Origin: a virus
Lineage: Duplodnaviria > Caudoviricetes
Virus record (IMG/VR): IMGVR_UViG_3300028888_000127
Coordinates: 3,964 to 67,963 of that record
DNA: 64,000 bases
Reading direction: 5' to 3' (one strand)
Shown: in pieces, positions 1 to 64,000 of the stretch
Numbering within the stretch: position 1 is the first letter of the stretch
Layout of the letters: each line of letters opens with the position of its first letter
Position numbers and translations under genes: made by a program
The notes under the pieces: generated by a model
Told to the model about the DNA's origin: nothing
Databases searched by the model: none
The model's input: only the letters and a program-made list of their open reading frames with translations

Positions 1-333
1 AATTTAATCACTAGAAATGATTACACAAGAGCTGAAGAATATTCACCAACACACCCAGACGCATTATCCACAGGTGACCCTCAAGGTAAAGGTACCGGAC
101 ATGGTGGACATACACACTCAATTCCTGATTGTACAGCGCCATCAACAATCAATTATTCAAACTTCGACACCAATGGAGGTGGAGGTGAATATGATATTAA
201 TGGAAGAAATGGCGTTGGCGGAAGAATTTTCTGTCAAAACATATCAATGTACAACGAATCAAACAGTTATTGTAATGTATCAATAGATACAAGTGCAAAT
301 GTAGCAGATGGACAAATAGTAATACCAGGTTAA
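1..333 (+). CDS. 3' part of a hypothetical (possibly virion) protein, truncated by the window edge
   Basis: Frame 1 is open from base 1 (NLITRNDYTRAEEYSPTHPDALSTGDPQGKG...DGQIVIPG*). Its TAA at 331-333 overlaps the next ATG (TAATG). It is not in the ORF track because it has no start inside the window. Confidence 0.8.
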   Translation, partial: NLITRNDYTRAEEYSPTHPDALSTGDPQGKGTGHGGHTHSIPDCTAPSTINYSNFDTNGGGGEYDINGRNGVGGRIFCQNISMYNESNSYCNVSIDTSANVADGQIVIPG

Positions 334-1190
334 TGAAAAAGAAAATAGAAAATATAAATGAGGCTTCTTCATTGTCTAAAAAAAGATTCGGAAAAGAAAC
401 TTGGCAATTAAGCAAAGAAGAGAAAATCCAATTTGCAATTGAAAATTGCCGTAGAATCCGAATTACTTATGACGATAAAAAAGGTGGAAAAGGTAAAAAT
501 ACAAGATACCTTTTGCCATTGGTATATGGTATTACAAAAAACGGGAAAAGTGCAATTAGGGCCTTTCAGACTTATGGCTCAACAAAAAGAGGTGTTCCAA
601 AATACAAACTATTCCTAACTGACAACATAGGACAAGTTGATTTAGGACGTGTAAAATATTATGATTATGAACAAGAATTACTAAGAACTGGATTTAACGA
701 TTCTGGAGATAAAGGATTCTCCGACATTTATTCGATAACTCCACTTGCAAGAAATTTCAATGGGGCAAATCTATCAAATCAAAATCAACCAATAGATTCA
801 AAACCGGTTCAAAAATCAGATATTGACAAAGGAGAAAAGCCACAAGCAACGACAATACATCAAACACAGCCAACACAAACAATAAATGTTGCGCAAAAAA
901 ATATTGACAATTTAGGGCAAAAAAGTTACTTTCAAAATAAAGTTGAGGCACCAGATACTGAGCCTGTTTCAAAAGGAGAAGTCGAAAACGGGGAAAATAT
1001 GCCACAACCAACACAGGTAAGCCAATCGCCAATTGATATTGGTGATGAAACGGAACCCGTAGAAAAATCAGATATCGAGCCTCAAATTAATACAGATAAT
1101 GTTTTATCTAAGTCTTATAAAGATATGATGGATAGAATGGATAATCTTTATAACGATGAAGATGAAGAAAATGATGAAGATAATTTATAA
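333..1190 (+). CDS. WYL-like domain protein with low-complexity acidic C-terminus
   Basis: The N-terminal RIRITYDD...RYLLPLVYG...IRAFQ...YKLFLTDNI resembles the WYL SH3-like pattern. The C-terminus has repeated PV(Q/S/E)K(S/G)(D/E)(I/V) units. Confidence 0.5.
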   Translation: MKKKIENINEASSLSKKRFGKETWQLSKEEKIQFAIENCRRIRITYDDKKGGKGKNTRYLLPLVYGITKNGKSAIRAFQTYGSTKRGVPKYKLFLTDNIGQVDLGRVKYYDYEQELLRTGFNDSGDKGFSDIYSITPLARNFNGANLSNQNQPIDSKPVQKSDIDKGEKPQATTIHQTQPTQTINVAQKNIDNLGQKSYFQNKVEAPDTEPVSKGEVENGENMPQPTQVSQSPIDIGDETEPVEKSDIEPQINTDNVLSKSYKDMMDRMDNLYNDEDEENDEDNL

Positions 1191-1195
1191 TTAAA

Positions 1196-1810
1196 ATGGC
1201 AGTTTCAAAACAACAATTAGCACAAATTATAGGAAAAGCAAGGGATTTATGTAATCCTGAAGGCGACAGGCTTGTTGAATCATATAAAGGTGATGGTATG
1301 GGCTCATATGACATGAACAATCCAGACCCGTCTCAATTCACTGATTATGAACAATTCGATAGAATGTATCTCAATGAAGAAGAGGATTATCAGCCGCAAA
1401 AAAGAAATGTTCAAACAAAAGACATTCGATATAATCAGCAAACGGCAGCAAATAGCAAAATGCCTGACAAAATCAAACAATCAATGCTTAATGAAGTCAT
1501 AGATGTAACTGCATTGGACAATCAGTCTGTTTTATCAGGAATGGAAATACCTGGCGGAAACAGAAAACCTAAACAAAGTAGAAGGCCCGTTAATGAACAA
1601 CAATATCAGGCACAAGGCGGAAACATTGACTATTCAATAATAAAAGCAATTGTAAATGAATGTCTTAATGAATATTTTTCAAGACAGCCGTTAAACGAAA
1701 GCAATTCAATAAGCACAATCGGGCTAAAAGCCGGCGCAATAAAGATTGTTGACAATAAAGGAAACGTTTATGCAGCTAAACTTGAAAAAATTGGAAATGC
1801 AAAAAATTAA
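1196..1810 (+). CDS. hypothetical protein
   Basis: 204 aa ORF in operon-like spacing with the upstream gene, followed by a terminator. Confidence 0.8.
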   Translation: MAVSKQQLAQIIGKARDLCNPEGDRLVESYKGDGMGSYDMNNPDPSQFTDYEQFDRMYLNEEEDYQPQKRNVQTKDIRYNQQTAANSKMPDKIKQSMLNEVIDVTALDNQSVLSGMEIPGGNRKPKQSRRPVNEQQYQAQGGNIDYSIIKAIVNECLNEYFSRQPLNESNSISTIGLKAGAIKIVDNKGNVYAAKLEKIGNAKN

Positions 1811-1831
1811 CGAAATAATTAATTTATAAAG

Positions 1832-1861
1832 AAAAGTCGGTCAGAAACGGCTGACTTTTTT
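1832..1861 (+). terminator. intrinsic (bidirectional-type) terminator, repeat family A
   Basis: AAAAGTCGGTCAGAAACGGCTGACTTTTTT; a near-identical copy lies at 23096-23126. Confidence 0.8.
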
Positions 1862-1872
1862 GTTTATAACAA

Positions 1873-1882
1873 ACTATTTATA
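1873..1882 (+). promoter_or_regulatory. putative late promoter motif ACTATTTATA
   Basis: The motif recurs on the coding strand shortly upstream of many start codons across the window. Confidence 0.6.
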
Positions 1883-1898
1883 AAGAAAAGTTTTAGAA

Positions 1899-2300
1899 AT
1901 GAGTAAAAAACAAGTAATTAAAATTAACGAAAATAAACTTAAACAGATAGTAATGGAGTCTGTGAAAAGGGTGCTAAAAGAAGAAGTTGATATTGGACAG
2001 ATTCTGTCTTCATATGATAATAAAGTTGCAAGACAGAATAGAATGAATCTTGAAAATCGCCCAGAAATAACCGCTGCCAGAAAAGAACTAAGACGTTTAA
2101 GAAATTCCATTGAAGATGTAGAACAAAAAGGTGGTGATATTACACCTATAAGACAAAAGATGATAAACATATCAAATCATTATTTTGATAGAAATTACAT
2201 TTGGCATTTGCAAAGAGGTGATAAATGGGTTGATTTCAAAGGCTGGTTTGATATTGACGGAAATCCTGCTCCAGGAAATGAAGAATTGGAATGGGATTAA
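1899..2300 (+). CDS. conserved-leader protein 1 (IKINENKLKQIVMESVKRVLKEE leader plus unique cargo)
   Basis: The N-terminal ~29 aa is shared with ORFs 2493-2774 and 26945-27277; the rest is unrelated. Confidence 0.85.
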   Translation: MSKKQVIKINENKLKQIVMESVKRVLKEEVDIGQILSSYDNKVARQNRMNLENRPEITAARKELRRLRNSIEDVEQKGGDITPIRQKMINISNHYFDRNYIWHLQRGDKWVDFKGWFDIDGNPAPGNEELEWD

Positions 2301-2425
2301 GCAGCGCACTTGACAACTTTAACTTCCTAGAATGTGACAACATTCAGGGCGTGTTCCATAATAGCAGCGAATCTTTCGCCGCACTTCTTTTTTCTAATTT
2401 TGTGCCATCATGTATATAGTTCCCT

Positions 2426-2456
2426 AAAAAAGTCGGCCATTTGACCGGCCTTTTTT
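2426..2456 (+). terminator. intrinsic terminator, direct repeat with 2776-2807
   Basis: AAAAAAGTCGGCCATTTGACCGGCCTTTTTT. Confidence 0.75.
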
Positions 2457-2465
2457 GTATTACTG

Positions 2466-2475
2466 ACTATTTATA
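2466..2475 (+). promoter_or_regulatory. putative late promoter ACTATTTATA
   Basis: ACTATTTATAAAGAAAAGTTTT is identical to the sequence starting at 1873. Confidence 0.6.
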
Positions 2476-2492
2476 AAGAAAAGTTTTGAAAA

Positions 2493-2774
2493 ATGAACAA
2501 GAAACAAAAAATTAGAATTAACGAGAACCAATTAAAGAAAATCGTTACGGAATCTGTGAAAAATGTTTTGAAAGAAGAACAAGAAAATACATATGAAACA
2601 TTAATAGAAATCATGAATAAACTTGATATGATTATGCATAGCGGATTTATACCATTTTCTTCACCAAGTCCATCATCGACAGAAAAAAAAGTCGCTGATT
2701 CAATAAGGCAAGCAAATGAATTATTAAAACAAGCCGCTATTGGTTGTAAACAATTAGGATATGGGCTTAATTAA
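2493..2774 (+). CDS. conserved-leader protein 2
   Basis: MNKKQKIRINENQLKKIVTESVKNVLKEE leader, with its own promoter motif and terminator. Confidence 0.85.
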   Translation: MNKKQKIRINENQLKKIVTESVKNVLKEEQENTYETLIEIMNKLDMIMHSGFIPFSSPSPSSTEKKVADSIRQANELLKQAAIGCKQLGYGLN

Positions 2775-2775
2775 G

Positions 2776-2807
2776 AAAAAAAAGTCGGCCATTTGACCGA
2801 CTTTTTT
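2776..2807. terminator. bidirectional terminator between convergent genes
   Basis: A-tract, AGTCGGCC/ATTT/GACCGACT hairpin, then T-tract; it abuts the polB stop codon. Confidence 0.85.
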
Positions 2808-4090
2808 ATGCTTCAGTTTCTACTTCATTTTCAAATTCAAGAGCATTTATTTTTTCTTCTTTGGCATCCAAAACATCAAGTATTGTACCGATTACAATGT
2901 CTTTATATTCTTTTGACATAAACTTTCCTGTCAATGGGTCAACATCAACAATTTCAAGCATTGCTTTTGGCATGTCTCCATCTTCAAAATCCTCAAGTTC
3001 TTCAAGAGTCATATTTGATACTATTTCATTGAATTTTGCCTTTACCTTATCAATTCCAAGTTGTCTTTCAATTTCCATTCTTTCAATGTAATCATTTTTG
3101 ATTTGTTCCCAATCCATTTCACAGTAATCCAAATACGGTGGTTCCCATTCAGGATGTGACATCCAAAACTTAATTTCCCTATCATCAAGAGTCATAAGTT
3201 GTTCATATGTGTCTTGGTCGGTTTCTTTATTTGGGAAGCCATTGCATAATTCACATTGGTCATATGTGAAATATTGTCTGTCATCAGGATTTGTAATTAG
3301 AATTTTATTTCTAATTTCAGGCCTGAAACAAACCAAAAGAGGTGTAATTCTTTTATTGAATTGGTCAATATACTTTTGTACATTATATTCTTCGCCCTCT
3401 TTACACATTATATCTTCTTCTGAATCAACAATTTCTCTTGGTACCAATTTGCAATTAAGTATTACCTCATCTTCGATTATAACATCTGAATGATGTTTTT
3501 TTACATAATCGTTAAATGACAAAGCACGTTCTTTTGGCGCTAACTTTCCATCAACATTGTTTTTTTTCCATTCTTTTTCCAATGCAACCCTGTAATCGGT
3601 TTTTTCTCCAAATAATCCGTCTACCTTATAATAATGTGTTACTTTTTTTGCATCAGTTTGTGACTTTGTTTTTCCGATATTGATATAATAAATTGTTTCA
3701 CCCATACTAACATTAAGATTTTCTCTTAATGCAAGTTCCATCCATGCTTGTCTTGATTTTGGCCTACCTGCTTTTGTTATTGTTTTGCAATCTTCAATAT
3801 ATTCATCCAATGATTTTTTAATTTTTCCTTTTGAAGCAATCATTTTCAATGGAATTTGATAATTGTAAATTTTTTCGATATAGTCATAATATGCTTCAAT
3901 AAAGTCTTGGCCTTTTTTGCGCAAAAGAAGTCTTATACCTTTTTCCAAGAATTTTGAAATATATTCAGGCATTTTTTTTGACTTAATTGTGTTACCAACC
4001 ATTTTAACATCCTTCGGAAATTCTTCATCAGGGAAATAGTCTGCATAGTTCTTTCTACTAAAGTTAATTGTTGCTGAAACAACTTCATCT
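2806..4090 (-). CDS. polB: family B DNA polymerase, C-terminal subunit exon 2
   Basis: The frame is open upstream of the tracked ATG to 4090: (I)DEVVSATINFSRKNYADYFPDEEFPKDVKMVGNTIKSKK (K-x-Y and palm/thumb region), then SKGKIKK and YNVQKYIDQF. Confidence 0.9.
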
Positions 4091-4407
4091 CATAATATAA
4101 CACTTTTATCTATATGTGTCTTTAAGACTATATCATCACCTTTTTTTAAAAAAGGGCCTCCCATTTCCACTTAATAGTGTACTTCCTTTCGGAATAGTCG
4201 TTGAACCTTTATCTCATTGAGATACTTGGCTGCTTTTAGTTGATTGTCCCATATATAAGGTTTTCACGGTTAAATTGGCATTGCCCAATCTTTTTTATCT
4301 ATATTACTATGATAAAATCGTACTTATATACTCGTTTTTTTTGGGATTTCCAGCAATTAGAGAGGTTATTGCCCTAACATCACTGTTAGGCGGCACAGAT
4401 TCTGTTT
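4091..4407 (-). mobile_element. group I intron (IA2-like, 317 nt, no ORF) in polB
   Basis: P1 is GGCAU/GUGCC with a U.G pair at the splice site. Also P2 CCUAACA-GUGA-UGUUAGG, AAUUGCUGGAAA (P), GCAGCCAAG (Q), GGUUCAACGACUA (R), P7.1 UUCC-GAAA-GGAA, GAUAUAGUC (S) and a terminal G at 4091. Splicing restores KMGLGI-DEVV in frame. Confidence 0.93.
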
Positions 4408-4715
4408 ATGCCAAGACCCATCTTGTTTACACAATTTGGGCCATAGTGGAAGTCTTTCATGAACAAATCATTGAATTCAGCAACATCTGCTTTGAACCCT
4501 ATATATTCAACATCTTTTTTCGTTTCCCTCGACAAGCCAGGGCTTATATATGGATGTTCTTTCGTATATCTGAATCTATCATCATCAGGTAATTTAAAGT
4601 TGAACCCATCAGTGTTTGAAATTGCATTACATCCAAGTGCGTTTACAACACTACCATCAAGTGATATATCGTAAACATAACTAGTTGTTTTTCCTTTGTT
4701 TTTAACTTTCATCAT
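4408..4715 (-). CDS. polB: split intein C-half (34 aa) fused to polB C-terminal subunit exon 1
   Basis: MMKVKNKGKTTSYVYDISLDGSVVNALGCNAISN|TDGFNF...KMGLGI. Intein blocks F/G end in Asn and the +1 residue is Thr of the polymerase DTD motif. Confidence 0.9.
4614..4715 (-). mobile_element. split intein, IntC
   Basis: VYDISLDG (block F), terminal SN (Ser instead of the usual His), followed by the Thr nucleophile. Confidence 0.88.
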
Positions 4716-4741
4716 TTATGCGATTTTTATAAAAGTACAAA

Positions 4742-6427
4742 TTATCTTTCGTTTTTCCAAACATATTTTATTAATCCGCAGTCATATATTTTATAATAGC
4801 CCAATTTTTCAGTCATTTCAGATTCTGTCATTGATAATTGGAAACCATATTTTTTGTGAAGTATTTGCTTTCTTAAATTAAATTTATGAACTCTTTTTTG
4901 CGTGAAATTTATGTTAACATATCTGTAATCAGGCGGAAGAATTTTAATTAGTTTAAATCCTATTTTTGTATATACATTGTTTTCATAATTAATCGTCCAT
5001 CTTCTATCAGCAAATGATTTAACTTCTTTTGGATTAAATATTTTTAAAAAATGCTTAAATAATTTACCGCCAACTCCACAGCAAACATAGTTATAATTTG
5101 TTGCAAATCTAATTAATTCCCATTCGTTATTGTTGTTTACTTTTTTAAATTGCATAACACCGACTAATTTATTTTCAAAAAAAGCTCCATAACTTACTGT
5201 AGAATTGCCATACCCTTGAATATGATATTCTGTTAAAAAGCATTTTGCTTCTTGTTTTGTAATCTCTTTTATTTCACAATTTCTTGCATATATTTTTTCT
5301 TTATTATTATTTAAGCCTAATATATGCTTTAATTTTTCTTTTACGATTTTATCATGGTATAGCCATTCATCTTCGAAAATATGTAATAGGTCTATCCCTT
5401 TATCTTTACATTGTTCAGTTTTAAGCAAATGATAATTTTTATCTTTGTTAAATAACTCAGAGTGCCATCTAATACCATCAAATTCTATAGCTATTTTTTT
5501 TTCAGGTATATATATGTCTAATTCTTTTGGCTTAATAACATTTCTGTTTCTTGTTTCAATTTTTCCTGTATATATTTCTTTTAAAAAACTTATAAGTTCT
5601 TCTTCCCCTGTTGATTTTGAATGCCCACATATTTGGCATCCACTGCCATGAATATGTGCATCTGGCGTTTGTAAAAATTCTCCATGTTTAGGACAAATTA
5701 TTGTTATATTGGATTTAGAATTAATATAGTTAACTTTTGAATAATCATACTTATCTCCATGTATTTCTTTTGCCTTTTTAACAAAATCATCAAGTTTCAT
5801 TGTCTCTGCAAAAGAAGCGTTAATTCTTCCACATTTAGGACATCCACATTTTAAATTATTATGTGCATATGGAGTTTGCCAAAACTCGCCATGCTCAGGA
5901 CATATGATGCAAACTTTAGTATTTGCATTAACATATTCTGTTTTTGAGTAGTCATATTTGTTTCCATGAACTTCTTTTGCTTTTTCTATAAAATCTTCTT
6001 TTTTAAATGAAAATAAAATCCTTTTTTTATTTGAAAAGCATTTTGGACAGCCATTACCATTTAAATGAGCATATGGTGCTTGACAAAATTCTCCATGTTC
6101 AGGACAAATTATACAGACTTTAGTCCTATTGTTTACATATTTCACTCTTGAATAATCATATTTTTCACCGTGTACTTTTTTTGCTTTTTCTATAAAATCT
6201 TCTTTATTATTTTTTTTTGCATTATTTGATTTTATATGGCCACATTTAGGACATCCACATTTTAAATTGTTATGCACATATGGAGTTTGCCAAAATTCAC
6301 CGTGCTCAGGACAAATTATACAAACTTTAGTATCACAATTTTTATAAATTACTTTTGAATAATCATATCTATTATTGTGAATTTCTTTTGCTTTATTAAT
6401 AAAAAATATATTTTTATTTTTTTCCAT
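4742..6427 (-). CDS. free-standing Hef-like homing endonuclease (4 Zn repeats, Vsr/PD-(D/E)XK nuclease, Mom-like GNAT domain)
   Basis: 4 x KAKxxHxxKYDYS...CPxHGEF..GCxxC; LDIYIPEKKIAIEFDGIRWHSE...HIFEDEW; IYARNC...ELIRF...SFADRRW...YTKIGF. Confidence 0.85.
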   Translation of the reverse strand: MEKNKNIFFINKAKEIHNNRYDYSKVIYKNCDTKVCIICPEHGEFWQTPYVHNNLKCGCPKCGHIKSNNAKKNNKEDFIEKAKKVHGEKYDYSRVKYVNNRTKVCIICPEHGEFCQAPYAHLNGNGCPKCFSNKKRILFSFKKEDFIEKAKEVHGNKYDYSKTEYVNANTKVCIICPEHGEFWQTPYAHNNLKCGCPKCGRINASFAETMKLDDFVKKAKEIHGDKYDYSKVNYINSKSNITIICPKHGEFLQTPDAHIHGSGCQICGHSKSTGEEELISFLKEIYTGKIETRNRNVIKPKELDIYIPEKKIAIEFDGIRWHSELFNKDKNYHLLKTEQCKDKGIDLLHIFEDEWLYHDKIVKEKLKHILGLNNNKEKIYARNCEIKEITKQEAKCFLTEYHIQGYGNSTVSYGAFFENKLVGVMQFKKVNNNNEWELIRFATNYNYVCCGVGGKLFKHFLKIFNPKEVKSFADRRWTINYENNVYTKIGFKLIKILPPDYRYVNINFTQKRVHKFNLRKQILHKKYGFQLSMTESEMTEKLGYYKIYDCGLIKYVWKNER

Positions 6428-6439
6428 TTTCGTTTTTTT

Positions 6440-6449
6440 TATAAATAGT
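6440..6449 (-). promoter_or_regulatory. putative late promoter ACTATTTATA
   Basis: Lies 13 nt upstream of the ATG at 6427. Confidence 0.6.
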
Positions 6450-6490
6450 TTATAATCCTAAATTATTAAACATTTTACCATCAAATCAAA

Positions 6491-8167
6491 TTATCTTTTG
6501 TTTTTCCAAATATATTTTAAAGTTCCGCAATCATATATTCTATACCACCCATTGTTTTCACAAAATTGTTTTTCTGTCATATTTTTAGGACATCCATATT
6601 TTTCAACTAAAATATTTTTCCTTAATGAAAATCTATTAATTCGTTTTTTATTTATAACATAAAAATAACTTGGTTCTGTTGTTCCATAAAATTCAAATCC
6701 AATGGCTTCATATAAGTTTCCATTCGACCATCTTCTATCGGCAAAAGTTTCAATTTTTAAAGGATTGTATTTTTCAATAAAATATTTAATCAATTTACTT
6801 GCTGCACCAATAACATTAAAATCTATCTTGTTACAAAATCGAATGAGTTCATAAGTGTTGTCTTCATTTTTTCTTGAAATGTTTATTCTTTTTTTGCCAA
6901 AAGTCATCAATGAAACTAATTCATCTTTATAATAAAGTCCAATTCTTATTTTTGACGGTACGTATCCTTGTAAATGATTTGTTTGTAAAAATAATTTACT
7001 GTCACTTAATGACACTTCTTTTATTTCACAATTCCTTGCGTATATTTTTTCGCTTGTTAAATGTAATATATTTCTTATTCTACTTTTGCAAATTTCATTT
7101 TTATACTTCCATTCATCTTCGAAAATATGAATTAGAGTAACATTTTTTTCTGCGCATTTTTCCGTTTTTAATAAATGATAATTTTTATTGTTTTCAAATT
7201 TTTCAGAATGCCAAATCAACCCATTCATTTCAAAGCCAATTTTATGCTTTGGTACATAGACATCTATTTCTTTTCCGTCTAATATGCTCCTATCATTTTC
7301 TACGATGGTTTCGTTTGGTAATATTTCTTGTATAAACTCTAACAATTCTTTTTCCACAAAAGATTTATCTTTAAAGCATTTAGGACAGCCTTCGCCAAAA
7401 ATATGGTTTCTTGCTATTTGCGAAAATTCTCCATGAATAGGGCAAATTATAGTAACATTATTTTTACTGTTAGTATAATCAACTTTGGAATAATCATATT
7501 TATTACCATGTGTTATTTTTGCCTTTTCAATAAATTCTTCTGTTGTTAATGTTTTCTCTCCTGAAGTTTTTTCATGCCCACAAATAGGACACCCTTGTTT
7601 CCCTTTTATGTGGTTGTTGAATGTTTGATAAAAAACTCCATGTTGTTTACATATAATAGGATATTTTTCTCTATCATTTTTATATTCAGTAATTAACGAA
7701 TAATCATATTTATTTCCGTGAATTTCTTTAGCCAGAGAAATGACATCTTCAAGGCTTCTTCTTTTACCATTTGCTGATTTTATATATCTACACTTTGGGC
7801 AGCCTTCACCGGAAAGCAAATGTCCTGGCACTATTTCGAAATCTCCATGGTCTTTACATGTAACAACTATTTTTGTCTTATTGTTTATATATTCAACTTT
7901 GTCAAATGAATAATTAGAGCAATGTTCCAATTTTGATACTTTCTCTATGAATCTTTTTGTGTCATATCTGCCTTTATTACTACAGAATGGACATCCTTGT
8001 TTCCTACTTATGTGGTGTTCAAAATCCTTATAAAAAACGCCATGCTCTTTGCATATTATAGGGTTTTTTATTTTCATTCCTCTATATTCATTAATCAATG
8101 AATAATCATAAGCATTGTTATGAATTTCATTTGATTTTGTAATTAAATCGTTTAATTTGTTTTCCAT
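6491..8167 (-). CDS. second Hef-like homing endonuclease (same architecture)
   Basis: 4 Zn repeats; IDVYVPKHKIGFEMNGLIWHSE...HIFEDEW; YELIRFCNK...TFADRRWSNGNLYEAIGF. Confidence 0.85.
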   Translation of the reverse strand: MENKLNDLITKSNEIHNNAYDYSLINEYRGMKIKNPIICKEHGVFYKDFEHHISRKQGCPFCSNKGRYDTKRFIEKVSKLEHCSNYSFDKVEYINNKTKIVVTCKDHGDFEIVPGHLLSGEGCPKCRYIKSANGKRRSLEDVISLAKEIHGNKYDYSLITEYKNDREKYPIICKQHGVFYQTFNNHIKGKQGCPICGHEKTSGEKTLTTEEFIEKAKITHGNKYDYSKVDYTNSKNNVTIICPIHGEFSQIARNHIFGEGCPKCFKDKSFVEKELLEFIQEILPNETIVENDRSILDGKEIDVYVPKHKIGFEMNGLIWHSEKFENNKNYHLLKTEKCAEKNVTLIHIFEDEWKYKNEICKSRIRNILHLTSEKIYARNCEIKEVSLSDSKLFLQTNHLQGYVPSKIRIGLYYKDELVSLMTFGKKRINISRKNEDNTYELIRFCNKIDFNVIGAASKLIKYFIEKYNPLKIETFADRRWSNGNLYEAIGFEFYGTTEPSYFYVINKKRINRFSLRKNILVEKYGCPKNMTEKQFCENNGWYRIYDCGTLKYIWKNKR

Positions 8168-8215
8168 AGCATTATTTATATATAAATATCCAAATAATCC
8201 AAAAAAGCAATTATT

Positions 8216-8785
8216 TTATTGTACATTTTTTAGAAATTGTAATCCGGCTAAACATGTTTTTGAAAATTTTACGTTTTCATCATAATTTTCCATGAAAATT
8301 TTATAAAAAAGTTTTTTATATGATTCTGAATAATTAAGTACTTTTTGTGGAACCCTATCTATTTCTCCTTTTGCAAGTGCAATTGCAGACTCATGGATAT
8401 ATTTTCCTTGGCTCGCAAGATATCTTATATTAGGAAAATCTATTTTTCCGTTAAAATATTCAAGTTTAGTATTGTCTGTTATTTCAGAAGGCTTGATTTT
8501 TTCTTTATTTGAATCAAACAGGCTATGGTCTTCTGTGACTTCAACAAACATTTCTCCATCTGAAATTTCATAAATATCCTTATCCGTTTTATGCCTATAA
8601 ATATAAGATGGCTCTACCCATCCACTTCTACATAATACATAATATGGTTTTTCCCCATAATCGTATTCACGGCCTAATTCATCAATGCTAATTTGACTTT
8701 CATCAATAAGTTCACATATAGGAACAATGTCAATAAGCCCTGTTTCTTTGTACTTAATAAACAACGGCGTATCTTCTGTAAAAGA
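8216..8785 (-). mobile_element. split intein, IntN (189 aa)
   Basis: Block A SFTEDTPLFIK and block B VEVTEDHSLF. There is no intein C-terminus before the stop codon. Confidence 0.9.
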
Positions 8786-10786
8786 ATCTCCAACAATTGG
8801 TTGATATCCAAGTTTTGTAAACCAATAAATCATTAGTCTAAGTGCCATTCTACCGGTACAAGTTGTTCTCTCAGCGCAAGCAATAGAAGCCCACGGAAAA
8901 ACATTAGGTGCACCATAAGAACCAAAAAATGAATTGCCAAAAATTTTCAGAGGTAACTGTTTTTTATCATTTGCAGATTCCTCTTGTGCAGCATCCAACA
9001 TTTTCCTGTTAAGTTCGTCTTTTAAATGTAAATCCGAACAAGATTCTATTTCTTTTTTATATTTGTCTTTTTCTTTACCTGCTTTTTTCTTTAAATCTTT
9101 ATATTTTTCACGCTGTGTTAAAACGTGTTCCAAGAAATAAAGCATAGAATGAAGCAAATCTTTTGCATCAGTGATACCCCAAGTAAGAATTATTGATGGA
9201 TAAAGTGAATTATAGTCAAATTTTGCAACATTGTCAACGAATCCAACTTTAAGAAGACGTGAAAGTCCACCTGTGAAAGTTTTTCTTTCTGAAAATTGAG
9301 GGATTGCCAAGTTGTTTTCATAACTCCAAGCAAGCATAATTGATTTCCACTGGCCAGCTGTACCCATTGTACAGCACTTGTCAAATGGAACAGGAATCAT
9401 TTTACAAATAAGGAAGTTTGGTGTGTTGTAACGATGTTCCACCATGTCACATTCCCACAAGTCATCAAGCAAATATTTTTGTCCTATATATTTTCCGTCA
9501 ACAACTTTATATCCTTCCAAAAGTTTGTTCTTTGTGTAAAGGACAAAAGTTGGGTTGTCTTTTCCTTTTTTCAATAATAGTTCTTCACTTTCACAAGAAT
9601 GATTTTCATCATATATATACCAATCACCTGTTTCATCGTTAATTGCAAATTTCCTATCATTATCATTCCAAATGTCTGAAATTTTATCACCCGGTATGTA
9701 AACACGGTTTTCTTTAATCAAATCTGAATACTTACTAACATACTTCAAATTTGAGAAAAGCATATTTGAATCCAATGCTTGTGCTCTTCTAACAGCATGC
9801 AAAGAATCGGTGATTATTATATTTGGAACAATAGTTTTATTGAATTTTTCAATTTCGCCACCTAATTTCAAAATTGACTCACGTTCATCTTTTCTGATTG
9901 ACTCTCCATTGAAAAATTTCTTTGATAGTTCTTCAAGAGAAGTTCCAAGTCTTTCACAAGCGCCAATAATTAACTGCCAGTCAAATGCCTCTCCATTATG
10001 TGCAGTAATTACATCGGGCCTAAAAGTATAAATTATTTTTAAAAATGTTATAATGCCATTTAATTCTGAAATATTTTTTTCTTCTTCAGTATTACCTTCA
10101 ACATTAATTAATTTTTCAAATTTAATATATTCCCCTTTATATTTTACAGGGCGATTAAATCTTATACCAAACTGTTCTATTCTATCCTTTTTTGTGTTAA
10201 GACCAGTTGATTCCAAGTCGAATATAAGTCTTAAAATATCATTATAATCCTCATACCCCTTAAAGAACCTCTTTCCTGTTGAAATCATGAATTGCTCTTT
10301 GGGCGTAACAGTTAAATACTGTTTTTCTTCATTTTTTTGGGTTCCACCTTTGTCATCTTTCTTTTTTCTACTCGAAACAGGATTTCCTGCTTTTTTGAAA
10401 AAGTCCAAAAAGTCAGAATAACTCATCGGTACTGTTGCATAGAACAAATATGTATATCCATTCTTAATTTCTTCTACAACTTCACCATCAGAATTTGTCA
10501 CATCAAGTGCCTTAACCCATATTCTATATTTTTTTAGCAGATATCTTACTTTTTGTTTATCACCATCACATAGCCTTTTGCAAGCCTTTTCTGTCGCCCA
10601 CAAAAACGGCATAAATGGTTCTTGAGAAACACATTTGTCATCGTTTTCGTTTCTGTAAAATACTGTTATGAAATTATTTTGATATTTGTAATCAAGGTTT
10701 ACAATTCTTTCTTGTTCGTCTCTACCATTTAAAAACGTACTGATTACTTCAGGAGTAATCTCTTTTTTAATAAAATTTTGCCCCAT
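8216..10786 (-). CDS. polB: family B DNA polymerase N-terminal subunit (3'-5' exonuclease, motifs A and B) fused to split intein N-half
   Basis: ExoI LIFDLESTG, ExoII AHNGEAFD, motif A KFDYNSLYPSII, motif B KIFGNSFFGSYG, then YQPIVGD|SFTEDTP (intein start). Confidence 0.93.
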   Translation of the reverse strand: MGQNFIKKEITPEVISTFLNGRDEQERIVNLDYKYQNNFITVFYRNENDDKCVSQEPFMPFLWATEKACKRLCDGDKQKVRYLLKKYRIWVKALDVTNSDGEVVEEIKNGYTYLFYATVPMSYSDFLDFFKKAGNPVSSRKKKDDKGGTQKNEEKQYLTVTPKEQFMISTGKRFFKGYEDYNDILRLIFDLESTGLNTKKDRIEQFGIRFNRPVKYKGEYIKFEKLINVEGNTEEEKNISELNGIITFLKIIYTFRPDVITAHNGEAFDWQLIIGACERLGTSLEELSKKFFNGESIRKDERESILKLGGEIEKFNKTIVPNIIITDSLHAVRRAQALDSNMLFSNLKYVSKYSDLIKENRVYIPGDKISDIWNDNDRKFAINDETGDWYIYDENHSCESEELLLKKGKDNPTFVLYTKNKLLEGYKVVDGKYIGQKYLLDDLWECDMVEHRYNTPNFLICKMIPVPFDKCCTMGTAGQWKSIMLAWSYENNLAIPQFSERKTFTGGLSRLLKVGFVDNVAKFDYNSLYPSIILTWGITDAKDLLHSMLYFLEHVLTQREKYKDLKKKAGKEKDKYKKEIESCSDLHLKDELNRKMLDAAQEESANDKKQLPLKIFGNSFFGSYGAPNVFPWASIACAERTTCTGRMALRLMIYWFTKLGYQPIVGDSFTEDTPLFIKYKETGLIDIVPICELIDESQISIDELGREYDYGEKPYYVLCRSGWVEPSYIYRHKTDKDIYEISDGEMFVEVTEDHSLFDSNKEKIKPSEITDNTKLEYFNGKIDFPNIRYLASQGKYIHESAIALAKGEIDRVPQKVLNYSESYKKLFYKIFMENYDENVKFSKTCLAGLQFLKNVQ

Positions 10787-10837
10787 TTGAAATAGCCAAA
10801 TCCCTTGGCATGCTTATTCGCTGTTATTTTTATACTA

Positions 10838-11353
10838 TTATAGTACATTAATCATATAGTCCCTTACCCTTCCAAGGACTTTTCCTAAAAGATTTTTACC
10901 TTTCCAATTTGATTCATCGTCTATAATTGGGTTATTCCATTCAATACCGCAACCCCATATAAAATCATATTTAGAACCTTCAACAAAAGTCTTATCTAAC
11001 AAGTCTCGTCTTGTAATCAATCGTGCCAAATATTCATTTTGGCAAAATTTTGCAAGTACAACATTATACATTATGTCTTCGCAAACCTCAGACCATTGTT
11101 CTGAATTAAAATTTTTAACTTGCCTACCCAATTCCTTTGCCTCTTTTGGCGTTTTTGCCTTTAAGATAAGTTCTGCAATTTCATTGTCTTTGAAAAACAA
11201 CGCTTTTTCATACATAAACGCTTGTTCAGAAGATTTAAATTCAATTCCTAAATATGTAAACTTGCATCCATGAAAGTTTGAGAATTCAGAACCCCAAAAC
11301 GCAACGTGATTGTCATAAACAATAAAACCGTCTCTTTCAAAATTTTGTCCCAT
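10838..11353 (-). CDS. NADAR family protein (YbiA/DUF1768-like ADP-ribosylhydrolase)
   Basis: FSNFH...FKSSEQAFMYEKA...PKEAKELGR...EGSKYDFIWGCG...GKNLLGKVL. Confidence 0.88.
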   Translation of the reverse strand: MGQNFERDGFIVYDNHVAFWGSEFSNFHGCKFTYLGIEFKSSEQAFMYEKALFFKDNEIAELILKAKTPKEAKELGRQVKNFNSEQWSEVCEDIMYNVVLAKFCQNEYLARLITRRDLLDKTFVEGSKYDFIWGCGIEWNNPIIDDESNWKGKNLLGKVLGRVRDYMINVL

Positions 11354-11389
11354 AATTAAAATTTTATTTTTTACATATTTTACAAAAAA

Positions 11390-11788
11390 TTATTTGAATT
11401 TCCAACCATACAAGTTCAATTTATCTTCAACTGAATAGTAAGATTCTCCAAAATGCATAGTTAATCTGCCATGTTGCGGATATTCTTCTAGGTTTTCTAT
11501 ATTAAGCCATGTTAGCGCCAATATTCCATAAGTTGCATACTCCATTGAATAGCAAGATGTTTCTTCTGCCGTTGTGAATGGTAAATCTGTTATTGCCTGT
11601 TTTACAACCGAATATGTAGTTGAATCTGGCGTTATATCTCCATTACTGCTTGGATTGTCAACGTCCCATGACGGGCCCCATACATATTCAGGCGTTTCAC
11701 TGAAGAAAAAATTATAGACATAAGTTCCATCAGTATTTTTCCCCAAATATTTTACATAAACCAATTTTAAATTATCTTCTTTTTCCAT
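11390..11788 (-). CDS. hypothetical protein, paralogue of 11964-12449
   Basis: YLGKNTDGTYVYNFFF..VWG / CYSME / HFGE aligns with YIGRTIDGQYIYRFDF..VWG / CFSMQ / KFGE. Confidence 0.8.
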   Translation of the reverse strand: MEKEDNLKLVYVKYLGKNTDGTYVYNFFFSETPEYVWGPSWDVDNPSSNGDITPDSTTYSVVKQAITDLPFTTAEETSCYSMEYATYGILALTWLNIENLEEYPQHGRLTMHFGESYYSVEDKLNLYGWKFK

Positions 11789-11803
11789 TTTTAAAATTAT
11801 TAA

Positions 11804-11971
11804 TTAAAATAATATTTTCATGCGTTTTGTTTTCAATTTGTACTTATTAAGACTTCTTTTAATCATTGATTTACTATGGACCCACGGCCTTGTTTCCTTA
11901 AACATAAAATTGTCAATTGGTTCTTTAAAATAATGTGACTCTCCTTCTTCTAAACTATATATACTAATCAT
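11804..11971 (-). CDS. small hypothetical protein (55 aa), not in the ORF track
   Basis: MISIYSLEEGESHYFKEPIDNF...KRMKILF*. It fills the gap between its neighbours and its ATG overlaps the upstream stop (ATGATTAG). Confidence 0.55.
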   Translation of the reverse strand: MISIYSLEEGESHYFKEPIDNFMFKETRPWVHSKSMIKRSLNKYKLKTKRMKILF

Positions 11972-12449
11972 CTCCATTTATTAAATCAATATTATCAATC
12001 AAATCATCAATTGCGCTCTCATCACCTTTTTTAACGTCTTCAATATCATATAATTCAATGTTTATTGATTGAAGTGTTTCTTTTATTGTTTCAAAATTTT
12101 CTCCAAATTTAAAGAACAAAGGAGCGTCTTTATATTCAATTCCTTCTTCTGAAATTTCAGAAAATATCAAAGGGATTATTCCATCAATACAATCTTGCAT
12201 TGAAAAACAATAGTTTTTCTTAGCCAATTGCATTTCTGTTGGAAAATTTACCTTACAACTTTTCGATAATGAATTTATATCAGGTTGCAAATCTGGAACT
12301 ATTCCAGCCGGTGTTACATTGAAGTATTCACCCCACACACTATCAGCATCCACAGTAAAATCAAACCTGTAAATATATTGGCCATCTATGGTTCTACCAA
12401 TGTAATCAACGAATGCTAGGTATTCCTCCATGTTTCGGTTTATTTTCAT
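11964..12449 (-). CDS. hypothetical protein, paralogue of 11390-11788
   Basis: See the paralogue; the start may be the ATG at 12431. Confidence 0.8.
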   Translation of the reverse strand: MKINRNMEEYLAFVDYIGRTIDGQYIYRFDFTVDADSVWGEYFNVTPAGIVPDLQPDINSLSKSCKVNFPTEMQLAKKNYCFSMQDCIDGIIPLIFSEISEEGIEYKDAPLFFKFGENFETIKETLQSINIELYDIEDVKKGDESAIDDLIDNIDLINGDD

Positions 12450-12786
12450 CCTTATTCATTGAATAATACTCTGCTGTCTTTTTACATGCTTCGGCAACCT
12501 TATCATCTGATGAAACTATTGATGAATAGTAGTTTCTGTATGTCTGCAATATTTCTTTCGGTATGAACGGGCCGTTCCATTCTCCGCAATCTTTCATAAC
12601 CCTGCAAATAATAGCAAAAGCGGCGGTCTCAAACTCTTGTGCATTAGACTCTTCTTTCAATATGTAATTTGCCATCTTGCTATACATTTTTGCAACATTC
12701 TTTTTCTTTACTTCGTCAGTCTTAAAAGGTTCAAGTAACCCTGTCTGTTCCCATATTTCATAATTATCTTCGTCAAACATAATCAA
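12406..12786 (-). CDS. small protein resembling the major-capsid N-terminal segment (family member 1)
   Basis: WEQTGLLEPF...NVAKMY...FETAAFAIICRV. Confidence 0.5.
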   Translation of the reverse strand: MIMFDEDNYEIWEQTGLLEPFKTDEVKKKNVAKMYSKMANYILKEESNAQEFETAAFAIICRVMKDCGEWNGPFIPKEILQTYRNYYSSIVSSDDKVAEACKKTAEYYSMNKDENKPKHGGIPSIR

Positions 12787-13163
12787 TACCTGTATATTTT
12801 ACTGTCCGCATAATAATCAGTTGTATTTTTTATTGCAACACTATCATTATTATTTGCGGTTATTAATTCATTATCATAGTGTGAGTGTATTTCACTTGGA
12901 TTAAACCTAAACTTTTTCCAATCACCATCACGCCTTATAACATTGTTTACAATTATCAAAGCAGCCCATCCAAACATGGTATCGCCAAGATTATTGTTAT
13001 AAATATAACTTATAATTTTTTTAAAATAAGTTATCATTTTTCTTTTAACTTTTTTGTTTTCATTATTAATCATTAAAACGTCTTCCAAAACTTTATTGTT
13101 TTCTGAACTTGTACAATTTTGCATATTATATCCATGCCCTTCTAAAGTCTCAATCATGTTCAT
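12783..13163 (-). CDS. small hypothetical protein (divergent family member 2)
   Basis: Similar size and helix pattern; C-terminal DSVAIKNTTDYY. Confidence 0.6.
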   Translation of the reverse strand: MNMIETLEGHGYNMQNCTSSENNKVLEDVLMINNENKKVKRKMITYFKKIISYIYNNNLGDTMFGWAALIIVNNVIRRDGDWKKFRFNPSEIHSHYDNELITANNNDSVAIKNTTDYYADSKIYRY

Positions 13164-13173
13164 ATAAAATCCA

Positions 13174-13404
13174 TCACTTTTTAAATTTTTTTATAAATTT
13201 CCACTTACTGCATATATATGGCCTCTTGTTTTGTTCACGCAATTTATTTGCGTCTTCAACTTTAACGCCTAACAAATTCATTCTCTCGCTTCCGAAAAAC
13301 CTTGAATATGCCATGCGTTTTATTCGCTCTTCAAATTCGGGTGAGATTGAGCCATCCACAATTACAATTATAGAATCAATGAATTTTGCCTGTTCCTCAT
13401 TCAT
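13174..13404 (-). CDS. hypothetical protein
   Basis: Tightly packed ORF overlapping the upstream stop (ATGA). Confidence 0.65.
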   Translation of the reverse strand: MNEEQAKFIDSIIVIVDGSISPEFEERIKRMAYSRFFGSERMNLLGVKVEDANKLREQNKRPYICSKWKFIKKFKK

Positions 13405-13679
13405 TCATCTTCCTCCATTTCATCTAACGCTATCCATTTGAATAATCCAATCTCCCAATACTTATAGGTTTTGTTACGTGTCTTGAATACACATACGCCG
13501 TATGTTGGCTCAATTCCGTTTAACGTTTCGTAAAAAGTTCTGTTTCCACGATATATTGATGCGGTATTTGGCTGTATTCCTCCAAGGTATTTATGTCCCT
13601 CTTTAAGTTTGAAAGCCGCTTTATACCAACCAATTATTGAAAAGACAAATTTAACTATGTAATATTTAATTTTTTTCAT
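13401..13679 (-). CDS. hypothetical protein
   Basis: Packed ORF in the minus-strand operon. Confidence 0.65.
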   Translation of the reverse strand: MKKIKYYIVKFVFSIIGWYKAAFKLKEGHKYLGGIQPNTASIYRGNRTFYETLNGIEPTYGVCVFKTRNKTYKYWEIGLFKWIALDEMEEDE

Positions 13680-14019
13680 TTTTATAAAATCTTTTTTCCA
13701 TAAAATAACATGTTGTCATTGCACATGCATTAGCTTCAATGTCTTCAAATTTTGACCCTTCTAATTTATCAAGGAAAAAATCAAATTTCTGTTTACATTC
13801 ATCAAAATCAAAATCAGAAAAGTCATAATTTCTTATAACAAGTCTTTTTAGTATTGCAAAAACAACATTATCAAAGTTGTTATCATATTCTTTTTCGCCT
13901 TTCAAAAAATAATCAACAGATTTATTAAACCATATTTTAAACATTTCTTTTTGCCTTTCGTTAAGTGAATCACTTAACATATCACTAATTTCATTAAATT
14001 TTTCCATATTACTTTTCAT
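13666..14019 (-). CDS. small protein, family member 3
   Basis: FDNVVFAILKRLV...DIEANACAMTTCYF matches FETAAFAIICRV...DKVAEACKKTAEYY. Confidence 0.65.
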   Translation of the reverse strand: MKSNMEKFNEISDMLSDSLNERQKEMFKIWFNKSVDYFLKGEKEYDNNFDNVVFAILKRLVIRNYDFSDFDFDECKQKFDFFLDKLEGSKFEDIEANACAMTTCYFMEKRFYKNEKN

Positions 14020-14020
14020 T

Positions 14021-14980
14021 TTATTTTTTAATTATCTTCATTAAAAATTCTTTTATTAATTTAATATCATATGTGTTATTTTCGTTATAAATTTCTTCAT
14101 TTTTATTACTATAGTTTTTATTAATTATATACAAAATTCTTATTCCATTATTTTCACATAGTTTCTTTTTGTTTTTATCTCTTTCTACTATAGTTTCCAA
14201 ATCTTCCCATAATTTTGAGCCAATAAAATGTTGTTTTCCTTGACACTCAATTGCTGTTTTATAGTCTGGTAAATAAAAATCTAAACTTAGTTTTCCTAAA
14301 AAATCAAATCGTTGTTGCTCTGTAAAATTAATGTTTAATTCTTGTAATATCATTCTAATTCTTTTTTCTAATACTGAATTACATTTACATTTTGGACATC
14401 CTTCTCCTTTTAAATGATTATGTGGCAACTGTTTAAAATCTCCGTGAATTTGGCATGTAATTATTACATTTTCTTTACTGTTTTTATATATTGTTTTTTC
14501 GTAGTTATATAAATCCCCATGTATTTTTCTTGCACGTTCTATAAATTTATTAGTATTCAAGCATAAATTATGAGTTGAATATCCAAATGTTAAATGATTG
14601 TTTGGAGTTTGCCAAAACTCTCCAATTTCAACGCCATATGCATCTTTTTCATGTGATATTATGCATACTTTTTCATTACTTTTAACATAATTAACTTTTG
14701 AATAGTCAAATTTATTGCCATACTTTTTGATGGCTTTTTTTATAAAACTTTCAGTATTCTCTCTTAAATTTTTGCCTTCTTTTATCCATCCGCATTTATG
14801 GCATCCATATTTTCTACATAAATGGTCATTTGGCTTCATCCAAAATTCTCCATGCTCAGGACATATTATGCAAACTTTTGTTTTTGTGTTTACATATTCA
14901 ACTTTAGAATAATCATATTTATCACCATGGATATCTTTTGCTTTCTTAATAAATTCAGAATTTGTTAATTTTTTAGGCAT
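14021..14980 (-). CDS. Zn-repeat Vsr/DUF559-like homing endonuclease (no GNAT domain)
   Basis: 3 KAKxIHGDKYDYS..CPxHGEF repeats; LSLDFYLPDYKTAIECQGKQH...DKNKKKLCENNGIRIL. Confidence 0.8.
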   Translation of the reverse strand: MPKKLTNSEFIKKAKDIHGDKYDYSKVEYVNTKTKVCIICPEHGEFWMKPNDHLCRKYGCHKCGWIKEGKNLRENTESFIKKAIKKYGNKFDYSKVNYVKSNEKVCIISHEKDAYGVEIGEFWQTPNNHLTFGYSTHNLCLNTNKFIERARKIHGDLYNYEKTIYKNSKENVIITCQIHGDFKQLPHNHLKGEGCPKCKCNSVLEKRIRMILQELNINFTEQQRFDFLGKLSLDFYLPDYKTAIECQGKQHFIGSKLWEDLETIVERDKNKKKLCENNGIRILYIINKNYSNKNEEIYNENNTYDIKLIKEFLMKIIKK

Positions 14981-15027
14981 ATATACTGTCTTTTAATTGT
15001 ACGTTATTTTTACAATTATAAATATGC

Positions 15028-18000
15028 TCATTTATTTTTTTCATTTTCTTTTTTTATTATTTGATTTATTGTCAGTTCTTTTTTCATAACAGTATTCCAT
15101 ATCTTTTCATATTGTGTTCCTCTGAAAATTTGATAATATATATCAACATCTTTTTTTTGGCCTATGCGGAAAATTCTATCTTCCATCTGTTTATTGGAAC
15201 TTGGTACATAATCAATATCATTGAATATAAGTTTGTTTGAAACAACCAAATTAAGGCCGACTCCAGCGGCAAACAATTGCCCAATGAAAACCATTTTGTC
15301 AGGATTTGTTAAAAATGCTTCTTTTGCAGCATCTTTTTGCTTTGGATTTAATTTTCCGTTGAAAATAACACATTTATCGCCATAATAATCCCTTAACGTA
15401 TATAATTCTTCGTCATAACAAGTTGCAATAATAACTTTGTCACCGTTTTTTATGAACTCGTCAGTAAGTTTTATGGTATTTGGAATCATTTGATTGGAAC
15501 AATACTTTCTATAAACAGCACCTTCTAATAAATCCTTGTTTATTTCTTTTGTTGGGTCCAATTCGAGTTGTGCAGCCTCATATTCTTCCCAAAGACGTGC
15601 ATATTCAAACTCTTGCTTCATATCGAAATCATAGAATAGTTCGTGTATTGTCTTATTTGGCAATCCTTCGGCAATATCTTCTTTTGTACGTCTCAAATAT
15701 ATGTGAGATACTTTAAGTTTTAACTCTTCAAGGTTAGTCGGGTCTTTTAAAATTGTTATTTTCCTTGCATTTGCATTAATGTATTCCTTTAACTCATCCT
15801 TTTCCTTAGATGTTAGTTCTCCCCAACATGTCGGCGCAACTTTTCCTGCATTTCCATACTCACGTTTTTTCTTTTCAAAGAAAAACTTGGACCATTTTTC
15901 CTTTTCTCCTTTTGCTGGTATTTTCATCGCGCCGCAATATCTTTCCATGTAATAATTCCAATCATTTGTAATGTCTTCATTTAGAAGTTTCAATAAACAA
16001 TAGAAATTTGCAGGATTATTGGTAATAGGTGTCCCTGTTGCAAGGTATATGCTATGTGGATTTCCACGTTTTATGAAATCGCTTATTATTTTGTACCTAT
16101 CTGATGTTGAATTGGACAGCCTATGTGCTTCGTCAATTATCAAAAGTGTCTTTTTATTCATTGCATATTGAAGCATAGGGCTTTCATCATATGCTTTTTT
16201 TATGTTTTCAGCACTTCTTGTCCTTGGAATCTTGTAAAATTCATCAAGAATATCAAAATTGACAATAACAAACCTATTATCTTCCCATTTTCCACGATTT
16301 TTCGCTTCTTCAAGCAATTGTTCTCTTTTAAGTCCTGATTTGCCAACGCCATATCCAAGCAATTTTTCTAATTCAGGCTTTGTTTTGTCGTTAACTCCAT
16401 CAATAATTGATATATCCTTTTCAGGAACATACCAAAGTAACTCATCACGCCAATTTGTCTTTAAAGAAGCGGGACAAATTATCAATACAGAGTCGAAATT
16501 TCCTTCAATTGCAGCAACAGACAGTTCGGTGGTATTATGTGTAACTATGTAATTTTTACCCGTCAAATAAGTATGTTCATCATAATCAACCATAATACAT
16601 CTTGCATCCTCGTTTCTATCATATTCTGCTGATACAATATATTTAGAGCAATATTTTAAATATGCAGGATGGTATTTTTCTGATTTTCTTGTTAAATAAA
16701 ACGGATTTTCTTTTATTTGTATTCTTACTTGATATTCTGTATTTTTTTTGTTTTTATGATTATATTTTCCAATTCTTGCAATTCCTCCAAGCGAAAAAAC
16801 AAGTTCAGCGACATCATTTGCTAATTTTTCTGAATTTGTGGAAAAAGATATTCTGTTGTTTTTTCCAATTGTACCATCTGAATCCATTAAGCCTCTTAAT
16901 AAATCTAAGCGTTGTGAAATTGAGCCAAGTTTATATTCGGTTGGGATAAATTTATAATTTCCTTTTACATTTAGCCCTAATCTTTTTATTTCAGATATAT
17001 AATCATTCCTAAACTTTCTAACTTTATGCATTATTCTATATCTTGGACAATTTGTGCTTCTGTCTTCTTTTAGAATCATATCTTCTCTAAGCAATGCTTC
17101 AATTCTATTTGCTGTTTCTTTTTCATTATCAGGTATTGAAATATTTATTCCGTTATTACACAAATTTCCATCTCCAATGCACATTCCTAATATATATGGA
17201 TGAATTAAATAGTCTTTTTCTTTATATTGGACTGGTAATGTAACCGGTATTTCATACTTGTTTCTTGGATTTAACCCAATTTTTACCCTACTTTCATCTG
17301 TATATTGTAATTTTGATTCTATTAGTTCTTTTAATGACATAGTTTTCCAACCCTGTTTCCTTTTTGTCATATTTTTAGTCCTAACTTTCCACAAATGGTC
17401 AAGGCCGCAATAAGAAAAAGTACCATCACTAAATGTTATTTTATAGATTTCTTTATCTTTATGTTCGAATATTTTTGTTATTGGGTATAAATTGCCATCT
17501 TCACCAAAGACCATATCACCAAGTTTTAATTCTCCAAAAGTCTTAAATCCATTTTCTGTTGGAATTAATGATGATATTGGCTCCATTTTTCCTAATCCCA
17601 TGTCATCTGCTAAAATACACTTTTTCCTATGCAAAAGGAATTGAACTGCTTCTTTTTGGTGAGGTTTAAGTATTCTGTTTGGGTCTTTTTCTGTTGATAA
17701 GTTGTCATAACGGTCAAAATCCACTTGAACAGAGTGATAATCTCCAATCAAGAAGTTTCCAAGTACTGCTTTCTTTGGTAAAAAAATCTCCATCGTTTCC
17801 ATATTTTGCCTATATTTGATAGTGCAATGGAAAGCAACTGATGTTTCCCCAAAATATGTGTAAATTCTTATCTTTTGAGGAATAAATTCTAATTCATAGT
17901 CGTTTTTAAGTTTTTCGCCATACCAGTCAGCAATTGAAACGTTCTTGTTTATCTGAATTGGTGAAAAATTATGGTTTTTCTTTATATACTCAACCACGTA

Positions 18001-18129
18001 TTCATTAAGCAAATCCGTTTTTCTGCATAAAATAATGTCTCTTTTAAGCCTTAAAAGGTACGGATTAGGACCATTGTAACTGTTTAGTATGTCTATTGCT
18101 TCATTTTTTCCTTTTATCGTGTTAAACAT
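15028..18129 (-). CDS. SNF2-family helicase/ATPase containing an intein
   Basis: LKPHQKEAV, ILADDMGLGK|TT, IICPASL, IIDEAH, LATGTP, GVGLNL, QMEDRIFRIGQ. Confidence 0.93.
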   Translation of the reverse strand: MFNTIKGKNEAIDILNSYNGPNPYLLRLKRDIILCRKTDLLNEYVVEYIKKNHNFSPIQINKNVSIADWYGEKLKNDYELEFIPQKIRIYTYFGETSVAFHCTIKYRQNMETMEIFLPKKAVLGNFLIGDYHSVQVDFDRYDNLSTEKDPNRILKPHQKEAVQFLLHRKKCILADDMGLGKMEPISSLIPTENGFKTFGELKLGDMVFGEDGNLYPITKIFEHKDKEIYKITFSDGTFSYCGLDHLWKVRTKNMTKRKQGWKTMSLKELIESKLQYTDESRVKIGLNPRNKYEIPVTLPVQYKEKDYLIHPYILGMCIGDGNLCNNGINISIPDNEKETANRIEALLREDMILKEDRSTNCPRYRIMHKVRKFRNDYISEIKRLGLNVKGNYKFIPTEYKLGSISQRLDLLRGLMDSDGTIGKNNRISFSTNSEKLANDVAELVFSLGGIARIGKYNHKNKKNTEYQVRIQIKENPFYLTRKSEKYHPAYLKYCSKYIVSAEYDRNEDARCIMVDYDEHTYLTGKNYIVTHNTTELSVAAIEGNFDSVLIICPASLKTNWRDELLWYVPEKDISIIDGVNDKTKPELEKLLGYGVGKSGLKREQLLEEAKNRGKWEDNRFVIVNFDILDEFYKIPRTRSAENIKKAYDESPMLQYAMNKKTLLIIDEAHRLSNSTSDRYKIISDFIKRGNPHSIYLATGTPITNNPANFYCLLKLLNEDITNDWNYYMERYCGAMKIPAKGEKEKWSKFFFEKKKREYGNAGKVAPTCWGELTSKEKDELKEYINANARKITILKDPTNLEELKLKVSHIYLRRTKEDIAEGLPNKTIHELFYDFDMKQEFEYARLWEEYEAAQLELDPTKEINKDLLEGAVYRKYCSNQMIPNTIKLTDEFIKNGDKVIIATCYDEELYTLRDYYGDKCVIFNGKLNPKQKDAAKEAFLTNPDKMVFIGQLFAAGVGLNLVVSNKLIFNDIDYVPSSNKQMEDRIFRIGQKKDVDIYYQIFRGTQYEKIWNTVMKKELTINQIIKKENEKNK
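16534..17586 (-). mobile_element. 351 aa intein with LAGLIDADG endonuclease in Walker A (class 3, WCT type)
   Basis: GLGK|MEPISSLIPTENG...DHLW...ILGMCIGDG...LLRGLMDSDG...ARCIMVD...IVTHN|TT. Confidence 0.93.
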
Positions 18130-18320
18130 TAAATTTTATATAATTTCTAAATATTATTTACAAAAATTTTTTCAAAAAAGCAAATACTAGTGCTATAAGA
18201 ACTAGTTTTTTTTATTAATATATTAATTATATTTTTAAATTAATTATTATTATTAAATAAATATATTTCTAGAAGCAATAGTATACCACACGCGCGAAGA
18301 ACATTTTTTGTTATGATTTA

Positions 18321-18330
18321 ACTATTTATC
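18321..18330 (+). promoter_or_regulatory. putative late promoter ACTATTTATC
   Basis: Lies 20 nt upstream of the first tail-module gene. Confidence 0.55.
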
Positions 18331-18349
18331 TTTAAAGAATTAAAAAACA

Positions 18350-18895
18350 ATGGCACTTGAATTTAATCAAACAAAAAATGCGAACAAAGTACCCATAACA
18401 AGAAACAATAAGTTTTTTGGGATGGAGGATTTTGATTTGGAAGTAGGTTTTTCCACTGAATATTTGGAACAAGATGCAAATCAGGAGATAATTCTTTATC
18501 AAGTTGATTATGAAAAGACAAAAGTTAACGACACGTATAATGAGGCTTCAAAAGATGCCATAAGATTCAAAACTCCTATTGTTCTTCCGGTGATTTATGA
18601 GATAAATGACGCTGAAACTAAGGCATATAACAACAAAATTCAAACAGGTTATTACGCCAAGACAGGAAAATTGACGTTTAGTGTTCTTTTGACAACACTT
18701 GAAGAAAATCACTGTGATATTTCAAGGGGCGATTACATTGGAATACAGATAGATACAGAACATCGTGAATATTTCACAGTAGTTGACGATGGAAGGGTAA
18801 ATATGACTTCAAATAAGTTTACATTGTTCGGAAAAAAACCTTATGCACGTCAAATTATAGCAGTTCCTATAGATTCTAATGAGTTTAATGGGTAA
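18350..18895 (+). CDS. putative neck/head-closure protein
   Basis: First gene of the tail module. The ILYQVD...T..N..Y.EA..D..RF..P...GKLTFSV...GDYIG pattern resembles head-closure (gp14-like) proteins. Confidence 0.5.
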   Translation: MALEFNQTKNANKVPITRNNKFFGMEDFDLEVGFSTEYLEQDANQEIILYQVDYEKTKVNDTYNEASKDAIRFKTPIVLPVIYEINDAETKAYNNKIQTGYYAKTGKLTFSVLLTTLEENHCDISRGDYIGIQIDTEHREYFTVVDDGRVNMTSNKFTLFGKKPYARQIIAVPIDSNEFNG

Positions 18896-18932
18896 TGCGC
18901 AAAGAAGTTATTAAAAAAATATTTTCATTTAA

Positions 18933-20072
18933 ATGAGTAGAAATTATAAAAATATTATAAAACTTAAACGAGATATCGTTGGTAAAGAAAGACGTGAAAA
19001 TTTGGTGAAAGAAGTTCTCCAAGATAACACTCCATTGCCAAAACCTTTGGAATACGAAGATATTGACAAGGAATTTGAAAGATGGGTGTCTGAAGATTTG
19101 GATATTTCATTCGAGGAACAGAAATTACCTACGTATTTGATGCTTACAAATCAAAGATTTTCCGAATACCTTCAATCTTGGCAGCATGTTGACGAAAAAA
19201 AGAACCTTATTCTTAATTTCAAGGCAATAACGAGGGAAAATAACCCAAAATTGGGTAGCATAGTTGGTGATACAAGGAACATTCCTGGTGATATTGATTT
19301 TTTAATGAAGAGAGTTCAGGCTGTCGATAAAAGTGGACGTAGATATTTTATTGATTATCGTGTCAAACAGCCAATTTCAATTGATTTGATATATACCGTA
19401 TCAATTTTCACAAACAAATATCAATTATTGAATGATTTCAATATGATGATGAATGAAAAATTCAAGGCAATTGATTGTTATATAAGGCCAAACGGACATT
19501 TTATTCCAATGAAGTTGACAGATATATCTGACGAGTCTGAATATAACATTGATGATAGGCGTTATTATTCACAATCGTATGCTATAACCGTTATGGCATA
19601 TATAATGCCTAAAGATAGTTTTAGGGTTGTTGAACAACCAATGCTTGTTCTTGAGTGCTTTGATGGTGAAATTAAGCCAAAAACAATTATTGAATCTTTT
19701 GACCCAGATATAGAATGTGAAGATAATCCAAATTCTGCATATGAACAAATAGAGGTAATAACAACAATTCCACGTGATAAAATGGGACACGGGTTTAGAA
19801 TTGACTGCGATTCAGAAATTACGTCAATAGTCATTCAAAATGTAAGGTATTTTAGAATGTCAATAAACGGAACATATGTTGATTTGGACAAATATCTTAA
19901 TAACATAGAAAGTTCATGCTATAAAGACGTAGAAATAACACTTGATGAACCAATAAAATTAAGCATGAATGATTCAATAAAATTTGATAGTGTGTCAAGG
20001 TATAAGACTTTTGATAATTCAGTAATAAAACTTAAAGGAAAAGACCTAACAAGCGTTATGGAAAAACAATAA
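18933..20072 (+). CDS. putative tail completion/sheath stabiliser (gp15-like)
   Basis: Directly upstream of the sheath gene; PISIDLIYTVSIFT...IPMKLTDISDES...YSQSYAITVMAYI. Confidence 0.5.
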   Translation: MSRNYKNIIKLKRDIVGKERRENLVKEVLQDNTPLPKPLEYEDIDKEFERWVSEDLDISFEEQKLPTYLMLTNQRFSEYLQSWQHVDEKKNLILNFKAITRENNPKLGSIVGDTRNIPGDIDFLMKRVQAVDKSGRRYFIDYRVKQPISIDLIYTVSIFTNKYQLLNDFNMMMNEKFKAIDCYIRPNGHFIPMKLTDISDESEYNIDDRRYYSQSYAITVMAYIMPKDSFRVVEQPMLVLECFDGEIKPKTIIESFDPDIECEDNPNSAYEQIEVITTIPRDKMGHGFRIDCDSEITSIVIQNVRYFRMSINGTYVDLDKYLNNIESSCYKDVEITLDEPIKLSMNDSIKFDSVSRYKTFDNSVIKLKGKDLTSVMEKQ

Positions 20073-20125
20073 AGATATATAAATGTTAATTTTAGACTAA
20101 AACGATTATTTTTTGGTTTTTTTGT

Positions 20126-20135
20126 GCTATTTATA
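20126..20135 (+). promoter_or_regulatory. putative late promoter GCTATTTATA
   Basis: Upstream of the sheath gene, followed by AAGAAAA as in the cassette promoters. Confidence 0.6.
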
Positions 20136-20167
20136 AAGAAAATAATAAAGTAAAAAAATAAAACAAT

Positions 20168-23071
20168 ATGATAAGTGATGCAAGAGGTAGGCATGTTTCA
20201 CCTGGTGTATATACCGAAGAAAAAGATGTAACTTATTCAGTTAAAAGTCTTGGTATTACAAGTCTTGGACTTGTTGGTGAAACCTTGTATGGTCCTGCTT
20301 TTGAAAACATTGAAATTGAAGAATGGAGTGATTTTGTTGATTACTTTGGCGGAACTTCATCTGAAAAATTCAGGAAAACTGGATTGCCAAAATATGAACT
20401 TCCATACGTTGCTAAGAGTTATTTGACAAAATCAAAGAGACTTAACGTTGTTAAGGTTCTTGGACTTTCAGGATATGAAGCTGGTAGATGTTGGGTTATT
20501 AAAACAGCAAAAGTTGAACCAACGGCAGAATCAGGATGGACTTATAATGATGGGGTAGATAAAAATGGAAATACTTTGCCACCATTTGAGGCAAAGCCAT
20601 TGATTATTTTGAGAAGTAAAATGACTTATAATGCGCCAGGAGAAGGTGGAATTTGTAAGCCACAAACAGATACACCATCAGAGTTGGTAGAAAGTATCTC
20701 AGTTGTTCCATATAAACCAGCATTTTACAGTTCAGACTGTGTTGTGGTCGGTAGTGGGAAAACATTTGATTCTTGCAGAAAGCTATGTATAGACGTTATG
20801 TTGAAAGAAAAAGTAGGCGAAGACAATATTCATGAAGTATATAATGTTTCATTGGACCCAAGAGACAGCGACTATATTTACAAAGTTATTAGTTCAAGTC
20901 CTGAATATGGAAAAAGTTCAATTTATGTTGAAGAAATTTTTGAAGCAGGTTTGAATGAAGTTGTTGGTAGATTAACAAGTGGTACTACTGAAAGAACCTT
21001 TATTAAAGAAGTTTATGCTTGTGTTGATATACCTTCAGGAACAACTTCAGAACTAGAACCTTTAACTGACGATGACGATTTATATAACGATTATAAGAGC
21101 CAATACAGATGTGCTCAAACTCCTTGGGTCGTATCTGAAGCATATGCTTCACAAAATCAGCCTGATGGTAACGGTAACGGAGACTGTGGATTGAACATTA
21201 CACTTAGAAGATTGTTCAAACTATTGACTATTTCAGACGGTAATGCCGCAAACTATCAAGTAAAAGTTTCATTTGAAAAAATTAATCCATTCGATGGAAC
21301 ATTTGATGTTGTTGTAAGGGATTTTAACGATAATGACACATATCCTGTAGTGCTTGAGAAGTTCGCAAAGTGTACAATGACAAAAGGAGATACTTCATTC
21401 ATTGGCTACAAAATCGGTACAAGCGATGGCATGTATGCAACAAAGTCAAAATATATCACAGTTATGCTTGCTGATGATATGGAAGATTATAGTGGAAGCG
21501 TACCTTGCGGATTCTTAGGCTATCCTTGCCCAACATATGGAACTAATGTTGTTCCCGAAATTTCATACAATACTGTTTATAATCCTAATATTAAGGCAAA
21601 GAAACAATATTTTGGGCTTTCTGGAATTGATAATGATTTCTTGTCATTCAAAGGCATTAAACTTTATGACGATGACCTTGGAGGACGTTCAATGAATGAT
21701 AGCTGCGAAGGTGATGAAACAGGATGCTGCTTTGTTTTGCAAGATACATATACAAAAGGTTTCCATATGGATTCAATCTTCAGTATGCTTGGAACTAACG
21801 GAAAGATAACAATTGATGGTGATGTATATACAGACGGATTTGACTATGTTTCACCGTTGAAAGTTACGGCACACAATTATATCCCAAGAATTACATCAGA
21901 AACTCTTCCTGGGACAAACGAAACAGAAAAGCAACAAAGAATTATTAACGGTGGTTATATGTCAGAAACCATATACAAAGACCCTGAAGTACGTAAGTTT
22001 ACTGTTTGCTTCTATGGAGGTTTTGATGGATGGGATGTGCACAGAGGATATAGAACTAATTTAGATGCCTTCAACGCAAATGCGTATGGTACAACAGATA
22101 CCTATGGACAAGTTTGCAATTGGCAATATTTCAAGTTGCCACAATATATGAATAATACAAGTGACTATTATGCATATCTTGCGGGATATCAAGTATTATC
22201 CAACCCACAAGACGTTGAAATCAATGTGTTTGCAACACCCGGAATAGACTGGTTTAACAATTCACTTTTGACACAGGATGCAATTCATATGATTGAAGAC
22301 CCTGATGATGGCAGAGGCGGTGATGCATTATACATAATGAATTCACCATATTATGACTATAAGAATGTTACAACTTCACCTGAAGGCTATGGAGTTTATC
22401 CTATCACAGACGTTGATGAATTAGTTTCATTGTTTGACGATACTGAAATAAATTCTTCATATGCTTGTACATATTTCCCATGGGTTCTTTTCAAAGATAC
22501 CGTAAGAAATGAGTACTTGTATTTGCCACCAACAAAGGATGTTGTAAGAAATATTGCTGATACTGATAACACATTGTTCCCATGGTATTCACCTGCTGGT
22601 ATCTCGCGTGGTTCTGTTGTTTGCGAAAAAGCTGCATTCAAGACAACGTTGCCTGAGGAAGATGTTTTGTACGGAAACAGAATCAATCCTATCAAGACAT
22701 TTGGTAAAGACGGTGTTAAGGTTTGGGGCAACAAGACTGCTTATGAAATTGATAGTCCTCTTAACAGAATCAATGTCAGAAGACTTATGATTAGGGTTAA
22801 GAAACTTGTCACATCAGCAGCTAAACATTTGATATTTGAACAATATGACGATGCTCTTGAAAAGCAATTTAGGGGATTGGTTGAACCAATTCTTGCGGAA
22901 GTTAAGTCAAATAGAGGTATCTTCGATTATAGGGTTATCACAGAAGTAACTCCTGAAACAAGAGACCAACATATATTACCTGCTAAGATTATGATTAAGC
23001 CAACTCCTGCTTTGGAATATATTTCTATCTCATTCGTTGTATATCCTGAGAGCGTTGCATTTGAAGAATAA
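20168..23071 (+). CDS. contractile tail sheath protein
   Basis: N-terminal HVSPGVYTEEKD..GLVGETLYGPAF; C-terminal PWYSPAGISRG...RINPI...VWGNKT...LNRINVRRL...PTPALEYISISF. Confidence 0.95.
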   Translation: MISDARGRHVSPGVYTEEKDVTYSVKSLGITSLGLVGETLYGPAFENIEIEEWSDFVDYFGGTSSEKFRKTGLPKYELPYVAKSYLTKSKRLNVVKVLGLSGYEAGRCWVIKTAKVEPTAESGWTYNDGVDKNGNTLPPFEAKPLIILRSKMTYNAPGEGGICKPQTDTPSELVESISVVPYKPAFYSSDCVVVGSGKTFDSCRKLCIDVMLKEKVGEDNIHEVYNVSLDPRDSDYIYKVISSSPEYGKSSIYVEEIFEAGLNEVVGRLTSGTTERTFIKEVYACVDIPSGTTSELEPLTDDDDLYNDYKSQYRCAQTPWVVSEAYASQNQPDGNGNGDCGLNITLRRLFKLLTISDGNAANYQVKVSFEKINPFDGTFDVVVRDFNDNDTYPVVLEKFAKCTMTKGDTSFIGYKIGTSDGMYATKSKYITVMLADDMEDYSGSVPCGFLGYPCPTYGTNVVPEISYNTVYNPNIKAKKQYFGLSGIDNDFLSFKGIKLYDDDLGGRSMNDSCEGDETGCCFVLQDTYTKGFHMDSIFSMLGTNGKITIDGDVYTDGFDYVSPLKVTAHNYIPRITSETLPGTNETEKQQRIINGGYMSETIYKDPEVRKFTVCFYGGFDGWDVHRGYRTNLDAFNANAYGTTDTYGQVCNWQYFKLPQYMNNTSDYYAYLAGYQVLSNPQDVEINVFATPGIDWFNNSLLTQDAIHMIEDPDDGRGGDALYIMNSPYYDYKNVTTSPEGYGVYPITDVDELVSLFDDTEINSSYACTYFPWVLFKDTVRNEYLYLPPTKDVVRNIADTDNTLFPWYSPAGISRGSVVCEKAAFKTTLPEEDVLYGNRINPIKTFGKDGVKVWGNKTAYEIDSPLNRINVRRLMIRVKKLVTSAAKHLIFEQYDDALEKQFRGLVEPILAEVKSNRGIFDYRVITEVTPETRDQHILPAKIMIKPTPALEYISISFVVYPESVAFEE

Positions 23072-23095
23072 AATTGTTTAAATGATAATTATTAT

Positions 23096-23126
23096 AAAGT
23101 CAGTCAGAAATGGCTGACTTTTTTTT
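23096..23126 (+). terminator. intrinsic terminator, repeat family A
   Basis: AAAGTCAGTCAGAAATGGCTGACTTTTTTTT; two mismatches to the 1832 copy. Confidence 0.85.
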
Positions 23127-23179
23127 GTTTTAATTTAATATTTATTGTATGATAAAGTTAAAATAAATGTTATTCAACC

Positions 23180-24954
23180 ATGAGAAAACTTACAAAAGAA
23201 CAGTTTATTGAAAAAGCAATAGAAATACACGGCAACAAATATGATTACTCGAAAGTAAATTATGTTGATGCGAAAACAAAGGTTTGCATTGTTTGCCCAG
23301 AACATGGTGATTTTTTGCAATTACCATATAATCATTTGAATGGGAACGGATGTCCTTCTTGCGTAAGACATAAATGGGATACAGATAGTTTCATAAAGAA
23401 AGCCATGGAGGTACATGGTGACAAGTATGATTATTCAAAGACTGAATTTAAGTCAACAAGAGAAAAAGTTTGTATAATATGCCACGAGCATGGTGAATTT
23501 TGGCAATATCCGTTATCACATTTGAATGGAATGGGATGTGGAAAAGAAAGTAGGGGAATAAGGGAAAATTGCTGGGAAAACAGGAAATGCCCTGTATGCG
23601 GAAAAATATTCAAAGAGCGTAAGAAATATAAGAAAATATGTTGTTCCGAAGAATGCCGCAAAATATATGTCAAAGAACATATGGATGAAATAAACAGAAA
23701 GCGTTCAGAATCATTAAAAGAAACTTTTTCAAAAAAGACGAAATTCGATTACGAGAAAGCATACGAAAAGAAAAAGAAACTTGCATTGAAAGGTATGGCG
23801 TTGCTAATTTCTCAAAAACAGAAATGGGACGCGAAATATCAAGAAAAAACATGACAAAGTTAAGAAGGGAAAATGTCGAAACGATTAAAAATGAAATTTT
23901 GATTCCGAAATATAAGGAATTGTGTGAAAATGATGGCTTGGAACTATTGGAATTTAGGAACCGATTTGATTGTACTGTAATGTGCAAAAAATGCGGAAAC
24001 ATATTTGTGACAAGAACACTTGGCTATTTAACTGAAAAAGACACGACAAAAAGATGTAAAATATGTAACCCATATTTGGTTGTCCCAAATAAAAACAATG
24101 AAATTGAGAATGATTTTTCAAAGTTTCTTGAAGAATGTAATGTTAAATTTTATCGTAATTATAGGGGAATAATATCGTCAATGGAGATTGATTTTTATTT
24201 GCCTGACTATAAAATTGGATTTGAAATTGATGGTATATATTGGCATTCAGAAGTATATAAAAACAAAATGTACCATAAGGAAAAAACAAATAAATATCAA
24301 GAAAATGGGGTTATGCTGATTCATATTTTCGAGGATGAATGGTGTTTCAAGAAGGAAATATGCAAATCAAGGATAAAAAGCATATTAAATATGACGGAAA
24401 CGAAATTATATGCAAGAAACTGTGATATAAGAACCGCTGATAAAAAAAGTGCAATAAAGTTTTTGGAAGAAAACCATATACAGGGAAATACGGTTTTTAA
24501 ATATGCTTACGGATTATATTATGAAAATGAATTGGTATCTTTAATGACATTTGGCTCGCTTAGGAAAAATTTGGGGCAAAAAAGCAAGGAAGGACATTAT
24601 GAAATGCTAAGGTTTTGCAATAAAATTGGGCATAATGTTGTTGGCGGTGCAAGTAAACTATTAAAGCGTTTTATTAATGAAAAGAGCCCTAAACAAATAA
24701 TATCATATTCAGACAATAGATGGTCAACGGGAAATTTGTATGACAAATTAGGGTTTACGTTAGAACGAGAGACGGACCCAAATTATTATTATGTTATTGG
24801 AAATAAGAGAATTAATAGATATTCATTACGAAAAAACATTCTTGTTGAAAAGTATGGATGCCCAAAAGAAATGAGCGAACATGATTTTTGCATTAGTAAA
24901 AGATGGTATAGGATATATGATTGTGGAAACAAATTATGGTCAATAAATTTATAA
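23180..24954 (+). pseudogene. Hef-like endonuclease split across two frames (-1 shift near 23731-23780); pseudogene or programmed frameshift
   Basis: ORF 23180-23854 carries the Zn repeats. The -1 frame is open from 23689 and reads ETCIERYGVANFS, then the nuclease (EIDFYLP..FEIDGIYWHSE) and GNAT (SYSDNRWS) domains. Confidence 0.75.
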
Positions 24955-24987
24955 AAGGATTAAACTATTTATTGTAAAATAAATGCT

Positions 24988-25320
24988 ATGAAAAAGATTT
25001 TTACTTTTTTACTAATTATGCTCTTGATGTTTTCGTGCAAAACGCATCAGAATGTTGGTGAAATCACATTTGGGGCACCAATAATGATTAATTTATATGA
25101 AATGGCAATAACACAACACCAACTTGATTCCATATGCAATGTTGATATGCTTCCGACATACGACAAATGGATAAAAACAAGTTTCATTGATTATGAAACA
25201 GATTCTGTTTTCACGAAAAGACTTTATTTGAAATCATATTCAGAAGAAAATGAAGTAATATATATTCTTCTTGGTGAAAAAGAGCCATATAAAATAACAA
25301 AAAGAATTGCTGAACAATGA
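24988..25320 (+). CDS. predicted lipoprotein
   Basis: MKKIFTFLLIMLLMFS-C signal peptide II with lipobox Cys. Confidence 0.75.
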   Translation: MKKIFTFLLIMLLMFSCKTHQNVGEITFGAPIMINLYEMAITQHQLDSICNVDMLPTYDKWIKTSFIDYETDSVFTKRLYLKSYSEENEVIYILLGEKEPYKITKRIAEQ

Positions 25321-25946
25321 AAAATGTAGATAATTTAGGATTTGTTCCTTCAATAATAAATGGCACTGAAATTTTGTTTGAACGCCCTAAAGAAGCAAAA
25401 TTGCCTGAGAAATTTTCTTATGTGAATGTATTGCCACAAGTTATAAATCAAGGAAAACTATCAATATGCGTACCTTGTTCAATGTCTGCATATTTGAATT
25501 GGAAAGCGAATTTGAATACAATGACAAATAATGATAATGCCATTGTTTTGTTTGACATTTATAATAGCCGTGAAAACAAGGGCGATGGAATGACATTCAA
25601 GGCTGCTTTTAAATATCTAAGGCATAATGGCGTTGACTCTGCAATTGGGATTTTAAAAATAGGGCATTATGGAAAAATAAACAAAATAGATGATTTGAAA
25701 TTTGCAATAGTTTCAAATGGCCCTTGCTTTGGCGCTTTACCAGTATATGGTGACCACTGTGATTTTTGGAACAAGAGAATAGGGACCACATTGCACGGTT
25801 ATCATGCAATATCCATTGTTGGCTATGATACAGATGGATTTATAATAAGAAATTCTTGGGGAAAAGATTTTTGTGATAATGGCTATACTAAAATAAGTTA
25901 TGGCGATTTTAAAAAATTGCTTGAGATTTGGACCGTAATTGATTAG
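25317..25946 (+). CDS. papain-like (C1A) cysteine peptidase
   Basis: NQG..SIC (oxyanion Gln and catalytic Cys), GYHAISIVGY (His), IIRNSWG (Asn). Confidence 0.9.
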   Translation: MKNVDNLGFVPSIINGTEILFERPKEAKLPEKFSYVNVLPQVINQGKLSICVPCSMSAYLNWKANLNTMTNNDNAIVLFDIYNSRENKGDGMTFKAAFKYLRHNGVDSAIGILKIGHYGKINKIDDLKFAIVSNGPCFGALPVYGDHCDFWNKRIGTTLHGYHAISIVGYDTDGFIIRNSWGKDFCDNGYTKISYGDFKKLLEIWTVID

Positions 25947-25962
25947 TTTTATAGAAAAAAGT

Positions 25963-26898
25963 ATGAATGTTTTAGTTACTGGCGCAGAAGGACAACTTGG
26001 CAGGTGTATTGTTGATGTGTTCAAATATTTTGACAACGAAAACAAATATATTTTTATGCCAAGAGAACTTTTTGATTTAACAAATAAAGAGCAAATGCAT
26101 GAGCAGTTTGAAATGTTTAATCCTAATATTGTTGTAAATTGTGCTGCATATACAAATGTAGAAAAAGCTGAAGAAAATTCAATTGATACAATTAGCGTTA
26201 ATTATCTTGGAGTTGGGGATTTAGTAAAACTATGTGAAACTTATGGTGTGTATTTAATTCATATTTCAAGTGATTATGTTTTTAATGGAAAGTCAAGTAA
26301 ACCATACAAAGAAGATTCAAATGTAAACCCATTAAATATTTATGGGGTTTCTAAGGTAGGTGGAGACAATTTTGTTGTCGGATACAACAGAGGAATTGTT
26401 TTAAGGACTTCTTGGCTTTATTCTGAATATGGGCATAATTTCTATAGAACTATGATTGAACGAATAAAGGAGCAAAAAGAAACAAACGTAGTTAATGACC
26501 AAATAGGAACGCCAACATATGCAAAAGATTTGGCTTTGTTTATAGTAAGAGATTTGATTGCTTCAAATAAATATAAAGAAGTTAGAGGCATTTACAATTT
26601 TTCAAATAATGGAATTGCTTCTTGGTATGATTTTGCTTCAATGATAGAAACATTCTATCAAAATTTCGGTCCATATGAGCCAATGATAAAAGACCCTGTT
26701 GATATTAAATTTGAAGTAAGTCCATATCCTAAAAAATACATAAGTCCAACAACAAAAAAATATAAGACAAAAGCAAAAAGGCCAATGTATTCAGTTCTTG
26801 ACAAAACAAAAGTTGAAAATGAATTTGGAATTAAGATTCCGCATTGGACTGAATCATTATTGAAGTGTATGAAAAACGATGGAAAAATAAAAGGCTGA
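25963..26898 (+). CDS. rfbD: dTDP-4-dehydrorhamnose reductase
   Basis: MNVLVTGAEGQLG, NCAAYTNVEKAE, ISSDYVF, YGVSK, LRTSWLY, DQIGTPT, RPMYSVLD. Confidence 0.93.
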   Translation: MNVLVTGAEGQLGRCIVDVFKYFDNENKYIFMPRELFDLTNKEQMHEQFEMFNPNIVVNCAAYTNVEKAEENSIDTISVNYLGVGDLVKLCETYGVYLIHISSDYVFNGKSSKPYKEDSNVNPLNIYGVSKVGGDNFVVGYNRGIVLRTSWLYSEYGHNFYRTMIERIKEQKETNVVNDQIGTPTYAKDLALFIVRDLIASNKYKEVRGIYNFSNNGIASWYDFASMIETFYQNFGPYEPMIKDPVDIKFEVSPYPKKYISPTTKKYKTKAKRPMYSVLDKTKVENEFGIKIPHWTESLLKCMKNDGKIKG

Positions 26899-26916
26899 TT
26901 GTTAGTCAGCCTTTTT
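26889..26916. terminator. bidirectional terminator; direct repeat with 27500-27527
   Basis: AAAAGGCTGATTGTTAGTCAGCCTTTTT. Confidence 0.85.
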
Positions 26917-26944
26917 ACATATATAATGGTGTTTTTAATCCTTG

Positions 26945-27277
26945 TTAAAAGTTTTCAAGTATTTCTTCAAATACTCTTCTTCTTTCTGGTTTACTAAGAT
27001 TTAGTTCTTCTGCATACTTATCGGTATTTGGGTTCCCTGACCAAATCTGAACTATCCCATCATCAGTAAGATGAATGTAGTCAACTAAACTGCCATTAGC
27101 CACAATTCTGAATTTTGAAACACTAATTGTATTTGTACCAAATTCCTCAAATAGTTCATAGATATCAGAATATCCATTCTCTTTCAATAATCTCGTTTCC
27201 TTTAGTACTTTCTTTACACTTTCAGCAACAATCTTCTTAAGTTGTTGCTCATTTAATTTTATTATATTCTTTTTCAT
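26945..27277 (-). CDS. conserved-leader protein 3
   Basis: MKKNIIKLNEQQLKKIVAESVKKVLKE leader; promoter motif at 27379-27388. Confidence 0.85.
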   Translation of the reverse strand: MKKNIIKLNEQQLKKIVAESVKKVLKETRLLKENGYSDIYELFEEFGTNTISVSKFRIVANGSLVDYIHLTDDGIVQIWSGNPNTDKYAEELNLSKPERRRVFEEILENF

Positions 27278-27499
27278 ATTCTTGTTTATTTTTGATTCTT
27301 TTGTTATTCCTTCATCAATAAAGATAATAGAAATGTTGATACAATGAGACGGTTCTATTAAACGTTATCTACTTTTATTATAAATAGTTTATCTTTGTGA
27401 AAAAGATGAAATATGTACAAGAAATTAGCTGACTTAAATACTGTTGTGATATTATTTGTTGCCAATATATTGAAACAACAAGTATATTATCCCAAAAAC

Positions 27500-27527
27500 A
27501 AAAGGCTGATTGCTAGTCAGCCTTTTT
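27500..27527. terminator. terminator; direct repeat with 26889-26916
   Basis: AAAAGGCTGATTGCTAGTCAGCCTTTTT (1 mismatch). Confidence 0.85.
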
Positions 27528-29174
27528 CCATATATACCTGATTAAGCCACAGTCGTATATCTTTTCGTACCCAAGTTGCTTCGTCATTTCTGATTCTGTC
27601 ATTGATAACGGTAATCCATATTTATGGTTTAGCAGTTTTTTTCTAAAGCCAAACTTATGCTGCCTTTTGATTCCATCGGAAGGGCTGAAGTATTTGTAAT
27701 CCGGCTCTGTATATCCGTCAAATACAAACCCAAGTTTTGTATAGACATTTGATTCTTCGTTTATTGTCCATCTTCTGTCTGCAAAGGATTTAATAACGTC
27801 AGGGCCGTATTCCCTTACGAAATATTTGAAAAGTTTACCACCAACACCTTGGCAAATGTAATTGTAATCACTTGCAAATCTAACCAATTCCCATCTATTG
27901 CTTTCTTTTGTTTCTTTTTTGAATGACATTACTGCTATTAGCAAATCGTTAAAAAATGCCCCAATGCTAATCGTAGAAGGACCATATCCTTGTATATGGT
28001 ATTTGTTAAGGAAACTTTTAGCCAAACCATTGTCAATTTCCTTTATTTCACATTTTCTTCCCATTATCTTTGGAAGGTTTTCGCTAACACCAACCAAATG
28101 CTTTATCTTGTTTAGCACAATATCCTTGCTGTTTACGTATTCGTCTTCGAAAATCTGGATTAGTTTTACCCCCTTTTCTTTACAAGCATTTAGTTTTTTT
28201 AAATGGTTGCTTTTTTCTATGTTTGAATGCCAAAAAAGGCCATTATATTCAATCCCAATTTTTAATGACGGAACATAAATATCTATTTCTTTTGGAGGAA
28301 TTAGTTTTCTTTCGCTTTGTATTACATTTTCTTTTCCAATTAATGATGTAATATAATCAAAAATTTCAGATTCTGCTTTTGATATATGATGAACACACTT
28401 TGGGCATCCGTTTCCGTCAAGATGCCTCCATGGAGCTTGCCAAAATTCGCCGTGTTTTGGGCATATTATGCAAACTTTGTTTTTTCCCGTAACATATTCA
28501 GTTTTTGAATAATCATATTTGTTATTATGTATTTTGTTTGATTTTTCAATGAAATCTTCAGTTGTTAATCTTTTTGACAAACCAAGTTCTTCATGGGCAC
28601 ATTTTTTACAAGATGAACCTTTAAGATGCAAATATGGCAATTGATAAAATTCTCCATGTTTAGGGCAAATTATACAAACTTTTGTAAGCATATCAATGTA
28701 TTCTGTTTTTGAATAGTCATATTTACAATTATGAACTTTATTTGCCTCTTGTACAAAAGTTTCCGTTGTGTATTTTTTATTCTTATGGATTGATTTCGAA
28801 CATATAGGACAACCTTTTCCTTTTAAATGGTTATGTGGGTCTTGAAAAAATTCGCCGTGTTCTGGGCATATTATACAAACTTTTGTGTGGCTATTAACAT
28901 ATTCAACTTTTGAGTAGTCATATCTATCCCCATGTATTTGCTTTGCTTTTTCAATGAACGAGTTATTAGAGCTCTTCATTGTTTTTGAACAGAATGGGCA
29001 TCCTTGTCCAATTAAATGTTTATCTGGCCTTTGAGAAAATTTTCCATGTTTTTTACAAATTATTGTTATGTTAGTTTTATTGTTTGTATAAGATACTTTT
29101 GAATAGTCATATCTATCTCCATGTATCTGTTTTGCTTTTTCTATAAAAGTTTTTGTTGTATTTTTTTTACTCAT
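27513..29174 (-). CDS. Hef-like homing endonuclease (4 Zn repeats, nuclease, Mom-like GNAT)
   Basis: EIDIYVPSLKIGIEYNGLFWHS...QIFEDE; WELVRFAS...KSFADRRW...YTKLGF. Confidence 0.85.
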   Translation of the reverse strand: MSKKNTTKTFIEKAKQIHGDRYDYSKVSYTNNKTNITIICKKHGKFSQRPDKHLIGQGCPFCSKTMKSSNNSFIEKAKQIHGDRYDYSKVEYVNSHTKVCIICPEHGEFFQDPHNHLKGKGCPICSKSIHKNKKYTTETFVQEANKVHNCKYDYSKTEYIDMLTKVCIICPKHGEFYQLPYLHLKGSSCKKCAHEELGLSKRLTTEDFIEKSNKIHNNKYDYSKTEYVTGKNKVCIICPKHGEFWQAPWRHLDGNGCPKCVHHISKAESEIFDYITSLIGKENVIQSERKLIPPKEIDIYVPSLKIGIEYNGLFWHSNIEKSNHLKKLNACKEKGVKLIQIFEDEYVNSKDIVLNKIKHLVGVSENLPKIMGRKCEIKEIDNGLAKSFLNKYHIQGYGPSTISIGAFFNDLLIAVMSFKKETKESNRWELVRFASDYNYICQGVGGKLFKYFVREYGPDVIKSFADRRWTINEESNVYTKLGFVFDGYTEPDYKYFSPSDGIKRQHKFGFRKKLLNHKYGLPLSMTESEMTKQLGYEKIYDCGLIRYIWKKAD

Positions 29175-29356
29175 TAAGTTTTTGTTTATTATATATTATA
29201 TAAATAAATATTCAAAAAGTCAAAAAAAATAGGACCATAATGTGTCTTTTATTTTTTTTTAAAAAATAGGCCATAAAAGGTCTGTTAATATGAACAAAAT
29301 AAAAAAAGCAGCAAAAAATGCTGCTTTAAAATAATTTGTAATTTGTTGACTATTAA

Positions 29357-29851
29357 TTAATAGCACAATATACAATAATCAGGTCTCAATGTTGCGGAAA
29401 TTGTTGCCAATCCATCTTCTGAATAATTAAGGTCGCCAAATTCAACATTCGTGAGGAATACGCCTTTAAGTATCCACTTCTGAACAACAGCGCCTGTTGG
29501 GTCTAACATCTCAAGTTCCACATCGCGTTTATAACCAGCAGCATAGCCTTGTCTACCAGTTATACTTTCAGAACCAAGTCTAACCCATTCCATAATTGCT
29601 TGTGTTGTTGAAGGACCAATTGCATCACGGAATGTCAATTGCATTTCTTGCCAAGTGTATCTACCCAATACCCATGTTGATGTGTTAAGGAATTGGATTT
29701 CAGTTGCATTTTGGTTTATTGAAGGACGTTTTCCTGATTCTACAGTCCATTCTTGTATGCCTAAGTCAGCTGGAAAACGGAATATAAACCTATTTTTCCT
29801 TAGTGGCTCATAGACGTTAGGCATTTTTAAAAGTAAATCACTCATTATCAA
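29357..29851 (-). CDS. tail tube protein (gp19-like)
   Basis: YEPLRKNRF...RPS....EIQFLN...GRYTWQEMQLTFRD..MEW..LEMLDPTGAVVQKWILKG...FGDLNYS. Confidence 0.85.
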   Translation of the reverse strand: MIMSDLLLKMPNVYEPLRKNRFIFRFPADLGIQEWTVESGKRPSINQNATEIQFLNTSTWVLGRYTWQEMQLTFRDAIGPSTTQAIMEWVRLGSESITGRQGYAAGYKRDVELEMLDPTGAVVQKWILKGVFLTNVEFGDLNYSEDGLATISATLRPDYCILCY

Positions 29852-29885
29852 TTAATTAATTAATTTTATTATTTTTTACATTAGT

Positions 29886-30284
29886 TTATATTCTTTGGCC
29901 ACCACCGTTTATTTGCTGTGGATTGCCTTGCATATTGCCTTGATTTGGGCTACTAAAAGCAGTTTGCTGTTCTGGCTTTTTGTCACAGATTTGCCAAATT
30001 TTCTTTAAAAGTTGGTATCTTTCATCATCTGGGTTATCTGCTAATTGAGCCATGCCCCTAAGTGATTTTTTCCTAATATCGTCAACAAATTGCATTACAT
30101 CCATTCCTTTTTCTTCAGGTTCATCCTGAGTTTCAGGTTCATCAGTCAATTCATCACCCATAAGTTCTTCATCTTCTTCATATGGTTGTTCCCCAAAATT
30201 TATTGCTTCATTGATTGATTTTGGCATTTTTGAGGAAACTTTTTTCATTTGTTGAATATTTTCTTTAATTGTTTTCTTTTTCAT
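29886..30284 (-). CDS. hypothetical protein (acidic), upstream of the tube gene
   Basis: Late motif at 30306-30315; co-oriented with the tube gene. Confidence 0.75.
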   Translation of the reverse strand: MKKKTIKENIQQMKKVSSKMPKSINEAINFGEQPYEEDEELMGDELTDEPETQDEPEEKGMDVMQFVDDIRKKSLRGMAQLADNPDDERYQLLKKIWQICDKKPEQQTAFSSPNQGNMQGNPQQINGGGQRI

Positions 30285-30332
30285 GACAATATTAATATTT
30301 TCATTTATAAATAGTCTAATTTTAAAAAATTA

Positions 30333-30361
30333 TTGACTAACATATTAGTATAATGTATATT
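30333..30361 (+). promoter_or_regulatory. sigma70-like promoter
   Basis: TTGACT-N17-TATATT, 14 nt before the ATG at 30376. Confidence 0.5.
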
Positions 30362-30375
30362 TAATAAAAAAAATA

Positions 30376-30723
30376 ATGGGTGTAGTGTATTTGCTTGGAG
30401 ATAGAGGAAAAGAAGGTGAGTATAAAATTGGGGTTACAACAGGTAAAATAGAAAGCAGAATAAAAAAACTTCAAACAGGAAATTCAGGGGAAATATATCT
30501 GATAAACAGTTATAATACGGACCATCCGTTTATTATGGAAAAAATGCTTCATACCAAGTATTTTGCAGATAGGTCACTTGGTGAATGGTTTAAATTACCT
30601 TTTGATGAAGTTGTTAAGTTTTCAGACACTTGTGAAAAAATGCAAAAGGCAATAGATGCGCTTAAAGAAAATTATTTTTTCAAAAAAAAGTATAATAAGA
30701 ACAATATTTTAGACTATGGATAA
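30376..30723 (+). CDS. GIY-YIG superfamily (T5orf172/MUG113-like) protein
   Basis: VYLL...YKIGVT..IESRIKKLQTGN...MEKMLH...GEWF. Confidence 0.85.
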   Translation: MGVVYLLGDRGKEGEYKIGVTTGKIESRIKKLQTGNSGEIYLINSYNTDHPFIMEKMLHTKYFADRSLGEWFKLPFDEVVKFSDTCEKMQKAIDALKENYFFKKKYNKNNILDYG

Positions 30724-31216
30724 TCACGGAGTTATTGGCGTTCCTAAAGACTTAATGGGTATGGATTCATATAATAGATTTCAAAATGAGTTTTATGGAT
30801 ATCCTGAACGGAACGATTATAATAAATATGAAAAACTTAAAATTAAATCAGCAATTAAAGGAAAAGAATATCACAGAATATCTTCTTCTTTATGGGTTGC
30901 TGAATGTATGGACATTCCTTCAGAATTGATAAAAAGTGTTGAGTTTGTATCTGAATATAAATTGGCGATTACATTTTATGAATCTGAAGAATTTTGCGTT
31001 GAAAAATATTTTCAGACAAATTTTGATATTATAAAAGATAAAAATTTTATTATTAAATATTTAAATAAAGAAGGGTATGCTATAAGAACGGATTCTTATA
31101 CTATTTCTAAATTGTGTAGTATTGATAAAAAGCCGTTAACTAATGAAATCGAAGATATAAAAGTGAAGATAACATTGGAGTGTAAAAATCATGACATCTC
31201 AACCTGTAAGGAGTAA
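30716..31216 (+). CDS. hypothetical protein, possibly a divergent tube-like fold
   Basis: IPSELIKSV...ITFYE...IKYLNKEG pattern is weakly similar to tube proteins. Confidence 0.4.
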   Translation: MDNHGVIGVPKDLMGMDSYNRFQNEFYGYPERNDYNKYEKLKIKSAIKGKEYHRISSSLWVAECMDIPSELIKSVEFVSEYKLAITFYESEEFCVEKYFQTNFDIIKDKNFIIKYLNKEGYAIRTDSYTISKLCSIDKKPLTNEIEDIKVKITLECKNHDISTCKE

Positions 31217-31697
31217 TATAGTACAGCCAAAGAAAAAGACGAAGGTAAAGCCAACTAAAAGAGAAGTTATAAGAAAGGCTGTTGAACGGAGCAAGAAAAA
31301 ACACCCAGAATATGGAACTTCAAAACTTGAGGAAAAATTTGCCAAAGAGTTTTTGGATAAACTTGGTGTAAAGTATCAATATCAGTATTTAGCAGAAGAC
31401 ATAAAAAGATATTATGATTTTTATTTACCTGAACAAAGGGTTCTCATAGAAATTGATGGGGATTTTTTCCACGGGTATGGAAAACTTTATGAACAAATGT
31501 CACCAATGCAGAAAAAGAACAACAGGGTTGACGAAATAAAGAACAAATGGGCAGCTTTACATTCGATTCCGTTATTAAGATTTTGGGAACATGACATAAA
31601 CAAGAATCCACAAAAAGTAATGGAAGAATTAAAAAGTTGGATAAATATATATACGGAAAAGATGATAACTGACGAAAATAAAAAGAAAAGACATTAA
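31191..31697 (+). CDS. DUF559/Vsr-like endonuclease domain protein
   Basis: YYDFYLP..VLIEIDGDFFHG...DEIKN...LLRFWEHDI. Confidence 0.8.
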   Translation: MTSQPVRSNIVQPKKKTKVKPTKREVIRKAVERSKKKHPEYGTSKLEEKFAKEFLDKLGVKYQYQYLAEDIKRYYDFYLPEQRVLIEIDGDFFHGYGKLYEQMSPMQKKNNRVDEIKNKWAALHSIPLLRFWEHDINKNPQKVMEELKSWINIYTEKMITDENKKKRH

Positions 31698-31701
31698 CAA
31701 T

Positions 31702-32994
31702 ATGGCAGAAGAAACTGGTTACACAAAAGAAAAAATTTTAAAGCAGTTGAAGAATTCTTTTGAAATGTATGAAAACACAAAGAAGTCAACGGAAAAAAGA
31801 ATGAAAGAGGCTCTTACAAAAGAGGGAACAAAGAAGTATACACAAAGCGACATTGACAAAGAACTTGAATTAATCAATGAAGCACAAGATGATGTTATTA
31901 GGCAATATGTTGAATGTGGAGGAAATGAAGAAGATTTGAAGAAAGCAGGTAGAAAGAAATCATCAAAGAAATCTAATGAGCAACCAACAATTGTTGATAT
32001 GATGAACAAGATGGATGAAGACAGAAAAAAGGAACTTGAAAAGGCAGTTAGTGCAACAGCAACAAAGTTAGAACAAGAATATATTCCTCCAAAGGGAAAT
32101 TATAATCCTGAGGCCGCATTTGACGTTATTCCTTTACCATCAAAGGGCGAAGGGTATAAAGATAAAATTGCAAAGGCATCAGTCGCATACCTTACTGCAT
32201 ATGACGAAAACATGATTGTATCTCCAAACCTTTATAGGGATAATCTTATTTTGGATTACATTCTACAAGAAAAACTTTTGAGCCAAGAAATTGAGCCAAT
32301 GGATTTGCTTGAGGGTGACAGGGAAGCAATCATTCTTTTCTTGAGAGCAAGCGGATATGGAAATGAATATCCTATTAGTGCAACAGATGACGTAACAGGA
32401 AAAGAATTTGAGACAATTGTTGACCTTTCAAAATTAAAATATAAAGAGTTTAATTTAAAGGGTGATGCAAATGGATGGTTTGATTTTGAACTTCCATATA
32501 GTAAAAAGATTGTAAAATTTAGATTCCCAACACATAGAGACATTGTTTTACTTGACAAGATGCAAAAGGCAGAAGACCCTAAATTAAGAATGGAAACAAT
32601 TAAAAACTATGTTGACACTCTTGATACGTTTATTGAGGCAGATAACGATGTTAATAAGGAAGAAAAGGTTAACATTCGTAAATCAATTAGAGCAATTGAG
32701 AAATGGGCTGATGGAATGGACGAAGAAGAAGCAATAAAATTCAACCATTCATTAACTAACAGAATGAAATTGCTTATTATGGCTGTTGATGGAATTACAG
32801 ATAAGAGTTATATTTCTGATTTTATTATGAAGATGAATGTAAGGGATTCTTCTGCATTGAGGAAATATATGCAAAAGAATGAGCCTGGTGTTGATTATAA
32901 CATTGAAGTTCAAAGACCTGAGAGTCTTGGAGGTGGCTCATTTACTACCTTTCTGCAACTTGACCAATTTCTATTTCTTAATATCCCCGAATGA
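31702..32994 (+). CDS. baseplate hub/tail assembly chaperone (gp26-like)
   Basis: FDVIPLPSKG..Y...YLTAYDE..L...LLEGDREAI..FLRASGYG.EY...DSSALRKYM...EPG. Confidence 0.75.
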   Translation: MAEETGYTKEKILKQLKNSFEMYENTKKSTEKRMKEALTKEGTKKYTQSDIDKELELINEAQDDVIRQYVECGGNEEDLKKAGRKKSSKKSNEQPTIVDMMNKMDEDRKKELEKAVSATATKLEQEYIPPKGNYNPEAAFDVIPLPSKGEGYKDKIAKASVAYLTAYDENMIVSPNLYRDNLILDYILQEKLLSQEIEPMDLLEGDREAIILFLRASGYGNEYPISATDDVTGKEFETIVDLSKLKYKEFNLKGDANGWFDFELPYSKKIVKFRFPTHRDIVLLDKMQKAEDPKLRMETIKNYVDTLDTFIEADNDVNKEEKVNIRKSIRAIEKWADGMDEEEAIKFNHSLTNRMKLLIMAVDGITDKSYISDFIMKMNVRDSSALRKYMQKNEPGVDYNIEVQRPESLGGGSFTTFLQLDQFLFLNIPE

Positions 32995-33046
32995 GTACTC
33001 TAAAAACCTTCTTGAAGAAGAATGGGGGTGCTTTAAGCATATAGGA

Positions 33047-33235
33047 ATGTCTTGGGATATGATAATGCGATTGCCTATACAAGACAGGCGTTCTTTAATA
33101 AGAAAGCATAACATTGAACAAGAGGCTGAAAACAAAGCAATTGAAGGGTCAAATAACGGAGATATTAGAACATATGAAGGCGAGGCAATTAATTCATTTG
33201 CTAAACTCGAACAAGACCAAAACAAAAAGCGGTAA
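33047..33235 (+). CDS. second tail/hub assembly chaperone segment (gp51/gpT-like); coding probably begins upstream via frameshift
   Basis: EYSKNLLEEEWGCFKHIG-MSWDMIMRLPIQDRRSLI lies in the +1 frame overlapping the end of the previous gene and directly precedes the tape measure gene. Confidence 0.6.
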   Translation: MSWDMIMRLPIQDRRSLIRKHNIEQEAENKAIEGSNNGDIRTYEGEAINSFAKLEQDQNKKR

Positions 33236-33251
33236 ATGCCGCTTTTTTTTT
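33224..33251 (+). terminator. intrinsic terminator
   Basis: AAAAAGCGG-TAAATG-CCGCTTTTTTTTT. Confidence 0.8.
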
Positions 33252-33301
33252 GTTTTTAGAAATTAATTTACACCTATTTATATTTGAAATATTATATTGT
33301 A

Positions 33302-36300
33302 ATGACATATACATTAGATGACATATATTCTCAACTAAATGAAATAAAGTTAATGATGGCTGAAAATAACAGCAATGGATGGGAAGACAAAAAAGCGGAA
33401 GGCTTGTATGCTTCGGCCATAGGAAAAGGCGCAAATGCGGGCGGAAGCCGTATTGTAAACCTTATTAACAACATTAATGCGGCGCTTGGATACACAAAAA
33501 CAAATTTAAGAGGAATTTATGACCATATTCAGCACATGGTAGAACCATGGGCTAAAGCCGATGAAGCTGCATCTAAATATGCAAAGACTATTGCAATGAC
33601 AGCAGAAGGAATGAGGAAACTCACGAAAACTTCCATTGAAAATGTCGTTAGCCAAAAAATCGGTATTCATTATAACGTTTCAACAGATGAACTTCTTAAA
33701 ATTCAGAACGATTATGCTAAAGCTGTTGGGCGTGGTATTAGGGTAGATGATACACAACAAGAAAGCCTTGCAGCAATGCATGCTGTAATGAATGGCAAGG
33801 AAATTGAACTTGCAGCAGCATTTGAGAATTTTGGAGTAAGCCTTAATGGGGTTGCTGACCATGCAGGAAAAATGTTTGCAGATGCTTCAAAAAATGGACT
33901 TTCATTTGAAAAATATTCTGATAATGTTGCTAAAAACATAAAGATAGCACAGAATTATACTTTTAAGAATGGTCTTAAAGGTCTTGAAAGCATGGCTAAA
34001 AAAGCAACTGCAATTAAACTTGATATGGGGCAAGTTGCAAGTTTTGCCGAAAAGGTAAGTACAATTGAGGGCGCAATAGATGTTGCTTCAAAGTTACAAG
34101 TTTTGGGCGGCTCATTTGCTGGAATCGCAGACCCATTGGGAATGCTTAATGAGGGCCTTATGGATATGGAAGGGCTTACAGATAGAGTCATAAAGATGAT
34201 TGGCGGAATGGGTGCTTTTAATAAGCAAACCGGCGAGGTAGAAGTTTCTGCATTTAACAAACAGCGTATTAAGGCTGCTGCTCAAGCAATGGGAATGGAT
34301 TATTCTCAATTGATGGAGAGTGTTAATGCAGGCGCAAAACGAGAAGAAATTACAAGACAAATTAGTGCATCTGCCAATGCAACAGGCCTTGATGATAAAA
34401 TGAAGGAATTACTTAAAAACTCTGCAACTTTTGAAAATGGAAAGGCCGGTGTTTCAATTAATGGGAAATTCAAGACTTTAGATGATTTAACAAATGAAGA
34501 TTACAAAGATTTAGTAAAAGAAACACAAGACCAAGCTGCCGATATTAAAGATATTGCAAAAGACCTTAGAAGTATTAAAGATATGGAACAAGGTACAAAA
34601 AAACAATATGAAGCCATGAAAGCAAGAATGGCAAAAAGATGGGGGCTTGGCTCACTTGTTAAAGGTGTTGTTGGCTTTGTTGGTGCGTGGAATCTTCTTT
34701 TATGGGTTGTTGCTCATGGAAGTTGGATAAAGAGTATTTTGGGAATGGTAGGAAACGGAGCCAACCTAATAGGTGGATGGAAAAACATATTCTCAGGAAA
34801 AAGATGGCATGGTGATAAGAGTATATTTGCTAATAGAATTGGAGCAAGCGGTATATTTAGCAAACTTGGAGGAAAGTTTGGTGGTATATTTAGCAAACTT
34901 GTGGGAAAGTTTGGAGGTATTATTGGAAAATTAGGAAGTATAGTTGGAAAATTTGGAGGAATAAGCGGAAAATTTGCAAATAAAATAGGCACAAAATTAA
35001 TTTCACAATTATTTTCAAAAACAGGTGGAAAAGTTTTAACAACGGCAGCAGGTAAGACATTTACTGTTGCTGCAAATGGTGTTATGAGGAATGCAAGTGG
35101 CAAAGTGATATCTGGTGCTGCAAGACAAAAAGTTTTACAATCAGCTTCAAAACTTGCATCAACGACAGAAAAATCAGCAAAATTTGCATCAGCGTTAAAT
35201 ATATCAAAAAATATAAGAAAAACAAAACAGGCAGTAAAACTTATTAAAGCTGGTAAAGCCGGAAAAGTTATTGCAAGTGGCGTTAAAACTGTTGGAAAAA
35301 AAGTTCCAATTGTAGGTGGATTGATAGCCGGTGGGATAGAAGCATTTGAAAACAAAGATAAATTTAAAGATAGGGCAACAAGAGGGGAAGCGGTAGGAAA
35401 AACAGCAGGTGCTGCTGTTGGTGCTGCCGCAGGAGCCGCTGCTTTGGCATGGATACCTGTTGTCGGACCTTTGGTTGGAGGTGTCGTTGGTGAGTTTTTA
35501 GGTAAACACATAGGAGGATTTATAGGAAAAATACAAGGAAATAGAGTAAAAAAGAATAGGGATATTGTTGATAAACAATTGTCAAAGTATGGAATTGAAA
35601 GAAAGGGCGATTACAGTGTACGTGAATTAAAAAAAATAGACGAAGCGTTGCAGACTGGTAAATTGTCGAACAAAATGAGGAAGAAACTGATTAAAGATGG
35701 TGATGCTGATATTGTTGAAAAAATAGAAGAAATTGGCAGCAAGAAAAAACAAGAAAGAACTGACAGAAAATCGTCAAAGAGCACAATTGCGAAATCAATT
35801 AAGGATGGAATGTTCAAAGTAGGCGTTGCATATATTAATGCCGAAAAAATCGGTGGAAATGGTATATTAGGAAAAGGCATTAACCCGAAACTAGGATTTG
35901 GTATCACAAATAAAGCATCTCATTTTGGAGGTATTGGTGAAAATTTTGGCTTGCAAAGAATAAAGGGTAAACCAAAAACTGGTATATCAAATATAAAAGG
36001 ACTTCCTGAAGAAGGGTTTAGTAGTGAATTGGCAGGGCTAAAGAAATCTGCTGAACGTTTTGAACAAAAGAAAGGTAATGGGATAAATCAACAACAATCT
36101 GAAAGCCAAAATTCATTGAATGGCGGAAAGATTGACCTTAATATAAGTGGCACTATTAAACTAGAGGGTGCTAATGGAAAACAAGTTGATATAACAAAAG
36201 ATTTGTTGAAGGACAGTAATTTCATACGTGAGATAACTAAACTTATCACTCAAAGAATTGGCGAAAATCAAGTTGGTTCTAACCGTCAAGACAATAATAA

Positions 36301-36319
36301 TATGGCAAGAACAATTTAA
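33302..36319 (+). CDS. tape measure protein
   Basis: About 1000 aa, Ala/Gly/Lys-rich and helical, with 11-aa repeats and a Gly-zipper segment. It follows the chaperone pair. An ATG start at 33302 is preferred over the TTG at 33284. Confidence 0.75.
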   Translation: MTYTLDDIYSQLNEIKLMMAENNSNGWEDKKAEGLYASAIGKGANAGGSRIVNLINNINAALGYTKTNLRGIYDHIQHMVEPWAKADEAASKYAKTIAMTAEGMRKLTKTSIENVVSQKIGIHYNVSTDELLKIQNDYAKAVGRGIRVDDTQQESLAAMHAVMNGKEIELAAAFENFGVSLNGVADHAGKMFADASKNGLSFEKYSDNVAKNIKIAQNYTFKNGLKGLESMAKKATAIKLDMGQVASFAEKVSTIEGAIDVASKLQVLGGSFAGIADPLGMLNEGLMDMEGLTDRVIKMIGGMGAFNKQTGEVEVSAFNKQRIKAAAQAMGMDYSQLMESVNAGAKREEITRQISASANATGLDDKMKELLKNSATFENGKAGVSINGKFKTLDDLTNEDYKDLVKETQDQAADIKDIAKDLRSIKDMEQGTKKQYEAMKARMAKRWGLGSLVKGVVGFVGAWNLLLWVVAHGSWIKSILGMVGNGANLIGGWKNIFSGKRWHGDKSIFANRIGASGIFSKLGGKFGGIFSKLVGKFGGIIGKLGSIVGKFGGISGKFANKIGTKLISQLFSKTGGKVLTTAAGKTFTVAANGVMRNASGKVISGAARQKVLQSASKLASTTEKSAKFASALNISKNIRKTKQAVKLIKAGKAGKVIASGVKTVGKKVPIVGGLIAGGIEAFENKDKFKDRATRGEAVGKTAGAAVGAAAGAAALAWIPVVGPLVGGVVGEFLGKHIGGFIGKIQGNRVKKNRDIVDKQLSKYGIERKGDYSVRELKKIDEALQTGKLSNKMRKKLIKDGDADIVEKIEEIGSKKKQERTDRKSSKSTIAKSIKDGMFKVGVAYINAEKIGGNGILGKGINPKLGFGITNKASHFGGIGENFGLQRIKGKPKTGISNIKGLPEEGFSSELAGLKKSAERFEQKKGNGINQQQSESQNSLNGGKIDLNISGTIKLEGANGKQVDITKDLLKDSNFIREITKLITQRIGENQVGSNRQDNNNMARTI
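34850..34980 (+). repeat. 33-bp (11-aa) tandem repeats in the tape measure gene
   Basis: GGTATATTTAGCAAACTTGGAGGAAAGTTTGGT followed by GGTATATTTAGCAAACTTGTGGGAAAGTTTGGA, then degenerate copies (GIFSKLGGKFG). Confidence 0.8.
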
Positions 36320-36362
36320 TTATTGATATTTTAAAGAATAAAATTAAATTATAATAATACAT

Positions 36363-39300
36363 ATGGAAACTTTAGGCCACATAGCAAAATCTTTAACCAT
36401 TGGCGCATTGGATGCGTTACAGGCAGTATTGTCTATTGTTCAGACAATTCACATGACTGGTGGCGTTAGCATATATACTGTAACACATAGGGATTTTAAC
36501 GGTTATGATTTGAGAAGTGCAAATCTTTCTAACAATTTTGGAAACGGAAGGTCTTTAAGGGTTGATAAATCCCAAATAAAATCAACAAATGCATATGTTT
36601 ATAATGATAATGGTGAATTAGATAGTCCCGTTATATATTCTGATTATATAGGTAGATTGTATCATCAGGATGATTTCATTGAAAGTTCTTCGTTTGGATT
36701 CATAACTGAAGAGGGGTTTGGCAAGTTTGAAAGAGCAATAATGAACAAGAATTTAAATAATGTTATCCCAAAAAGCGAATATTATTTAAATGCAATGCCA
36801 ACTGATTATGGTGCTCCATTTTTAGGTGGAGATTTCCGTAGAACAGTATATCCAATGGTTATTGGAGATGAATATTCAGTCGAAGAAAGAGAACATATAA
36901 TTTTCCATAGTGAGTTAAGAAAAAGTAGAAAACATTTTTCTGACAAAATGATGGAAAACACAAAATATGTTGATAGTAAAATTGGTGCTACAAATGAAAG
37001 CGAAAGATATGCAGGTCTTCATCCAAGCAATCTTATTTCTTCTAATGGAGATGAGATTGATGTTTCAGATGGGCATTTAGGGAGAACATATGCTGATGAA
37101 AAGCCAAAAGATATAAAAACTTTTGGAAAAATGTTTTTTGACGGGGATTTAGGCCCAAAGAGTGGGCTTTCTAAATATAGGATAAATTATAATTATATTG
37201 ATAAATTTCCCCCTTATGATGGTGTTAACGTAAATGGCCGTTCTTTTTTAGAATATGTTGATATTCCTGAGATGATATCTGATTTGTCATATTTAAGAGG
37301 AAAACCGATAGAGATTTTAGATTATTCAAGTTCATTCAGGGAAAGGAATTTTAACGAGTCATTTTTCTACAGGTATAATAATCCTTATGCCGTTGGCAAT
37401 AGTAGTGACATTATTAATACTTATTTCGTTGCAAAAAGACCAATTGGAGAATATAATGAAATAAAAATAGAAAGTGGTAATGGTGATAAAGGAAACATTA
37501 TAACCAAATCAACGGAAAATGGTCCTGTTAATAAGTACCAAGAATTAGAGAGTTCAAGCGATTCAATAAGTGATAAAGGCGGAGGTTTTATTGGTGATAG
37601 TGGCTATTCAAAGTTGATTCATAGGACAAATGACTTGTTCAAAAATATGAAACTTGGAACACTTGTTAATAGGTTCCATACATCTTCAAAAGACTTACAT
37701 GACTATGATGATGATGAACTTGTTACATCATCATCAAGATATGGGTTATCAAGGGGGAGAAACTTGCTTTCTACTGAAGAAAAGACAACAAATGGATATT
37801 CTAACCCGTATTGCCGTGTTTGGACAGCACATCATCAATATACAAAGTTGAGTAGGCTTATAAGGCCGTTTACAACTAATGAAAAAACAATGAGTGTTTC
37901 AGAAACACAAGGATTTATTGAAAATGATACTAATTTAAGACCGGGTAATGGCGGAACTGTACATTTAGGTAACCATACCGTATTAATGGACAATGGATAT
38001 GTAAGAATGTCACCTGCACACGATGATGGGAGTAGGGATATAAAGAATTTTATGTTCTCAATTGAAAATTTAGCGTGGCGTGACGTTAATTGGGATAGTG
38101 CAAGGGTTACAAAGGAACAACAGGGGCCAAATGGGGGGAGAATGATGTGGTTTCCACCATATAATCTAAAATTCAGCGAAAACGTGAATGTTGAATGGAA
38201 TGCAAACAAATTTATTGGGCGTGGTGAACAGATATATACATACACAAACACTGATAGAAGTGGAACTTTAAGTTTTACTTTACTTATAGACCATCCATCA
38301 ATTATAAATAAATGGAGAGGAACTGCTAAGGTAGTTGACGAACCTAAAGAAAGGGAAACAGAAATATTGAGGTTTTTTGCTGGATGCGGAATGCTGGAAG
38401 GTACGGTTCCTGCCGGTTCAGGAAATTCACAAAGCGAAAATATAGTTTCTCAAAATGTAAATCCAAAATATAATGGTAGAACAAGAAATGTTGCATTGGT
38501 TTTGTTTTTCCCTAATAATTTTTCTGGCTATGATTATAAAGGGGACCCTTCTTCTGCAATTGATATGTTAAGGGGATATGAAAATGGGCAATCGTGGGAT
38601 AACGAACAAGATTCAGATATTGAAAACACGGTATATCCAAATAACAATTCAGCAAATTTGTTTAATTTGAATAAAATAACAAGTGATGATGAAAACGCTT
38701 GGTATGTGAAAGATATGCTTTTTGGGGGTGATGAAGATGTTGAATTTTATGGATTTTTTGATGGTGAAAAAGGATATGATAGTCTAAACAATGTCATTAA
38801 GAATATAGACACTGAAAATGGTGAAATATTTGGTGATAAGCACAAAAACATATCAATAGAAAAAATTGAACTTTATGGGTTTGCTTCTTCACATGGAACA
38901 GAAGAAAACAACAAAAAACTAACACAAAGACGTGCTGATTTCATCAAAAATGCGGTTATTTCAAAATGCAAAGAAATAACACCTGAAATGTTTAATGAAG
39001 CGAAAACTGAAATAAAAGAGGTAACAGACGTTAGTACAAACCCAATGGACCGTGACATTAATATGATAACTGCTAAAGTTGCACGTTCAGCATATGTCTT
39101 GTTTAGGGTGAGATGGGATGACGATACAACAACAAATTCGATTATTGAAGATAACACATTTGTTGTACAAAATCAAAATTATGACAACGTTCCTCAAGAA
39201 GTTACAACTGAATCGGTTCCTGAGGAAGCAACTGTTGTAACAGAATCTACCGAAGAGGACACATATAGGGCTGACAATGAATATTTGTATTTTGCTAATT

Positions 39301-39914
39301 TGGAAAGGAATGATGAGGTTGCTTACCAAAAAATAATTGATAGAATAAGATATTTCAATCCTGCCTACCATTCAATAACACCGGAGGGCTTTAATGCAAG
39401 ATTGACATTCTTGCATCAATGTACAAGACAAGGACCAACCGTTGATTTGTCTTCTGGAATACATTCTGCTTCTGGTAGTACAAATTACACTAAATATGCA
39501 GGAAATCTTTCATTTGGAAGAGCTCCTTATTGTATATTAAGGATTGGCGACTTTTTCCACACAAAGATATGTATCACATCATTAAGCATTGATTATGATG
39601 GAGGCGGGGGAATACAATGGGATTTGAATCCTGAAGGTGTTGGTGTACAACCAATGTTTGCAAATGTTAATATAAACTTTAATTTCATTGGCGGCCAAGA
39701 CCTTAAAGGGCCAATTGAAAGGCTTCAAAATGCAGTTACGTCTAATTATTATGCAAATGCTTCTGTTTATGACCACAAGGCAGACAAAAAGGGAAGCGGA
39801 TTCCCGTATGATGTTAGACTTAATGTACCTGACAAAAATCCACGTGAGGATGAATTAGCGCCACCAGCACCAAGTTCTGAATTTAGTAAAACAACAGAAA
39901 AGACTCCTGATTAA
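36363..39914 (+). CDS. large baseplate/tube-initiator-like protein with internal OmpA-like domain
   Basis: MWFPPYNLKFSENVNVEW...GRGEQIYTYTNTDRSGTLSF; IELYGFASS....NKKLTQRRADFIK; APYCILRIGDFFHTKICITSLSIDY. Confidence 0.65.
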   Translation: METLGHIAKSLTIGALDALQAVLSIVQTIHMTGGVSIYTVTHRDFNGYDLRSANLSNNFGNGRSLRVDKSQIKSTNAYVYNDNGELDSPVIYSDYIGRLYHQDDFIESSSFGFITEEGFGKFERAIMNKNLNNVIPKSEYYLNAMPTDYGAPFLGGDFRRTVYPMVIGDEYSVEEREHIIFHSELRKSRKHFSDKMMENTKYVDSKIGATNESERYAGLHPSNLISSNGDEIDVSDGHLGRTYADEKPKDIKTFGKMFFDGDLGPKSGLSKYRINYNYIDKFPPYDGVNVNGRSFLEYVDIPEMISDLSYLRGKPIEILDYSSSFRERNFNESFFYRYNNPYAVGNSSDIINTYFVAKRPIGEYNEIKIESGNGDKGNIITKSTENGPVNKYQELESSSDSISDKGGGFIGDSGYSKLIHRTNDLFKNMKLGTLVNRFHTSSKDLHDYDDDELVTSSSRYGLSRGRNLLSTEEKTTNGYSNPYCRVWTAHHQYTKLSRLIRPFTTNEKTMSVSETQGFIENDTNLRPGNGGTVHLGNHTVLMDNGYVRMSPAHDDGSRDIKNFMFSIENLAWRDVNWDSARVTKEQQGPNGGRMMWFPPYNLKFSENVNVEWNANKFIGRGEQIYTYTNTDRSGTLSFTLLIDHPSIINKWRGTAKVVDEPKERETEILRFFAGCGMLEGTVPAGSGNSQSENIVSQNVNPKYNGRTRNVALVLFFPNNFSGYDYKGDPSSAIDMLRGYENGQSWDNEQDSDIENTVYPNNNSANLFNLNKITSDDENAWYVKDMLFGGDEDVEFYGFFDGEKGYDSLNNVIKNIDTENGEIFGDKHKNISIEKIELYGFASSHGTEENNKKLTQRRADFIKNAVISKCKEITPEMFNEAKTEIKEVTDVSTNPMDRDINMITAKVARSAYVLFRVRWDDDTTTNSIIEDNTFVVQNQNYDNVPQEVTTESVPEEATVVTESTEEDTYRADNEYLYFANLERNDEVAYQKIIDRIRYFNPAYHSITPEGFNARLTFLHQCTRQGPTVDLSSGIHSASGSTNYTKYAGNLSFGRAPYCILRIGDFFHTKICITSLSIDYDGGGGIQWDLNPEGVGVQPMFANVNINFNFIGGQDLKGPIERLQNAVTSNYYANASVYDHKADKKGSGFPYDVRLNVPDKNPREDELAPPAPSSEFSKTTEKTPD

Positions 39915-39979
39915 AGATATATGGATTATAAGTCTGGAAATAATATATGGTTGAAATAAATAAGTAATTTAAATTTAAT

Positions 39980-40294
39980 ATGGGAACATTTGATAGATAT
40001 GCTCAGTTTAGAAATGGTAATAAAATAGACATTGTAACGTTTGGAGAAGTACCTGAAAAGGCGAGTGATAAATTTATAACATATGAAAAGGGGGTTACAA
40101 GATTGGACCAAGTTTCATATCAATTTTATGGCAGTTCGAGTTATGCTTGGCTTATTTTACAAGCAAACGCAAAATATGGTTCTTTAGAGTTTAGGATTCC
40201 CGATGGTGTTACTCTTAGAATACCATATCCGTTAAATGTTTCATTGTCTGATTATCAGAAATCAATAGAAAAAAATAAAGAGTATTACAGATAA
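39980..40294 (+). CDS. LysM-like/baseplate wedge (gp53/tail X-like) protein
   Basis: RLDQVSYQFYGSSSYAWLILQAN...IPDGVTLRIP. Confidence 0.75.
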   Translation: MGTFDRYAQFRNGNKIDIVTFGEVPEKASDKFITYEKGVTRLDQVSYQFYGSSSYAWLILQANAKYGSLEFRIPDGVTLRIPYPLNVSLSDYQKSIEKNKEYYR

Positions 40295-40302
40295 TTTCAT
40301 AT

Positions 40303-43300
40303 ATGGATGAGCATAAAAACATGGGTAGGTTAAGATATTTTGACCCAAATACTACTGTTTTGGAAAACAGGGAGGGGACTAATTCTGATTCCATAACGTT
40401 TCCATATGAAGATTACAATATTGCTGTTGATTTGCAGATAAGGGTATATAATAGATATTCTTGCGGGTTTGGCGATATGACAGGGGATATGCAGGTTTTT
40501 GAATATTCAACTCAGAACGGGACGTTATCTTTTTTAGGTGGAACTGATGGTTTTTTAACTACAAACTATACAGACATACAGATGATAAATCCTTCTGGAA
40601 ACACAACAGAATGCCTTGGCATAGAATCAATACAAGTTTCATATGAAAGTTGGCTACATCCAGTTGTAAATGTTGTATTTGTTGATGTTAGGGGCGGTAC
40701 TGTTATGCAACCCGCAGAATCTCATTATTATAATGAGAATGAAAAAGGTAATACATATCAAATATATAAGTCACTGTTTTCTTTTCCATATCCTTTGTTT
40801 CTTTTAAAGGTTAAAGGATTCTATGGACGTGGTGTTACTTATAGACTTGCTGTTAGTAAAACAGATATAGATTTTGACGCAAATAGTGGTAATTTTAAGA
40901 TTTCTGTTGATTTTATTGGTCATATTTATGGGCTTTTTGCGGATATACCAATGACATATATTGCTGTTGCTCCATATATGGAAGAGGGTGATAGATATTG
41001 GATGCAAAAAGTGAATGAAAAGAAGTTTTGGTTCTATAAAATGGATAAAAATGGAGATTTAGTAGCACAATCTCCAATGCTTAAATTTCCAGAATTAACG
41101 CTGAGAGTTGCTGAAGTTGCATATTCACAGCCAGTTGCAAAGGTAAATGCAGATTCAGAATTGGCAATGCAAACTCTTGACGAAGAGGTTAATTCATTAA
41201 ATTCAATTATGGAATCATATAAGGTGTTTATTGATGGCTCTAATGTTGTGTATTATTGTAATGATTCAGGACATCCTGACCAATCTTTTATTTTCTACAC
41301 ACTTGCAGACAGTGGTGAAATGAGGAAAAACGATGTTGTTAGTGGCGCTGCTAACACTTTTTTCACAAAACTTGAAGAACACGATAAAACATATAATACG
41401 ACTTATAAGAGTAAATTTAATAGCCTATGTTTAATTTGGAAAAACGAAGAAAACACAGTTGATTGTGAAATCCTTGAAGACGGGTCTGTTAAACGAAAAG
41501 ACGGAAATGAAGAAATTTTTGATATTTATATGAAAAACAATCCTAATTTACAGAAATTTGTTAAGGAAAATTTAAATGTAAATAATGTTAACATAATAAG
41601 TTTTGGCTTTCGTAATTTTGCAAAAAACGGAGAGGATTTTAATGATATTATCAATGTTCAAATTCCTGAGGAGATAAAGAAAATACAAGAAAATAAAGGT
41701 AAGGTAGAAAAGGAATTTAAGGACAAACAAAATGCCTTAATTGAAGATGCTCTTGGGTTTAGACCATCAATTAAGAATATGTATGATTTGGCATTTGCTC
41801 ATCTTGACACATTCATGTATGTCTACTATGAAATGCTTAGAAAAATTAGAAGACAACTTGAAATGAAAGGTGATGAACGGAAGAAGGTTACGTATTCTAT
41901 AAGTGATGAATATACAGATACTGAAAAATCCGATGCGCCTGGTGCAAATGGGTTTGTTAGGGGTGCGTATTTACCACCATATACAGGATTTTACAAAGAT
42001 ACGGTTGATGCATCTGATGGCTTTAAAAAGAAAAAAACAATGATGTGGCCTGGTGATTTACCAAATGGCGATAGAAAATTAGAGGAAGTAAAATTTGTTT
42101 TTGAATTACTTAGTGGGGCAAAATTGTATTTTAACAGGTCAGACGATGTTAATTTTGCCATTGATGGATTTAGGGCTTCTGGCTCAACAGGTGCTATATC
42201 AGGAAAACATCCATTGACAGATGTTAAGCGTTTTATACCGTTGACAATTTATGATATTGCAAACAATGGAAAAACTATTAATCCATATTTGAGCGTTGCA
42301 AGTAAAATAAAAAATAATGCGCCATTTGATGAGGTCATAGGTGATGTTTATGGGATTTTCGCATTAAGATTGTTCTATTATATGAATTCTTGTAGTGATG
42401 GAGGTAACAATGTTGATGATAACGAAAGTAAATTTTTCGGCAGACTGGACGCTATTAACTTTTTCAAAGCTGTTGGCAAAAGCGAATCTCCTGTTCTTCA
42501 TAAGTTTGTTAAGGAATTTGCCGATGAAAATATGAGAAAAGACAGAATTGCATTTGAATCTGCAATATCTTATGATGGTAGTTCGGTTGAGACTATGGAT
42601 ATTGGCGGTAGAAACGTAAATGTTAAGCCTGTAATGTCATGGCGTGTCGATGATTCTGCTAATACAAATATAAATTTGTTTAACCGTTCAAAAGGAATAT
42701 ATACTTATTACTATTCAAGTATCAATACCGTTTATAATAATGGGACATATTTTGCTAATTTTAGGTATTTTCCTATTCGTTTAACCAGTATGGAAGATTT
42801 AAAAAATACGTTTTCAAACGGATACCCATTGTATAAAGAGGGGTTTATTTCTTCGATACAACATGAATCATATTCAGGGAGTACCGATGGGTTTAGTGAA
42901 GGAAAAACGCTTAAAGGAGGTACTTTTATGCTTTACGAAACAAGGGATTATATTAAGACTTTGTATAAAAACATAGAGGCTGAGTTGAATCAAGAAAAAG
43001 GTGATAATACGAATGAAATAATAGATGATAAATATTTTGAAGCAGTAAAGGGCGGAAGTACATTCAGAGGTTTCGCAAACAATATTGATGAAGATTTTCC
43101 AAGAATGTATAATAAAAGAATTGTAGAAAAAGTTGATAATGCCGAAACGAAGGCTGGTAGGAAAGATGTTGCCACTATGACCGCCGAAGACATGGCACAA
43201 TTTATTATTGTATATCCTGATGCTATTGACGAGGGAAGAAGCAAATCGCAATTCGATGTAAATGAAGACAACCTTGTTGACGAGGCAGATTCTTTGTTGG

Positions 43301-46137
43301 AATGCCCATTGTATTGGATACAAGATAATGATTATGCAAAGGCATTTTTATTTGTGCAAGCGGCAAGATTGATAAATGGTGATTCAAGCACTTCTGTTTT
43401 AGGAATGGATTATGGGACAAATAAAATCATACAAAAGGGACCATTGCTTAGAGAAGGCGCTTTTTATTGGTGGCATGATAATTATGCAATGGTAAAAACA
43501 GAGGGCCATTGCAAGTTTAATATTGCTTTAAATAAATCTGGCGGATATGATGTGGCTGAGGGCGATGTAAAATATAAGTCACCAAGTAATAAGGAAACGT
43601 TTATTTCTAATTTTAGTAATTCTGTTTTTGGCAGCCAAACATTAAATTATAACGATGATTCTGAAACTTTTAACCCGATACCTACCAATTCAAACGCTCA
43701 ATATTACGAAATACCTTATTATAGTAATAGTTCGTTTCTTAGAGAAAAGGTAAAAAATGTAACGCCATCAAGAGTTGAATATTTGAAAAAATATTTTGAA
43801 AATTGGGTTGAAAAAGAATTTAAGCCAATTGCTAGAATTTATGAAAATATAAGAATATATGGCTCTCCTGAAGAAGACAAAAGGAAGTATAGTGACGGCC
43901 TTGATAAAACGTTATTAAATGCTGCAATAACATCAGGTGAGTCAAATCTAATACCTGATGCAAGGAAATTACAGGAATTTTTAAGGTCGTTTTATTTTGG
44001 CGTATGTACTGTTTTTGATTATTATGGCGGATTCTTTAGGAAAACTATGTCTTTAAAAGAGAGTTTATTCACCAGTGGATTCCGTGGATTTATGGACCAA
44101 TTGAGAAAAATATATGGCAAAACGGAAGATGCTTCGCAATCAGAAATAAATGCTGCTTTTGCCGCTGCTTATGCTGAAGACCCGTTTAGGAACAAAGATT
44201 TGAGGCTTAGTACATATATGACTTTGAAATCTTTGTATGATAAATGGATATGTAATTCGTTAAAGGGCGATAAAACATATAGGTTTAATAGGGTTGAGGA
44301 TGGAAGTAATGAACCTGGAACATATGAGCTGGATAATTTCATATATGTTGATAATTTTTATCGTAATATTGGATATGATTTAACCATTAATTTGACAAAA
44401 TTTGTTGAATGGATGGGAAAATGTTTGCCAACTTCAAAAATGTACACAGTTGAGGGGATTATGTCATACAATGGTAGAACTTTGTATGAATTCTTGACTG
44501 ATATTGCACAAGATTGTGGCGCTATATTGCTTGCAATACCACAGAGATTTATGTATGATTGCGGGGAAAACATAAAAACAGTGTTTACTCCAATACCTTC
44601 TTGTCAGGCTTGGGATGATGATACATATACCTATATGTTCTTGTATACATATAAGCCATCTGAACATCTTGGCGACAAAGGAGCAAGTAATATGGATATG
44701 AATGGGTGGTCTCCTGAGGGCGATGGCTATGACTTGACTGATGAAGATATTGTTGGCTCGTTATTTGATGATAACGAGATAGGATATGCTGTACCAGCAT
44801 TCGGAGTTACATTTGCAAAAGAAAATCAGGCGTATTTTAAAAATATTTCATTGTCAACAAAACAACATGGGGTAACAGAGGCTGGGTTGAATGCAACAAT
44901 GAATATAGCAGCAAAGGCTTCTGAAACAATAAGGGAAACGACACTTTATGGACAGGATATTTATAAAGTATTTTCTAATAATTCATATGAGTGTACTGTC
45001 GAAATGATGGGAGATATGCAAATATTCCCACCAATGTATTTCCAATTAAACAATATACCAATGTGGAAAGGTGCATACCTTATCAAAAAGGTAACTCATA
45101 GTATAAGGCCAGGAGATGTCACTACAACAATAGTTGGCGTAAGGCAGAACAGGTATTTGATACCGTTGGTCGAAGGTACTGTTGTTTCTTTAAACACCAA
45201 CGAAAATAGGGCTTCTGAAGATAATGTAGAAAATGGCGGAAGTGGCGTAGATGTTACTAATTTATCAATTGGAAATGTTGAAAGTAATGGCGTTGATACA
45301 AATATTGCAGGTGACAGGTCTAAATTAATAGCAGAGCAACAAGGATTATCTGAAGATATAACACCAACAAAGCCAGTTATTATATTAACACCGGGCCACT
45401 CTGTTAGTCGAAAAGCAGAAGAGCATAAATGGGCAACAAGGCTTATTAAGGATTATATTATACCAAAATTAAAACAAAAGACTTTTAAAGACGGTACTTC
45501 ATATGCAGACCATGTTGTTCAAGGCGGTAAAAAAAATAAGGAAGATTTGCAGTCTTCTAGTTATGATTTTTGGCCGGTTAGACATTTGGTTGATAAGTAC
45601 GGTTCAAAAAGCGTTGTGTCTATAAACGTACACTGGAATGGTGATGGTGGGCAGTATTTCGCTGCGTTTTGGGCACATAAAACAGCATCAGGCGGCGTTA
45701 ATATGAGAAATGATTCACAAAAACTTGGATTGTATTTTAGGGAAGCGTTTAAGGAAGTTGTTTCAAAAAAAGACACATATTCAAAAATGCCTATAGGAAT
45801 GATGGATAAAGGTGTACCAACATGGCATTATGCTTTAGATGCTGATAATACAGACCCGGGCGTTGGATGGACTTCTAATCCTACACATTGCGCATGTGTT
45901 CTTACAGAGAACTTCTTTGCAAATTATTATCCATCAGATAGACATGTGAATTGGCTTGCTGAAAATTATAAAGAAATTAACCCAGAAACTGGGCGATATC
46001 AAAATGGTAGGGCTTGGCTTGAGAGTGAGGAAGGATGTAATGTTATTGCTAATGCGCATGTGAATGCAATAGTGAATTATATTAACTCACTTGGAAATGA
46101 TTCCGATAAACAAGTTCCTGAGCCCCAACAAGGCTGA
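40303..46137 (+). CDS. 1944 aa baseplate hub protein with C-terminal N-acetylmuramoyl-L-alanine amidase (Amidase_3)
   Basis: Hub-like N-terminus (GIESIQV...FVDVRG...VKGFYG) and YECTVEMMG..IFPPMYF..YLIKKVTHSI. Zn-amidase motifs ILTPGH...EH...SINVHWN...VLTENFF. Confidence 0.8.
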   Translation: MDEHKNMGRLRYFDPNTTVLENREGTNSDSITFPYEDYNIAVDLQIRVYNRYSCGFGDMTGDMQVFEYSTQNGTLSFLGGTDGFLTTNYTDIQMINPSGNTTECLGIESIQVSYESWLHPVVNVVFVDVRGGTVMQPAESHYYNENEKGNTYQIYKSLFSFPYPLFLLKVKGFYGRGVTYRLAVSKTDIDFDANSGNFKISVDFIGHIYGLFADIPMTYIAVAPYMEEGDRYWMQKVNEKKFWFYKMDKNGDLVAQSPMLKFPELTLRVAEVAYSQPVAKVNADSELAMQTLDEEVNSLNSIMESYKVFIDGSNVVYYCNDSGHPDQSFIFYTLADSGEMRKNDVVSGAANTFFTKLEEHDKTYNTTYKSKFNSLCLIWKNEENTVDCEILEDGSVKRKDGNEEIFDIYMKNNPNLQKFVKENLNVNNVNIISFGFRNFAKNGEDFNDIINVQIPEEIKKIQENKGKVEKEFKDKQNALIEDALGFRPSIKNMYDLAFAHLDTFMYVYYEMLRKIRRQLEMKGDERKKVTYSISDEYTDTEKSDAPGANGFVRGAYLPPYTGFYKDTVDASDGFKKKKTMMWPGDLPNGDRKLEEVKFVFELLSGAKLYFNRSDDVNFAIDGFRASGSTGAISGKHPLTDVKRFIPLTIYDIANNGKTINPYLSVASKIKNNAPFDEVIGDVYGIFALRLFYYMNSCSDGGNNVDDNESKFFGRLDAINFFKAVGKSESPVLHKFVKEFADENMRKDRIAFESAISYDGSSVETMDIGGRNVNVKPVMSWRVDDSANTNINLFNRSKGIYTYYYSSINTVYNNGTYFANFRYFPIRLTSMEDLKNTFSNGYPLYKEGFISSIQHESYSGSTDGFSEGKTLKGGTFMLYETRDYIKTLYKNIEAELNQEKGDNTNEIIDDKYFEAVKGGSTFRGFANNIDEDFPRMYNKRIVEKVDNAETKAGRKDVATMTAEDMAQFIIVYPDAIDEGRSKSQFDVNEDNLVDEADSLLECPLYWIQDNDYAKAFLFVQAARLINGDSSTSVLGMDYGTNKIIQKGPLLREGAFYWWHDNYAMVKTEGHCKFNIALNKSGGYDVAEGDVKYKSPSNKETFISNFSNSVFGSQTLNYNDDSETFNPIPTNSNAQYYEIPYYSNSSFLREKVKNVTPSRVEYLKKYFENWVEKEFKPIARIYENIRIYGSPEEDKRKYSDGLDKTLLNAAITSGESNLIPDARKLQEFLRSFYFGVCTVFDYYGGFFRKTMSLKESLFTSGFRGFMDQLRKIYGKTEDASQSEINAAFAAAYAEDPFRNKDLRLSTYMTLKSLYDKWICNSLKGDKTYRFNRVEDGSNEPGTYELDNFIYVDNFYRNIGYDLTINLTKFVEWMGKCLPTSKMYTVEGIMSYNGRTLYEFLTDIAQDCGAILLAIPQRFMYDCGENIKTVFTPIPSCQAWDDDTYTYMFLYTYKPSEHLGDKGASNMDMNGWSPEGDGYDLTDEDIVGSLFDDNEIGYAVPAFGVTFAKENQAYFKNISLSTKQHGVTEAGLNATMNIAAKASETIRETTLYGQDIYKVFSNNSYECTVEMMGDMQIFPPMYFQLNNIPMWKGAYLIKKVTHSIRPGDVTTTIVGVRQNRYLIPLVEGTVVSLNTNENRASEDNVENGGSGVDVTNLSIGNVESNGVDTNIAGDRSKLIAEQQGLSEDITPTKPVIILTPGHSVSRKAEEHKWATRLIKDYIIPKLKQKTFKDGTSYADHVVQGGKKNKEDLQSSSYDFWPVRHLVDKYGSKSVVSINVHWNGDGGQYFAAFWAHKTASGGVNMRNDSQKLGLYFREAFKEVVSKKDTYSKMPIGMMDKGVPTWHYALDADNTDPGVGWTSNPTHCACVLTENFFANYYPSDRHVNWLAENYKEINPETGRYQNGRAWLESEEGCNVIANAHVNAIVNYINSLGNDSDKQVPEPQQG

Positions 46138-46248
46138 AATTGAAATAAAACAAATACAGGACCTGTTGTCTATTGCACTGTACAATTAGAAAGGTCTTAT
46201 TGGTTGCTTAATTTTGAAAGATAAATATCAGTTGGCAACAACTAATTG

Positions 46249-46278
46249 AAAGCATGTTTGAAAAGGCATGCTTTTTTT
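46249..46278 (+). terminator. intrinsic terminator
   Basis: AAAGCATGTT-TGAAAA-GGCATGCTTTTTTT. Confidence 0.75.
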
Positions 46279-46322
46279 GCCTTATAGCACTATTTATAAA
46301 TGTAAATAAAAACCGATTAATT

Positions 46323-46731
46323 ATGAAGACAAATCATCAAATGAACTATTATGACTACGGCAAAAACCTTGACATACAAGGAGTTATGCCAGTAATTGGG
46401 GGGGGGTGTAAACCCTGAACCTGAATTACCAGAAACTATTGATATTTATTATACACGAAGTGACGTTTCTGGCTTTTCTACAACATACAATATAATTTTA
46501 GACGAGCCACTACAACAAGGTTATTATCCATATGCCTCTTATTATAAATACGAGATTAGTGGCTCGGAATATATAAATAAATTTGTTCAATGGGACTATA
46601 CAGAAGAAGAAACCACACATTATTCAAAAAACAGTTCACATTCTGTTAATGATGGAGTTGATGTATTTACAATAATAAAAGGCCCAAATGACTATTCAAT
46701 TGATATACCAGGAAAAGCAATACAAAATTAA
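46323..46731 (+). pseudogene. small gene interrupted by a G9 tract (off phase)
   Basis: ATG at 46323 follows the late motif (46289-46298) and reads MKTNHQMNYYDYGKNLDIQGVMPVIGGGCKP*. With G8 or G11 it continues GGGVNPEPELPETIDIYY... (135 aa with G8). Confidence 0.65.
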
Positions 46732-46882
46732 TTAAATAAATAACATATCATAAAAAAAAACACATTCCTACAATGTTCAATAAGCACAAACAAGGGTATG
46801 TGTTTTTTATTTTGTGTTAACTGGTATATAATTTTCTTTTGAAAATTGATATGGCTTTTGTATATTAATTAAAATTTTATTC

Positions 46883-47482
46883 ATGAAAAAAATAGCAAAT
46901 ATTTTAACTAAAAACTTGTTTAATGATAAAATTTTTTACAATGTCATTGATAATAAGAATGATATAATTAAGGGGATTCCTGTGTTATGTGTTGGGGTTG
47001 ATTTCACAAAAAAGAATTATCCTAATTTTAATAGGATAAATATGAGAATAGACGAAATGACAAGTTGGACTTATGGCCCGCGTGAAAAGAGAAATGTCTA
47101 TGAGTCAAGGTTGAAAATATTTATTAATGACGCAATAGAAAAATTTAAATCAAGAATTAAGTATAAATATATTAATGTTGTAGTTGACCAAAATTCAGAC
47201 GATTTCTTGTTAGTGAAAGAGATTGTCAATTGTGGTAATAAAAAAATCATATCATTCATATATAATGGTGTTATATACATTTATGATAACGTTGGGACTG
47301 TTTATGGAGTTTCGATAAGGGAGATGTCATATGTTTGTATTGACGTTAAGTCTTTTTTGAGAAACATATATTTAAATACGACCGTAATAACCAACAAGGA
47401 TTCTATACCGTTGGATGTAAGAATAATGTTTAATGGCTGTGATTATTTGATTCCGTGTTTGTTTTCTGATGATAATAATTAG
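46883..47482 (+). CDS. hypothetical protein
   Basis: 199 aa ORF with its own upstream AT-rich promoter region. Confidence 0.75.
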   Translation: MKKIANILTKNLFNDKIFYNVIDNKNDIIKGIPVLCVGVDFTKKNYPNFNRINMRIDEMTSWTYGPREKRNVYESRLKIFINDAIEKFKSRIKYKYINVVVDQNSDDFLLVKEIVNCGNKKIISFIYNGVIYIYDNVGTVYGVSIREMSYVCIDVKSFLRNIYLNTTVITNKDSIPLDVRIMFNGCDYLIPCLFSDDNN

Positions 47483-47523
47483 TTTTTCTGTTTTTAAACT
47501 ATTTATATGTAAAATAATGTATT

Positions 47524-47874
47524 ATGTTTTCACCAAGGTTAGTGATTAAGAATTATGGTTTAAGCAGGAAAAGGCCGAAGAAAAGTGTTACAAAAAAAGA
47601 AAATGCTGATAACACTTTAGGAAACCATAATGAAAAGAAAGAAGAAAAGGTTGAAGAGGTATATATTGAAAAAGAAAAAACTAGTAAGAATAATAAGAAA
47701 AAAAATAAAAAAGACATGGCAATTAATGAAGAATTAATTTCAGCTGCTGAAGAGCAAGCAAGTGCGTTATCTAATAATGTAAAAGTAGTTAAAAAAGACC
47801 GTGGCTTGATTGAAAGAACCGAGTCATCTAAAATAATTCTTACGGAGGATAATAGACAAGTGTTAAATGACTAA
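47524..47874 (+). CDS. hypothetical charged protein
   Basis: Late motif at 47498-47507; overlaps the start of the next gene. Confidence 0.7.
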   Translation: MFSPRLVIKNYGLSRKRPKKSVTKKENADNTLGNHNEKKEEKVEEVYIEKEKTSKNNKKKNKKDMAINEELISAAEEQASALSNNVKVVKKDRGLIERTESSKIILTEDNRQVLND

Positions 47875-48709
47875 GAATAGTTTAAATGAAATAAAATATA
47901 ACTTTAGGCATTTGGTTGAATACGTAACACCTGATGGTGTCGTTGAAGATGAAAACGACCCAAATGCTATGGGCGGTGGCGACCCAAATGCCGGTGGTGA
48001 TGCTATGGGTGGAGACCCAATGGCTATGGGTGGTGAACCAAATGGAATGGGAGGTGCTCCTATGGGCGGTGACCCAAATGCGATGGGGGACGCTCCTATG
48101 GGTGGCGACCCTAATGCAATGGGTGGTGGACAATCTCCTGAAGGATTTTCTCCACAGGGCGTTGACCCAAATGCAGGAATGGATGGAATGGGTAGTGACC
48201 CAAATGCAATTGGAGGCGCTCCTATGGGCGGCGATACAAATGCAATGGGAAGCGACCAAAATATGCCAGGTCCTAATGATGATGTCATTGAAATTGATGA
48301 TTTAACCGATGCTCAAGAAGATACTGATAAAAAAGTTGATTCATTGACTTCAAAATTTGAAAAATTAATGTCTTCAATTGATGGAATAGAAAAAAGAATC
48401 AATGACATTGATGCACATACAAATCAATATCTTGGGGCACTTAAAGGTGAAATAGAAAAAAGAAATCCAACACCGATGCAAAGATTAACAATGCGTTCAA
48501 CAAAGTCAGCACCATATGATATGACACCAAACGAGTATATGAATAATTATGCTCCTGAAAATTATAGTGATGCTTCAGACAACAATGGCGCTGATGACCC
48601 TCAATATAAAATAACAAAGGGTGATATTGATGATTTTGTTGATTATGGCTCAATTGCAAAAGATATTGAAAACAAAAAAATTGGATTAAATGATATATTT
48701 GGATATTAA
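47867..48709 (+). CDS. hypothetical protein with MGGDPNA repeats
   Basis: Low-complexity Gly/Pro/Met tract, then a coiled-coil segment. Confidence 0.8.
   Translation: MTKNSLNEIKYNFRHLVEYVTPDGVVEDENDPNAMGGGDPNAGGDAMGGDPMAMGGEPNGMGGAPMGGDPNAMGDAPMGGDPNAMGGGQSPEGFSPQGVDPNAGMDGMGSDPNAIGGAPMGGDTNAMGSDQNMPGPNDDVIEIDDLTDAQEDTDKKVDSLTSKFEKLMSSIDGIEKRINDIDAHTNQYLGALKGEIEKRNPTPMQRLTMRSTKSAPYDMTPNEYMNNYAPENYSDASDNNGADDPQYKITKGDIDDFVDYGSIAKDIENKKIGLNDIFGY
47960..48265 (+). repeat. degenerate tandem repeats encoding (A)MGG(D/A/E)P(N/M)
   Basis: Recurrent GACCCAAATGC..ATGGG and CCTATGGG(C/T)GG units. Confidence 0.8.
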
Positions 48710-48838
48710 TAATTATTGGGCTACATTTGTGGCCCAATAATTGTTTTTTTTGCAAACTTTTTGTATATTATATAAAAGTTAGTTTTTATTTATTAACATT
48801 TTTAAAATAATAATTTTATGAAAAAATTTTTGTAATTT

Positions 48839-49828
48839 ATGGGTAATTTAATTGATTTACCAAACATTAGTTTAGATTCAGTAGTAAATGAAAAAAACAA
48901 CGAACAAAAGACAAAAAAAGAAGGTTTTGATGTAAAAAACTACCTAAATGTAAGACTTTCAGAAGGCGAAGACCAAAAGACACTTACAATAAGGCTGTTA
49001 CCGATGGACTTGGAAACAGGTAGTCCGTTTGCGAAGATACACATTCACAACGTTAAAGTCCCTCAAGATATGGTAAAGCCTGGCGAAAAGCCGTATAAAT
49101 CCTACATTTGTTTAAATAAGACAGTTGGAATTGACCATGAAAAGTATGGCACAAAATGTCCATTTTGCGAAATGAACTATGCTGCTTATTTGGAATCAAC
49201 AAAAGAAACAGACCCTGTAAAAAAGAAGGCATTGCAGGATGCTTCTCTTGCGTTTAAGAGCCAAGAGGCTGTAATCGTTAGGTGTATTGAACGTGGAAAA
49301 GAGTCAGATGGAGTTAAGTTTTGGAAATTTAACATTAGGGCAAAGGATAAAACTGACCCATATAACCAAATTTTAAATTTGGCAAAATTAAGAGAAGAAG
49401 CTGCAAAGAAAAAGGGTGAAGTTAATAATATTCTTGACATTTATAATGGGCGTGATTTGAATGTTACAATAACTTCAGCTGAAAAATCAGCACCAAGTAT
49501 TATTGATGATGGTGATAGGAGCCCGTTGTCAAAGGATGAGGAACAAATGAAGAGATGGATTTTCGACACGAAGAAATGGCAAGACGTGTTCACTTGCAAA
49601 CCTTATGAATATCTTAATCTTGTCGCTCAAATGAGAACTCCGTGGTTTGATAAGGCAAAAGGAATTTGGGTTGATAAAGAAGAATACGAGTCTGAACATG
49701 GCGCAAATACAAAAGACATTAATGATGAAATCAAAAATGCAGAGAACAAGGTAAGGGAAAACGAAAAGACTAATAATAATTCATTTGTTGGTTCATTGGA
49801 AATTAACGATGATGATTTACCTTATTAA
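48839..49828 (+). CDS. single-stranded DNA binding protein (gp32-like)
   Basis: TIRLLP...YICLNK...CPFCE...VKFWKF...GRDLNVT, acidic tail DDDLPY. Confidence 0.8.
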   Translation: MGNLIDLPNISLDSVVNEKNNEQKTKKEGFDVKNYLNVRLSEGEDQKTLTIRLLPMDLETGSPFAKIHIHNVKVPQDMVKPGEKPYKSYICLNKTVGIDHEKYGTKCPFCEMNYAAYLESTKETDPVKKKALQDASLAFKSQEAVIVRCIERGKESDGVKFWKFNIRAKDKTDPYNQILNLAKLREEAAKKKGEVNNILDIYNGRDLNVTITSAEKSAPSIIDDGDRSPLSKDEEQMKRWIFDTKKWQDVFTCKPYEYLNLVAQMRTPWFDKAKGIWVDKEEYESEHGANTKDINDEIKNAENKVRENEKTNNNSFVGSLEINDDDLPY

Positions 49829-49831
49829 TGT

Positions 49832-50458
49832 ATGTGTAATCACGGAAAAATTAAATTCAATTATGGGGCAATGGGTAGTGGAAAAAGTCTTCATTTGATT
49901 GCCACTGCCCATAACTTCAAAATGCATTCAATACCTTTTATTGTTCTTAAAAGCAGAATAGACGATAGGGATGGTGAAGATATTGTTCATTCTAGGGCAA
50001 TAGGCGACATTGAATGTGTTGGAATCACTGTTGAAGATAACATTTTTAGCCTTGTTTCAAATTATCTAAATGCAGACCTGTTTTACGGGGCAAAGGGCCT
50101 TAAATGGATTCTTATAGATGAATGCCAATTTTTAACCGAAAAACAAGTTGATGAATTGGCAGCAGTTGCAGATAATTTTGGAATAAATGTTTTATGCTAT
50201 GGATTGAGAACCGATTTTAAAACACAGTTGTTTCCTGGCTCAAAAAGACTATTTGAAATAGCAGATAGCTTTGAAGAAATAAAATCAAGTTGCTATTGCA
50301 ACAGTAAGACTATTTTTAATGCAAGAATAAATAAAGAGGGTGAAATCGTTACTGACGGAGAGCAAATTGAAGTTGGAGGAGACGACAGATATGTGTCTTT
50401 GTGCAGAAAATGCTATTTTGAAAAGACAAATAACCCTTTGTATAATAAAAATGATTAA
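49832..50458 (+). CDS. tdk: thymidine kinase
   Basis: YGAMGSGKS, ILIDECQFL, YGLRTDF...LFPGS, C.C...GGDDRYVSLCRKC. Confidence 0.95.
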   Translation: MCNHGKIKFNYGAMGSGKSLHLIATAHNFKMHSIPFIVLKSRIDDRDGEDIVHSRAIGDIECVGITVEDNIFSLVSNYLNADLFYGAKGLKWILIDECQFLTEKQVDELAAVADNFGINVLCYGLRTDFKTQLFPGSKRLFEIADSFEEIKSSCYCNSKTIFNARINKEGEIVTDGEQIEVGGDDRYVSLCRKCYFEKTNNPLYNKND

Positions 50459-50460
50459 TT

Positions 50461-51684
50461 ATGGCACAGCCACAAAAAAAAGCACCTATTAAAAAGAAGA
50501 ATACAATTTCAGATTTAAAAGCGAAAATGGGATTTGGAGTTTCTGTTGAAAAGGGAGAGATACAAAACGCAAGTAATGCAGATAAACCACTGGAATGGTT
50601 GATTATGCCTAAAGCATTTCAGGATGCACTGAAACTTCCCGGTTATCCGATTGGGTTCGTAAGCACAGTATGCGGACATAGCAACAGTGGAAAATCCACA
50701 TTAATAAATCATGCAATTGTAGCAGCACAGAGACAGGGGTTAATACCAATTATATATGATACTGAGAATAATTTTGACTTTCAGTATGCAATAGATATGG
50801 GAATGGATGCAACACCTGTTTATGGCGATGTAAACGTTGAAGTTGTTGACCCAGAAACAGGTGATGTTTCAGTTGTTAAAGAAAATAGGATAATTGAATA
50901 TGATGGCCCTTTTGTTTATTTTAATAATTCAATTTTAATTGAAAGATACGGCGATATTGATTATTCAACAGGAAAACGAGGCTCGAAAAAAAGAAATAAG
51001 GCTGTAATTGAAGATATTGCATATTCAATAAATGAATTTTTAGAATATCAATCAAATGGAGATATAGAACAAGGATTCGTGTTTTTATGGGATTCTGTTG
51101 GAAGTATTGGCGGTTTGAAATCTTATAATAGTAAAGTTGGAAATCCTATGTTTGATGCTGGAACTATTTCGGCTGCAATGCAAGATATTATGGACAGTGC
51201 AATACCTTCTTCGAGGAAAGTTTCCTCTAAATACACAAATACAATGATAATGGTTAATAAGGTTTGGCTTGATAATACAACAAATCCAGTAGGGCCACCA
51301 AGTTTAGAATTAAAGGGTGGTAGAAGCATTTTCTTTAGAAGCAGACTTATAATTTTGTGCGGTGGGATGCTCAAGTCATCTGTAAAAAAATTAACAGCAA
51401 CTTCAAAAGGGCTTAATTATAACTGGGGTATACAAACAAAAATAAAGGTTTTAAAAAATCAATTGCCAAGCCCGTTTAATGTAACATATGAAGGTGAATT
51501 TATTTGTACTGATATTGGTATTATTGGCACAAGTAAGGAGGAACAAGATGAGTATAAAAAGACAAGAGCAAACGAATTACTTAAAAAACTAAACGAAATT
51601 GCGGAAGGTAATGGATGCTCAAAAATTAACGATATTGGTGAGATTTCATTTGAAGAAAGTAGTGAAGATGAAATAATTGATTAA
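50461..51684 (+). CDS. uvsX: RecA/UvsX-like recombinase
   Basis: GHSNSGKST (Walker A), IYDTENNFD, FLWDSVGS, MVNKVW, KGGRS. Confidence 0.85.
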   Translation: MAQPQKKAPIKKKNTISDLKAKMGFGVSVEKGEIQNASNADKPLEWLIMPKAFQDALKLPGYPIGFVSTVCGHSNSGKSTLINHAIVAAQRQGLIPIIYDTENNFDFQYAIDMGMDATPVYGDVNVEVVDPETGDVSVVKENRIIEYDGPFVYFNNSILIERYGDIDYSTGKRGSKKRNKAVIEDIAYSINEFLEYQSNGDIEQGFVFLWDSVGSIGGLKSYNSKVGNPMFDAGTISAAMQDIMDSAIPSSRKVSSKYTNTMIMVNKVWLDNTTNPVGPPSLELKGGRSIFFRSRLIILCGGMLKSSVKKLTATSKGLNYNWGIQTKIKVLKNQLPSPFNVTYEGEFICTDIGIIGTSKEEQDEYKKTRANELLKKLNEIAEGNGCSKINDIGEISFEESSEDEIID

Positions 51685-51775
51685 AAATCCGAATTTTTTT
51701 TATTTTTCAATTACTATTTATGTTAAAGTAAATTACAATGTATTGTATGACTTTTAATATAAATTAAACAACAAC

Positions 51776-51810
51776 AAGGTGCTACTATGGATATAGTAGT
51801 GCCTTTTTTT
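51776..51810 (+). terminator. intrinsic terminator upstream of phoH
   Basis: AAGGTGCTACTAT-GGAT-ATAGTAGTGCCTT followed by a T tract. Confidence 0.75.
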
Positions 51811-51843
51811 GTTGTTCGTTAATAACTCTAAAAAACTATTTTT

Positions 51844-52659
51844 ATGGCTAAGAAAAAGAGACTTGTGGAATCGTTAGATGAAGATGAACTTGAATACATC
51901 AAGACAAAAATGAATCCTGAAAAGGGGGAAGACAATCCAATTCCTTCAAAGTTGTTAAATTTTAAATTAAAGCTTAAATGCAAAAACCAAAAGCAAAAAG
52001 AGTTGCATAATTTAATAAAAGAGAAACAAATAGTTTTTTGTCAAGGTTCGGCTGGAACCGGAAAATCGTACATTGCGGCTGAGACAGCCCTTGAATTGCT
52101 TAAAAACGGGCCATATAGGAGAGTTATAATTTGTTGTCCAAATGTGGAGTCCTCAACAATGGAAATTGGCTTTTTGCCTGGTGATTTAAGAGATAAAACA
52201 AAAGTTTTTTTTGATGCAATTGAATTTACAATTGAAAAGATACTTGATGATAGTGGAAACTTCAATAGCAAGGATGTTGTTTCAAATTTAATGAAAAATG
52301 GCCTAATAACAGAAGAGGTTGCTTCATTCTTAAGGGGTAAAACATTTGATGATAGTATTATAATTGTTGACGAATCAGAAAATTTTAACAAGCAGGAAAT
52401 GCTTTTGATATTAACGAGAATAGGTAGAAATAGTAAAATGGTGTTTCTTGGTGATAATATGCAAATAGATAGAAAAGACATTAAGAAATCAGGAGAAAAA
52501 TGTGGACTTGATTATGCTTTTGAAACATTAAAAGATGTAGATGACATCGGGTTTCTTGAATTCACAGAAGAGGATATTGTAAGGAACCCAATCATCACGG
52601 AGATACTTAAAAAATGGAATAGTTTAGGGAAAACTGACAATAACAACTATTTATCATAA
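51844..52659 (+). CDS. phoH: PhoH-like ATPase
   Basis: GSAGTGKSY, GFLPGDL..K, FLRGKTF...IIVDESEN, LTRIG..SKMVFLGD..Q.D, DIVRNP. Confidence 0.95.
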   Translation: MAKKKRLVESLDEDELEYIKTKMNPEKGEDNPIPSKLLNFKLKLKCKNQKQKELHNLIKEKQIVFCQGSAGTGKSYIAAETALELLKNGPYRRVIICCPNVESSTMEIGFLPGDLRDKTKVFFDAIEFTIEKILDDSGNFNSKDVVSNLMKNGLITEEVASFLRGKTFDDSIIIVDESENFNKQEMLLILTRIGRNSKMVFLGDNMQIDRKDIKKSGEKCGLDYAFETLKDVDDIGFLEFTEEDIVRNPIITEILKKWNSLGKTDNNNYLS

Positions 52660-52733
52660 CATAAACGAAAATCAGAAACACTTGAAGATTTTAGTGCAAA
52701 CAAGAAAAAATAAGTAAGAAATATTAAAGTTCA

Positions 52734-53612
52734 ATGAAAGTTTTGATTTCAGAGGAGAGACTGTATGGGTTGATTTCAGAATGTGTAAAGAGAATCCTTT
52801 CTGAGAGCAAAGTTATTACGGAAGGTTCAAGCCTGTTGTATCATTTTTTGAATTTTGACAGGTTTAAGTCTGTAGTGGAGACCAATATGTTTACTCCTAC
52901 ATCTTTCGAGAAAGGATGGTTCGGCGGTAAAAACTCTATTTCACTGTCTAGAACCAAGAATTTCAGGGAAGGATGGCCTGTTATAATGTATTCAGGTGAT
53001 GACGGAAAGGGTGACGATTGGTGTGCTATAAGGCTTACGATTGACGGAGATTTAATCAATAGGAAACCGAACTTTAAATATAACGGAAAGCAATACAATA
53101 TGTCAACCAAGGCTTTTGATTGGGCCTACAAGGAGTTTGGGGACGGGGACCCGTATGATTTTTCAGACAATACTGGTGTTTTCGCCAACAACGGGAAGGA
53201 ATGGATGGAGAGGTCCGATGGATACACTACTTCGTATCTTCCGATAGACTATAATGGAGACGATGAATACTACAATGGAGTGTGTGATAAGCAAGGCCAT
53301 CCATATTCACAGGCAGAAGACAGACTTACGACATATGCAGACAAAATACCAAACGCAAACCAATACATACTTAGCGTAGACATAGTGTTGCTTACGCACA
53401 ATTTTAACGACGACAACATGAATGAGCGTATTGAACTTTGCAAGATATGTGAGAATTCTTTCCTTAAAGGAAAAATACACATTTATCGTAGCGAGCGCGA
53501 CTTGATGCTCGGCAGATGGCGTGAAATACGCAACATTCGTGGCTTTTTGCTAGATGATTCTTATTATGAGAATCCGATACCTTTTTATGACAATGTAAAA
53601 AGGGACTTTTAG
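52734..53612 (+). CDS. leader-bearing protein with possible ADP-ribosyltransferase-like fold
   Basis: Leader-like MKVLISEERLYGLISECVKRILSE; LYHF...SISLSR...IRLTIDG...QAEDR. Confidence 0.45.
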   Translation: MKVLISEERLYGLISECVKRILSESKVITEGSSLLYHFLNFDRFKSVVETNMFTPTSFEKGWFGGKNSISLSRTKNFREGWPVIMYSGDDGKGDDWCAIRLTIDGDLINRKPNFKYNGKQYNMSTKAFDWAYKEFGDGDPYDFSDNTGVFANNGKEWMERSDGYTTSYLPIDYNGDDEYYNGVCDKQGHPYSQAEDRLTTYADKIPNANQYILSVDIVLLTHNFNDDNMNERIELCKICENSFLKGKIHIYRSERDLMLGRWREIRNIRGFLLDDSYYENPIPFYDNVKRDF

Positions 53613-53656
53613 ATGTTGTTTTTTTGGGATAAAATTTGTATATTATATAAAAAGCA

Positions 53657-54898
53657 TTGGAAATGGGTCAACCTGTAAGACCAAATATAAAAGAATTACA
53701 TCCTGAGTTGTCCGCAAAGCCGTTTTTTACGTTGATAATTGACGGAAACAATCTTTTGCGCCAATGTATGGCTGATACTAAGGTGAATGCTGATGGTATT
53801 CACTATGGCGGTATATTTCAATTTTTGCTTCAAATTAAGTTAATGCTAAAAGACTATCAATATTCATATGTTTATGTGATTTTTGATGACTCTGAATCTG
53901 GCATTTTGAGGTATCAGTTATACAATGAATACAAATCCAATAGAGATAAAAACTATGCAAAGCACGTTATTGATGGCGATGAGGAAAGTGACTATTGGAA
54001 ACGCTTGAATATGACTATTAAGTGTATGGAAAAGGCCATATATAATAAAAGTAAGAAAAAAGAGCGTGAAGAATTACTTTCTGACGAAGAAAGGGCTTTA
54101 AAAGAAGAAAGAAAGAAGAAAAAAGAGATTGTTGACGAAAATTTTGAGCGAGAACGAAACATTATAATGCAATATTGCGATGAATTGTTCATAAGGGTGC
54201 TTTTTGATAATAAAACAGAGGGTGATGATTTCATTGCATACTACACATTACATAAAAAGCCCGAAGAAAGGGTTGTTATAGTAAGTTCTGACCAAGATTT
54301 AACACAACTAATAACGTCAACTGTTTCAGTTTATGATAGAAGGATTAAAAAATACCTTTCTGTAAAAAATTTCAAGTCAATTAAGGGATACCCTATTGAA
54401 AACGTATTAATAAAAAAGATTTTATGCGGTGACACATCGGACAATATAGGTAATATTAAGGGACTTTCCGAAAACAGATTGATGGAATTGATGCCTGAAA
54501 TGGCGGATAGACCAATTACAATTGATGAAGTCAAGGAAAAAGCACAAAAATTGATAGATGAACGTATTGCTGAGAAGAAGAAGCCATTAAAATGGCATGA
54601 AAATATAGTAAATGGCGTTTCAAACAAGGAATACGATGGGGATTTCTATGAAATTAACGAAAAAATCATTGATTTAAAACATCCATTGCTCACAAAACGT
54701 GCAGAAAACGATATCGAATCAATGATGTATGCACCGATGGACCCTGAAGGCCGTTCATTTGAGAATTTGTATGAAATGATTAAACGTGATGGTATAGAAG
54801 ATTTGATGAATCCAAATTCTTTCTCAAGTTTTTTCGTTCCATTTAAAGAATTGGCCGACAGGGAAAAGAAAAAATTTAAAGAAGAAAACGAAGAATAA
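53657..54898 (+). CDS. 5'-3' exonuclease/flap endonuclease (T4 RNase H-like)
   Basis: IIDGNNL, IFD, YKSNR, EGDDFIA, SSDQDLTQL, LCGDTSDNI..IKGL. Confidence 0.92.
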   Translation: MEMGQPVRPNIKELHPELSAKPFFTLIIDGNNLLRQCMADTKVNADGIHYGGIFQFLLQIKLMLKDYQYSYVYVIFDDSESGILRYQLYNEYKSNRDKNYAKHVIDGDEESDYWKRLNMTIKCMEKAIYNKSKKKEREELLSDEERALKEERKKKKEIVDENFERERNIIMQYCDELFIRVLFDNKTEGDDFIAYYTLHKKPEERVVIVSSDQDLTQLITSTVSVYDRRIKKYLSVKNFKSIKGYPIENVLIKKILCGDTSDNIGNIKGLSENRLMELMPEMADRPITIDEVKEKAQKLIDERIAEKKKPLKWHENIVNGVSNKEYDGDFYEINEKIIDLKHPLLTKRAENDIESMMYAPMDPEGRSFENLYEMIKRDGIEDLMNPNSFSSFFVPFKELADREKKKFKEENEE

Positions 54899-54984
54899 TT
54901 TTTGTTTTTTTAAGAATAATTTTATATAATTTAAATACAATTTTTAACTCAAAATAGATTGTTTAATTTTTAAAATTTTAATTT

Positions 54985-55749
54985 ATGGTGGATTTTAAAA
55001 CGAAGTCCAACGAATCACAACAAAAGGACTATAAAGAAAGATTCGAGTTTGTTTTTACTACGGATGGCAATATAATTTGCCAACGTTATTTCAGAATTAA
55101 CAACTTTAACCCAACAGCCTTGCGCTCTTATGAGTTGACAAATGCAATTAGAAGGTGCGCTTCTATCATTGATAGGGACCTCAGGGATAAAACGCAGATT
55201 TATTTGTCAATTTATGCTCCAAGGGTATTTGATACTCAGGAACAAATGGAAGAGTACATTGCAAAAGATGAAAATTTTGCAAAAATGACTGTTGGAGAAG
55301 GCCTTGTTGTTAAAGGCAACACGGAAACCGATTTTGTCCTTTGTGGTGATAAAACTGCAAAGCCGATTGGTAGTAAGTTTGATGATGGCGAGTTGACCGA
55401 AGCAAAACCAGAAGATAACAAAACTTCTTATAAGTTTGCATTTAAGGTTGACGGGCGGGAAGTTTGTTCTATTGAGTGGGATGGATATTATCCCAAGTTT
55501 GTGAGGGATAAGATTGACCTATCTAACAAGAGGGGTAAGTTCTCTGAGGAGGACACTGAACATTTGACTTTTGAACAATATCTCCTTTATATGATGGTAA
55601 AGGGAAAGTCAGACCTTGTTTATGGCCTTATTAAAAACATTTGCTACGCTTGTAGCTATCCTGATAGCAAGGATTATACGGTGGATGTTGATGACATTTT
55701 TGATTGTTGGAATCACGATTCTGCTATGTTGCTATATAAGATGGTATAA
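54985..55749 (+). CDS. hypothetical protein
   Basis: 254 aa ORF between the exonuclease and helicase genes. Confidence 0.8.
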   Translation: MVDFKTKSNESQQKDYKERFEFVFTTDGNIICQRYFRINNFNPTALRSYELTNAIRRCASIIDRDLRDKTQIYLSIYAPRVFDTQEQMEEYIAKDENFAKMTVGEGLVVKGNTETDFVLCGDKTAKPIGSKFDDGELTEAKPEDNKTSYKFAFKVDGREVCSIEWDGYYPKFVRDKIDLSNKRGKFSEEDTEHLTFEQYLLYMMVKGKSDLVYGLIKNICYACSYPDSKDYTVDVDDIFDCWNHDSAMLLYKMV

Positions 55750-55760
55750 ATATATTATTA

Positions 55761-57290
55761 GTGGGTAAACAATTAGATAAGAGTAACTTAGGTTACTTGG
55801 ATTTGGAATTTCAATATAAATTAGTAAAGATTTTTGTTGAAGAACCAAGATTTTTTGAGGATATCGCATCAATTGTTGACCAAAACGCATTTACTGACGC
55901 ATTACTTAGGACTTTTGTAGGTACAATTAAAGATTACTACAAAAATGAAAATGTAATGCCATCTTACGAAGTCATTGGGTTTTTGCTGAATCAAAAGGCA
56001 AAAACCCAAAATGATATAGATGAGTGGAATGCGCTTATTAAGAAACTTAAATTTGAAACAAGTTATGAGGGTTATACAATTGTAAAAGAAACGGCTTTAC
56101 GATTTTTTAAGCAACAAAATTTAATTAAGGTTGCTAATAAAATTCTTGAAATTGCAGGAAAAGGTGATATTGACCGTTATGAGGAATGCCAAAGAATGTT
56201 AGACGAGGCGGCAATGGCTGGCCAGGATGAGGATTTTGGGTATAATATTTATGAAATGATGGATAAAGCATTGGCAAATGACTATACCGTTTCAATTCCG
56301 ACAGGCGTTAGCGTTCTTGATGATGTTCTTGGCGGAGGCCTTGATAAAGGAAAATTAGGGCTTATAATTGCTCCTGCTGGTTTCGGTAAAACAACATTTA
56401 CGACTGCAATTTGTGCTTATGCGGCAGGATATAAATGCGACATGAATAACAATCAGGGCTATAAGGTGTTGCAGATATATTTTGAAGACGATGATGTTGA
56501 TATAACAAGAAAGCACTATTCAAGAATTACGGGTTTGGAAGCAAGAACCATGAAAAGGCTTTCTCAACAAGATAGAGAAGAGGTTACATCTTGGCTTAAT
56601 AATTTTGAAGATAAAGAAGCATTAAAAAACAACCTAAAGTTAAAACATTTTAAGACAGGTACAAAAAGTGCAAGCGATATTGAAATCTTTGTAAGAAGAT
56701 TAATTAACACAGGATTTAAACCTGATTTGATTTCAATAGACTATTTTGAATGCCTTGCGCCTGAAAAGGGTGGATATTCAACTGATACAGAGTGGACACG
56801 TGAAGGCGTGACTATGAGAAAGTTGGAGAATATGGCACATGACCTTGATTGTGCAATTTGGATTCCTACACAGGGTACAAAAGATAGCATGAATAGTCCT
56901 GATGTTGTTAGAATGGACCAAGCAAGCGGTTCTGCAAAAAAAGTACACGTTGCACAGTTAATTCTTTCAATAGCAAGAGCAATTGGCGATATAGATAAGA
57001 ACAAAGCGGTAATTTCGGTTCTAAAAAATCGTTCAGGAAAGTCAGGAAAAATATTCAATAATGTAAAATTCGATAATGGAACAAGTACTATTTCTTGTGA
57101 TGAGGTTCAAGAGTTTGATGATTCCCTTGCTTGGGATGAAAAAGCGGCTGAACTTCAGCAACAGCAAACAACAAAATTATTTAGGGAGATAAATTCTAAA
57201 AAAGATGAAATAATTTCCCAAAAAACTGATAATAAAGATATTGGAGAATGTAATTTTGTTGGAGTAATAAAGCCAAATGATAATTTTTAA
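55761..57290 (+). CDS. dnaB: replicative DNA helicase (DnaB/gp41-like)
   Basis: IPTGVSVLD..GGGLDKGKLGLIIAPAGFGKTT, YFED, ISIDYFE, WIPTQ, KNRSGKSG. Confidence 0.92.
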   Translation: MGKQLDKSNLGYLDLEFQYKLVKIFVEEPRFFEDIASIVDQNAFTDALLRTFVGTIKDYYKNENVMPSYEVIGFLLNQKAKTQNDIDEWNALIKKLKFETSYEGYTIVKETALRFFKQQNLIKVANKILEIAGKGDIDRYEECQRMLDEAAMAGQDEDFGYNIYEMMDKALANDYTVSIPTGVSVLDDVLGGGLDKGKLGLIIAPAGFGKTTFTTAICAYAAGYKCDMNNNQGYKVLQIYFEDDDVDITRKHYSRITGLEARTMKRLSQQDREEVTSWLNNFEDKEALKNNLKLKHFKTGTKSASDIEIFVRRLINTGFKPDLISIDYFECLAPEKGGYSTDTEWTREGVTMRKLENMAHDLDCAIWIPTQGTKDSMNSPDVVRMDQASGSAKKVHVAQLILSIARAIGDIDKNKAVISVLKNRSGKSGKIFNNVKFDNGTSTISCDEVQEFDDSLAWDEKAAELQQQQTTKLFREINSKKDEIISQKTDNKDIGECNFVGVIKPNDNF

Positions 57291-57370
57291 AAAAAATAAG
57301 AGGTTTTTTGCAACAAATGCGATTGACCTCTTATTTATCTTTAATAGATAAAAATAAAAAAAATAAAAGT

Positions 57371-58229
57371 ATGAATGTAAGAAAAAGTAACAGTTCTCTT
57401 GAAGAATTTGATAGAGAAAAAGTTAAGAATGGTATTTGTAAAGCGTATGAGTCTATTGGCGAAGAATGTGATGATTTAATTCTTGAAAGTATCGTTAATA
57501 GTCTTTTTCTTTATGACAATATCAGCAGTTCAGAAATAAGGAGACAGGTTGAAGATGCCCTTATGAGTGTTAATAAAAAGGTAGCAAAAGAATATTCAAG
57601 GTCTTATAACGAAAGCGTTCCTAGAAGAAAGAAAAACGACTTCATACAAGCCTATATTCACGCAAAAAATGCTGCAACCGGTTCAAAATTCGACTCAAAT
57701 GCAAATGTTAGCAACAAGAACATTGTAACACTTGGACAAGAATTGTATAAAGAAGATAACATTAAGCAGAATAGGTACATATTGTTTGATAAAATAAGGA
57801 AACTTTATTCAAAAAAGTTGGCAGAACAATATATTAGTGACCTTGAAAGCCATGTTTTATACAAACATGATGAGTCAGGCACTCCTGGGTACCCGTATTG
57901 TGTTGCTATTACAATGTATCCATTTCTTATTGACGGATTAAAAGGTCTTGGTGGCGAATCAATAGCGCCAACAGATTTAAAATCGTTTTGTGGAGAGTTT
58001 ATTAACCTTGTTTATTCTATTTCCTCACAATTTATGGGTGCTGTTGCAACTCCTGAATTTTTAATGTACATGGATTATTTTATTAGAAAGGATTATGGCG
58101 AGGATTATATTAATAGGGTTGATGAAGTTGTTGATTTGAGTAGAAAGAAAAGAACAATTGGTGATGTTATTGACAATGCGTTCCAACAAGTTGTGCATAG
58201 TATGAATATGCCGGCTGGAAATAGAGGGT
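57371..58229 (+). CDS. nrdD: anaerobic ribonucleoside-triphosphate reductase, exon 1
   Basis: ATP-cone N-terminus, NAATGSKFDSNANV, YKHDES, PYCVAI, SQFMGAVA; ends MNMPAGNRG(Y). Confidence 0.92.
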
Positions 58230-59218
58230 AGACTTGTGCCCTTACCGTGTTAAGAGCTTTATCAGGCTCAGTTATGCAAGCATCGGAGTAAAAACCGAGT
58301 AAGTAAATAATACTTGTATAGCTTCGGGGAAGGTTTTATAAATTCAGTATGCTTTTTGGAACATATAAACTATTTATATAAAGAATACAATAATGAAGAT
58401 ATAAAAATAATCCCGAACCAAATTAGACAAAATGTTTGTTTACAAAATAATAAATTCTTTAAATAAAAAATCATATATAGGAATAACAAATGATATTAAC
58501 GAAAGGTTTAATTATCACAGAACTAGATATGATAAAATAACAAAAAAGGAATATATAGAAAAACCACTTTATAAAGCGTTTAGAAAATATGGAATAGAAA
58601 ATTTTAAATTCATTGTTCTTTACAAGAATTTATCAATAGAACGTGCGAAAGAAAAGGAAATTGAATTAATAAGGAAGTTTAAAACGTTAACACATGAAAA
58701 TGGGTATAATGTTACAAAAGGTGGTGATTGGCGTTCTAATTGTGGAGAAAACAACAACACAAGCAAATTAACAGAAGAAGAGGTTCTTGATATAAGAAGA
58801 AGAATTGAAAATGGCGAAAATATAAAATCTGTATATGAAATGTATTCAAATAAAATAACGTTTAGTGGTTTTCAGGGGGTATATTTAGGTAGAACTTGGA
58901 AATATTTGGGAAAACCGAAAAACAATGTACTACCAAATGGAGCTTCGATTGATAAAGATACTGTTCTTAAAATAAGGGAGATGTATGATGGTGGAAAAAA
59001 TCCTCATCAAATATCAGTGGAACTTGGGTTAGAATATAAAAAGTGTCTAAGAATTTGTAAAAAAGAAACATATAAAAATGTCTAATGTGTGTAGAGAGCA
59101 TTTCCTTTGTCGGAAAGTATGTCCCTATTGATACGGGTACAGAAACACACGGGCGTAGTGATACGCAAAAGGTGCTCCACAATATTATTTGATGGTTCCA
59201 ATATCAACTAGTATTTTG
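58230..59218 (+). mobile_element. group I intron (989 nt) in nrdD encoding a GIY-YIG endonuclease
   Basis: P1 GGGU/GCCC with a U.G pair; UUCGGGGAAGG...AAUCCCGAACCAA; P7 GAGCA/UGCUC; P7.1 UUUCC/GGAAA; P8 GCGUA-GUGA-UACGC; terminal G at 59218. Splicing gives NRG-Y-QTVFWNISYFD in frame. Confidence 0.93.
58432..59085 (+). CDS. intron-encoded GIY-YIG homing endonuclease
   Basis: VYKIIN..KSYIGIT..ERF..H...E..LI...GYN; two C-terminal SKLTEEEVLDIR-type HTH modules. Confidence 0.92.
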   Translation: MFVYKIINSLNKKSYIGITNDINERFNYHRTRYDKITKKEYIEKPLYKAFRKYGIENFKFIVLYKNLSIERAKEKEIELIRKFKTLTHENGYNVTKGGDWRSNCGENNNTSKLTEEEVLDIRRRIENGENIKSVYEMYSNKITFSGFQGVYLGRTWKYLGKPKNNVLPNGASIDKDTVLKIREMYDGGKNPHQISVELGLEYKKCLRICKKETYKNV

Positions 59219-60552
59219 ACCAAACGGTTTTTTGGAATATAAGTTATTTTGATAAACCTTATTTTGAAGGTGTATTTGGTGATTTTGTTTTTCCTGATGA
59301 CACAAAGCCTGTATGGGAAACACTTTCGTGGCTTCAAAAGAGATTTATGAAGTGGTTTAATAATGAAAGGCTGAAATATACGTTTACATTCCCAGTTGAA
59401 ACAATGGCATTGCTAACTGATGGTGCAGATGACTTTATGGATAAGGAATATGCTGATTTTACGGCAGAAATGTGGTCTGAGGGACATAGTTTCTTCTGTT
59501 ATTTGTCAGATAGTCCAGATAGCTTGAGCTCATGTTGCCGGTTAAGAAATTCATTGAAGGATTTGGATAATGCGGATGAAGACCATAACCATACAACACA
59601 TCAATATTCAATGGGCACTGCTTCTGTTGCTACCGGCTCAAAATCTGTTATGACGATGAATCTTCCAAGAATTATTCAAGATGCGACAAGAAAGTATTTT
59701 GATGATGAATATGGAATGACATTGGAAAATGGTAAGAATGTTGTTGAAATGGGCCTTGAATATGATAAGGAAGAATTGTATGAATACATAAGGGAAGAAG
59801 TTAGGGAGTTAACTGAACGTGTTCATAAATACCAAACAGCGTTTAACGAGACAATTAAAGACTTCTTGGAAGCAGATATGCTTGATGTTTATAGGGCTGG
59901 GTTTATTGATATGAAGAAGCAATATTTAACAGTCGGCGTTAATGGAATTACAGATGCTGCTGAATTTCTTGGAATTAAAGTTTCTGTAAATGATGAGTAT
60001 AAAGAATTTGTTAATAACATTCTTGAAACCATCAATATTTCAAACAGAAAAGACAAAACAAGAGAATGCATGTTTAATACAGAATTTACGCCATCTGAAA
60101 ATTTGGCTGTTAAAAATTATAAATGGGATAAAAAAGATGGGTATTGGGTAAGTCCAAATAGAAATCTTTATAGTTCTTATTTCTATAATCCAGAAGACGA
60201 GAGTGTAAACATAATCCAAAAAACAGTTTTACATGGTAGGGATTATGTTAAATTTTTGGACGGAGGCTCTGCGTATCATGCTAATTTACAGGAACATATG
60301 TCAAAGGAGCAATATAGACAATTTATGAAAATTGCAGCAAAGAACGGGTGTAATTATTTTACATTCAATGTTAAGAATACTGTTTGCAATGATTGTGGCT
60401 ATATAAGCAAGCATACACTTGATAAATGCCCTCATTGTGGAAGCACAAATCTTGATTATCTTACAAGGGTAATTGGTTATTTGAAAAGGGTATCATCATT
60501 TGCTGAGCCAAGACAAATAGAAGAATCAAAAAGGTATTATTATAAAATGTGA
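59219..60552 (+). CDS. nrdD: anaerobic ribonucleoside-triphosphate reductase, exon 2
   Basis: FTFPVET, SCCRLRN, YLTVGVNG, CNDCG..CPHCGS, glycyl-radical loop TRVIGYL. Confidence 0.95.
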
Positions 60553-60553
60553 T

Positions 60554-60582
60554 AAAAAAGAGAGTTAAACTCTCTTTTTTTT
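60554..60582 (+). terminator. intrinsic terminator
   Basis: AAAAAAGAGAG-TTAAA-CTCTCTTTTTTTT. Confidence 0.8.
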
Positions 60583-60632
60583 AAAAATTTGACTTTTTCA
60601 CCAGGAACTCTATATTTATAATAAAAGTGGAT

Positions 60633-62153
60633 ATGGAAAAAAAATGTTGTATATGTGGAGGAAAATACCATGCAAAGGGGTATTGTGAAAAACATTATTT
60701 ACAATTTAAGCGTCATGGAAAAATATTGGATAGAACAATATATGATAAAAATGAATGGAAAATGCATGAAGACTATGCAGAATGTGTTACATATGATAAA
60801 TATGGTAACAGTAATGGCTTAGTGAAAGTTGATTTGGATGATTTTGAAAAGTTAAAGGGCTATAAAGTTTATTTAAGAGAAAGCATTAATGGTAAAAAGT
60901 ATGCCATGCTAAGTTGCAAATCTCATAAATATTTTGTACATAGGTTTGTTCTTGGTATTTCAAAAGAAAAATATGACAGTTCTTGTAATTCAGTTGACCA
61001 TTTAAATGGCGATTCGCTTGATAATAGAAAATGTAATTTAAGGATATGTTCTCAGAATGAAAATATGAAAAACATAAAGAAAAAAAATAAAATAATTGGT
61101 GTTACATATTTAACAAATGGAGCATATGGAAAAAATTATGTTTCAAATATATGCTTTGAATATAAGAAAAAGTATCTTGGTAGATATTATACGTTTGAAG
61201 AAGCTGTTTATGTAAGGTTGAAGTCTGAGTTTGATATTTTTGGCGATAATGGCTCAAATAGTGAGTATATATATGTTCTCGATTCTGAAAATCCAATTGA
61301 AGAAATTCGTAAATTATTACAAGATGGCTCAATAATTGATTGCGGAACAAAAGAGAAAAAAGAAATTGCTAATGAATTTTTGGTAAGATACAGAAATAGA
61401 ACTAAAAGCAAAACAAAGAAAAGACTGGACGGTAAAAAATGTTGTGTTTGCGGTAATGACGCAAAGCATTCTGCTGCTGATGGAAATTTTTATTGTGGGA
61501 GGCATTATCAACAACTTATAATTAATGGAAAGATTCTTGATAATACATATAAAGATAATAATGTGTGGAAATATTATGATGATTATGCTGAGTGTGAAAT
61601 TTATGATTCAAATAAAAATATTATAGGTAAAATGAAGGTTGATTTGGATGATGCTGATAAATTAAAGAAAAATAGAATTTATGCAACTTCTAAAAATAAA
61701 CAAGGCAAAAGATATGCACTTGTAACTAAAAATGGTAAAAAAACATTAGTACATCGTTTTATTTTAAATATTGAAGAAAATGGGTACGATTGTTATTTAA
61801 ATGTCGTTGACCATTTAAATAATGACACGTTTGATAATAGGAAAAAAAATTTAAGAATATGTAGCCAAAACGAAAATACTAAGAATGGAAGTTCTATAAA
61901 TGGTAAAGTAGTTGGCGTAAAATTTTCAAAAGAAACAAATAAATACTGTTCTTATATTATTAATAATTATAAATATTATATGCTTGGGTATTTTAATAGC
62001 TATTCTGATGCTATTTTGGCCAGGCTAACAAAGGAAAATGAACTACATAAAGGTATTGGGCCAAATAAAGGTTTGTTTTATTTGTTAGAATTAAATAACC
62101 CAATAGAGGAAATAGAACATTTAATAGATTGCGGTACAATAAAAAAAATATAA
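60633..62153 (+). CDS. free-standing HNH endonuclease, internally duplicated (2 x Zn-HNH-AP2-like)
   Basis: CCICG..HAKGYCEKHY / CCVCG..YCGRHY; VDHLNGDSLDNRKCNLR / VDHLNNDTFDNRKKNLR; YLGRY.TFEEA / MLGYF.SYSDA. Confidence 0.88.
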   Translation: MEKKCCICGGKYHAKGYCEKHYLQFKRHGKILDRTIYDKNEWKMHEDYAECVTYDKYGNSNGLVKVDLDDFEKLKGYKVYLRESINGKKYAMLSCKSHKYFVHRFVLGISKEKYDSSCNSVDHLNGDSLDNRKCNLRICSQNENMKNIKKKNKIIGVTYLTNGAYGKNYVSNICFEYKKKYLGRYYTFEEAVYVRLKSEFDIFGDNGSNSEYIYVLDSENPIEEIRKLLQDGSIIDCGTKEKKEIANEFLVRYRNRTKSKTKKRLDGKKCCVCGNDAKHSAADGNFYCGRHYQQLIINGKILDNTYKDNNVWKYYDDYAECEIYDSNKNIIGKMKVDLDDADKLKKNRIYATSKNKQGKRYALVTKNGKKTLVHRFILNIEENGYDCYLNVVDHLNNDTFDNRKKNLRICSQNENTKNGSSINGKVVGVKFSKETNKYCSYIINNYKYYMLGYFNSYSDAILARLTKENELHKGIGPNKGLFYLLELNNPIEEIEHLIDCGTIKKI

Positions 62154-62162
62154 TTTAAAATT

Positions 62163-62657
62163 ATGATTAAATATAAAGATTATTACATAGTTTTCGAGGA
62201 AATTCCTGAAAAAGTAACGCTTGCTGTCAATATAACAAATTGTCAAAACAGATGTGTCGGATGCCATTCCCCTGAACTAAGGGAAAACATCGGAACTGAG
62301 TTGACAAAGGAAGAGGTTGACAAAATGATAAAGGAAAACGATGGAATCAATTGTTTTCTTTTCATGGGTGAGGGAAATGACAAAGAATGCTTAATTTCAC
62401 TTATGCAATACATGAAAGATAAGTATCCGTCTTTAAAGCTTGCATTGTATAGTGGAAGGGAAAAAGTCGAAGGCGAATTGCTTAGATACTTGGATTATGT
62501 CAAGGTTGGCCCATATATTGAAATGTATGGGCCTCTTAATAAAGAAACAACGAACCAGAGGCTATATAAAGTTGAACATGAGTTTGTTGATACGGAATAT
62601 CGCATTACTGATATAACAGATATGTTTTGGAAGAAAAATAGAGTTCGTAATTTTTGA
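62163..62657 (+). CDS. nrdG: anaerobic RNR activating enzyme (radical SAM)
   Basis: FEEIP..TLAVNITNCQNRCVGCHSPEL, FMGEG, KVGPY..GPL..TTNQR. Confidence 0.93.
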   Translation: MIKYKDYYIVFEEIPEKVTLAVNITNCQNRCVGCHSPELRENIGTELTKEEVDKMIKENDGINCFLFMGEGNDKECLISLMQYMKDKYPSLKLALYSGREKVEGELLRYLDYVKVGPYIEMYGPLNKETTNQRLYKVEHEFVDTEYRITDITDMFWKKNRVRNF

Positions 62658-62685
62658 TATGTAAAAAGGTTTGTATTTTTTATTT

Positions 62686-63927
62686 ATGATTAATAGATTA
62701 AAATGTATTATATTTGATGAATTGAAAGACAAACATATGCCTCTTACTGAGAATATTTTGTCTGACGCTGTTTTTGATTATTCTGAGCGTGGTTTTGACA
62801 TAGTAATGTCAGATGGTAAGGAAAGTATAAAAAAACTATTGTATGACAATAAAAACATTGATTGCATAGTTACGATTGGAGATGAAAAAACGTCATATTA
62901 TAAAGAATTGTGTACATATGGGTTTGATATTAGGAAAAAATGGGTTAATATTCCTGAATATAATTCGGAGAAAATTGCCAAATTAATAATTAATGTTTTT
63001 CTTGGTAATATTAATAGAAAAAGGTTAGATTCAAATAAACTTTTTTCAATATTTACGTGCACTTTTAATACTCCAGAATATGAATTAACAAGGCTATATA
63101 ATTCTTTGGTGAATCAAACGTACAAAGAATGGAATTGGTACATACTTGATGATAGTACAAATGATGACGTTATCGAGCTAATAAATTCATTTGAAGATTA
63201 TAGAATTACCGTAATAAAAAACATTACAGACCATGGAAGTATTGGGTTCAATAAGAGAACAATTGCAATGATGTGTGATGGAGATTATTTGGTTGAGGTT
63301 GACCACGATGACGAGTTGACAAATGATTGCTTGTTTTATTTAAAGATGGCGTTTGACAAATATCCTGATAGTGATTTTGTGTATTCAGACGCTTTGGAAG
63401 ATATAGAAGGTGAATCTTGTATATATGGAAATGGATGGGGATGGGGGGAAGGAACCCACAGGGAAGAAGTTGTAAATGGAAGAAATGTTAAATTGTCAGT
63501 TAGCCCAGAAATCAATCCATTTTCAATAAGGACAATCTACGCACAGCCAAATCATGTTAGATGCTGGAAAAAAGATTTTTATCATAGGATAGATGGACAT
63601 AATTCTTCTTTTGGGGTAATGGATGATTGTGAGCTTTTGATAAGGACGTTTTTGAATGGAAAAATGACAAAAGTTGACAAGGTTCTTTACATTCAGTATG
63701 AAAAAAGAAATAGAGGCGATGGAAATGGTACTACGCAATCAAAGCGATTTGGGGAAATACAAAGAACATGTTGGCTATTAAAAGAATTTTATGATAAGGA
63801 TATTCATAATAGAATACTTGAACTTGGCTTTTCTGATTATGCTTGGGATGAAAATGAAAATAAATCAATTATATGGAAAAAACACAAACCTGGGCTTGAG
63901 ATAATGAGCCATTTGGTGAAACCATAA
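62686..63927 (+). CDS. glycosyltransferase family 2 with N-terminal extension
   Basis: IFTCTFNT, WYILDDS, VEVDHDD (DxD), VYSD, MDDCEL. ATG at 62686 is preferred over TTG at 62671. Confidence 0.88.
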   Translation: MINRLKCIIFDELKDKHMPLTENILSDAVFDYSERGFDIVMSDGKESIKKLLYDNKNIDCIVTIGDEKTSYYKELCTYGFDIRKKWVNIPEYNSEKIAKLIINVFLGNINRKRLDSNKLFSIFTCTFNTPEYELTRLYNSLVNQTYKEWNWYILDDSTNDDVIELINSFEDYRITVIKNITDHGSIGFNKRTIAMMCDGDYLVEVDHDDELTNDCLFYLKMAFDKYPDSDFVYSDALEDIEGESCIYGNGWGWGEGTHREEVVNGRNVKLSVSPEINPFSIRTIYAQPNHVRCWKKDFYHRIDGHNSSFGVMDDCELLIRTFLNGKMTKVDKVLYIQYEKRNRGDGNGTTQSKRFGEIQRTCWLLKEFYDKDIHNRILELGFSDYAWDENENKSIIWKKHKPGLEIMSHLVKP

Positions 63928-63955
63928 AATTAGGGTACTATATGCCATTTGGAAC

Positions 63956-63988
63956 AAAACGCATCCTATTGGGTGCGTTTTTTTTTTT
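63956..63988 (+). terminator. intrinsic terminator
   Basis: AAAACGCATCC-TATT-GGGTGCGTTTT followed by a long T tract. Confidence 0.8.
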
Positions 63989-64000
63989 CAATTGTCCATA

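Follow-up and report, generated by a model that had tools for sequence, protein, structure and literature searches.

Two tandem units between a conserved gene and a DNA polymerase fragment

The window, i.e. the whole stretch of DNA that was analysed, comprises 64 kb of one viral contig of 67,963 bp (GC 32%). At positions 1832–2807 it carries two tandem units of promoter-like motif, short open reading frame (ORF) and hairpin, which lie between a conserved 204-aa gene and a convergent ORF that is read, from its position, as the C-terminal part of a family-B DNA polymerase (PolB). The features are as follows.

1196–1810, plus strand: 204-aa gene with conserved homologues, left anchor of the variable spot
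1832–1861, plus strand: terminator hairpin T1 (−15.5 kcal/mol, z −5.65), orthologous in contigs L001 and L080, with a near-copy at 23096
1873–1894, plus strand: promoter-like motif P1, core ACTATTTATA, with an identical 22-mer at 2466
1899–2300, plus strand: ORF1, leader (1899–1985) plus body A; homologues P0002–P0007
2296–2403, minus strand: 3′ remnant of an IS1595-family transposase gene, 82–86% identical to the 3′ end of 311-aa genes in genomes G001 and G005
2399–2424, minus strand: transposon terminal inverted repeat (TIR) of 26 nt, solo copy, exact GGGAACTATATACATGATGGCACAAA, abutting the hairpin at 2426
2426–2456, plus strand: hairpin T2′, a degenerate T2 copy adjoining the TIR (−9.4 kcal/mol)
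2466–2487, plus strand: promoter-like motif P2, a 22-mer identical to P1
2493–2774, plus strand: ORF2, leader plus body B; L082 has body B as its sole cassette, and in L001 body B follows body C within one fused ORF
2778–2807, no strand assigned: hairpin T2, bidirectional terminator common to ORF2 and the convergent PolB fragment
2806–4002, minus strand: putative PolB C-terminal fragment, right anchor, collinear with PolB of relatives and with no family match of its own
50461–51684, plus strand: UvsX-like recombinase (phrog_97, E 5.9e-17)

The completeness of the contig is 19% by CheckV, and homologues of the 204-aa gene are found on viral contigs of 208–393 kb (relatives of about 200–390 kb), which indicates that the contig is a fragment of a jumbo myovirus. 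The window contains a tail sheath gene and baseplate-region genes as well as gp32-like, UvsX-like, DnaB-like and PhoH-like genes; its family-B DNA polymerase gene is split by homing endonuclease (HE) genes, and at least four free-standing HE genes occur on the contig. Searches of the window for Rfam families and for tRNAs returned none.

The repeats, hairpins and three leader ORFs listed in the initial annotation are all present at the positions it gave and are above chance, with the third, ORF3, lying on the minus strand. The 22-nt ACTATTTATAAAGAAAAGTTTT has exactly two occurrences, at 1873 and 2466 (expected 0.04), as does the 22-nt AAAAAAGTCGGCCATTTGACCG, at 2426 and 2778 (expected 0). Also found ahead of the hairpin at 1832, where it had been missed, is TTTATAAAGAAAAG, and the same hairpin differs from its copy at 23096 by 2 mismatches. 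Units 1 and 2 have in common a module of terminator, spacer, promoter and leader of about 155 nt. All six hairpins fold in a terminator-like manner (−9.4 to −15.5 kcal/mol, z −2.4 to −5.7), the copy at 2426 being the weakest. Flanking repeats of 24 nt and 28 nt (at most 1 mismatch) compare with a maximum of 21 nt among 277 control ORFs. Contig L079, which derives from an independent metagenome sample, is 100% identical to the window over 3312 nt, and thus an assembly artefact is ruled out. A search of viral contigs with ORF1 alone gave no match, and the ESM Atlas gave no informative neighbour.

A common leader and a general promoter motif

ORF1, ORF2 and ORF3 begin with about 29 common N-terminal residues, for which the consensus is M.KK..I.INE..LK.IV.ESVK.VLKE, and diverge completely thereafter into unrelated bodies. 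A scan of the 68-kb contig revealed no strong copy of the leader beyond these three ORFs; in five related genomes the leader profile is found at 6–13 places per genome. The roughly 30 distinct leader ORFs of relatives encode 97–343 aa with unrelated bodies, several standing in tandem and some having two copies of the motif. A search of 1.84 billion cluster representatives with this profile identifies 7,176 proteins at E ≤ 0.001, of which 360 reach E ≤ 1e-10; 2–4 copies, or internal or C-terminal copies, are seen in many of them, and no Pfam domain or name was found among the leader-bearing database proteins. Assignment of the leader to Pfam PF25734 (RelB_like_antitoxin) was rejected, as ORF2 scores 22.5 bits, below the gathering cut-off of 27, and among 33 members of the family a single one gives any match. 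Certain leader genes, the L011, L019 and L023 pairs, persist as stable orthologues in three genomes, and hence not every leader gene is mobile.

The ACTATTTATA core of the promoter-like motif is located 13–35 nt 5′ of about 12 window genes, including those for the tail sheath, a baseplate-region protein and an HE. Its presence ahead of structural and HE genes implies a general phage promoter-type motif that is not specific to the cassettes. Judged by eye the motif is not sigma-70-like, and we infer that a middle or late promoter is plausible.

A hypervariable spot in close relatives

Metagenomic and viral contigs of relatives were compared with the 204-aa gene and PolB, convergent in all of them, as anchors. 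Homologues of the 204-aa gene (33–100% identity) come from 7 viral and 18 metagenome loci, and a convergent PolB is next in every case. The gap between the two genes is hypervariable, and close relatives exhibit at least four arrangements (T, terminator hairpin; P, promoter-like motif).

Window and L079: T1-P-leader-bodyA-(remnant)-T2′-P-leader-bodyB-T2
L082 (flanks 84–91% nucleotide identity): T1-P-leader-bodyB-T2 only
L001 (flanks 90–95%): a single 191-aa ORF, leader-bodyC-half leader-bodyB
L080 (flanks 92–93%): leader-bodyD, then the same transposon remnant fused to a T-run; unit 2 missing
L086: a different leader ORF between the anchors
L004, L007 and L085 (more distant): empty between the anchors
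L002 and L003 (more distant): unrelated minus-strand genes between the anchors

Such differences in content between the anchors mean that the ORFs of the spot are not fixed. The view of the initial annotation that self-contained cassettes (promoter motif, ORF and terminator) are gained, lost or swapped between close relatives without an integrase is upheld. Both body A and the ORF3 body are missing from genomes G001–G005, a set that includes two with a completeness of at least 93%.

The breakpoints of these exchanges are observed within the leader. Homology of the window to L001 extends up to 1985 and is found again from 2534, in the middle of leader 2, and the difference between the window and L082 is exactly one repeat unit from promoter-leader to promoter-leader. 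Along ORF1, identity to L001 is 95% in the 60 nt upstream, 89% over codons 1–12 and 67% over codons 13–29; the latter codons are 86% identical to L080 and 80% identical to a transposon-borne leader (see below). The ORF1 leader is thus a mosaic, L001-like over codons 1–12 and L080/transposon-like over codons 13–29, and this mosaic identity points to a crossover inside the leader coding sequence.

An IS1595-family transposon with leader genes as cargo

Insertion sequences of the IS1595 family encode a DDE transposase with an N-terminal zinc ribbon and have TIRs, 8-bp AT-rich target site duplications (TSDs), passenger genes and non-autonomous derivatives. What the initial annotation overlooked is a cargo transposon of this family, a true vehicle for moving the cassettes: the 125-nt ‘spacer’ 3′ of ORF1 is a transposon remnant, in which only the last ∼108 nt of the transposase gene are left, with an in-frame TAG. 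The transposase encoded at L049:1505–2437 (minus strand) matches Pfam DDE_Tnp_IS1595 with 151 bits and a zinc ribbon with 35.8 bits. Two elements with inverted 26-mers are seen in G005. Element 1 (2,045 bp) is non-autonomous, contains three ORFs including a 164-aa leader ORF, and has the 8-bp TSD AAAATAAA; element 2 (1,485 bp) contains a leader ORF of 110 aa and, convergent to it, the transposase gene, and has the 8-bp TSD AAAAATTT. A leader ORF is enclosed by the TIR pair in all three pairs from phage records, and for the G001 pair a matching TSD is absent. A contig of a Bacteroidales metagenome-assembled genome (MAG), L100, carries a transposase that is 91% identical, with the same ends, the 8-bp TSD CATATTTA and a different cargo; the closest cellular relatives of the transposase are found in Bacteroidales and Prevotellaceae MAGs.

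An empty site for one insertion is present in the window itself.

23096–23121, plus strand: T1-like terminator 3′ of the tail sheath gene, empty site of G005 element 1

Joining the flanks of element 1 in silico, with the element and one TSD copy removed, gave a single HSP to window positions 23487–22725 and also to G001 149483–148701, and the hairpin at 23096 is therefore identified as the empty target site. The insertion point of element 1 is the T-tract of the terminator that corresponds to this hairpin, and by our own count a terminator lies within about 25 nt in 4 of the 5 insertions examined. The possibility that element 1 is the same recent element as that in the 38708 region of G001 was rejected, as similarity is only 70–77% over short stretches. 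In our literature search we came across no description of DDE transposons in large phage genomes for which TSDs and empty sites are clear, and nothing specific on IS elements in jumbo phages.

In the window, G001 and G005 alike, the stop codon of the leader ORF overlaps that of the transposase, and the three bodies differ. At the same spot L080 has a transposon remnant whose truncation is different from, and independent of, that in the window. Taken together, the remnant, the TIR and the intact copies in relatives imply that unit 1 is best read as a decayed transposon-borne leader gene; as the window is without a left TIR, the support for this origin comes from the remnant and from synteny with the intact copies.

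ORF3 and the role of the hairpins

The third leader ORF is located elsewhere in the window.

26883–26925, no strand assigned: hairpin repeat copy downstream of ORF3, overlapping the stop codon of an RmlD-like gene
26945–27277, minus strand: ORF3, leader plus unique body
27379–27388, minus strand: promoter-like motif for ORF3, 102 nt upstream of it
27494–27536, no strand assigned: hairpin repeat copy upstream of ORF3, overlapping the last codons and the stop of the HE gene 27513–29174

The 28-nt repeat around ORF3 (1 mismatch) can be lengthened to 43 nt, over which the two copies are 93% identical (26883–26925 versus 27494–27536), and the last eight codons and the stop of the HE gene are repeated in its downstream copy (YICKKAD* versus YIWKKAD*). 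No significant transposon trace was found at the ORF3 unit; a candidate degenerate transposon end upstream of ORF3 was discarded, its score of 23 lying within the null range (95th percentile 24).

What speaks against the mechanism proposed below is that the 22-nt and 43-nt repeats around unit 2 and ORF3 are explained neither by a leader crossover nor by an 8-bp TSD.

According to the initial annotation the terminator hairpins are the crossover sites of the system; on such a model, cassettes bracketed by two copies would be excised and inserted without integrase or transposase, in the manner of the mini-circles of promoter-early stem-loop (PeSL) modules. At ORF3 this stands, in that homology between the window and G001 stops at 26892 and restarts at 27496, exactly inside both hairpin copies, where G001 has two other genes and G002 a single hairpin. 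Bracketing by hairpin repeats is also real for unit 2 and ORF3, whose flanking repeats exceed those of every control ORF, and T2 of L001 is the exact reverse complement of the window T2, which suggests exchange between hairpin arms. However, hairpin or flanking repeats surround none of the 13 leader ORFs of G001 and G005, on which ground they were rejected as a general feature of leader ORFs; at 1832–2807 the breakpoints fall within the leader or the transposon remnant; and the homology that hairpins offer is 22–43 nt, versus about 130–155 nt for the promoter-leader module. The hairpin family GTCAG.C...G.CTGAC, a pattern defined after the data had been seen, is over-represented in the vicinity of leader ORFs and of transposon ends (in G001, 3 of 7 family hairpins lie ≤130 nt from leader ORFs, which by our arithmetic occupy ∼2% of the genome), but it is found at ordinary gene ends too, such as that of the tail sheath gene. 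As an account of the whole system, crossover at hairpins is thus regarded as unlikely, and we conclude that hairpins have a part in some events, where they serve either as stretches of short homology or as targets of the transposon, without being what defines the system.

A second alternative is that leader genes hitch-hike on neighbouring free-standing HEs by co-conversion, the ORF3 repeat being a homing scar. ORF3 lies directly downstream of the HE gene 27513–29174, the final codons of which are kept in the downstream repeat copy, and free-standing HE genes are available on the contig. We nonetheless consider such hitch-hiking very improbable, as ORF3 is missing from G001, where this HE occupies the corresponding position, no HE adjoins units 1 and 2, and a duplication of 43 nt is not a normal outcome of homing. 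The adjacency of units 1 and 2 and their common terminator-promoter-leader sequence might suggest a simpler history, in which one small gene was duplicated in tandem and the copies diverged, without mobility that continues today. This is hardly credible, for the bodies are unrelated, presence or absence varies among relatives with flanks 84–92% identical, a transposon remnant and a mosaic leader are present, and the haplotype comparison already contradicts it.

Proposed mechanism

The reading that we prefer, with a probability of roughly 0.7, is that the locus represents a hyperplastic spot in the genome of a jumbo myovirus, at which the bodies of leader genes are moved by recombination in the leader module and by an IS1595-family transposon; it is based on the comparison of metagenomic contigs. 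The spot would be filled from a large family of small genes that have the same promoter motif and 29-residue leader and unrelated bodies. The first process would be homologous recombination in the conserved terminator-promoter-leader module, with crossovers inside the leader coding sequence, for which the UvsX-type recombinase of the phage itself is the probable engine. The second is the work of a transposon of the IS1595 family, bounded by inverted ends of 26 nt and an 8-bp TSD, that carries leader genes as passengers and inserts into the A/T tracts of terminators. As for the order of events, we infer that a transposon-borne leader gene may have recombined with the resident promoter-leader inside the leader to give unit 1, and then lost its left end, decayed and become immobilised. 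The terminator hairpins would be ordinary terminators that were duplicated, or used as short homologies, in the events that gave rise to unit 2 and ORF3.

Relation to known systems

PeSL modular shuffling is known from T4-type phages (Arbiol et al. 2010, PMC2839356; Comeau et al. 2014, PMC4122927), where its signature is an ORF that lies between two modules in one phage and is replaced by one module in a relative (PMC2839356). The initial annotation named it as the analogue, a fair choice (PMC2839356); here too, a composite module is repeated beside variable ORFs. Both systems have a repeated module of terminator stem-loop and promoter beside ORFan genes in hyperplastic regions; the contrast of two modules with a single one is seen between the window and L082, and between the two hairpins at ORF3 and the one in G001 and G002; and no integrase is involved, the genome encoding a T4-like recombinase. 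The present module differs in reaching about 87 nt into coding sequence, i.e. into the leader, where the crossovers map. Further, ACTATTTATA is not sigma-70-like by eye and also serves structural genes, whereas PeSL has a strong sigma-70-like early promoter; a transposon is also involved here; and the present system is known from sequence rather than from mini-circles.

A second parallel is the internal-protein (IP) locus of T-even phages, with its conserved capsid targeting sequence (CTS) (Repoila et al. 1994, as far as summarised in PMC3012670). In so far as that summary describes it, the IP locus is likewise polymorphic and encodes diverse, unrelated small proteins with only a short common N-terminus, and relatives of the window phage encode a T4 gp21-type prohead protease. 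The leader is longer, at 29 residues versus about 10 in T4, and has no sequence similarity to the T4 CTS. It is also spread over 6–13 loci per genome and is often internal or repeated in one protein, unlike the T-even sequence.

IS1595-family insertion sequences with passenger genes are described by Siguier, Gagnevin and Chandler (2009), as cited in PMC7986276. The phage element resembles them in its DDE_Tnp_IS1595 domain and zinc ribbon, TIRs, 8-bp AT-rich TSD, passengers and non-autonomous form. It is unlike them in residing in jumbo phage genomes, in having phage leader-family genes with a phage promoter as cargo, and in the proximity of a terminator (within about 25 nt in 4 of 5 insertions).

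With integron cassettes the locus shares a row of small units, each of one gene, that can be exchanged and that have imperfect palindromes at their ends. The label ‘integron-like’ is nevertheless not retained, as every unit here comes with a promoter and a terminator of its own, the unit boundaries do not consist of a conserved recombination site, no integrase family match was obtained among the flanking ORFs and no attC-like site was seen near the cassettes. The cassettes being mobile, yet neither integron-like nor defined by hairpins, the initial interpretation is supported in part only. From the sequence comparisons, the system appears to be shuffling of the PeSL or T-even IP-locus type plus an IS1595-family cargo transposon, in jumbo phages.

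A possible function of the leader

The AlphaFold model of ORF1 (pLDDT 68) consists of an N-terminal helix (residues 11–31), a disordered linker and a helical body. The near-invariant leader glutamates E11, E20 and E28 each occur in an [ILV]-x-E context, which we take to match the cleavage motif of the T4 prohead protease. Peptidase_S77, the T4 gp21-type prohead protease, is above cut-off in G001, G003 and G004 and absent from the 68-kb fragment, and in G003 a 205-aa leader-motif protein is encoded directly upstream of the protease gene. The many internal and repeated copies of the leader argue against a strictly N-terminal signal. By an apt analogy (PMC3012670), the leader may be a capsid-targeting-type signal such as that on T-even internal proteins, a suggestion that we offer tentatively and would put at well short of even odds. 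More doubtful still, as a joint reading, the 29-residue leader would be a prohead-core targeting signal cut by a gp21-type protease, and the leader genes a diversifying arsenal of packaged and injected proteins (e.g. anti-defence factors), shuffled in Bacteroidales jumbo phages by a two-tier system of leader-guided homologous exchange and a host-shared, terminator-homing cargo transposon.

Significance

These results offer a testable picture of how accessory genes are renewed in giant gut phages. The conserved promoter and leader would together form a portable homology arm, and the IS1595 cargo transposon would move leader genes from site to site, from phage to phage and, it appears, also between a phage and a host in the Bacteroidales. 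The leader motif marks thousands of unannotated protein clusters; should it turn out to be a packaging signal, a large class of phage proteins would be recognisable by it as injected, and it may provide a tag for loading proteins into these capsids.

Architecture of the PolB anchor and its terminator

The gene for PolB, the family-B DNA polymerase at the right border of the variable spot, is uninterrupted in three of the related loci (L002, L005 and L007; a single gene of 1158-1176 aa) and occurs as N- and C-terminal parts, with one or two homing endonuclease genes between them, in the window (2806-10786), L001, L003 and L004. By megablast, a short piece of the non-coding DNA between the window's PolB fragments (4122-4209) matches Twort-like phages of Staphylococcus and Lak megaphages of Prevotella at 81-92%; this interval, which returned no Rfam family in a gathering search and contains no tRNA, may be an intron core. 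The T2 terminator hairpin of L001 (11279-11309), with its loop flipped, is the exact reverse complement of T2 in the window (2778-2807) and in L082 (~6985-7015), as if it had been inverted through exchange between the hairpin arms.

IS1595-family transposon copies in phages and in a Bacteroidales MAG contig

Within el1, a transposon of the related phage G005, ~40 nt across the leader start are present twice (5767-5940; L060), and as a result of this duplication a 240-aa ORF of the element ends in a truncated leader start (MNKKQVIQS, then stop). Its homologue in G001 continues in frame into a complete leader ORF, and the fusion is 343 aa long. The transposase remnant in the window reads MEHALNVVTF-TAG-EVKVVKCAA, and the codon matching its TAG (2327-2329) is GAG or GAT in intact copies. 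Some large gut phages are known to recode stop codons; the TAG here is probably simple decay. A further copy lies in a Bacteroidales MAG contig:

L100 (CALBNP010000052.1), 2371-5171: IS1595-family element copy of 2.8 kb, same 26-nt ends, TSD CATATTTA

Its transposase is 91% identical to that of the phage elements, and its cargo, GC-richer ORFs of 319 and 127 aa, differs from that of the phage copies. Together with the shared ends, these features suggest either that the transposon is common to phage and host, or that this copy is a mis-binned mobile element.

Divergent and conserved members of the leader family

The leader motif has a strong internal match (E 9.8e-16) in a 205-aa protein of G003 (L098, 830-1447). 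The gene for this protein is followed directly 3' by the prohead protease gene, a place held in the T4 gene order by prohead core genes 67/68. In G001, the Peptidase_S77 (prohead protease) match falls in two pieces within one open frame of 607-622 aa (L099; 79261-82743), which suggests an intein or other in-frame insert. Outside the structural region, a 292-aa ORF of the window (52734-53612), flanked by a PhoH-like gene and an exonuclease gene, begins with a diverged version of the leader-like sequence (domain E 2.7e-7, 33-sequence profile). A tandem leader-gene pair, with ENEG...-type and ...EEDMEEGFFGNM...-type bodies, is conserved as orthologues in three genomes:

G001, 123358-124359: tandem leader-gene pair
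G005, 41126-42145: tandem leader-gene pair
G002, ~101250-101794: tandem leader-gene pair

Some members of the leader family thus belong to a stable core and are not mobile cargo.

Follow-up and report, generated by a model that had tools for sequence, protein, structure and literature searches.

The polB locus described here lies in a stretch of 64,000 nt (hereafter, the window) from a 68-kb record estimated to represent 19% of the genome of its source, an uncultured jumbo phage of the ruminant gut. All pieces of polB are on the minus strand: PolB-N with IntN, two endonuclease genes, IntC with the C-half of the polymerase, and a group I intron. The open reading frames named in the initial annotation were all found on that strand, namely P0001 (8216-10786; 856 aa), in which the extein ends ...YQPIVGD at residue 667 and is followed by 189 aa from SFTEDTP; P0002 and P0003 (HE1 and HE2 below), between the polymerase halves; P0004 (4386-4715), which begins, as described, with a 34-aa peptide (...VYDISLDG...NAISN) fused to TDGFNF; and P0005 (2806-4002), the C end of the polymerase. 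The locus divides into the following features:

8786 to 10786, minus strand: PolB N-extein, residues 1-667, with the exonuclease domain and the polymerase motifs as far as ...YQPIVGD, whose final Asp is the first of motif C
8453 to 8785, minus strand: IntN splicing region, about 111 aa, with Ser1 in block A (SFTEDTPLFI), the NX motif YIYRHKT and block B (VTEDHSLF)
8216 to 8452, minus strand: C-terminal tail of the IntN reading frame, about 78 aa plus stop, helical and left over from the second LAGLIDADG half-domain
6491 to 8167, minus strand: HE1, free-standing homing endonuclease gene 1 (558 aa), with DUF723 zinc-ribbon repeats, an EDxHD/Vsr-like nuclease and a Mom/GNAT-like C-terminal domain
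6440 to 6449, minus strand: promoter-like 10-mer ACTATTTATA, upstream of HE2
4742 to 6427, minus strand: HE2, free-standing homing endonuclease gene 2 (561 aa), a paralogue of HE1
4614 to 4715, minus strand: IntC, 34 aa, with block F (YVYDISLDG) and block G (...NAISN), followed by Thr+1
4408 to 4613, minus strand: C-extein exon 1, from TDGFNF to NKMGLG and on into the initial two bases of an Ile codon, collinear with residues 668-736 of contiguous alleles
4091 to 4407, minus strand: ORF-less group I intron, 317 nt, assigned by Rfam Intron_gpI, its P1 and in-frame restoration
2806 to 4090, minus strand: C-extein exon 2, which starts DEVVSATINFSRKNYA, includes the KxY motif and runs to the stop

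Two close relatives, L003 and L004, carry PolB as one uninterrupted protein of 1163 aa, reading ...IVGDTDGFNF... and ...GLGIDEVV..., and thereby supply the intein-less, intron-less alleles with which the window gene can be compared. The N-extein, which matches Pfam DNA_pol_B and DNA_pol_B_exo1, is 98.5% identical to residues 1-667 of the L003 protein, and exon 2 is 96% identical to it without a gap. Joining the exon 1 reading (4408-4715) to exon 2 (2806-4090) in silico yields an open C precursor of 530 aa, and removal of both intron and intein leaves 667 + 496 aa, a product of 1163 aa that aligns gap-free to L003 (97.2% identical) and to L004, in agreement with the mature enzyme of about this length, with GD/TD restored, that had been proposed.

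The additional intron proposed for the C-half is present at 4091-4407. Rfam Intron_gpI matches a 401-nt stretch at 34.5 bits (E 2.8e-7), below the gathering score of 50, and the same intron was missed by Rfam in a 14-kb search. Its P1 is GGCAU/GUGCC, the 5' splice site is marked by U.G, its last nucleotide is G, its removal restores GLGI/DEVV exactly and in frame relative to the intron-less alleles, its P2 differs from that of the L017 intron by two compensatory pairs, and introns of Staphylococcus and Lak phages match it in the core. None of the joints listed for RNA contigs on the region is the 4408/4090 joint.

A decaying or dead gene, with another polymerase in use, or an assembly artefact concealing a contiguous gene, would also place polymerase pieces apart, and two observations lend this some room: a second polymerase could lie in the part of the genome beyond the 68-kb fragment, and the very close relative L003 has a contiguous gene. 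However, none of the polymerase pieces has a frameshift or internal stop, and the exteins share 97% identity with an intact allele. The same architecture recurs in 39 split loci and 1755 protein clusters, the latter matched by IntN. Misassembly is unlikely because the junctions IntN stop/HE1, HE1/HE2 and HE2/IntC, as well as the two borders of the intron, are spanned by contigs from two DNA studies and because the truncated N-half is matched by those clusters; we consider either version of this explanation very improbable.

The two endonuclease genes of about 560 aa reported between the halves are confirmed, both as EDxHD/Vsr-like enzymes. HE1 (E 1.8e-138) and HE2 (E 1.5e-157) belong to PHROG 559 and are 45% identical over their full length (BLASTP); HE1 also matches Pfam DUF723. 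The profile of their family finds the catalytic domain of I-Bth0305I (3r3p, E 1.1e-5), with E, D, H and D invariant, and the C-terminal domain of HE1 resembles Mu Mom (8bv8, E 1.8e-8). Locus L014 has an HE1-type gene followed by an HE2-type gene, as in the window. Each endonuclease gene had been credited with its own promoter motif, which is borne out in part: one of the eight exact copies of the promoter-like ACTATTTATA in the window lies 13 nt upstream of the HE2 start, and HE1, like the IntC gene, has looser variants only. The looser pattern has 20 matches against 10.9 expected.

The 3.5 kb between IntN and IntC could in principle be a large intron with endonuclease ORFs, removed from the RNA so that a contiguous intein splices in cis. 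Such phages often carry group I introns (PMC12880540), the locus itself has one 200 nt downstream, and the first Rfam pass missed even that real intron. The non-coding spacers, however, are 48, 63 and 26 nt long and sum to 137 nt, too short for a ribozyme core, so that no ribozyme can be concealed there. Moreover, the IntN frame is closed by a stop, IntC has a start ATG of its own and a length kept at 33-34 aa, and loci L020 and L022 are still split with just 170-270 nt, free of any endonuclease, separating their halves. The chance that such an intron accounts for the gap is close to negligible.

The intein itself is genuine. The 189-aa length given for IntN stands, but not its description as a plain IntN ending at TEDHSLF, since this motif occupies tail residues 84-90: about 110 aa form the Hint splicing region, and the last 79 or so can be aligned with a LAGLIDADG endonuclease domain, over its second half ('kiP..iLN...FL / SK..aG..fL' of the contiguous inteins in L026, L038, L039, L044 and L052), with helices at tail residues 126-188 in the AF2 model (pLDDT 89.4). 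Although Pfam, PHROGs and single-sequence PDB searches recognised neither IntN nor IntC, the IntN profile found 9hth in the PDB (E 7.5e-6), as well as TFIIB inteins and, weakly, PI-PkoII. The best Foldseek matches of the IntN model were inteins (Mja TFIIB, NeqN/NeqC at TMt 0.67-0.73, and PolB16), at probability 1.0 and weak E values of about 1e-2. Alignment A3 shows no variation at S1, R64, H65, T84 and H87, of which R64-H65 form the NX motif known from Ser1 inteins (PMC10189870), and IntN is more conserved than the N-extein in every split locus (e.g., 67 vs 42% and 73 vs 43%).

IntC was found in 456 clusters, most of them ending SN/T, with HN, KN, CN and Q variants. The usual penultimate helper of Asn cyclisation is His, and the Ser in this position of the window intein was counted against splicing; Ser is, however, the majority state of the intein family, and is not the oddity it had been taken for. 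Complex prediction supports IntN-IntC binding, with a score of 0.89 against 0.00 for the best of three controls (58 of 80 solved complexes attain this mark, as do 2 of 110 mismatched pairs), although this pass may mirror resemblance to known structures, split-intein complexes having already been solved. The prediction runs share at least 73% of contacts, with partner pLDDT of at least 59, the predicted interface takes in all 34 IntC residues, and residues 843-851, in the C-terminal tail of the IntN reading frame, touch IntC.

Contiguous inteins of the same family occupy the same GD/TD (pol-c) site in ten loci. They measure 264-359 aa, some have two LAGLIDADG motifs, they end HN/T, KN/T, SN/T or AQ/T, and their carriers are phage PolBs more distant than L003 and L004; in L061 the family resides in a T4-like PolB, at YGD/TDS. 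A different arrangement is seen in L002 and two further clusters, where polB is split 9 residues downstream of the window split, only the first 37 or so IntN-like residues remain in the N tail, Ser1 being replaced by Lys and TxxH being absent, and the C leader is without the terminal Asn. Because in the rare relative L002 this polymerase can apparently persist as two genes whose intein ends lack all nucleophiles, non-covalent assembly is conceivable in the lineage: the window halves might never be ligated, the intein halves serving as a clasp in a heterodimeric enzyme that retains its Hint domain. Intein-free splits are known from T4-like gp43 and Aeh1 NrdA, as cited in PMC2677866 and PMC3045599. 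But motif C is entire on the L002 N-half, whereas the window cut separates its two Asp residues, so that about 220 intein residues would sit in the active site of an unspliced complex, and the catalytic splicing residues, which a clasp would not need, are all kept across hundreds of clusters examined. We therefore regard the clasp as improbable, and the locus as very probably a fractured family B polymerase gene, with a class 1 Ser1/Thr+1 pol-c split intein at GD/TD, two EDxHD/Vsr-like endonucleases and a group I intron, whose product is trans-spliced to 1163 aa. This core of the initial annotation is upheld by the intein-less and intron-less alleles, the contiguous inteins at the same site, the conserved catalytic residues, and the fold and complex predictions.

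The anatomy of the genes, their homology and conservation, and the predicted fold and docking lead us to infer RNA splicing, protein trans-splicing and endonuclease activity. The intein would have been broken within a decayed LAGLIDADG endonuclease domain, leaving the 189-aa IntN and the 34-aa IntC on separate genes. The intron would self-splice from the mRNA to give the 530-aa C precursor, and IntN and IntC would dock into one Hint fold. After an N-O acyl shift at Ser1, the N-extein would pass to Thr+1 and Asn34 would cyclise, releasing the 1163-aa polymerase with its GDTD motif intact; the ligated chain would carry the junction peptide LGYQPIVGDTDGFNFK.

Fractured genes of this kind (gp41-1, NrdJ-1, IMPDH-1, DnaE and others) were described by Dassa et al. 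2009 (PMC2677866): the host gene is likewise broken at an intein, with the split halves on two same-strand reading frames and a free-standing endonuclease gene (there Vsr-like or GIY-YIG) in the gap, and their proposed origin is an endonuclease invading the intein's endonuclease region. Unlike in that study, the present host enzyme belongs to polymerase family B, which is missing from the paper's eight host enzymes, there are two endonuclease genes and a LAGLIDADG remnant in IntN, and the source is gut rather than marine. The Pseudomonas jumbo phage MIJ3 / PA5oct (Imam et al. 2019, PMC6892783) also encodes PolB on two genes with an endonuclease gene between them, and its putative Ser1 intein, likewise split, reads VTEDHS in block B and VYDI in block F, but MIJ3 has one HNH endonuclease, ends ...VHN/S and has no reported intron. 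A tblastn search of 50,697 phage records with the window IntN found no isolate phage, so the sequence relationship to MIJ3 is remote. In Neq Pol of Nanoarchaeum equitans (Choi et al. 2006, cited in PMC2677866; 5oxz), also a family B polymerase, the Ser1 intein is naturally split as well, and NeqN is among the best structural matches noted above; that system is archaeal and thermophilic, its two genes are distant from each other, no endonuclease separates them, and it has no LAGLIDADG remnant.

PolB16 OarG, from a sheep gut metagenome (PMC10189870; 8cpn, 8cpo), shares habitat, host enzyme type and Ser1 oxyester chemistry with an NX-motif histidine, and its trans-splicing has been demonstrated by experiment. 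Its insertion is two residues further on (GDTD/S, with Ser+1 where the window has Thr+1), and its split is atypical (15 + 168 aa), whereas that of the window is conventional (189 + 34 aa). The pol-c cis-inteins of archaeal and Mimivirus PolB (PMC549080; PI-PkoII, 2cw7) occupy the identical site, D/T of motif C (YGD/TDS), but are contiguous, their LAGLIDADG domain being active or intact. In both window endonucleases the nuclease core matches, with E, D, H and D kept, the catalytic domain of I-Bth0305I, the prototype EDxHD (Vsr-like) homing endonuclease (PMC3239194; 3r3p); the latter, in contrast, is intron-encoded and has N-terminal NUMOD/HTH repeats with the nuclease at the end, and the window enzymes carry four zinc-ribbon repeats of DUF723 together with an additional C-terminal domain that is Mom/GNAT-like. 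The Jug (jumbo gut) phages, with sizes of about 360-400 kb, are reported to have genes full of short group I introns, endonucleases and inteins, and DNA polymerase genes frequently split by endonuclease genes, a split not described as a split intein in the text consulted (PMC12880540).

The list of features called unusual was overstated, as they recur in relatives: of the 39 split loci examined, 8 have two or three endonuclease genes and 4 have introns at the same position or close to it, and Ser1/Thr+1 with the NX-motif His is the norm for this intein class (PMC10189870). There is no evidence for trans-splicing as a regulatory switch, and the view of the IntN/IntC pair as a candidate orthogonal split intein is reasonable. 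The layout is common in related phages and of a kind already published, and its endonucleases may be seen as selfish passengers that would most likely cut intein-less or endonuclease-less alleles, spreading the whole cassette.

The polymerase gene examined here lies on the minus strand in pieces that are interleaved with two free-standing endonuclease genes (HE1 and HE2), its N-terminal part (N-extein) being followed by the N-intein part (IntN) and its C-terminal part (C-extein) being preceded by the C-intein part (IntC):

Open reading frames of the interrupted polymerase locus
P0001, within 10786-2806, minus strand, 856 aa: PolB N-half followed by IntN
P0002, within 10786-2806, minus strand, 558 aa: endonuclease HE1
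P0003, within 10786-2806, minus strand, 561 aa: endonuclease HE2
P0004, within 10786-2806, minus strand, 109 aa: IntC and the start of the C-extein
P0005, within 10786-2806, minus strand, 398 aa: C end of the polymerase, which resumes here

P0001 carries the Pfam domains DNA_pol_B and DNA_pol_B_exo1, reaches YQPIVGD at residue 667, and then continues with SFTEDTPLFIKY for 189 further residues; the N-terminal 34 residues of P0004 end in YVYDISLDGSVVNALGCNAISN and are followed by TDGFNFKLP, and the polymerase frame of P0004 is lost beyond NKMGLGI. That the gene is truly fractured, as the initial annotation had reported, was borne out by contigs from two independent studies (one of sheep, one of goat), which span the borders IntN stop/HE1, HE1/HE2 and HE2/IntC as well as those of the intron, with 0-2 differences. 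Near-identical DNA occurs in sheep, goat and bovine gut metagenomes, and 94% of sampled words were present in a sheep run, which may be the source sample. The IMG/VR record measures 67,963 bp, and its CheckV completeness estimate of 19% translates into a phage of roughly 350 kb. Megablast and tblastn searches against GenBank phages returned only matches to the intron core, distant PolBs of Salinibacter phages, and one weak IntN match in an uncultured phage.

We also considered a large intron that would remove the gap from IntN to IntC at the RNA level. The spacers in this gap (48, 63 and 26 nt) leave a ribozyme no room, and this alternative was therefore rejected.

The boundaries of both insertions were set by two relatives with uninterrupted polB (L003 and L004, termed here empty alleles), whose N-exteins are 98% and 88% identical to that of the window. 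Each encodes a single PolB of 1163 aa, reading both ...YQPIVGDTDGFNFQLP... and ...NKMGLGIDEVVSATINFSRKNYA..., in which IVGDTDGFNF runs without a break; the intein of the window is thus inserted in frame, and the host site is a conserved one. Because these alleles read through, the intein can be placed between D667 and T, and the intron at 4091-4407. Joining 4408-4715 to 2806-4090 by script produced an open precursor of 530 aa, and the 667-aa N-extein together with the 496-aa C-extein amounts to 1163 aa that align gap-free with both L003 (1130/1163 identical) and L004. The mature enzyme of about 1163 aa calculated initially (667 + 496) is thus exact, and the comparison with contiguous polB alleles suggested at that time as a check has yielded a gap-free alignment. 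Ligation would produce a polymerase with the tryptic junction peptide LGYQPIVGDTDGFNFK.

At the nucleotide level, identity between the exteins of the window and L003:10001-13492 is 0.93-1.0 across most of the N-half. Close to the intein and intron sites, over ~450 nt, it sinks to 0.83-0.89, and a separate dip at extein nt 2701-2850 reaches 0.78. Going by the alignment, the drop near the two sites would fit co-conversion, though the dip at nt 2701 lies apart from them; the mosaic identity suggests recombination or co-conversion tracts.

The intein interrupts PolB motif C between D and T (IVGD/TDGF, the slash marking the insertion point), and the pol-c intein allele is likewise defined by insertion at YGD/TDS (PMC549080). 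Among relatives, the 189-aa tail of P0001 matches 1755 protein clusters, and the 34-aa IntC matches 456 clusters of C-halves. The 120 best IntN matches, which cover 98-100% of the tail, are without exception N-halves of PolB (768-910 aa), and the junction with the N-extein reads GD/SF[TSA]xDTP in 118 of these 120. S1, T84 and H87 are invariant in the 26 sequences of the joint intein alignment (A3), where R64, H65, D86 and S88 are invariant alongside them. Upstream of block B stands YIYRHKT, which aligns with the corresponding KH of PDB 9hth and in which Y63, R64 and H65 are invariant; motifs of the R64-H65 type ("NX") are a signature of inteins with Ser1 and Ser(Thr)+1 (PMC10189870). IntC presents blocks F/G as YVYDISLDG...SN/T, with a terminal Asn in nearly all sequences and rare Gln variants; its end is SN/T in most, and HN, KQ and others occur in a few. 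The penultimate residue is Ser in the window and most relatives, and His, Lys, Cys or Arg in a minority. A penultimate His is frequent in inteins, yet not obligatory.

Searches of IntN and IntC against Pfam (E<=10) and PHROGs found no intein family, and phmmer of IntN against PDB found nothing. When searched as a profile against PDB, however, the A3 alignment matched 9hth (E 7.5e-6), TFIIB mini-inteins and PI-PkoII. The AlphaFold (AF2) model of IntN (pLDDT 89.4) has almost exclusively inteins as its best PDB matches, including Mja TFIIB, NeqN/NeqC (TMt 0.67-0.73), PolB16, TliVMA and PI-PfuI; with Foldseek the top 13 PDB matches were all inteins, at probabilities of 0.85-1.0 and E of only ~1e-2. 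In complex predictions, IntN (residues 655-856) paired with IntC (1-60) scored 0.89 against 0.00 for the best control, a mark reached by 58/80 solved complexes and 2/110 mismatched pairs, and the score may express likeness to solved split-intein complexes, not binding. Three runs had at least 73% of contacts in common, with a partner pLDDT of at least 59. Judged by its relatives, then, the intein is real, though the libraries miss it; its sequence and predicted fold are those of a class 1 (Hint) intein, and it very probably splices.

IntN extends beyond the point at which it was first thought to end: the motif TEDHSLF, initially taken as its terminus, occupies tail residues 84-90. The remainder (P0001 residues ~779-856) is helical in the AlphaFold model and aligns to "kiP..iLN...FL" and "SK..aG..fL", which surround the second LAGLIDADG motif of contiguous inteins. 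Because these extra 79 residues align to LAGLIDADG segments, the break sits within a decayed endonuclease domain, and a break within the endonuclease domain of an intein is what the gene-breaking model proposes (Dassa et al. 2009; PMC2677866). The remnant is kept across relatives, and its residues 843-851 touch IntC in the predicted complex.

The second interruption lies 206 nt into the C-extein and is a group I intron without an ORF. Rfam returned no match for window positions 1-14000 at E<=1; searched with the 401 nt alone, it matched RF00028 (Intron_gpI) end to end (model 1-253; 34.5 bits, E 2.8e-7), below the gathering score of 50. A U precedes the 5' splice site and the last intron base is G: P1 pairs GGCAU with GUGCC, leaving a U.G wobble at the splice site, and the 3' end reads ...UAUUAUG. 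Removal of the intron restores the frame GLGI/DEVV exactly as in intron-less alleles. A homologous intron occupies the same place in the relative L017, and between these two sequences P2 shows two double compensatory changes, C-G to U-A and C-G to A-U, a covariation that lends the helix support, though limited, coming from a single pair of sequences. Genomes of Staphylococcus, Bacillus and Lak phages contain unannotated stretches, probably introns as well, that match the intron core (~4122-4209) at 81-92% identity. An intron with a homologous core lies 27 nt further downstream in a second relative (L019:13800-14140), and another is nearby in a third (L020:12890-13215). On these sequence comparisons, introns have targeted this part of polB repeatedly.

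Among the 15 joints listed from contigs of two RNA runs, the 4408/4090 joint was absent, and given the patchy cover this bears neither way; many of the joints listed in the endonuclease genes came from paralogues and repeats. Splicing of the intron at the RNA level and trans-splicing of the protein are well-founded inferences, and we consider both highly likely. We think it very improbable that the double splicing would serve as a timing device, whereby the polymerase would become active only after intron removal and a slow Ser1/Thr+1 trans-splicing reaction (with a penultimate Ser), the strongly conserved LAGLIDADG remnant having been co-opted as a docking or control surface, as the modelled contacts might be read.

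Both endonucleases match PHROG 559 and 3339 over their full length (E 1e-99 to 1e-157), as well as Pfam DUF723. Phmmer of P0002 against PDB found nothing, and the family profile (A5) matched 3r3p, the catalytic domain of I-Bth0305I, at E 1.1e-5. With this match and the invariant E300, D302, H320 and D351 of P0002, the enzymes belong to the EDxHD/Vsr-like family (PMC3239194). Their architecture differs from that of I-Bth0305I, which has an N-terminal NUMOD/HTH, its nuclease at the C terminus, and no Mom/GNAT-like domain: the window enzymes begin with four zinc-ribbon repeats (DUF723/DUF4379), not NUMOD/HTH, and have a Mom/GNAT-like domain after the nuclease. Their C-terminal ~180 aa (6494-7030 and 4745-5300, minus strand) have the fold of phage Mu Mom and GNAT acyltransferases (8bv8, E 1.8e-8; VIA Z 12-13), a domain that may serve in DNA binding, base flipping or modification, and fold searches of a 294-aa fragment with Foldseek and VIA-align were dominated by GNAT matches that barely covered residues 1-110. 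P0002 and P0003 share 45% identity from end to end; by this comparison they are old paralogues and not the product of a recent duplication. One relative (L014) likewise has an HE1-type gene followed by an HE2-type gene.

The family numbers five copies in 64 kb, the three other paralogues being a truncated one of ~290 aa (14123-14977, minus), an apparently frameshifted one (23174-24927, plus), and a full-length one with 52% identity to P0003 (27525-29168, minus). The exact 10-mer ACTATTTATA occurs eight times in the window (1873, 2466, 6440, 27379, 30306, 46289, 47498 and 58369); the copy at 6440-6449 lies 13 nt upstream of the P0003 start codon, and the element is a candidate phage promoter element.

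We classified 49 loci in which both ends of the gene were found (39 split, 10 contiguous):

State of polB at the classified loci
Split, gap without an endonuclease gene of the EDxHD family seen here: 7 loci
Split, one endonuclease gene: 24 loci
Split, two endonuclease genes (window included): 6 loci
Split, three endonuclease genes: 2 loci
Contiguous intein at the same site: 10 loci

Thus 32 of the 39 split loci hold 1-3 endonuclease genes in the gap. The contiguous inteins (264-359 aa) reside in single PolB ORFs (1382-1512 aa, or close to this), some retain two LAGLIDADG motifs, and they end in AHN/T, LKN/T, CSN/T or VAQ/T. In every split locus, IntN resembles its counterpart in the window more closely than the N-extein resembles its own (e.g., 67 vs 42%, 73 vs 43%, 78 vs 55%), a pattern that, as far as identities can tell, fits purifying selection on splicing, lateral spread, or both. 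A T4-like PolB whose similarity to the window N-extein was undetectable by tblastn (L061:8588-12226) has a contiguous LAGLIDADG intein of the family found here at YGD/TDS, ending in LHN/T; since this intein occupies the pol-c site of an unrelated PolB, the intein family is common to unrelated phage PolB lineages.

Where split loci lack such an endonuclease (L010, L011-L013, L016, L020 and L022), the gap is 170-960 nt long or filled with 4.6 kb of other genes, and that of L022 still holds a 60-aa endonuclease fragment. By analogy, these loci represent steps further along in the gene-breaking model. In a close relative, L002:10001-15296 (IMGVR_UViG_3300028591_000072; 96% N-extein identity), polB is split 9 residues 3' of GD/TD, so that the N-half keeps motif C intact; the gap holds one endonuclease gene. 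Only the first ~37 residues of its N tail are IntN-like (hhalign 85%, E 5.9e-6); among them Ser1 is replaced by Lys, and TxxH is missing. The C leader of L002 ends in ...GLNVEK, without Asn, and the N tail is shared with only two more clusters. From these residues, L002 probably has a two-subunit polymerase that does not splice and retains relics of the intein.

Fractured genes in which split inteins accompany free-standing endonucleases of the Vsr-like kind were described in 2009 (PMC2677866), and the window shares the features of that type: two ORFs for the halves, the first closed by a stop and the second opening with its own start, and a same-strand free-standing endonuclease in the gap. 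Other precedents include the naturally split Ser1 intein in the family B polymerase of N. equitans (structure 5oxz; cited in PMC2677866); jumbo phage MIJ3, whose split PolB has a Ser1 intein and, between its two halves, a gene for an HNH endonuclease (PMC6892783); and PolB16 from a sheep gut metagenome, which trans-splices, is inserted two residues away and has an atypical split (PMC10189870). In jumbo gut phages, endonuclease genes frequently interrupt those for DNA polymerase, and introns were shown to splice (PMC12880540). The particulars of the window are modest (two EDxHD endonucleases that carry a Mom-like domain, the LAGLIDADG remnant, and the intron), and since all of them recur in relatives, the initial annotation overstated how unusual the locus is. 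Its interpretation of the locus is nonetheless supported by the empty alleles, the conserved catalytic residues, and the fold and docking predictions.

Cumulatively, the few naturally split inteins of mesophiles that are cysteine-independent are joined by a very large natural family. Its split is conventional, its 34-aa IntC is small enough to be made by peptide synthesis, and its natural variants, in the hundreds, are on hand for protein-ligation engineering. One set of loci displays the stages of gene breaking, from the empty allele to the contiguous LAGLIDADG intein, the decayed domain, the split with 1-3 endonucleases, and the split with none, and for annotation it explains the fragmented polymerase of abundant gut jumbo phages.

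What the first reader, a model, noticed from the sequence alone, without database searches (positions are those of the whole stretch)
4742..29174. Four endonucleases fused to a Mom-like GNAT domain: possible single-gene restriction-modification parasites
Seen: ORFs 4742-6427, 6491-8167, 23180-24954 and 27513-29174 all end in a ~190-aa domain, ARxC...HxQG...ELxRF...GGxKL...S(F/Y)(A/S)DxRW...YxxxGF. The paralogue at 14021-14980 lacks it. Known: T4-type Hef endonucleases have this architecture, and phage Mu Mom is a GNAT-fold adenine-modifying enzyme with an ELxR...SFAD...VY pattern (recalled, not searched). Inference: the nuclease cuts unmodified rival DNA while the GNAT domain modifies or senses the phage's own sites, or the four copies together hypermodify the genome against host restriction.
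Basis: partly seen in the sequence, partly recalled or inferred. Interest (0 to 1): 0.7.

Follow-up and report, generated by a model that had tools for sequence, protein, structure and literature searches.

The report
Hef-type homing endonucleases with Mom-like domain
Four selfish DNA-cutting "homing endonuclease" genes of an uncultured sheep/goat-gut giant phage each end in a true relative of phage Mu's DNA-modifying enzyme Mom. This gene design and the cut-and-protect idea are already published, and nobody has yet tested what the Mom-like part does.

Summary
Four genes (4742-6427, 6491-8167 and 27513-29174 on the minus strand, 23180-24954 on the plus strand) share one design: a zinc-module array, an EDxHD/Vsr-like nuclease, and a ~195-aa C-terminal domain. 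The fourth is split by a frameshift in this contig, but three other assemblies carry an extra A that restores one ORF.

The C-terminal domain belongs to the Mom lineage of GNATs:
- Pfam Mom scores 30.5 bits for one copy.
- Profile-profile comparison with canonical Mom gives E 8e-6.
- The Mom crystal structure 8BV8 is the top Foldseek hit for two models.

Equivalents of Mom H58, E108, R111 and Y159 are near-invariant in 354 relatives. Two of the four copies here have Gly at Mom's essential Ser124.

Genomic behaviour is that of mobile homing endonuclease genes. Two copies lie between the halves of a probable split intein in PolB motif C. A close relative (208 kb) has empty sites and no Mom-like domain.

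The fusion and the protect-and-restrict reading are in print (Iyer et al. 2021, PMC7824862). This scan has noted the same fusion 193 times in at least 133 other genomes. The role of the Mom-like domain is untested. I favour a local act on target-site DNA over genome-wide protection. Verdict: a new member of a known kind, of modest interest.

The parts
6491..8167 (-). Hef-type homing endonuclease gene, copy B (558 aa). It has four C-x2-H...C-x2-C zinc modules, a nuclease at 7091-7384 and a Mom-like domain at 6494-7090. All equivalents of the Mom-essential residues are present (R84, S98, D118, R120 in domain numbering).
   Evidence: (Pfam Mom 30.5 bits, cut-off 27.1)
4742..6427 (-). Hef-type homing endonuclease gene, copy A (561 aa), in tandem with copy B. 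Nuclease at 5345-5626, Mom-like domain at 4745-5344. The equivalent of Mom Ser124 is Gly (GVGGKL).
   Evidence: (Pfam Mom 21.3 bits, GNAT PF00583 24 bits)
27513..29174 (-). Hef-type homing endonuclease gene, copy D (553 aa), directly downstream of the tail tube gene. Nuclease at 28119-28412, Mom-like domain at 27516-28118. The Ser124 equivalent is Gly. A 97%-identical orthologue sits at the same site in relative G001, and the site is empty in G002. dN/dS of the Mom-like part is 0.13.
23180..24954 (+). Hef-type homing endonuclease gene, copy C, directly downstream of the tail sheath gene. It is split in the window by a 1-nt deletion in the A-run 23777-23779 and is intact in three other assemblies. 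Nuclease at 24076-24360, Mom-like domain at 24361-24951, with all Mom-essential equivalents present.
   Evidence: (Pfam Mom 24.7 bits)
14021..14980 (-). Paralogous free-standing endonuclease (319 aa) downstream of the helicase gene. It shares the zinc-module array, has a different nuclease subtype and has no Mom-like domain.
8219..8782 (-). Probable N-terminal half of a split intein (188 aa, starting Ser-Phe-Thr-Glu-Asp-Thr). It is fused in frame to PolB residues 1-668 (8783-10786). A stop follows, then 48 nt, then copy B.
   Evidence: TIGR01445 E 0.07, starting at residue 1 of the insert; arrangement as in PMC2677866
4614..4715 (-). Probable C-terminal half of the split intein (34 aa, ending Ser-Asn, followed by Thr+1). 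It is fused to the rest of PolB and starts 26 nt after copy A.

Best explanation
These are four free-standing Hef-type homing endonuclease genes of an uncultured ruminant-gut jumbo phage.

Shown:
- Each protein has an N-terminal array of small zinc modules (DUF723/DUF4379 type).
- Each has an EDxHD/Vsr-like nuclease of the I-Bth0305I kind.
- Each has a tightly attached C-terminal domain homologous to phage Mu Mom.
- The genes sit at classic homing sites: inside a probable split intein in the PolB catalytic motif, after the tail sheath gene and after the tail tube gene. These sites are empty or differently occupied in close relatives.

Inferred:
- The zinc array reads a long target.
- The nuclease cuts the HEG-less allele, and recombinational repair copies the gene in.
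- The Mom-like domain acts locally on target DNA as part of one rigid nuclease-Mom unit. It flips a base, probably an adenine.
- In copies with the full catalytic set (6491-8167 and 23180-24954) it transfers an acyl or aminoacyl group to that base, marking or protecting the site.
- The two Ser-to-Gly copies probably keep the base-binding or DNA-clamping role only.

My odds: Hef-type homing endonuclease with a true Mom-family domain 0.9; domain catalytically active on DNA in the intact copies about 0.45; domain acting locally rather than genome-wide about 0.7.
For: Identity:
- Full-length matches to PHROG 559 and 3339, E 1e-95 to 1e-157.
- The nuclease profile hits PDB 3R3P (I-Bth0305I) at E 1.4e-8. 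E39, D41, E52, H59, E89 and D90 are near-invariant in 90 sequences.
- Pfam Mom scores above its cut-off for one copy, and many relatives carry precomputed PF25680 hits.
- hhalign against 46 canonical Mom proteins gives E 7.8e-6 and 84% probability.
- Foldseek's top hit is Mom 8BV8 for two independent models, E 1.3e-8 and 1.5e-8 against >=2e-6 for other GNATs.
- In VIA-align, Mom has the longest aligned stretch (148 residues) and the highest identity (21%).

Selection on the domain:
- In 354 distinct domains, R84 (Mom R111) is kept in 354, H39 (H58) in 353, Y127 (Y159) in 353 and E81 (E108) in 352.
- S98 (S124) is kept in 85% and D118 (D149) in 89%.
- dN/dS is 0.13 for the Mom-like part of copy D against its G001 orthologue.

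Tight coupling of the two domains:
- The nuclease subtype occurs in 405 phage records and the Mom-like domain in 412, with the same host tallies.
- Three apparent stand-alone Mom-like ORFs are truncated or frameshifted fusions.
- The two-domain model has pLDDT 95.7 and pTM 0.91.

Mobility:
- PolB is contiguous (1163 aa) in L003 and L004 and interrupted here.
- G002 has empty sheath, tube and PolB sites and no Mom-like domain in 208 kb. G001 has a different set of copies.
Against: - No cleavage, homing or modification was or could be measured.
- 163 of 354 family members (46%) lack at least one residue that is essential in Mom. R151 is replaced in 31% and S124 in 15%. Two of the four copies here have Gly for Ser124, and S124A kills Mom (PMC13219725). 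The conserved role may therefore not be Mom-type catalysis.
- Mom's dimer residue W48 is not conserved.
- NCBIfam's Mom model gives no hit at E <= 1.
- A gene whose insertion disrupts its own target, as in the PolB copies, has no obvious need for protective modification.
- The sample of 354 domains is biased towards relatives of copy B.
Confidence: 0.55

Rival explanations
1. Single-chain restriction-modification-like system, as in the published reading. The Mom-like domain modifies adenines across the phage genome. The nuclease then destroys unmodified host or superinfecting-phage DNA.
For: - This is proposed in print for jumbo-phage Mom-REase fusions (PMC7824862).
- Most Mom active-site equivalents are conserved.
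- Several copies with different zinc arrays occur per genome.
- I-Bth0305I tolerates many target substitutions (abstract of PMC3239194).
Against: - The genes sit at homing-type sites, including between probable split-intein halves in a catalytic motif.
- Those sites are empty in a close relative that has no copy in 208 kb.
- Half of the copies here lack Ser124.
- In a mixed infection a diffusible modifier would also protect the rival genome.
Confidence: 0.2
2. The Mom-like domain has lost catalysis. It serves as a DNA-binding, base-flipping or clamping module, or as an assembly module, that positions the Vsr-like nuclease.
For: - 46% of 354 relatives lack at least one Mom-essential residue, while the pocket residues H39, E81, R84 and Y127 stay invariant.
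- The Ser-to-Gly copy D is still under purifying selection, dN/dS 0.13.
- The two-domain unit is predicted to be rigid, pTM 0.91.
- The fusion is obligate.
Against: - The GNAT motif-A glycine (G95, 353 of 354) and Ser (85%), which in GNATs and Mom serve the donor, are mostly kept.
- 54% keep the full Mom tetrad.
- The zinc array already provides a DNA-reading part.
Confidence: 0.3
3. The domain acylates something other than DNA, for example a tRNA as GNAT toxins do, or a host or phage protein. The substrate would be tied to the nuclease's activity or regulation.
For: - Mom binds tRNA, and related GNATs (TacT, FemX) act on or with tRNA (PMC13219725).
Against: - Sequence and 3Di evidence place it specifically with Mom.
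- It is permanently fused to a DNA nuclease.
- The helical insert that Mom needs for DNA work has a counterpart in the models.
Confidence: 0.07

Closest known systems
Jumbo-phage Mom-REase fusions described by Iyer, Anantharaman, Krishnan, Burroughs and Aravind 2021 (Viruses 13:63, PMC7824862); e.g. five copies in Pseudomonas phage PA5oct
   Same: Same domain pairing, a Mom-family GNAT fused to a restriction-endonuclease-fold nuclease, with several copies per jumbo phage. PA5oct has 5 places matching both domains.
   Different: That paper reads them as protect-and-restrict systems. The loci here behave as mobile homing genes, with empty sites in relatives and a position inside a probable split intein. 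Two copies here lack the Ser124 equivalent.
Hef of T-even phage U5 and annotated 'Hef-like' free-standing homing endonucleases (F-LimIII/VII/VIII/X of Dickeya phage LIMEstone1, Acinetobacter phage 133, Campylobacter CP81/CP220 types)
   Same: Full-length PHROG 559/3339 membership. The same nuclease and C-terminal domain are found under those annotations. The genes sit next to tail tube, tail sheath and DNA polymerase genes, as in LIMEstone1 (PMC3296691).
   Different: Identity is 30-56% only, and the zinc-module number differs. I could not read the U5 Hef sequence or paper, so its own architecture was not checked.
I-Bth0305I, prototype of the EDxHD (Vsr-like) homing endonuclease family (PDB 3R3P; PMC3239194)
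   Same: Homologous catalytic domain, E 1.4e-8, with the composite Glu/Asp/His/Asp residues kept.
   Different: I-Bth0305I is encoded in a group I intron, and its nuclease is the C-terminal domain. It has no Mom-like domain and a different DNA-binding part.
Phage Mu Mom (PDB 8BV8), a Gly-tRNA(Gly)-dependent N6-adenine modifying GNAT (PMC13219725)
   Same: GNAT fold with a helical insert before the last strands. Equivalents of H58, E108, R111, D149, R151 and Y159 are present in all four copies, and of S124 in two.
   Different: About 20% identity. The domain is fused rather than stand-alone. W48 of the Mom dimer interface and Y59 are not kept. There is no NCBIfam Mom hit. No activity is known.
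'Fractured genes' of Dassa et al. 2009 (PMC2677866): split intein halves with a free-standing Vsr-like endonuclease gene between them
   Same: N-extein plus IntN, then a 48-nt gap (27-51 nt in the paper), then the endonuclease gene, then IntC plus C-extein, all on one strand in a phage replication gene.
   Different: There are two tandem endonuclease genes instead of one. The host gene is PolB motif C. The endonucleases carry the extra Mom-like domain, which that paper does not mention.

Membership tests
Hef-type / EDxHD (Vsr-like) homing endonucleases | Vsr-like nuclease domain with the composite E-D...H...D catalytic residues | tested here: met
   Profile of the window's nuclease domains against PDB: 3R3P at E 1.4e-8. 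The motifs EIDxYxP, E..G..WH and FEDEW are present in all four copies. E39, D41, E52, H59, E89 and D90 are at least 90% conserved in 90 sequences.
Hef-type / EDxHD (Vsr-like) homing endonucleases | Gene inserted in or beside conserved essential genes, with presence/absence polymorphism among close relatives | tested here: met
   PolB is contiguous in L003 and L004 and interrupted here. The sheath and tube sites are empty in G002, the sheath site holds another endonuclease gene in G001, and the tube site holds a 97% orthologue in G001.
Hef-type / EDxHD (Vsr-like) homing endonucleases | Site-specific double-strand cleavage of the gene-less allele, and homing | not testable with these tools
   This needs cleavage assays or mixed infections.
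Mom family (Pfam PF25680) | Score at or above Pfam's gathering threshold (27.1 bits) | tested here: inconclusive
   With the domain scanned alone, copy B scores 30.5 bits and passes. Copies C, A and D score 24.7, 21.3 and 12.7 bits and fall below. Many close relatives carry precomputed PF25680 hits. hhalign against canonical Mom gives E 7.8e-6.
Mom family (Pfam PF25680) | GNAT fold closest to the Mom crystal structure | tested here: met
Mom family (Pfam PF25680) | Residues essential for momylation: R111, S124, D149, R151 | tested here: inconclusive
   All four residues are present in copies B and C. Copies A and D have Gly at S124. In the family, R111 is kept in 100%, S124 in 85%, D149 in 89% and R151 in 69%.
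Mom family (Pfam PF25680) | HTH-like helical insert between the last GNAT strands, required for Mom activity | tested here: inconclusive
   The models show three short helices (residues 153-179 of the domain) before the last hairpin. The sequence there does not align to Mom, since the hhalign alignment stops at about Mom residue 185.
Mom family (Pfam PF25680) | Mom-type dimer through W48 | tested here: not met
   The aligned position is Ser in copy B and mostly Lys in the family.
Mom family (NCBIfam 'Mom family adenine methylcarbamoylation protein') | Match to NCBI's curated model | tested here: not met
   No NCBIfam hit at E <= 1 for the isolated domains of copies B and C, and none for the whole proteins at E <= 0.01.
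Mom family | tRNA-dependent modification of N6 of adenine in double-stranded DNA | not testable with these tools
   This needs biochemistry, using the assay of PMC13219725.
Restriction-modification systems (single-chain type) | The modification blocks cleavage by the same protein at the same sites, so that self and non-self DNA are told apart | not testable with these tools
   Neither the target nor any modification is known. The genomic behaviour points to homing instead.
Fractured genes with split inteins (Dassa et al. 2009) | N-extein plus IntN, short spacer, free-standing endonuclease gene, IntC plus C-extein on one strand, with the host motif restored on joining | tested here: met
   The junctions read IVGD|S...(188 aa, stop) and ...SN|TDGFNF. 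Joining them restores the VGDTDG seen in L003 and L004. The spacer is 48 nt. The intein models are weak (TIGR01445 E 0.07), and splicing itself was not tested.

The most novel reading that the evidence does not exclude
The Mom-like domain of Hef-type homing endonucleases is an active, tRNA- or acyl-CoA-dependent transferase. It puts a bulky adduct on one adenine in the enzyme's own target. That would make these proteins single-chain 'cut-and-mark' selfish elements, with homing controlled by a site-specific DNA hypermodification. The Ser-less copies would act as readers or decoys.
Probability: 0.3. Interest if true: 0.7.

Novelty: new member of a known kind. Interest (0 to 1): 0.3.

Why it matters
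The family is very large. A profile of the domain finds 20,168 clusters at 50% identity, almost always at the C-terminus of 480-700-aa nucleases. It is present in 412 cultured-phage records, with up to a dozen copies per genome. Even so, I found no experimental report on the Mom-like half.

Mom's chemistry and structure were solved in 2026: Gly-tRNA as donor, and R111, S124, D149 and R151 essential. The question is therefore now directly testable with existing assays.

If the domain modifies DNA, homing endonucleases would join R-M systems as elements that pair cutting with base marking. If it does not, it is an example of an enzyme fold reused as a DNA-handling module. The genes in this window add nothing categorically new beyond two details: two of the four copies have Ser replaced by Gly, and two copies sit in tandem inside a probable split intein.

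Tried and rejected
- **Group I intron around the PolB endonuclease genes.** Rfam found nothing in the window or in L002 at gathering score, and nothing in 2500-11000 at E <= 1. The 4.2-kb insert is better explained as a split intein.
- **Stand-alone Mom-like genes of this clade.** P0100, P0023 and P0097 looked free-standing, but each has nuclease homology just upstream or a frame break. None of these three is truly stand-alone.
- **Sequence search of the PDB.** A four-sequence domain profile found only generic GNATs (best E 1e-3) and not Mom. A single-sequence hhalign against Mu Mom was weak, E 0.008. Only the two-profile comparison and the fold search were clear.
- **Promoter and terminator scan of 4300-8900.** Counts were at the level of shuffled sequence.
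- **IntN against the PDB by sequence.** No hit. Pfam gave no Hint or intein hit.
- **Literature.** Ten searches found no paper that links 'Hef' or 'Hef-like' with Mom by name. The published link was found only by reading Iyer et al. 2021 directly. Sandegren et al. 2005 (PMC1275590) is not held.
- **Decaying pseudogenes.** Rejected. The ORFs are intact, the one frameshift is absent from other assemblies, and dN/dS is 0.13-0.24.
- **Not run.** No complex prediction was run, because a dimer result would not separate the hypotheses.
- **Not tested.** I did not test this here.


Full report
**1. What is there**

The window is most of a 67,963-bp IMG/VR virus record that CheckV rates 19% complete, so it is a fragment of a jumbo phage. 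Near-identical DNA is held by sheep- and goat-gut metagenome runs.

ORFs 4742-6427(-), 6491-8167(-) and 27513-29174(-) are intact at 561, 558 and 553 aa. The fourth stretch, 23180-24954(+), is two overlapping ORFs in different frames in the window. Logan contigs of the probable source run and of two goat-gut runs from another study all have one more A after 23776, in the run 23777-23779. That A fuses the two frames. The gene is therefore intact in the population.

All four proteins end in a ~195-aa domain that aligns along its whole length, with 42-54% identity and 48 invariant columns. A profile of the domain finds exactly these four places in the record. The paralogue 14021-14980(-) has the same zinc-module array but a different nuclease subtype and no such domain.

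**2. The three parts of each protein**

*N-terminal array.* Copies A, B and D each have four C-x2-H...C-x2-C modules. Pfam reads them as DUF723 and DUF4379, the latter a probable treble-clef zinc finger.

*Nuclease.* The middle domain matches the catalytic domain of I-Bth0305I (PDB 3R3P) at E 1.4e-8. The motifs EIDxYxP, E..G..WH and FEDEW fit the composite 'EDxHD' signature that Taylor et al. describe (PMC3239194). These residues are at least 90% conserved in 90 sequences.

*Whole proteins.* They match PHROG 559 and 3339 end to end, with E-values down to 1e-157. In cultured phages the same proteins are annotated 'Hef-like homing endonuclease', and in a few Acinetobacter phages 'putative nuclease/acetyltransferase protein'.

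**3. Is the C-terminal domain Mom-like?**

Yes, on several independent lines of evidence.

- Scanned alone, copy B passes Pfam's Mom threshold (30.5 against 27.1 bits). Copies C, A and D score 24.7, 21.3 and 12.7 bits.
- Many close relatives carry precomputed PF25680 hits.
- A 43-sequence profile of the domain compared with 46 canonical Mom proteins gives E 7.8e-6 and 84% probability over 131 columns.
- An AlphaFold2 model of the domain (pLDDT 92) has the Mom crystal structure 8BV8 as its best Foldseek hit, E 1.3e-8. Ordinary GNATs start at 4e-6.
- A second model, built from a different and deeper alignment, gives the same top hit, E 1.5e-8.

The domain therefore belongs to the Mom lineage of the GNAT superfamily, but to a divergent branch.

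**4. Active-site residues**

Silva et al. 2026 (PMC13219725) showed that Mom takes glycine from Gly-tRNA(Gly). R111, S124, D149 and R151 are essential. H58, Y59, Y159 and W48 matter. An HTH-like insert is required.

| Mom residue | Domain equivalent | Kept in 354 distinct domains |
|---|---|---|
| H58 | H39 | 353 |
| E108 | E81 | 352 |
| R111 | R84 | 354 |
| S124 | S98 | 301 |
| D149 | D118 | 316 |
| R151 | R120 | 246 |
| Y159 | Y127 | 353 |

The mapping comes from the profile alignment and the counts. Only 191 of the 354 domains keep all four essential residues.

In this window copies B and C keep all four. Copies A and D have Gly for the Ser. Copy D is nevertheless under purifying selection: against its 97% orthologue in relative G001, dN/dS is 0.13 in the Mom-like part (14 synonymous and 8 non-synonymous changes), 0.24 in the nuclease and 0.16 in the zinc array.

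Mom's dimer residue W48 is not kept. The models show a helical insert before the last hairpin, in the place of Mom's insert.

**5. Coupling of nuclease and Mom-like domain**

- The profile finds 20,168 clusters (E <= 1e-3) among 1.84 billion representatives. In the best 150, the domain almost always ends a 480-700-aa protein.
- Among cultured phages, the nuclease subtype occurs in 405 records and 1012 places, and the Mom-like domain in 412 records and 981 places. The host tallies are nearly identical.
- Three apparent stand-alone Mom-like ORFs turned out to be truncated or frameshifted fusions.
- A model of nuclease plus Mom-like domain has pLDDT 95.7 and pTM 0.91, higher than the single domain's 0.82. 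This speaks for one rigid unit.

**6. Genomic behaviour**

Relatives with 88-98% identical PolB were fetched.

*PolB.* In L003 and L004, PolB is one 1163-aa ORF. In the window, residues 1-668 (10786-8783) run in frame into a 188-aa extension that begins with Ser at the motif ...IVGD|. Then come a stop, 48 nt, copy B, copy A, 26 nt, and a small ORF. That ORF's first 34 residues end ...Ser-Asn, followed by TDGFNF and the rest of PolB. This is the 'fractured gene' layout of Dassa et al. [quoted passage not shown] Here there are two genes in tandem. Support from intein models is weak (TIGR01445 E 0.07, aligned from residue 1), so I call it a probable split intein.

*Copy C.* It follows the tail sheath gene. 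That site is empty in G002 and holds a Mom-less endonuclease gene in G001.

*Copy D.* It follows the tail tube gene. G001 has the 97% orthologue there, and G002 has no endonuclease gene at the site.

*Copy number.* G002 (208 kb, 56% complete) has no Mom-like domain at all. G001 (303 kb) has four, partly at other sites.

This is the signature of mobile homing endonuclease genes, not of a core DNA-protection function.

**7. Mechanism**

Shown: the domain composition, the homologies, the conservation and the polymorphic insertion sites.

Inferred: the zinc array reads the target, the nuclease cuts the gene-less allele, and repair copies the gene in.

For the Mom-like domain I weigh three roles:

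- a local base modifier at the target, about 0.45 for the copies with the full residue set;
- a non-catalytic base-flipping, clamping or assembly module, about 0.3;
- a genome-wide protective modifier paired with a restriction-like nuclease, about 0.2.

The near-invariance of the pocket residues and the motif-A glycine argues for a ligand-binding pocket that still matters. The frequent loss of the Ser and of R151, both lethal for Mom, argues that Mom-type catalysis is not the universally conserved function. The empty sites, and a relative without any copy, argue against genome-wide protection.

**8. Novelty**

Iyer et al. [quoted passage not shown] They also state that momylation would protect phage DNA while the nuclease attacks host or superinfecting phage DNA, and they count five such enzymes in PA5oct (PMC7824862).

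Earlier notes of this scan report the same fusion 193 times in at least 133 genomes. Their hint about PA5oct led me to that paper, which I then read myself.

I found no experimental test of the Mom-like half. These four genes are new members of a known kind.

Noticed in passing
window 2806-10786 (-): The PolB gene is in pieces. Residues 1-668 plus a probable IntN (8219-8782) come first, then two endonuclease genes, then a probable IntC (4614-4715) plus the rest of PolB. Relatives L003 and L004 have one 1163-aa ORF. The intein would have Ser1, Thr+1 and a Ser-Asn end in place of the usual His-Asn.
   Followed up: partly
window 4091-4407 (-): A 317-nt insert without an ORF interrupts PolB between ...NKMGLGI and DEVVSAT.... 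The 28 conserved codons after it follow a stop and have no start codon, so they can only be read after removal of the insert. The upstream exon ends in U and the insert ends in G, as in group I introns. Rfam finds no intron, and the fold z-score is -2.06.
   Followed up: partly
window about 16534-17586 (-), inside the helicase gene 15028-18129: An in-frame insert of about 350 aa (residues 182-532) is absent from the helicases of G001 and G002. It carries a LAGLIDADG_3 domain (E 8e-13), so it is a contiguous intein with its own homing endonuclease.
   Followed up: partly
window 23777-23779: The window has AAA where Logan contigs of three runs have AAAA. This is a 1-nt deletion in the deposited contig that splits copy C.
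   Followed up: yes
L002 9029-10832 (relative G001): PolB of G001 is interrupted at a different point, after residue 676. The interruption is a 1.8-kb insert with one 490-aa Hef-type gene that carries a Mom-like domain. The PolB reading frame runs on into an extension of about 76 aa whose middle resembles the window's IntN start.
   Followed up: partly
L009 1643-2536 (G002) and L007 11147-12079 (G001): Mom-less endonuclease genes 44-47% identical to 14021-14980 occupy the helicase-downstream site in G002 and the sheath-downstream site in G001. Different endonuclease types therefore compete for the same slots.
   Followed up: partly
window 6491-7384 (-): The nuclease plus Mom-like domain is predicted as one compact unit (pLDDT 95.7, pTM 0.91) with a well-ordered helical linker.
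   Followed up: partly

Follow-up and report, generated by a model that had tools for sequence, protein, structure and literature searches.

Five open reading frames (HEG A to HEG E) in the window, the 64,000-nucleotide stretch of the viral record IMGVR_UViG_3300028888_000127 analyzed here, probably represent free-standing homing endonuclease genes of the Vsr/EDxHD-like family (Hef-type), in which tandem zinc modules very probably guide the nuclease to the DNA that it is to cut; modular targeting is plausible. The genes would have been inserted beside or inside conserved phage genes. The residues that vary from module to module most likely touch DNA, and would help to choose the target in a context-dependent manner together with the nuclease domain. 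New specificities may then arise by recombination within the repetitive DNA, through gain or loss of whole repeats or through exchange of arrays or tails. The features are listed in Table 1. The flanking genes polB, helicase, sheath, and tube are those named in the earlier sequence-only reading, which had also counted five nucleases. Five repeat-bearing ORFs are indeed present, three of them intact with a putative Vsr/EDxHD-like nuclease and a Mom/GNAT-like domain, but one is broken up by frame (HEG D) and one has a shorter, different tail (HEG E). In HEG D, the nuclease ORF is read in a different frame from the repeat ORF, with which it shares 31 nt, and HEG D is therefore a broken or frameshift-dependent gene.

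Table 1. Putative homing endonuclease genes (HEGs), their predicted parts, and neighboring genes in the window.
Feature	Position	Strand	Description
HEG A	4742..6427	-	561 aa; inside split polB; Pfam DUF723/DUF4379, PHROG 559/3339
HEG A zinc modules (4)	6230-6406, 6023-6199, 5819-5995, 5612-5788	-	
HEG A Vsr/EDxHD-like nuclease	~5312-5572	-	weak match to PDB 3r3p
HEG A Mom/GNAT-like domain	~4745-5311	-	AF2 model, fold match to Mom 8bv8
HEG B	6491..8167	-	558 aa; in tandem with A inside split polB
HEG B zinc modules (4)	7973-8149, 7775-7951, 7571-7747, 7361-7537	-	
HEG B tail		-	nuclease, then Mom-like tail of a second ('RFCNK') subtype
HEG E	14021..14980	-	319 aa; phrog_9084/7140
HEG E modules	14780-14956, 14558-14749, 14372-14548	-	intact; degenerate, no ligands; intact
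HEG E tail		-	short PD-(D/E)xK-type nuclease; no Mom-like C-terminal domain
Helicase gene	15028-18129	-	HEG E lies downstream
Sheath gene	20168-23071	+	HEG D lies downstream
HEG D N-terminal ORF	23180..23854	+	two modules and an extra Cys-rich, Lys-rich stretch
HEG D modules	23201-23377, 23387-23563	+	intact; CxxC lost
HEG D C-terminal ORF	23824..24954	+	376 aa; different zinc ribbon, Vsr-like nuclease, Mom-like domain
HEG C	27513..29174	-	553 aa; nuclease and Mom-like tail after the modules
HEG C zinc modules (4)	28974-29150, 28785-28961, 28584-28760, 28380-28556	-	
Tail tube gene	29357-29851	-	HEG C lies directly downstream

The 17 repeats reported previously are real and could all be mapped (four each in HEG A, B, and C, two in HEG D, and three in HEG E), and every seven-residue string quoted for them agrees exactly with the translations. 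The repeat core comprises ~59 aa and recurs with a period of 62–70 aa; no further copies were found outside the five ORFs in the window's own record (67,963 bases). The proposed constant scaffold was borne out in the 17 copies as well as in 749 unique repeats from 124 homologues, which served as the sample for variability and in which the candidate ligands C32, H35, C51, and C54 are conserved to 99–100%. Fifteen of the window repeats retain the full C-H-C-C ligand set, the exceptions being the second repeat of HEG D, without CxxC, and the second repeat of HEG E, without any ligand. The arrays are basic, with a pI of ~9. Both Pfam families of the module were matched past their curated gathering cut-offs: DUF723 (PF05265; match E value 3e-14; cut-off 20.9 bits) by HEG B, A, and E with 53.0, 30.9, and 22.0 bits, and DUF4379 (PF14311; match E value 4e-9; cut-off 24.5 bits) by HEG C, B, and A with 37.1, 27.8, and 26.6 bits. 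Matches to the 'homing endonuclease' families PHROG 559/3339 had E values of 1e-94 to 1e-157. Judged by sequence, the window repeats are DUF723/DUF4379 (CapR-like) modules predicted to bind zinc. The CapR HMM (PF21817) matched none of the window proteins at E ≤ 0.01, but it did match six of 78 family representatives as well as AR9 gp145, whose first module (E 2.7e-13) aligns position for position with repeat 2 of HEG A. AR9 gp145 is located in the virion RNA polymerase beta' gene and shows 35% identity to HEG A, with 87% of its length aligned. At a 50% identity threshold, natural arrays fall into 35,032 clusters. In ORF A, repeats 1 and 3, described earlier as near-identical in DNA, share only 76% DNA and 77% protein identity, which rules out the recent duplication that had been suggested; any duplication must be old.

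Each repeat probably forms an independently folded zinc module in which helix a1 is followed by the YDYS stretch and then by a beta-hairpin that bears the C-x2-H knuckle, and in which the short helix a2 precedes helix a3, whose beginning holds the C-x2-C knuckle. An AF2 model of two repeats (pLDDT 88) reached ~94 within the modules and ~61 in the linker, and puts the first knuckle in the turn of the hairpin and the second where a helix begins. The modules may be linked as beads on a string, forming a DNA-binding arm that places the nuclease. No solved structure or DNA complex of the module was found; the best Foldseek match in the PDB had an E value of 0.27, and the highest Z in a wide VIA-align search with the module was 4.4, for a mitoribosome assembly protein from a trypanosome. 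This lack of a structural match does not show that the module fold is new. Since the searches returned neither a DNA-bound structure nor a structural homologue, the DNA-facing orientation proposed below is drawn from composition and conservation only.

Sequence searches of the PDB gave weak matches that were confined to the nuclease and GNAT parts. In the putative nuclease, the block IAIEFDGIRWHS...IFEDEW aligns weakly (E 0.06) to 3r3p (I-Bth0305I), while the nuclease ORF of HEG D matches the Vsr model TIGR00632 with an E value of 7e-4, which is weak and below the cut-off. Residues D304, E315, H322, and D353 of the putative nuclease are invariant in 24 homologues. When the full AF2 model of HEG A (pLDDT 87) was submitted to Foldseek, the match list was filled by the GNAT domain; the top match of the C-terminal ~190 aa was Mom of phage Mu (8bv8; E 8.7e-7, probability 1.00), with many GNATs next, and the match to Pfam Mom (PF25680) was weak (20 bits against a cut-off of 27.1). 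The model thus assigns a Mom-like (GNAT) fold to the C-terminal domain, which implies neither family membership nor activity. A glycine-rich (V/I)GxxxKL stretch is conserved in the Mom-like tail and presumably sits where GNAT folds bind their cofactor, in which it may have a role.

This domain composition could also point to a single-chain system for cutting and protection that is not primarily a homing system, in which the Mom/GNAT-like domain modifies the phage's own adenines, the nuclease attacks host or competitor DNA, and the array sets where both activities act. The fold match of the C-terminal ~190 aa, the weak PF25680 match, and the conserved tail stretch with its putative cofactor role are in line with such a function, and REase-Mom fusions in jumbo phages were read in this way by Iyer et al. 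2021 (PMC7824862). We nevertheless consider it improbable, because near-isogenic, collinear genomes differ in whether the genes are present or absent at precise sites, as is typical of homing elements. A contig (IMGVR_UViG_3300028805_000624, with loci L013 and L092) whose flanking proteins are 94–98% identical to those of the window is without all five genes: HEG C and D are absent in L013 and HEG E in L092, and polB is uninterrupted, the junction falling in the GDTD motif. L011, L021, and L022 carry orthologues of HEG C at the corresponding site, L003 has an orthologue of HEG E, and most of 80 tube loci are without an HEG. The location of HEG A and B at a split-intein site in polB, and of the AR9 relative in an intron, is likewise typical of homing elements. 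HEG E and many relatives moreover do without the Mom-like domain.

Several observations on homing endonucleases of this kind show modular exchange. The same repeats are fused to Vsr/EDxHD-like, T5orf172, GIY-YIG, DUF559, and DUF2726 nucleases, and one clean indel of a whole repeat was identified (L001 compared with L007 and L005). Between related phages, arrays and nuclease tails swap at the array/tail junction. In the tube-site HEGs of L001 and L002, repeats 1–3 are ~95% identical while the rest is 35–50% identical; at the sheath site of the same pair, the tail is 93% identical and the arrays are unrelated. As one sheath-site tail occurs with two unrelated arrays, array identity is not simply set by genomic position. 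Where distant phages have HEGs at a common site, these are not the closest relatives of one another, and a correlation of residues with targets across sites could therefore not be drawn. The modular aiming proposed in the sequence-only reading thus stands as far as portable arrays, repeat indels, and array/tail swaps are concerned, but not with respect to a recognition code like those of C2H2 fingers or TALEs.

The seven residues following HGxF, which had been proposed as the variable part of the repeat, include four that are hypervariable, whereas Q, P, and H are conserved. Entropy peaks coincide with the x positions of F-x-Q-x-P-x-x-H in the 17 window copies and also in the 749 repeats, where the hypervariable columns lie on either side of the second zinc knuckle; columns 25, 47, 49, and 55–57 are as variable as these four residues. 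The varying residues (HMM columns 41, 43, 44, 47, 49, and 55–57) would lie in a2 and in the loops adjoining the second knuckle. The variable columns contain 1–11% D/E and ~50% N/Q/S/T/H, compared with 34–51% D/E in variable columns on the surface of helix 1, and such a scarcity of acidic and abundance of polar residues supports a DNA-facing surface. Some of these columns are also held, in a repeat-specific manner, at a shared site. Among 12 non-redundant arrays that are located immediately upstream of the tube gene and have a mean identity of 62%, entropy relative to the family was 0.55 in the variable columns and 0.95 on the helix-1 surface (Mann–Whitney p = 2e-4), a comparison that represents one site and whose cells are not phylogenetically independent. 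R47 of repeat 1, K44 of repeat 3, and D44 of repeat 4 are invariant in these arrays, and H49 of repeat 4 is kept in 11 of the 12. A context-specific structural constraint could mimic this pattern of conservation. Orthologue and paralogue identities among database homologues gave a mild signal, but positional orthology is poorly defined in that comparison and the same-site analysis was used instead.

These patterns bear on the possibility that the arrays serve as affinity clamps that hardly discriminate between sequences, or not at all, and would extend the footprint and tether the enzyme, the nuclease dimer supplying the specificity and the variable residues being an unconstrained surface. In I-Bth0305I, the N-terminal arm is credited with the contacts beyond the central 14 bp, which are largely non-specific, and the nuclease dimer provides much of the specificity (PMC3239194); the 'non-specific nuclease domain' of the sequence-only reading need therefore not apply. 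A clamp would also agree with variable columns that are no more variable than the loop and linker columns 25 and 56, with a residue vocabulary that is not small, and with the sheath-site tail bearing two unrelated arrays. We nonetheless regard it as unlikely, given that the helix-1 surface randomizes at the shared site whereas columns 41–49 do not, that columns 41–49 include invariant rare residues and are specifically depleted in acidic ones, and that the tube-site arrays have stayed highly identical where the entire catalytic tail has been exchanged. Target choice by the arrays in concert with the nuclease domain remains the preferred explanation.

With respect to how such a choice might be encoded, 675 distinct five-residue words were observed among 746 repeats, as against 739 expected under column independence, which rules out a small RVD-like vocabulary. 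A code of one residue for one base is unlikely, and we give very little credence to a true modular code, in which every module, regardless of its neighbors, would use its variable residues to recognize one fixed, short DNA word, making specificity predictable and reprogrammable as in TALEs or C2H2 fingers. Such a code would draw on the predicted beads-on-a-string architecture with its low-confidence linkers, on the whole-module indels and swaps found in nature, on the repeat-specific conservation of residues that vary in the family, and on the position of columns 43, 44, and 47 on one face of a2, as judged by helical periodicity. It is hard to reconcile with the near-combinatorial diversity of the words, with no handful of RVD-like types, with variable positions spread over at least three segments (columns 24–25, 41–49, and 55–57), and with the poor conservation of repeat 2 in same-site arrays. 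That the modules constitute a third natural, decipherable DNA-reading scaffold after C2H2 fingers and TALEs, acting through a2 and columns 41–49 and 55–57, is a long shot; if true, tens of thousands of natural arrays could be mined for a recognition table and for programmable nucleases. Like C2H2 arrays and TALE repeats, the window arrays consist of small tandem modules in which the scaffold stays constant and a few residues, here predicted to face DNA, vary. Fused to a nuclease in nature, they resemble the engineered ZFNs and TALENs. The modules differ in being 62–70 aa long and treble-clef-like with C-H-C-C ligands, not beta-beta-alpha (C2H2) or 34-aa helical repeats (TALE), and in having no restricted residue vocabulary.

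The link of the window HEGs to Hef rests on annotations of Campylobacter phages and on the I-Bth0305I study (PMC3239194). I-Bth0305I is the only characterized enzyme with the nuclease fold predicted for the window genes, and both it and Hef have the domain order proposed for them, in which the DNA-binding arm is N-terminal and the Vsr-like nuclease C-terminal (PMC3239194; PMC2677866). The arm of I-Bth0305I is, however, made of NUMOD helix-turn-helix motifs instead of zinc modules, and the sequence match is the weak one given above. As in PMC2677866, window genes occur in 'fractured gene' split-intein loci. The single relative with bench evidence is CapR of PLE, a homologous zinc module and domesticated HEG DNA-binding domain, which binds DNA sequence-specifically and loses this ability when the Cys pairs are mutated (Netter 2021, PMC8096241). 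CapR has a single CxxC...CxC module, no nuclease, and acts as a repressor, whereas the window repeats are of the CxxH...CxxC type.

The architecture has already been published (Barth 2023; PMC12350094, 2025), the five HEGs being ordinary members of a known family, and the general idea of modular aiming is also in print (bioRxiv 10.1101/2023.03.23.533998; PMC12350094). The relevant sections of Barth, Dunham and Seed 2023 (bioRxiv 10.1101/2023.03.23.533998) describe T5orf172 HEGs with repeated CapR/DUF723/DUF4379 zinc fingers, present evidence for recombination between repeats and between HEGs, and propose that an exchange of modules diversifies targets. Tandem zinc modules, their 'beads on a string' reading, and this proposal are common to that system and the window, but the nuclease there is T5orf172 (GIY-YIG-like) and here probably Vsr-like, and those sections contain no per-position analysis of variability. 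In the corresponding passage of PMC12350094 (NAR 2025), CapR/DUF4379/DUF723-like arrays with an EDxHD/Vsr-like nuclease are called a 'large unrecognized outgroup'. As described in that passage, members of this group share with the window genes three to five ~60-aa modules followed by a nuclease that is Vsr/EDxHD-like, as predicted for the window, and an occurrence in phages, intronic or free-standing; the window genes are free-standing or in a split intein, not in group II introns, and HEG A, B, C, and D add the ~190-aa Mom/GNAT-like domain, of which the passage makes no mention. If the variable residues determine where the enzymes cut, nature would have provided, in this very large family, a library of modular arms that bind DNA and are already wired to nucleases, with possible relevance for genome-engineering scaffolds. 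It would also be relevant to phage genome evolution, as homing drives exchange at conserved genes. The window leaves existing knowledge of the family unchanged and adds a clear example, in which five paralogues and a near-isogenic HEG-free relative yield four candidate target sites.

A six-frame motif scan with translation identified 17 copies of the zinc module in five open reading frames of the homing endonuclease genes (HEGs) A to E, and every seven-residue string listed in the sequence-only reading was exact. The repeat observation holds, with corrections. The module has a core of ~59 aa and a start-to-start period of 62-70 aa, and the C-x2-H...C-x2-C ligand set (C32, H35, C51, and C54 in the columns of the module HMM) is intact in 15 of the 17 copies; module 2 of D has lost its second knuckle and module 2 of E all ligands. 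The count of "five nucleases" stands as five ORFs, but the repeat ORF of D is out of frame with its own nuclease ORF, D'. As the two overlap by 31 nt in different frames, D is either broken or frameshift-dependent. Repeats 1 and 3 of A, reported as near-identical DNA, share only 76% identity at DNA level and 77% at protein level; among direct repeats the longest, 285 nt at a spacing of 411, reaches 74%.

Features of the window, with the region upstream of each HEG that holds the candidate motif and the matching positions in the HEG-free relative (loci L092 and L013)
Feature	Positions	Strand	Modules	Upstream region	HEG-free relative
HEG A	4742-6427	-	four	6428-6470	
Mom/GNAT-fold part of A	4745-5311				
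HEG B	6491-8167	-	four	8168-8200	
HEG C	27513-29174	-	four	29175-29230	
HEG D repeat ORF	23180-23854	+	two	23130-23179	
HEG D nuclease ORF (D')	23824-24954	+			
HEG E	14021-14980	-	three	14981-15020	
polB	2806-10786				L092:5001-8496
Insertion in polB (4.2 kb)	~4616-8786				
Segment of polB (318 bp)	4090-4407				L092:7207-7209
Helicase	15028-18129	-			L092:188-2209
Sheath	20168-23071	+			
Insertion downstream of tube (2.4 kb)	26899-29356				L013:867-937 (72 bp only)
110-aa ORF	26945-27277	-			
Tube	29357-29851	-			
Tube with upstream neighbour	29357-30284				

The window proteins are ordinary members of an HEG family already described. Their repeats score above the gathering cut-offs of Pfam DUF723 and DUF4379, the latter described in Pfam as a 'probable treble clef zinc finger', and searches with the entire proteins hit PHROG 559/3339, annotated as homing endonuclease, with E values of 1e-94 to 1e-157. 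Barth, Dunham and Seed (bioRxiv 10.1101/2023.03.23.533998) report that T5orf172 HEGs carry CapR/DUF723/DUF4379 zinc-finger domains in tandem, liken these to 'beads on a string', and propose target diversification through module exchange. PMC12350094 (NAR 2025) gives an architecture of three to five ~60-aa CapR/DUF4379/DUF723-like domains with an EDxHD/Vsr-like nuclease, the same as that of the window HEGs, and presents this group, which numbers thousands, as a 'large unrecognized outgroup'. Relatives were found in 1,287 phage records by tblastn and in at least 8,000 protein clusters by a word-indexed protein search, and in an exhaustive profile search 35,032 clusters at 50% identity contained the two-repeat unit. 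The closest 120 homologues carry 4-11 modules per array. CapR is the sole relative with bench data; its DNA binding was shown at the bench and was abolished in Cys mutants (PMC8096241). Module 1 of AR9 gp145, a phage protein 35% identical to HEG A over 87% of its length, matches the Pfam CapR model and aligns to repeat 2 of A position for position.

In A, B, C, and D' the array gives way to a Vsr/EDxHD-like nuclease block (ELDIY...IAIEFDGIRWHSE...IFEDEW), which aligns weakly to I-Bth0305I (3r3p, E 0.06) and to TIGR00632 Vsr; Hef-type enzymes have been assigned to the EDxHD family (PMC3239194). The block is followed by a ~190-aa domain, for which an AF2 model (pLDDT 87) gave phage Mu Mom as the best PDB match (8bv8, E 8.7e-7), then many GNATs. 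A glycine-rich (V/I)GxxxKL stretch is conserved in this domain, and the Mom-like tail occurs as two subtypes, RFAT...CxGVGGKL and RFCNK...GGASKL, exchanged between arrays. The Mom/GNAT-fold part of A has its equivalents in B, C, and D'; the tail of E is shorter, of PD-(D/E)xK type, and without a Mom-like domain. Iyer et al. 2021 (PMC7824862) read REase-Mom fusions of this sort as cut-and-protect systems.

An AF2 model of two modules reached pLDDT 88 overall, ~94 within the modules, and ~61 in the linker. Each module runs from helix a1 (FIEKAKxxHG) through an extended YDYS stretch to a beta-hairpin with C-P-x-H at its turn, followed by the short helix a2 (P-x-x-H-L); C-P-x-C then opens helix a3, which leads into the linker. 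Searches for a similar solved structure, or a DNA complex to serve as a template, gave none (Foldseek best E 0.27, VIA wide best Z 4.4).

The sequence-only reading had placed the variability in seven residues after HGxF and proposed that each repeat reads a few bases. Among 749 unique repeats, entropy peaks at columns 25, 41, 43, 44, 47, 49, and 55-57 (~3.1-3.7 bits, 2.8 at column 55), while Q40, P42, and H45 are conserved. The segment was thus right for four of its seven residues and is part of a broader variable patch around the second knuckle. Columns 43, 44, and 47 would lie on one face of a2, judging from helical periodicity. Acidic residues make up 1-11% at variable columns 41-49 and 25, where N/Q/S/T/H account for ~50%, vs 34-51% D/E at the variable a1-surface columns 4, 8, and 20. 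This composition, together with an array pI of ~9, fits a nucleic-acid-facing surface. The arrays almost certainly bind DNA.

Conservation at a single site bears on whether the patch takes part in target choice. In 80 loci around tube-gene homologues (tube identity 68-99%), a family HEG lies directly upstream or downstream of tube in many and is lacking in most. From the upstream site we took 12 non-redundant four-module arrays (<90% pairwise identity, mean 62%, minimum 47%); a D44 filter in this selection dropped one HEG only, located elsewhere in its locus. Residues rare in the family are kept repeat by repeat: R47 of repeat 1, K44 of repeat 3, and D44 of repeat 4 in 12/12 arrays (family frequencies 15%, 7%, and 8%) and H49 of repeat 4 in 11/12 (11%), with columns 4, 7, 8, 20, and 22 randomised. 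The ratio of site entropy to size-matched family entropy was 0.55 for the variable columns vs 0.95 for surface columns (Mann-Whitney p = 2e-4, for one site and non-independent cells). The 'DHNKK' of repeat 2 is also kept in downstream-site orthologues of C (L011, L021, L022). We consider it moderately probable that the variable patch contributes to target choice.

Module shuffling is real, as indicated by module indels, array/tail exchanges, and varied fusion partners. The sheath-site HEG of locus L001 has four modules, and the orthologues in L007 and L005, at 66% identity, are short of exactly one. At the tube site, L001 and L002 have HEGs that are ~95% identical over modules 1-3 but only 35-50% over module 4 and the whole tail, the tails being of different subtypes; at the sheath site of the same pair the tail is 93% identical and the arrays are alike in scaffold only. 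In coliphage SophiaRose such modules are joined to T5orf172/MUG113, and partners among 78 representatives include GIY-YIG, DUF559, DUF2726, and a helicase. An array at a given site can hence be replaced, which weakens a simple link between site and array. The 746 repeats compared hold 675 distinct five-residue words vs 739 expected with independent columns, and nothing comparable to TALE RVD-like types was found among them. A simple, portable code is improbable, and by analogy with I-Bth0305I (PMC3239194) part of the specificity may come from the nuclease.

The conserved neighbours named earlier were confirmed, each HEG lying beside or inside one: A and B after the N-terminal part of polB, E after helicase, D after sheath, and C after tube. 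All five are absent from contig IMGVR_UViG_3300028805_000624 (L013 and L092), which has protein identities of 94% for helicase, 98% for polB, 94% for sheath, and 97.5% for tube. This relative therefore offers four empty sites as candidate targets: the GDTD region of polB (L092, ~6970-7030) and the stretches downstream of helicase (L092:2235-2426), tube (L013:867-937), and sheath (L013:2849-2931). In L092 and L093 polB is uninterrupted, with GD joined to TDG at the catalytic motif. In the window the N-terminal part ends ...IVGD and continues into ~188 aa of intein-like sequence (SFTEDTPLF...), and a short ORF after B and A ends ...NAISN/TDGFNF (the slash marking the junction). The insertion separates D from T in the polymerase motif GDTD and comprises intein N-half, B, A, and intein C-half. 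With two HEGs lying between the halves, the window polB is a 'fractured gene' of the split-intein kind described in PMC2677866, where Vsr-like HEGs were found in such a position.

A 318-bp polB segment is precisely missing from L092, with flanks at 83-93% DNA identity. Helicase residues 182-532 are absent from the 94%-identical L092 helicase, consistent with a putative intein in the window copy. The insertion downstream of tube holds HEG C and a 110-aa ORF. All five HEGs have an (A/C)TATTTAT-type candidate motif ~15-45 nt before the start codon in AT-rich DNA, and terminator-like hairpins also precede C and D; these signals suggest that each HEG may be its own expression cassette. Tube and its upstream neighbour lie on the opposite strand to sheath and the downstream tail genes in the window and its close relatives L011, L013, L014, L017, L020, and L022, whereas tube and sheath are co-directional in the more distant L038 and L001, which points to a local inversion beside HEG hot spots. 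The window's own record has 67,963 bases and a completeness estimate of 19%; tube-gene relatives (L011, L017, L022, L028, L073, and others) lie on contigs of 200-400 kb, which places the window's phage in a jumbo-phage clade.
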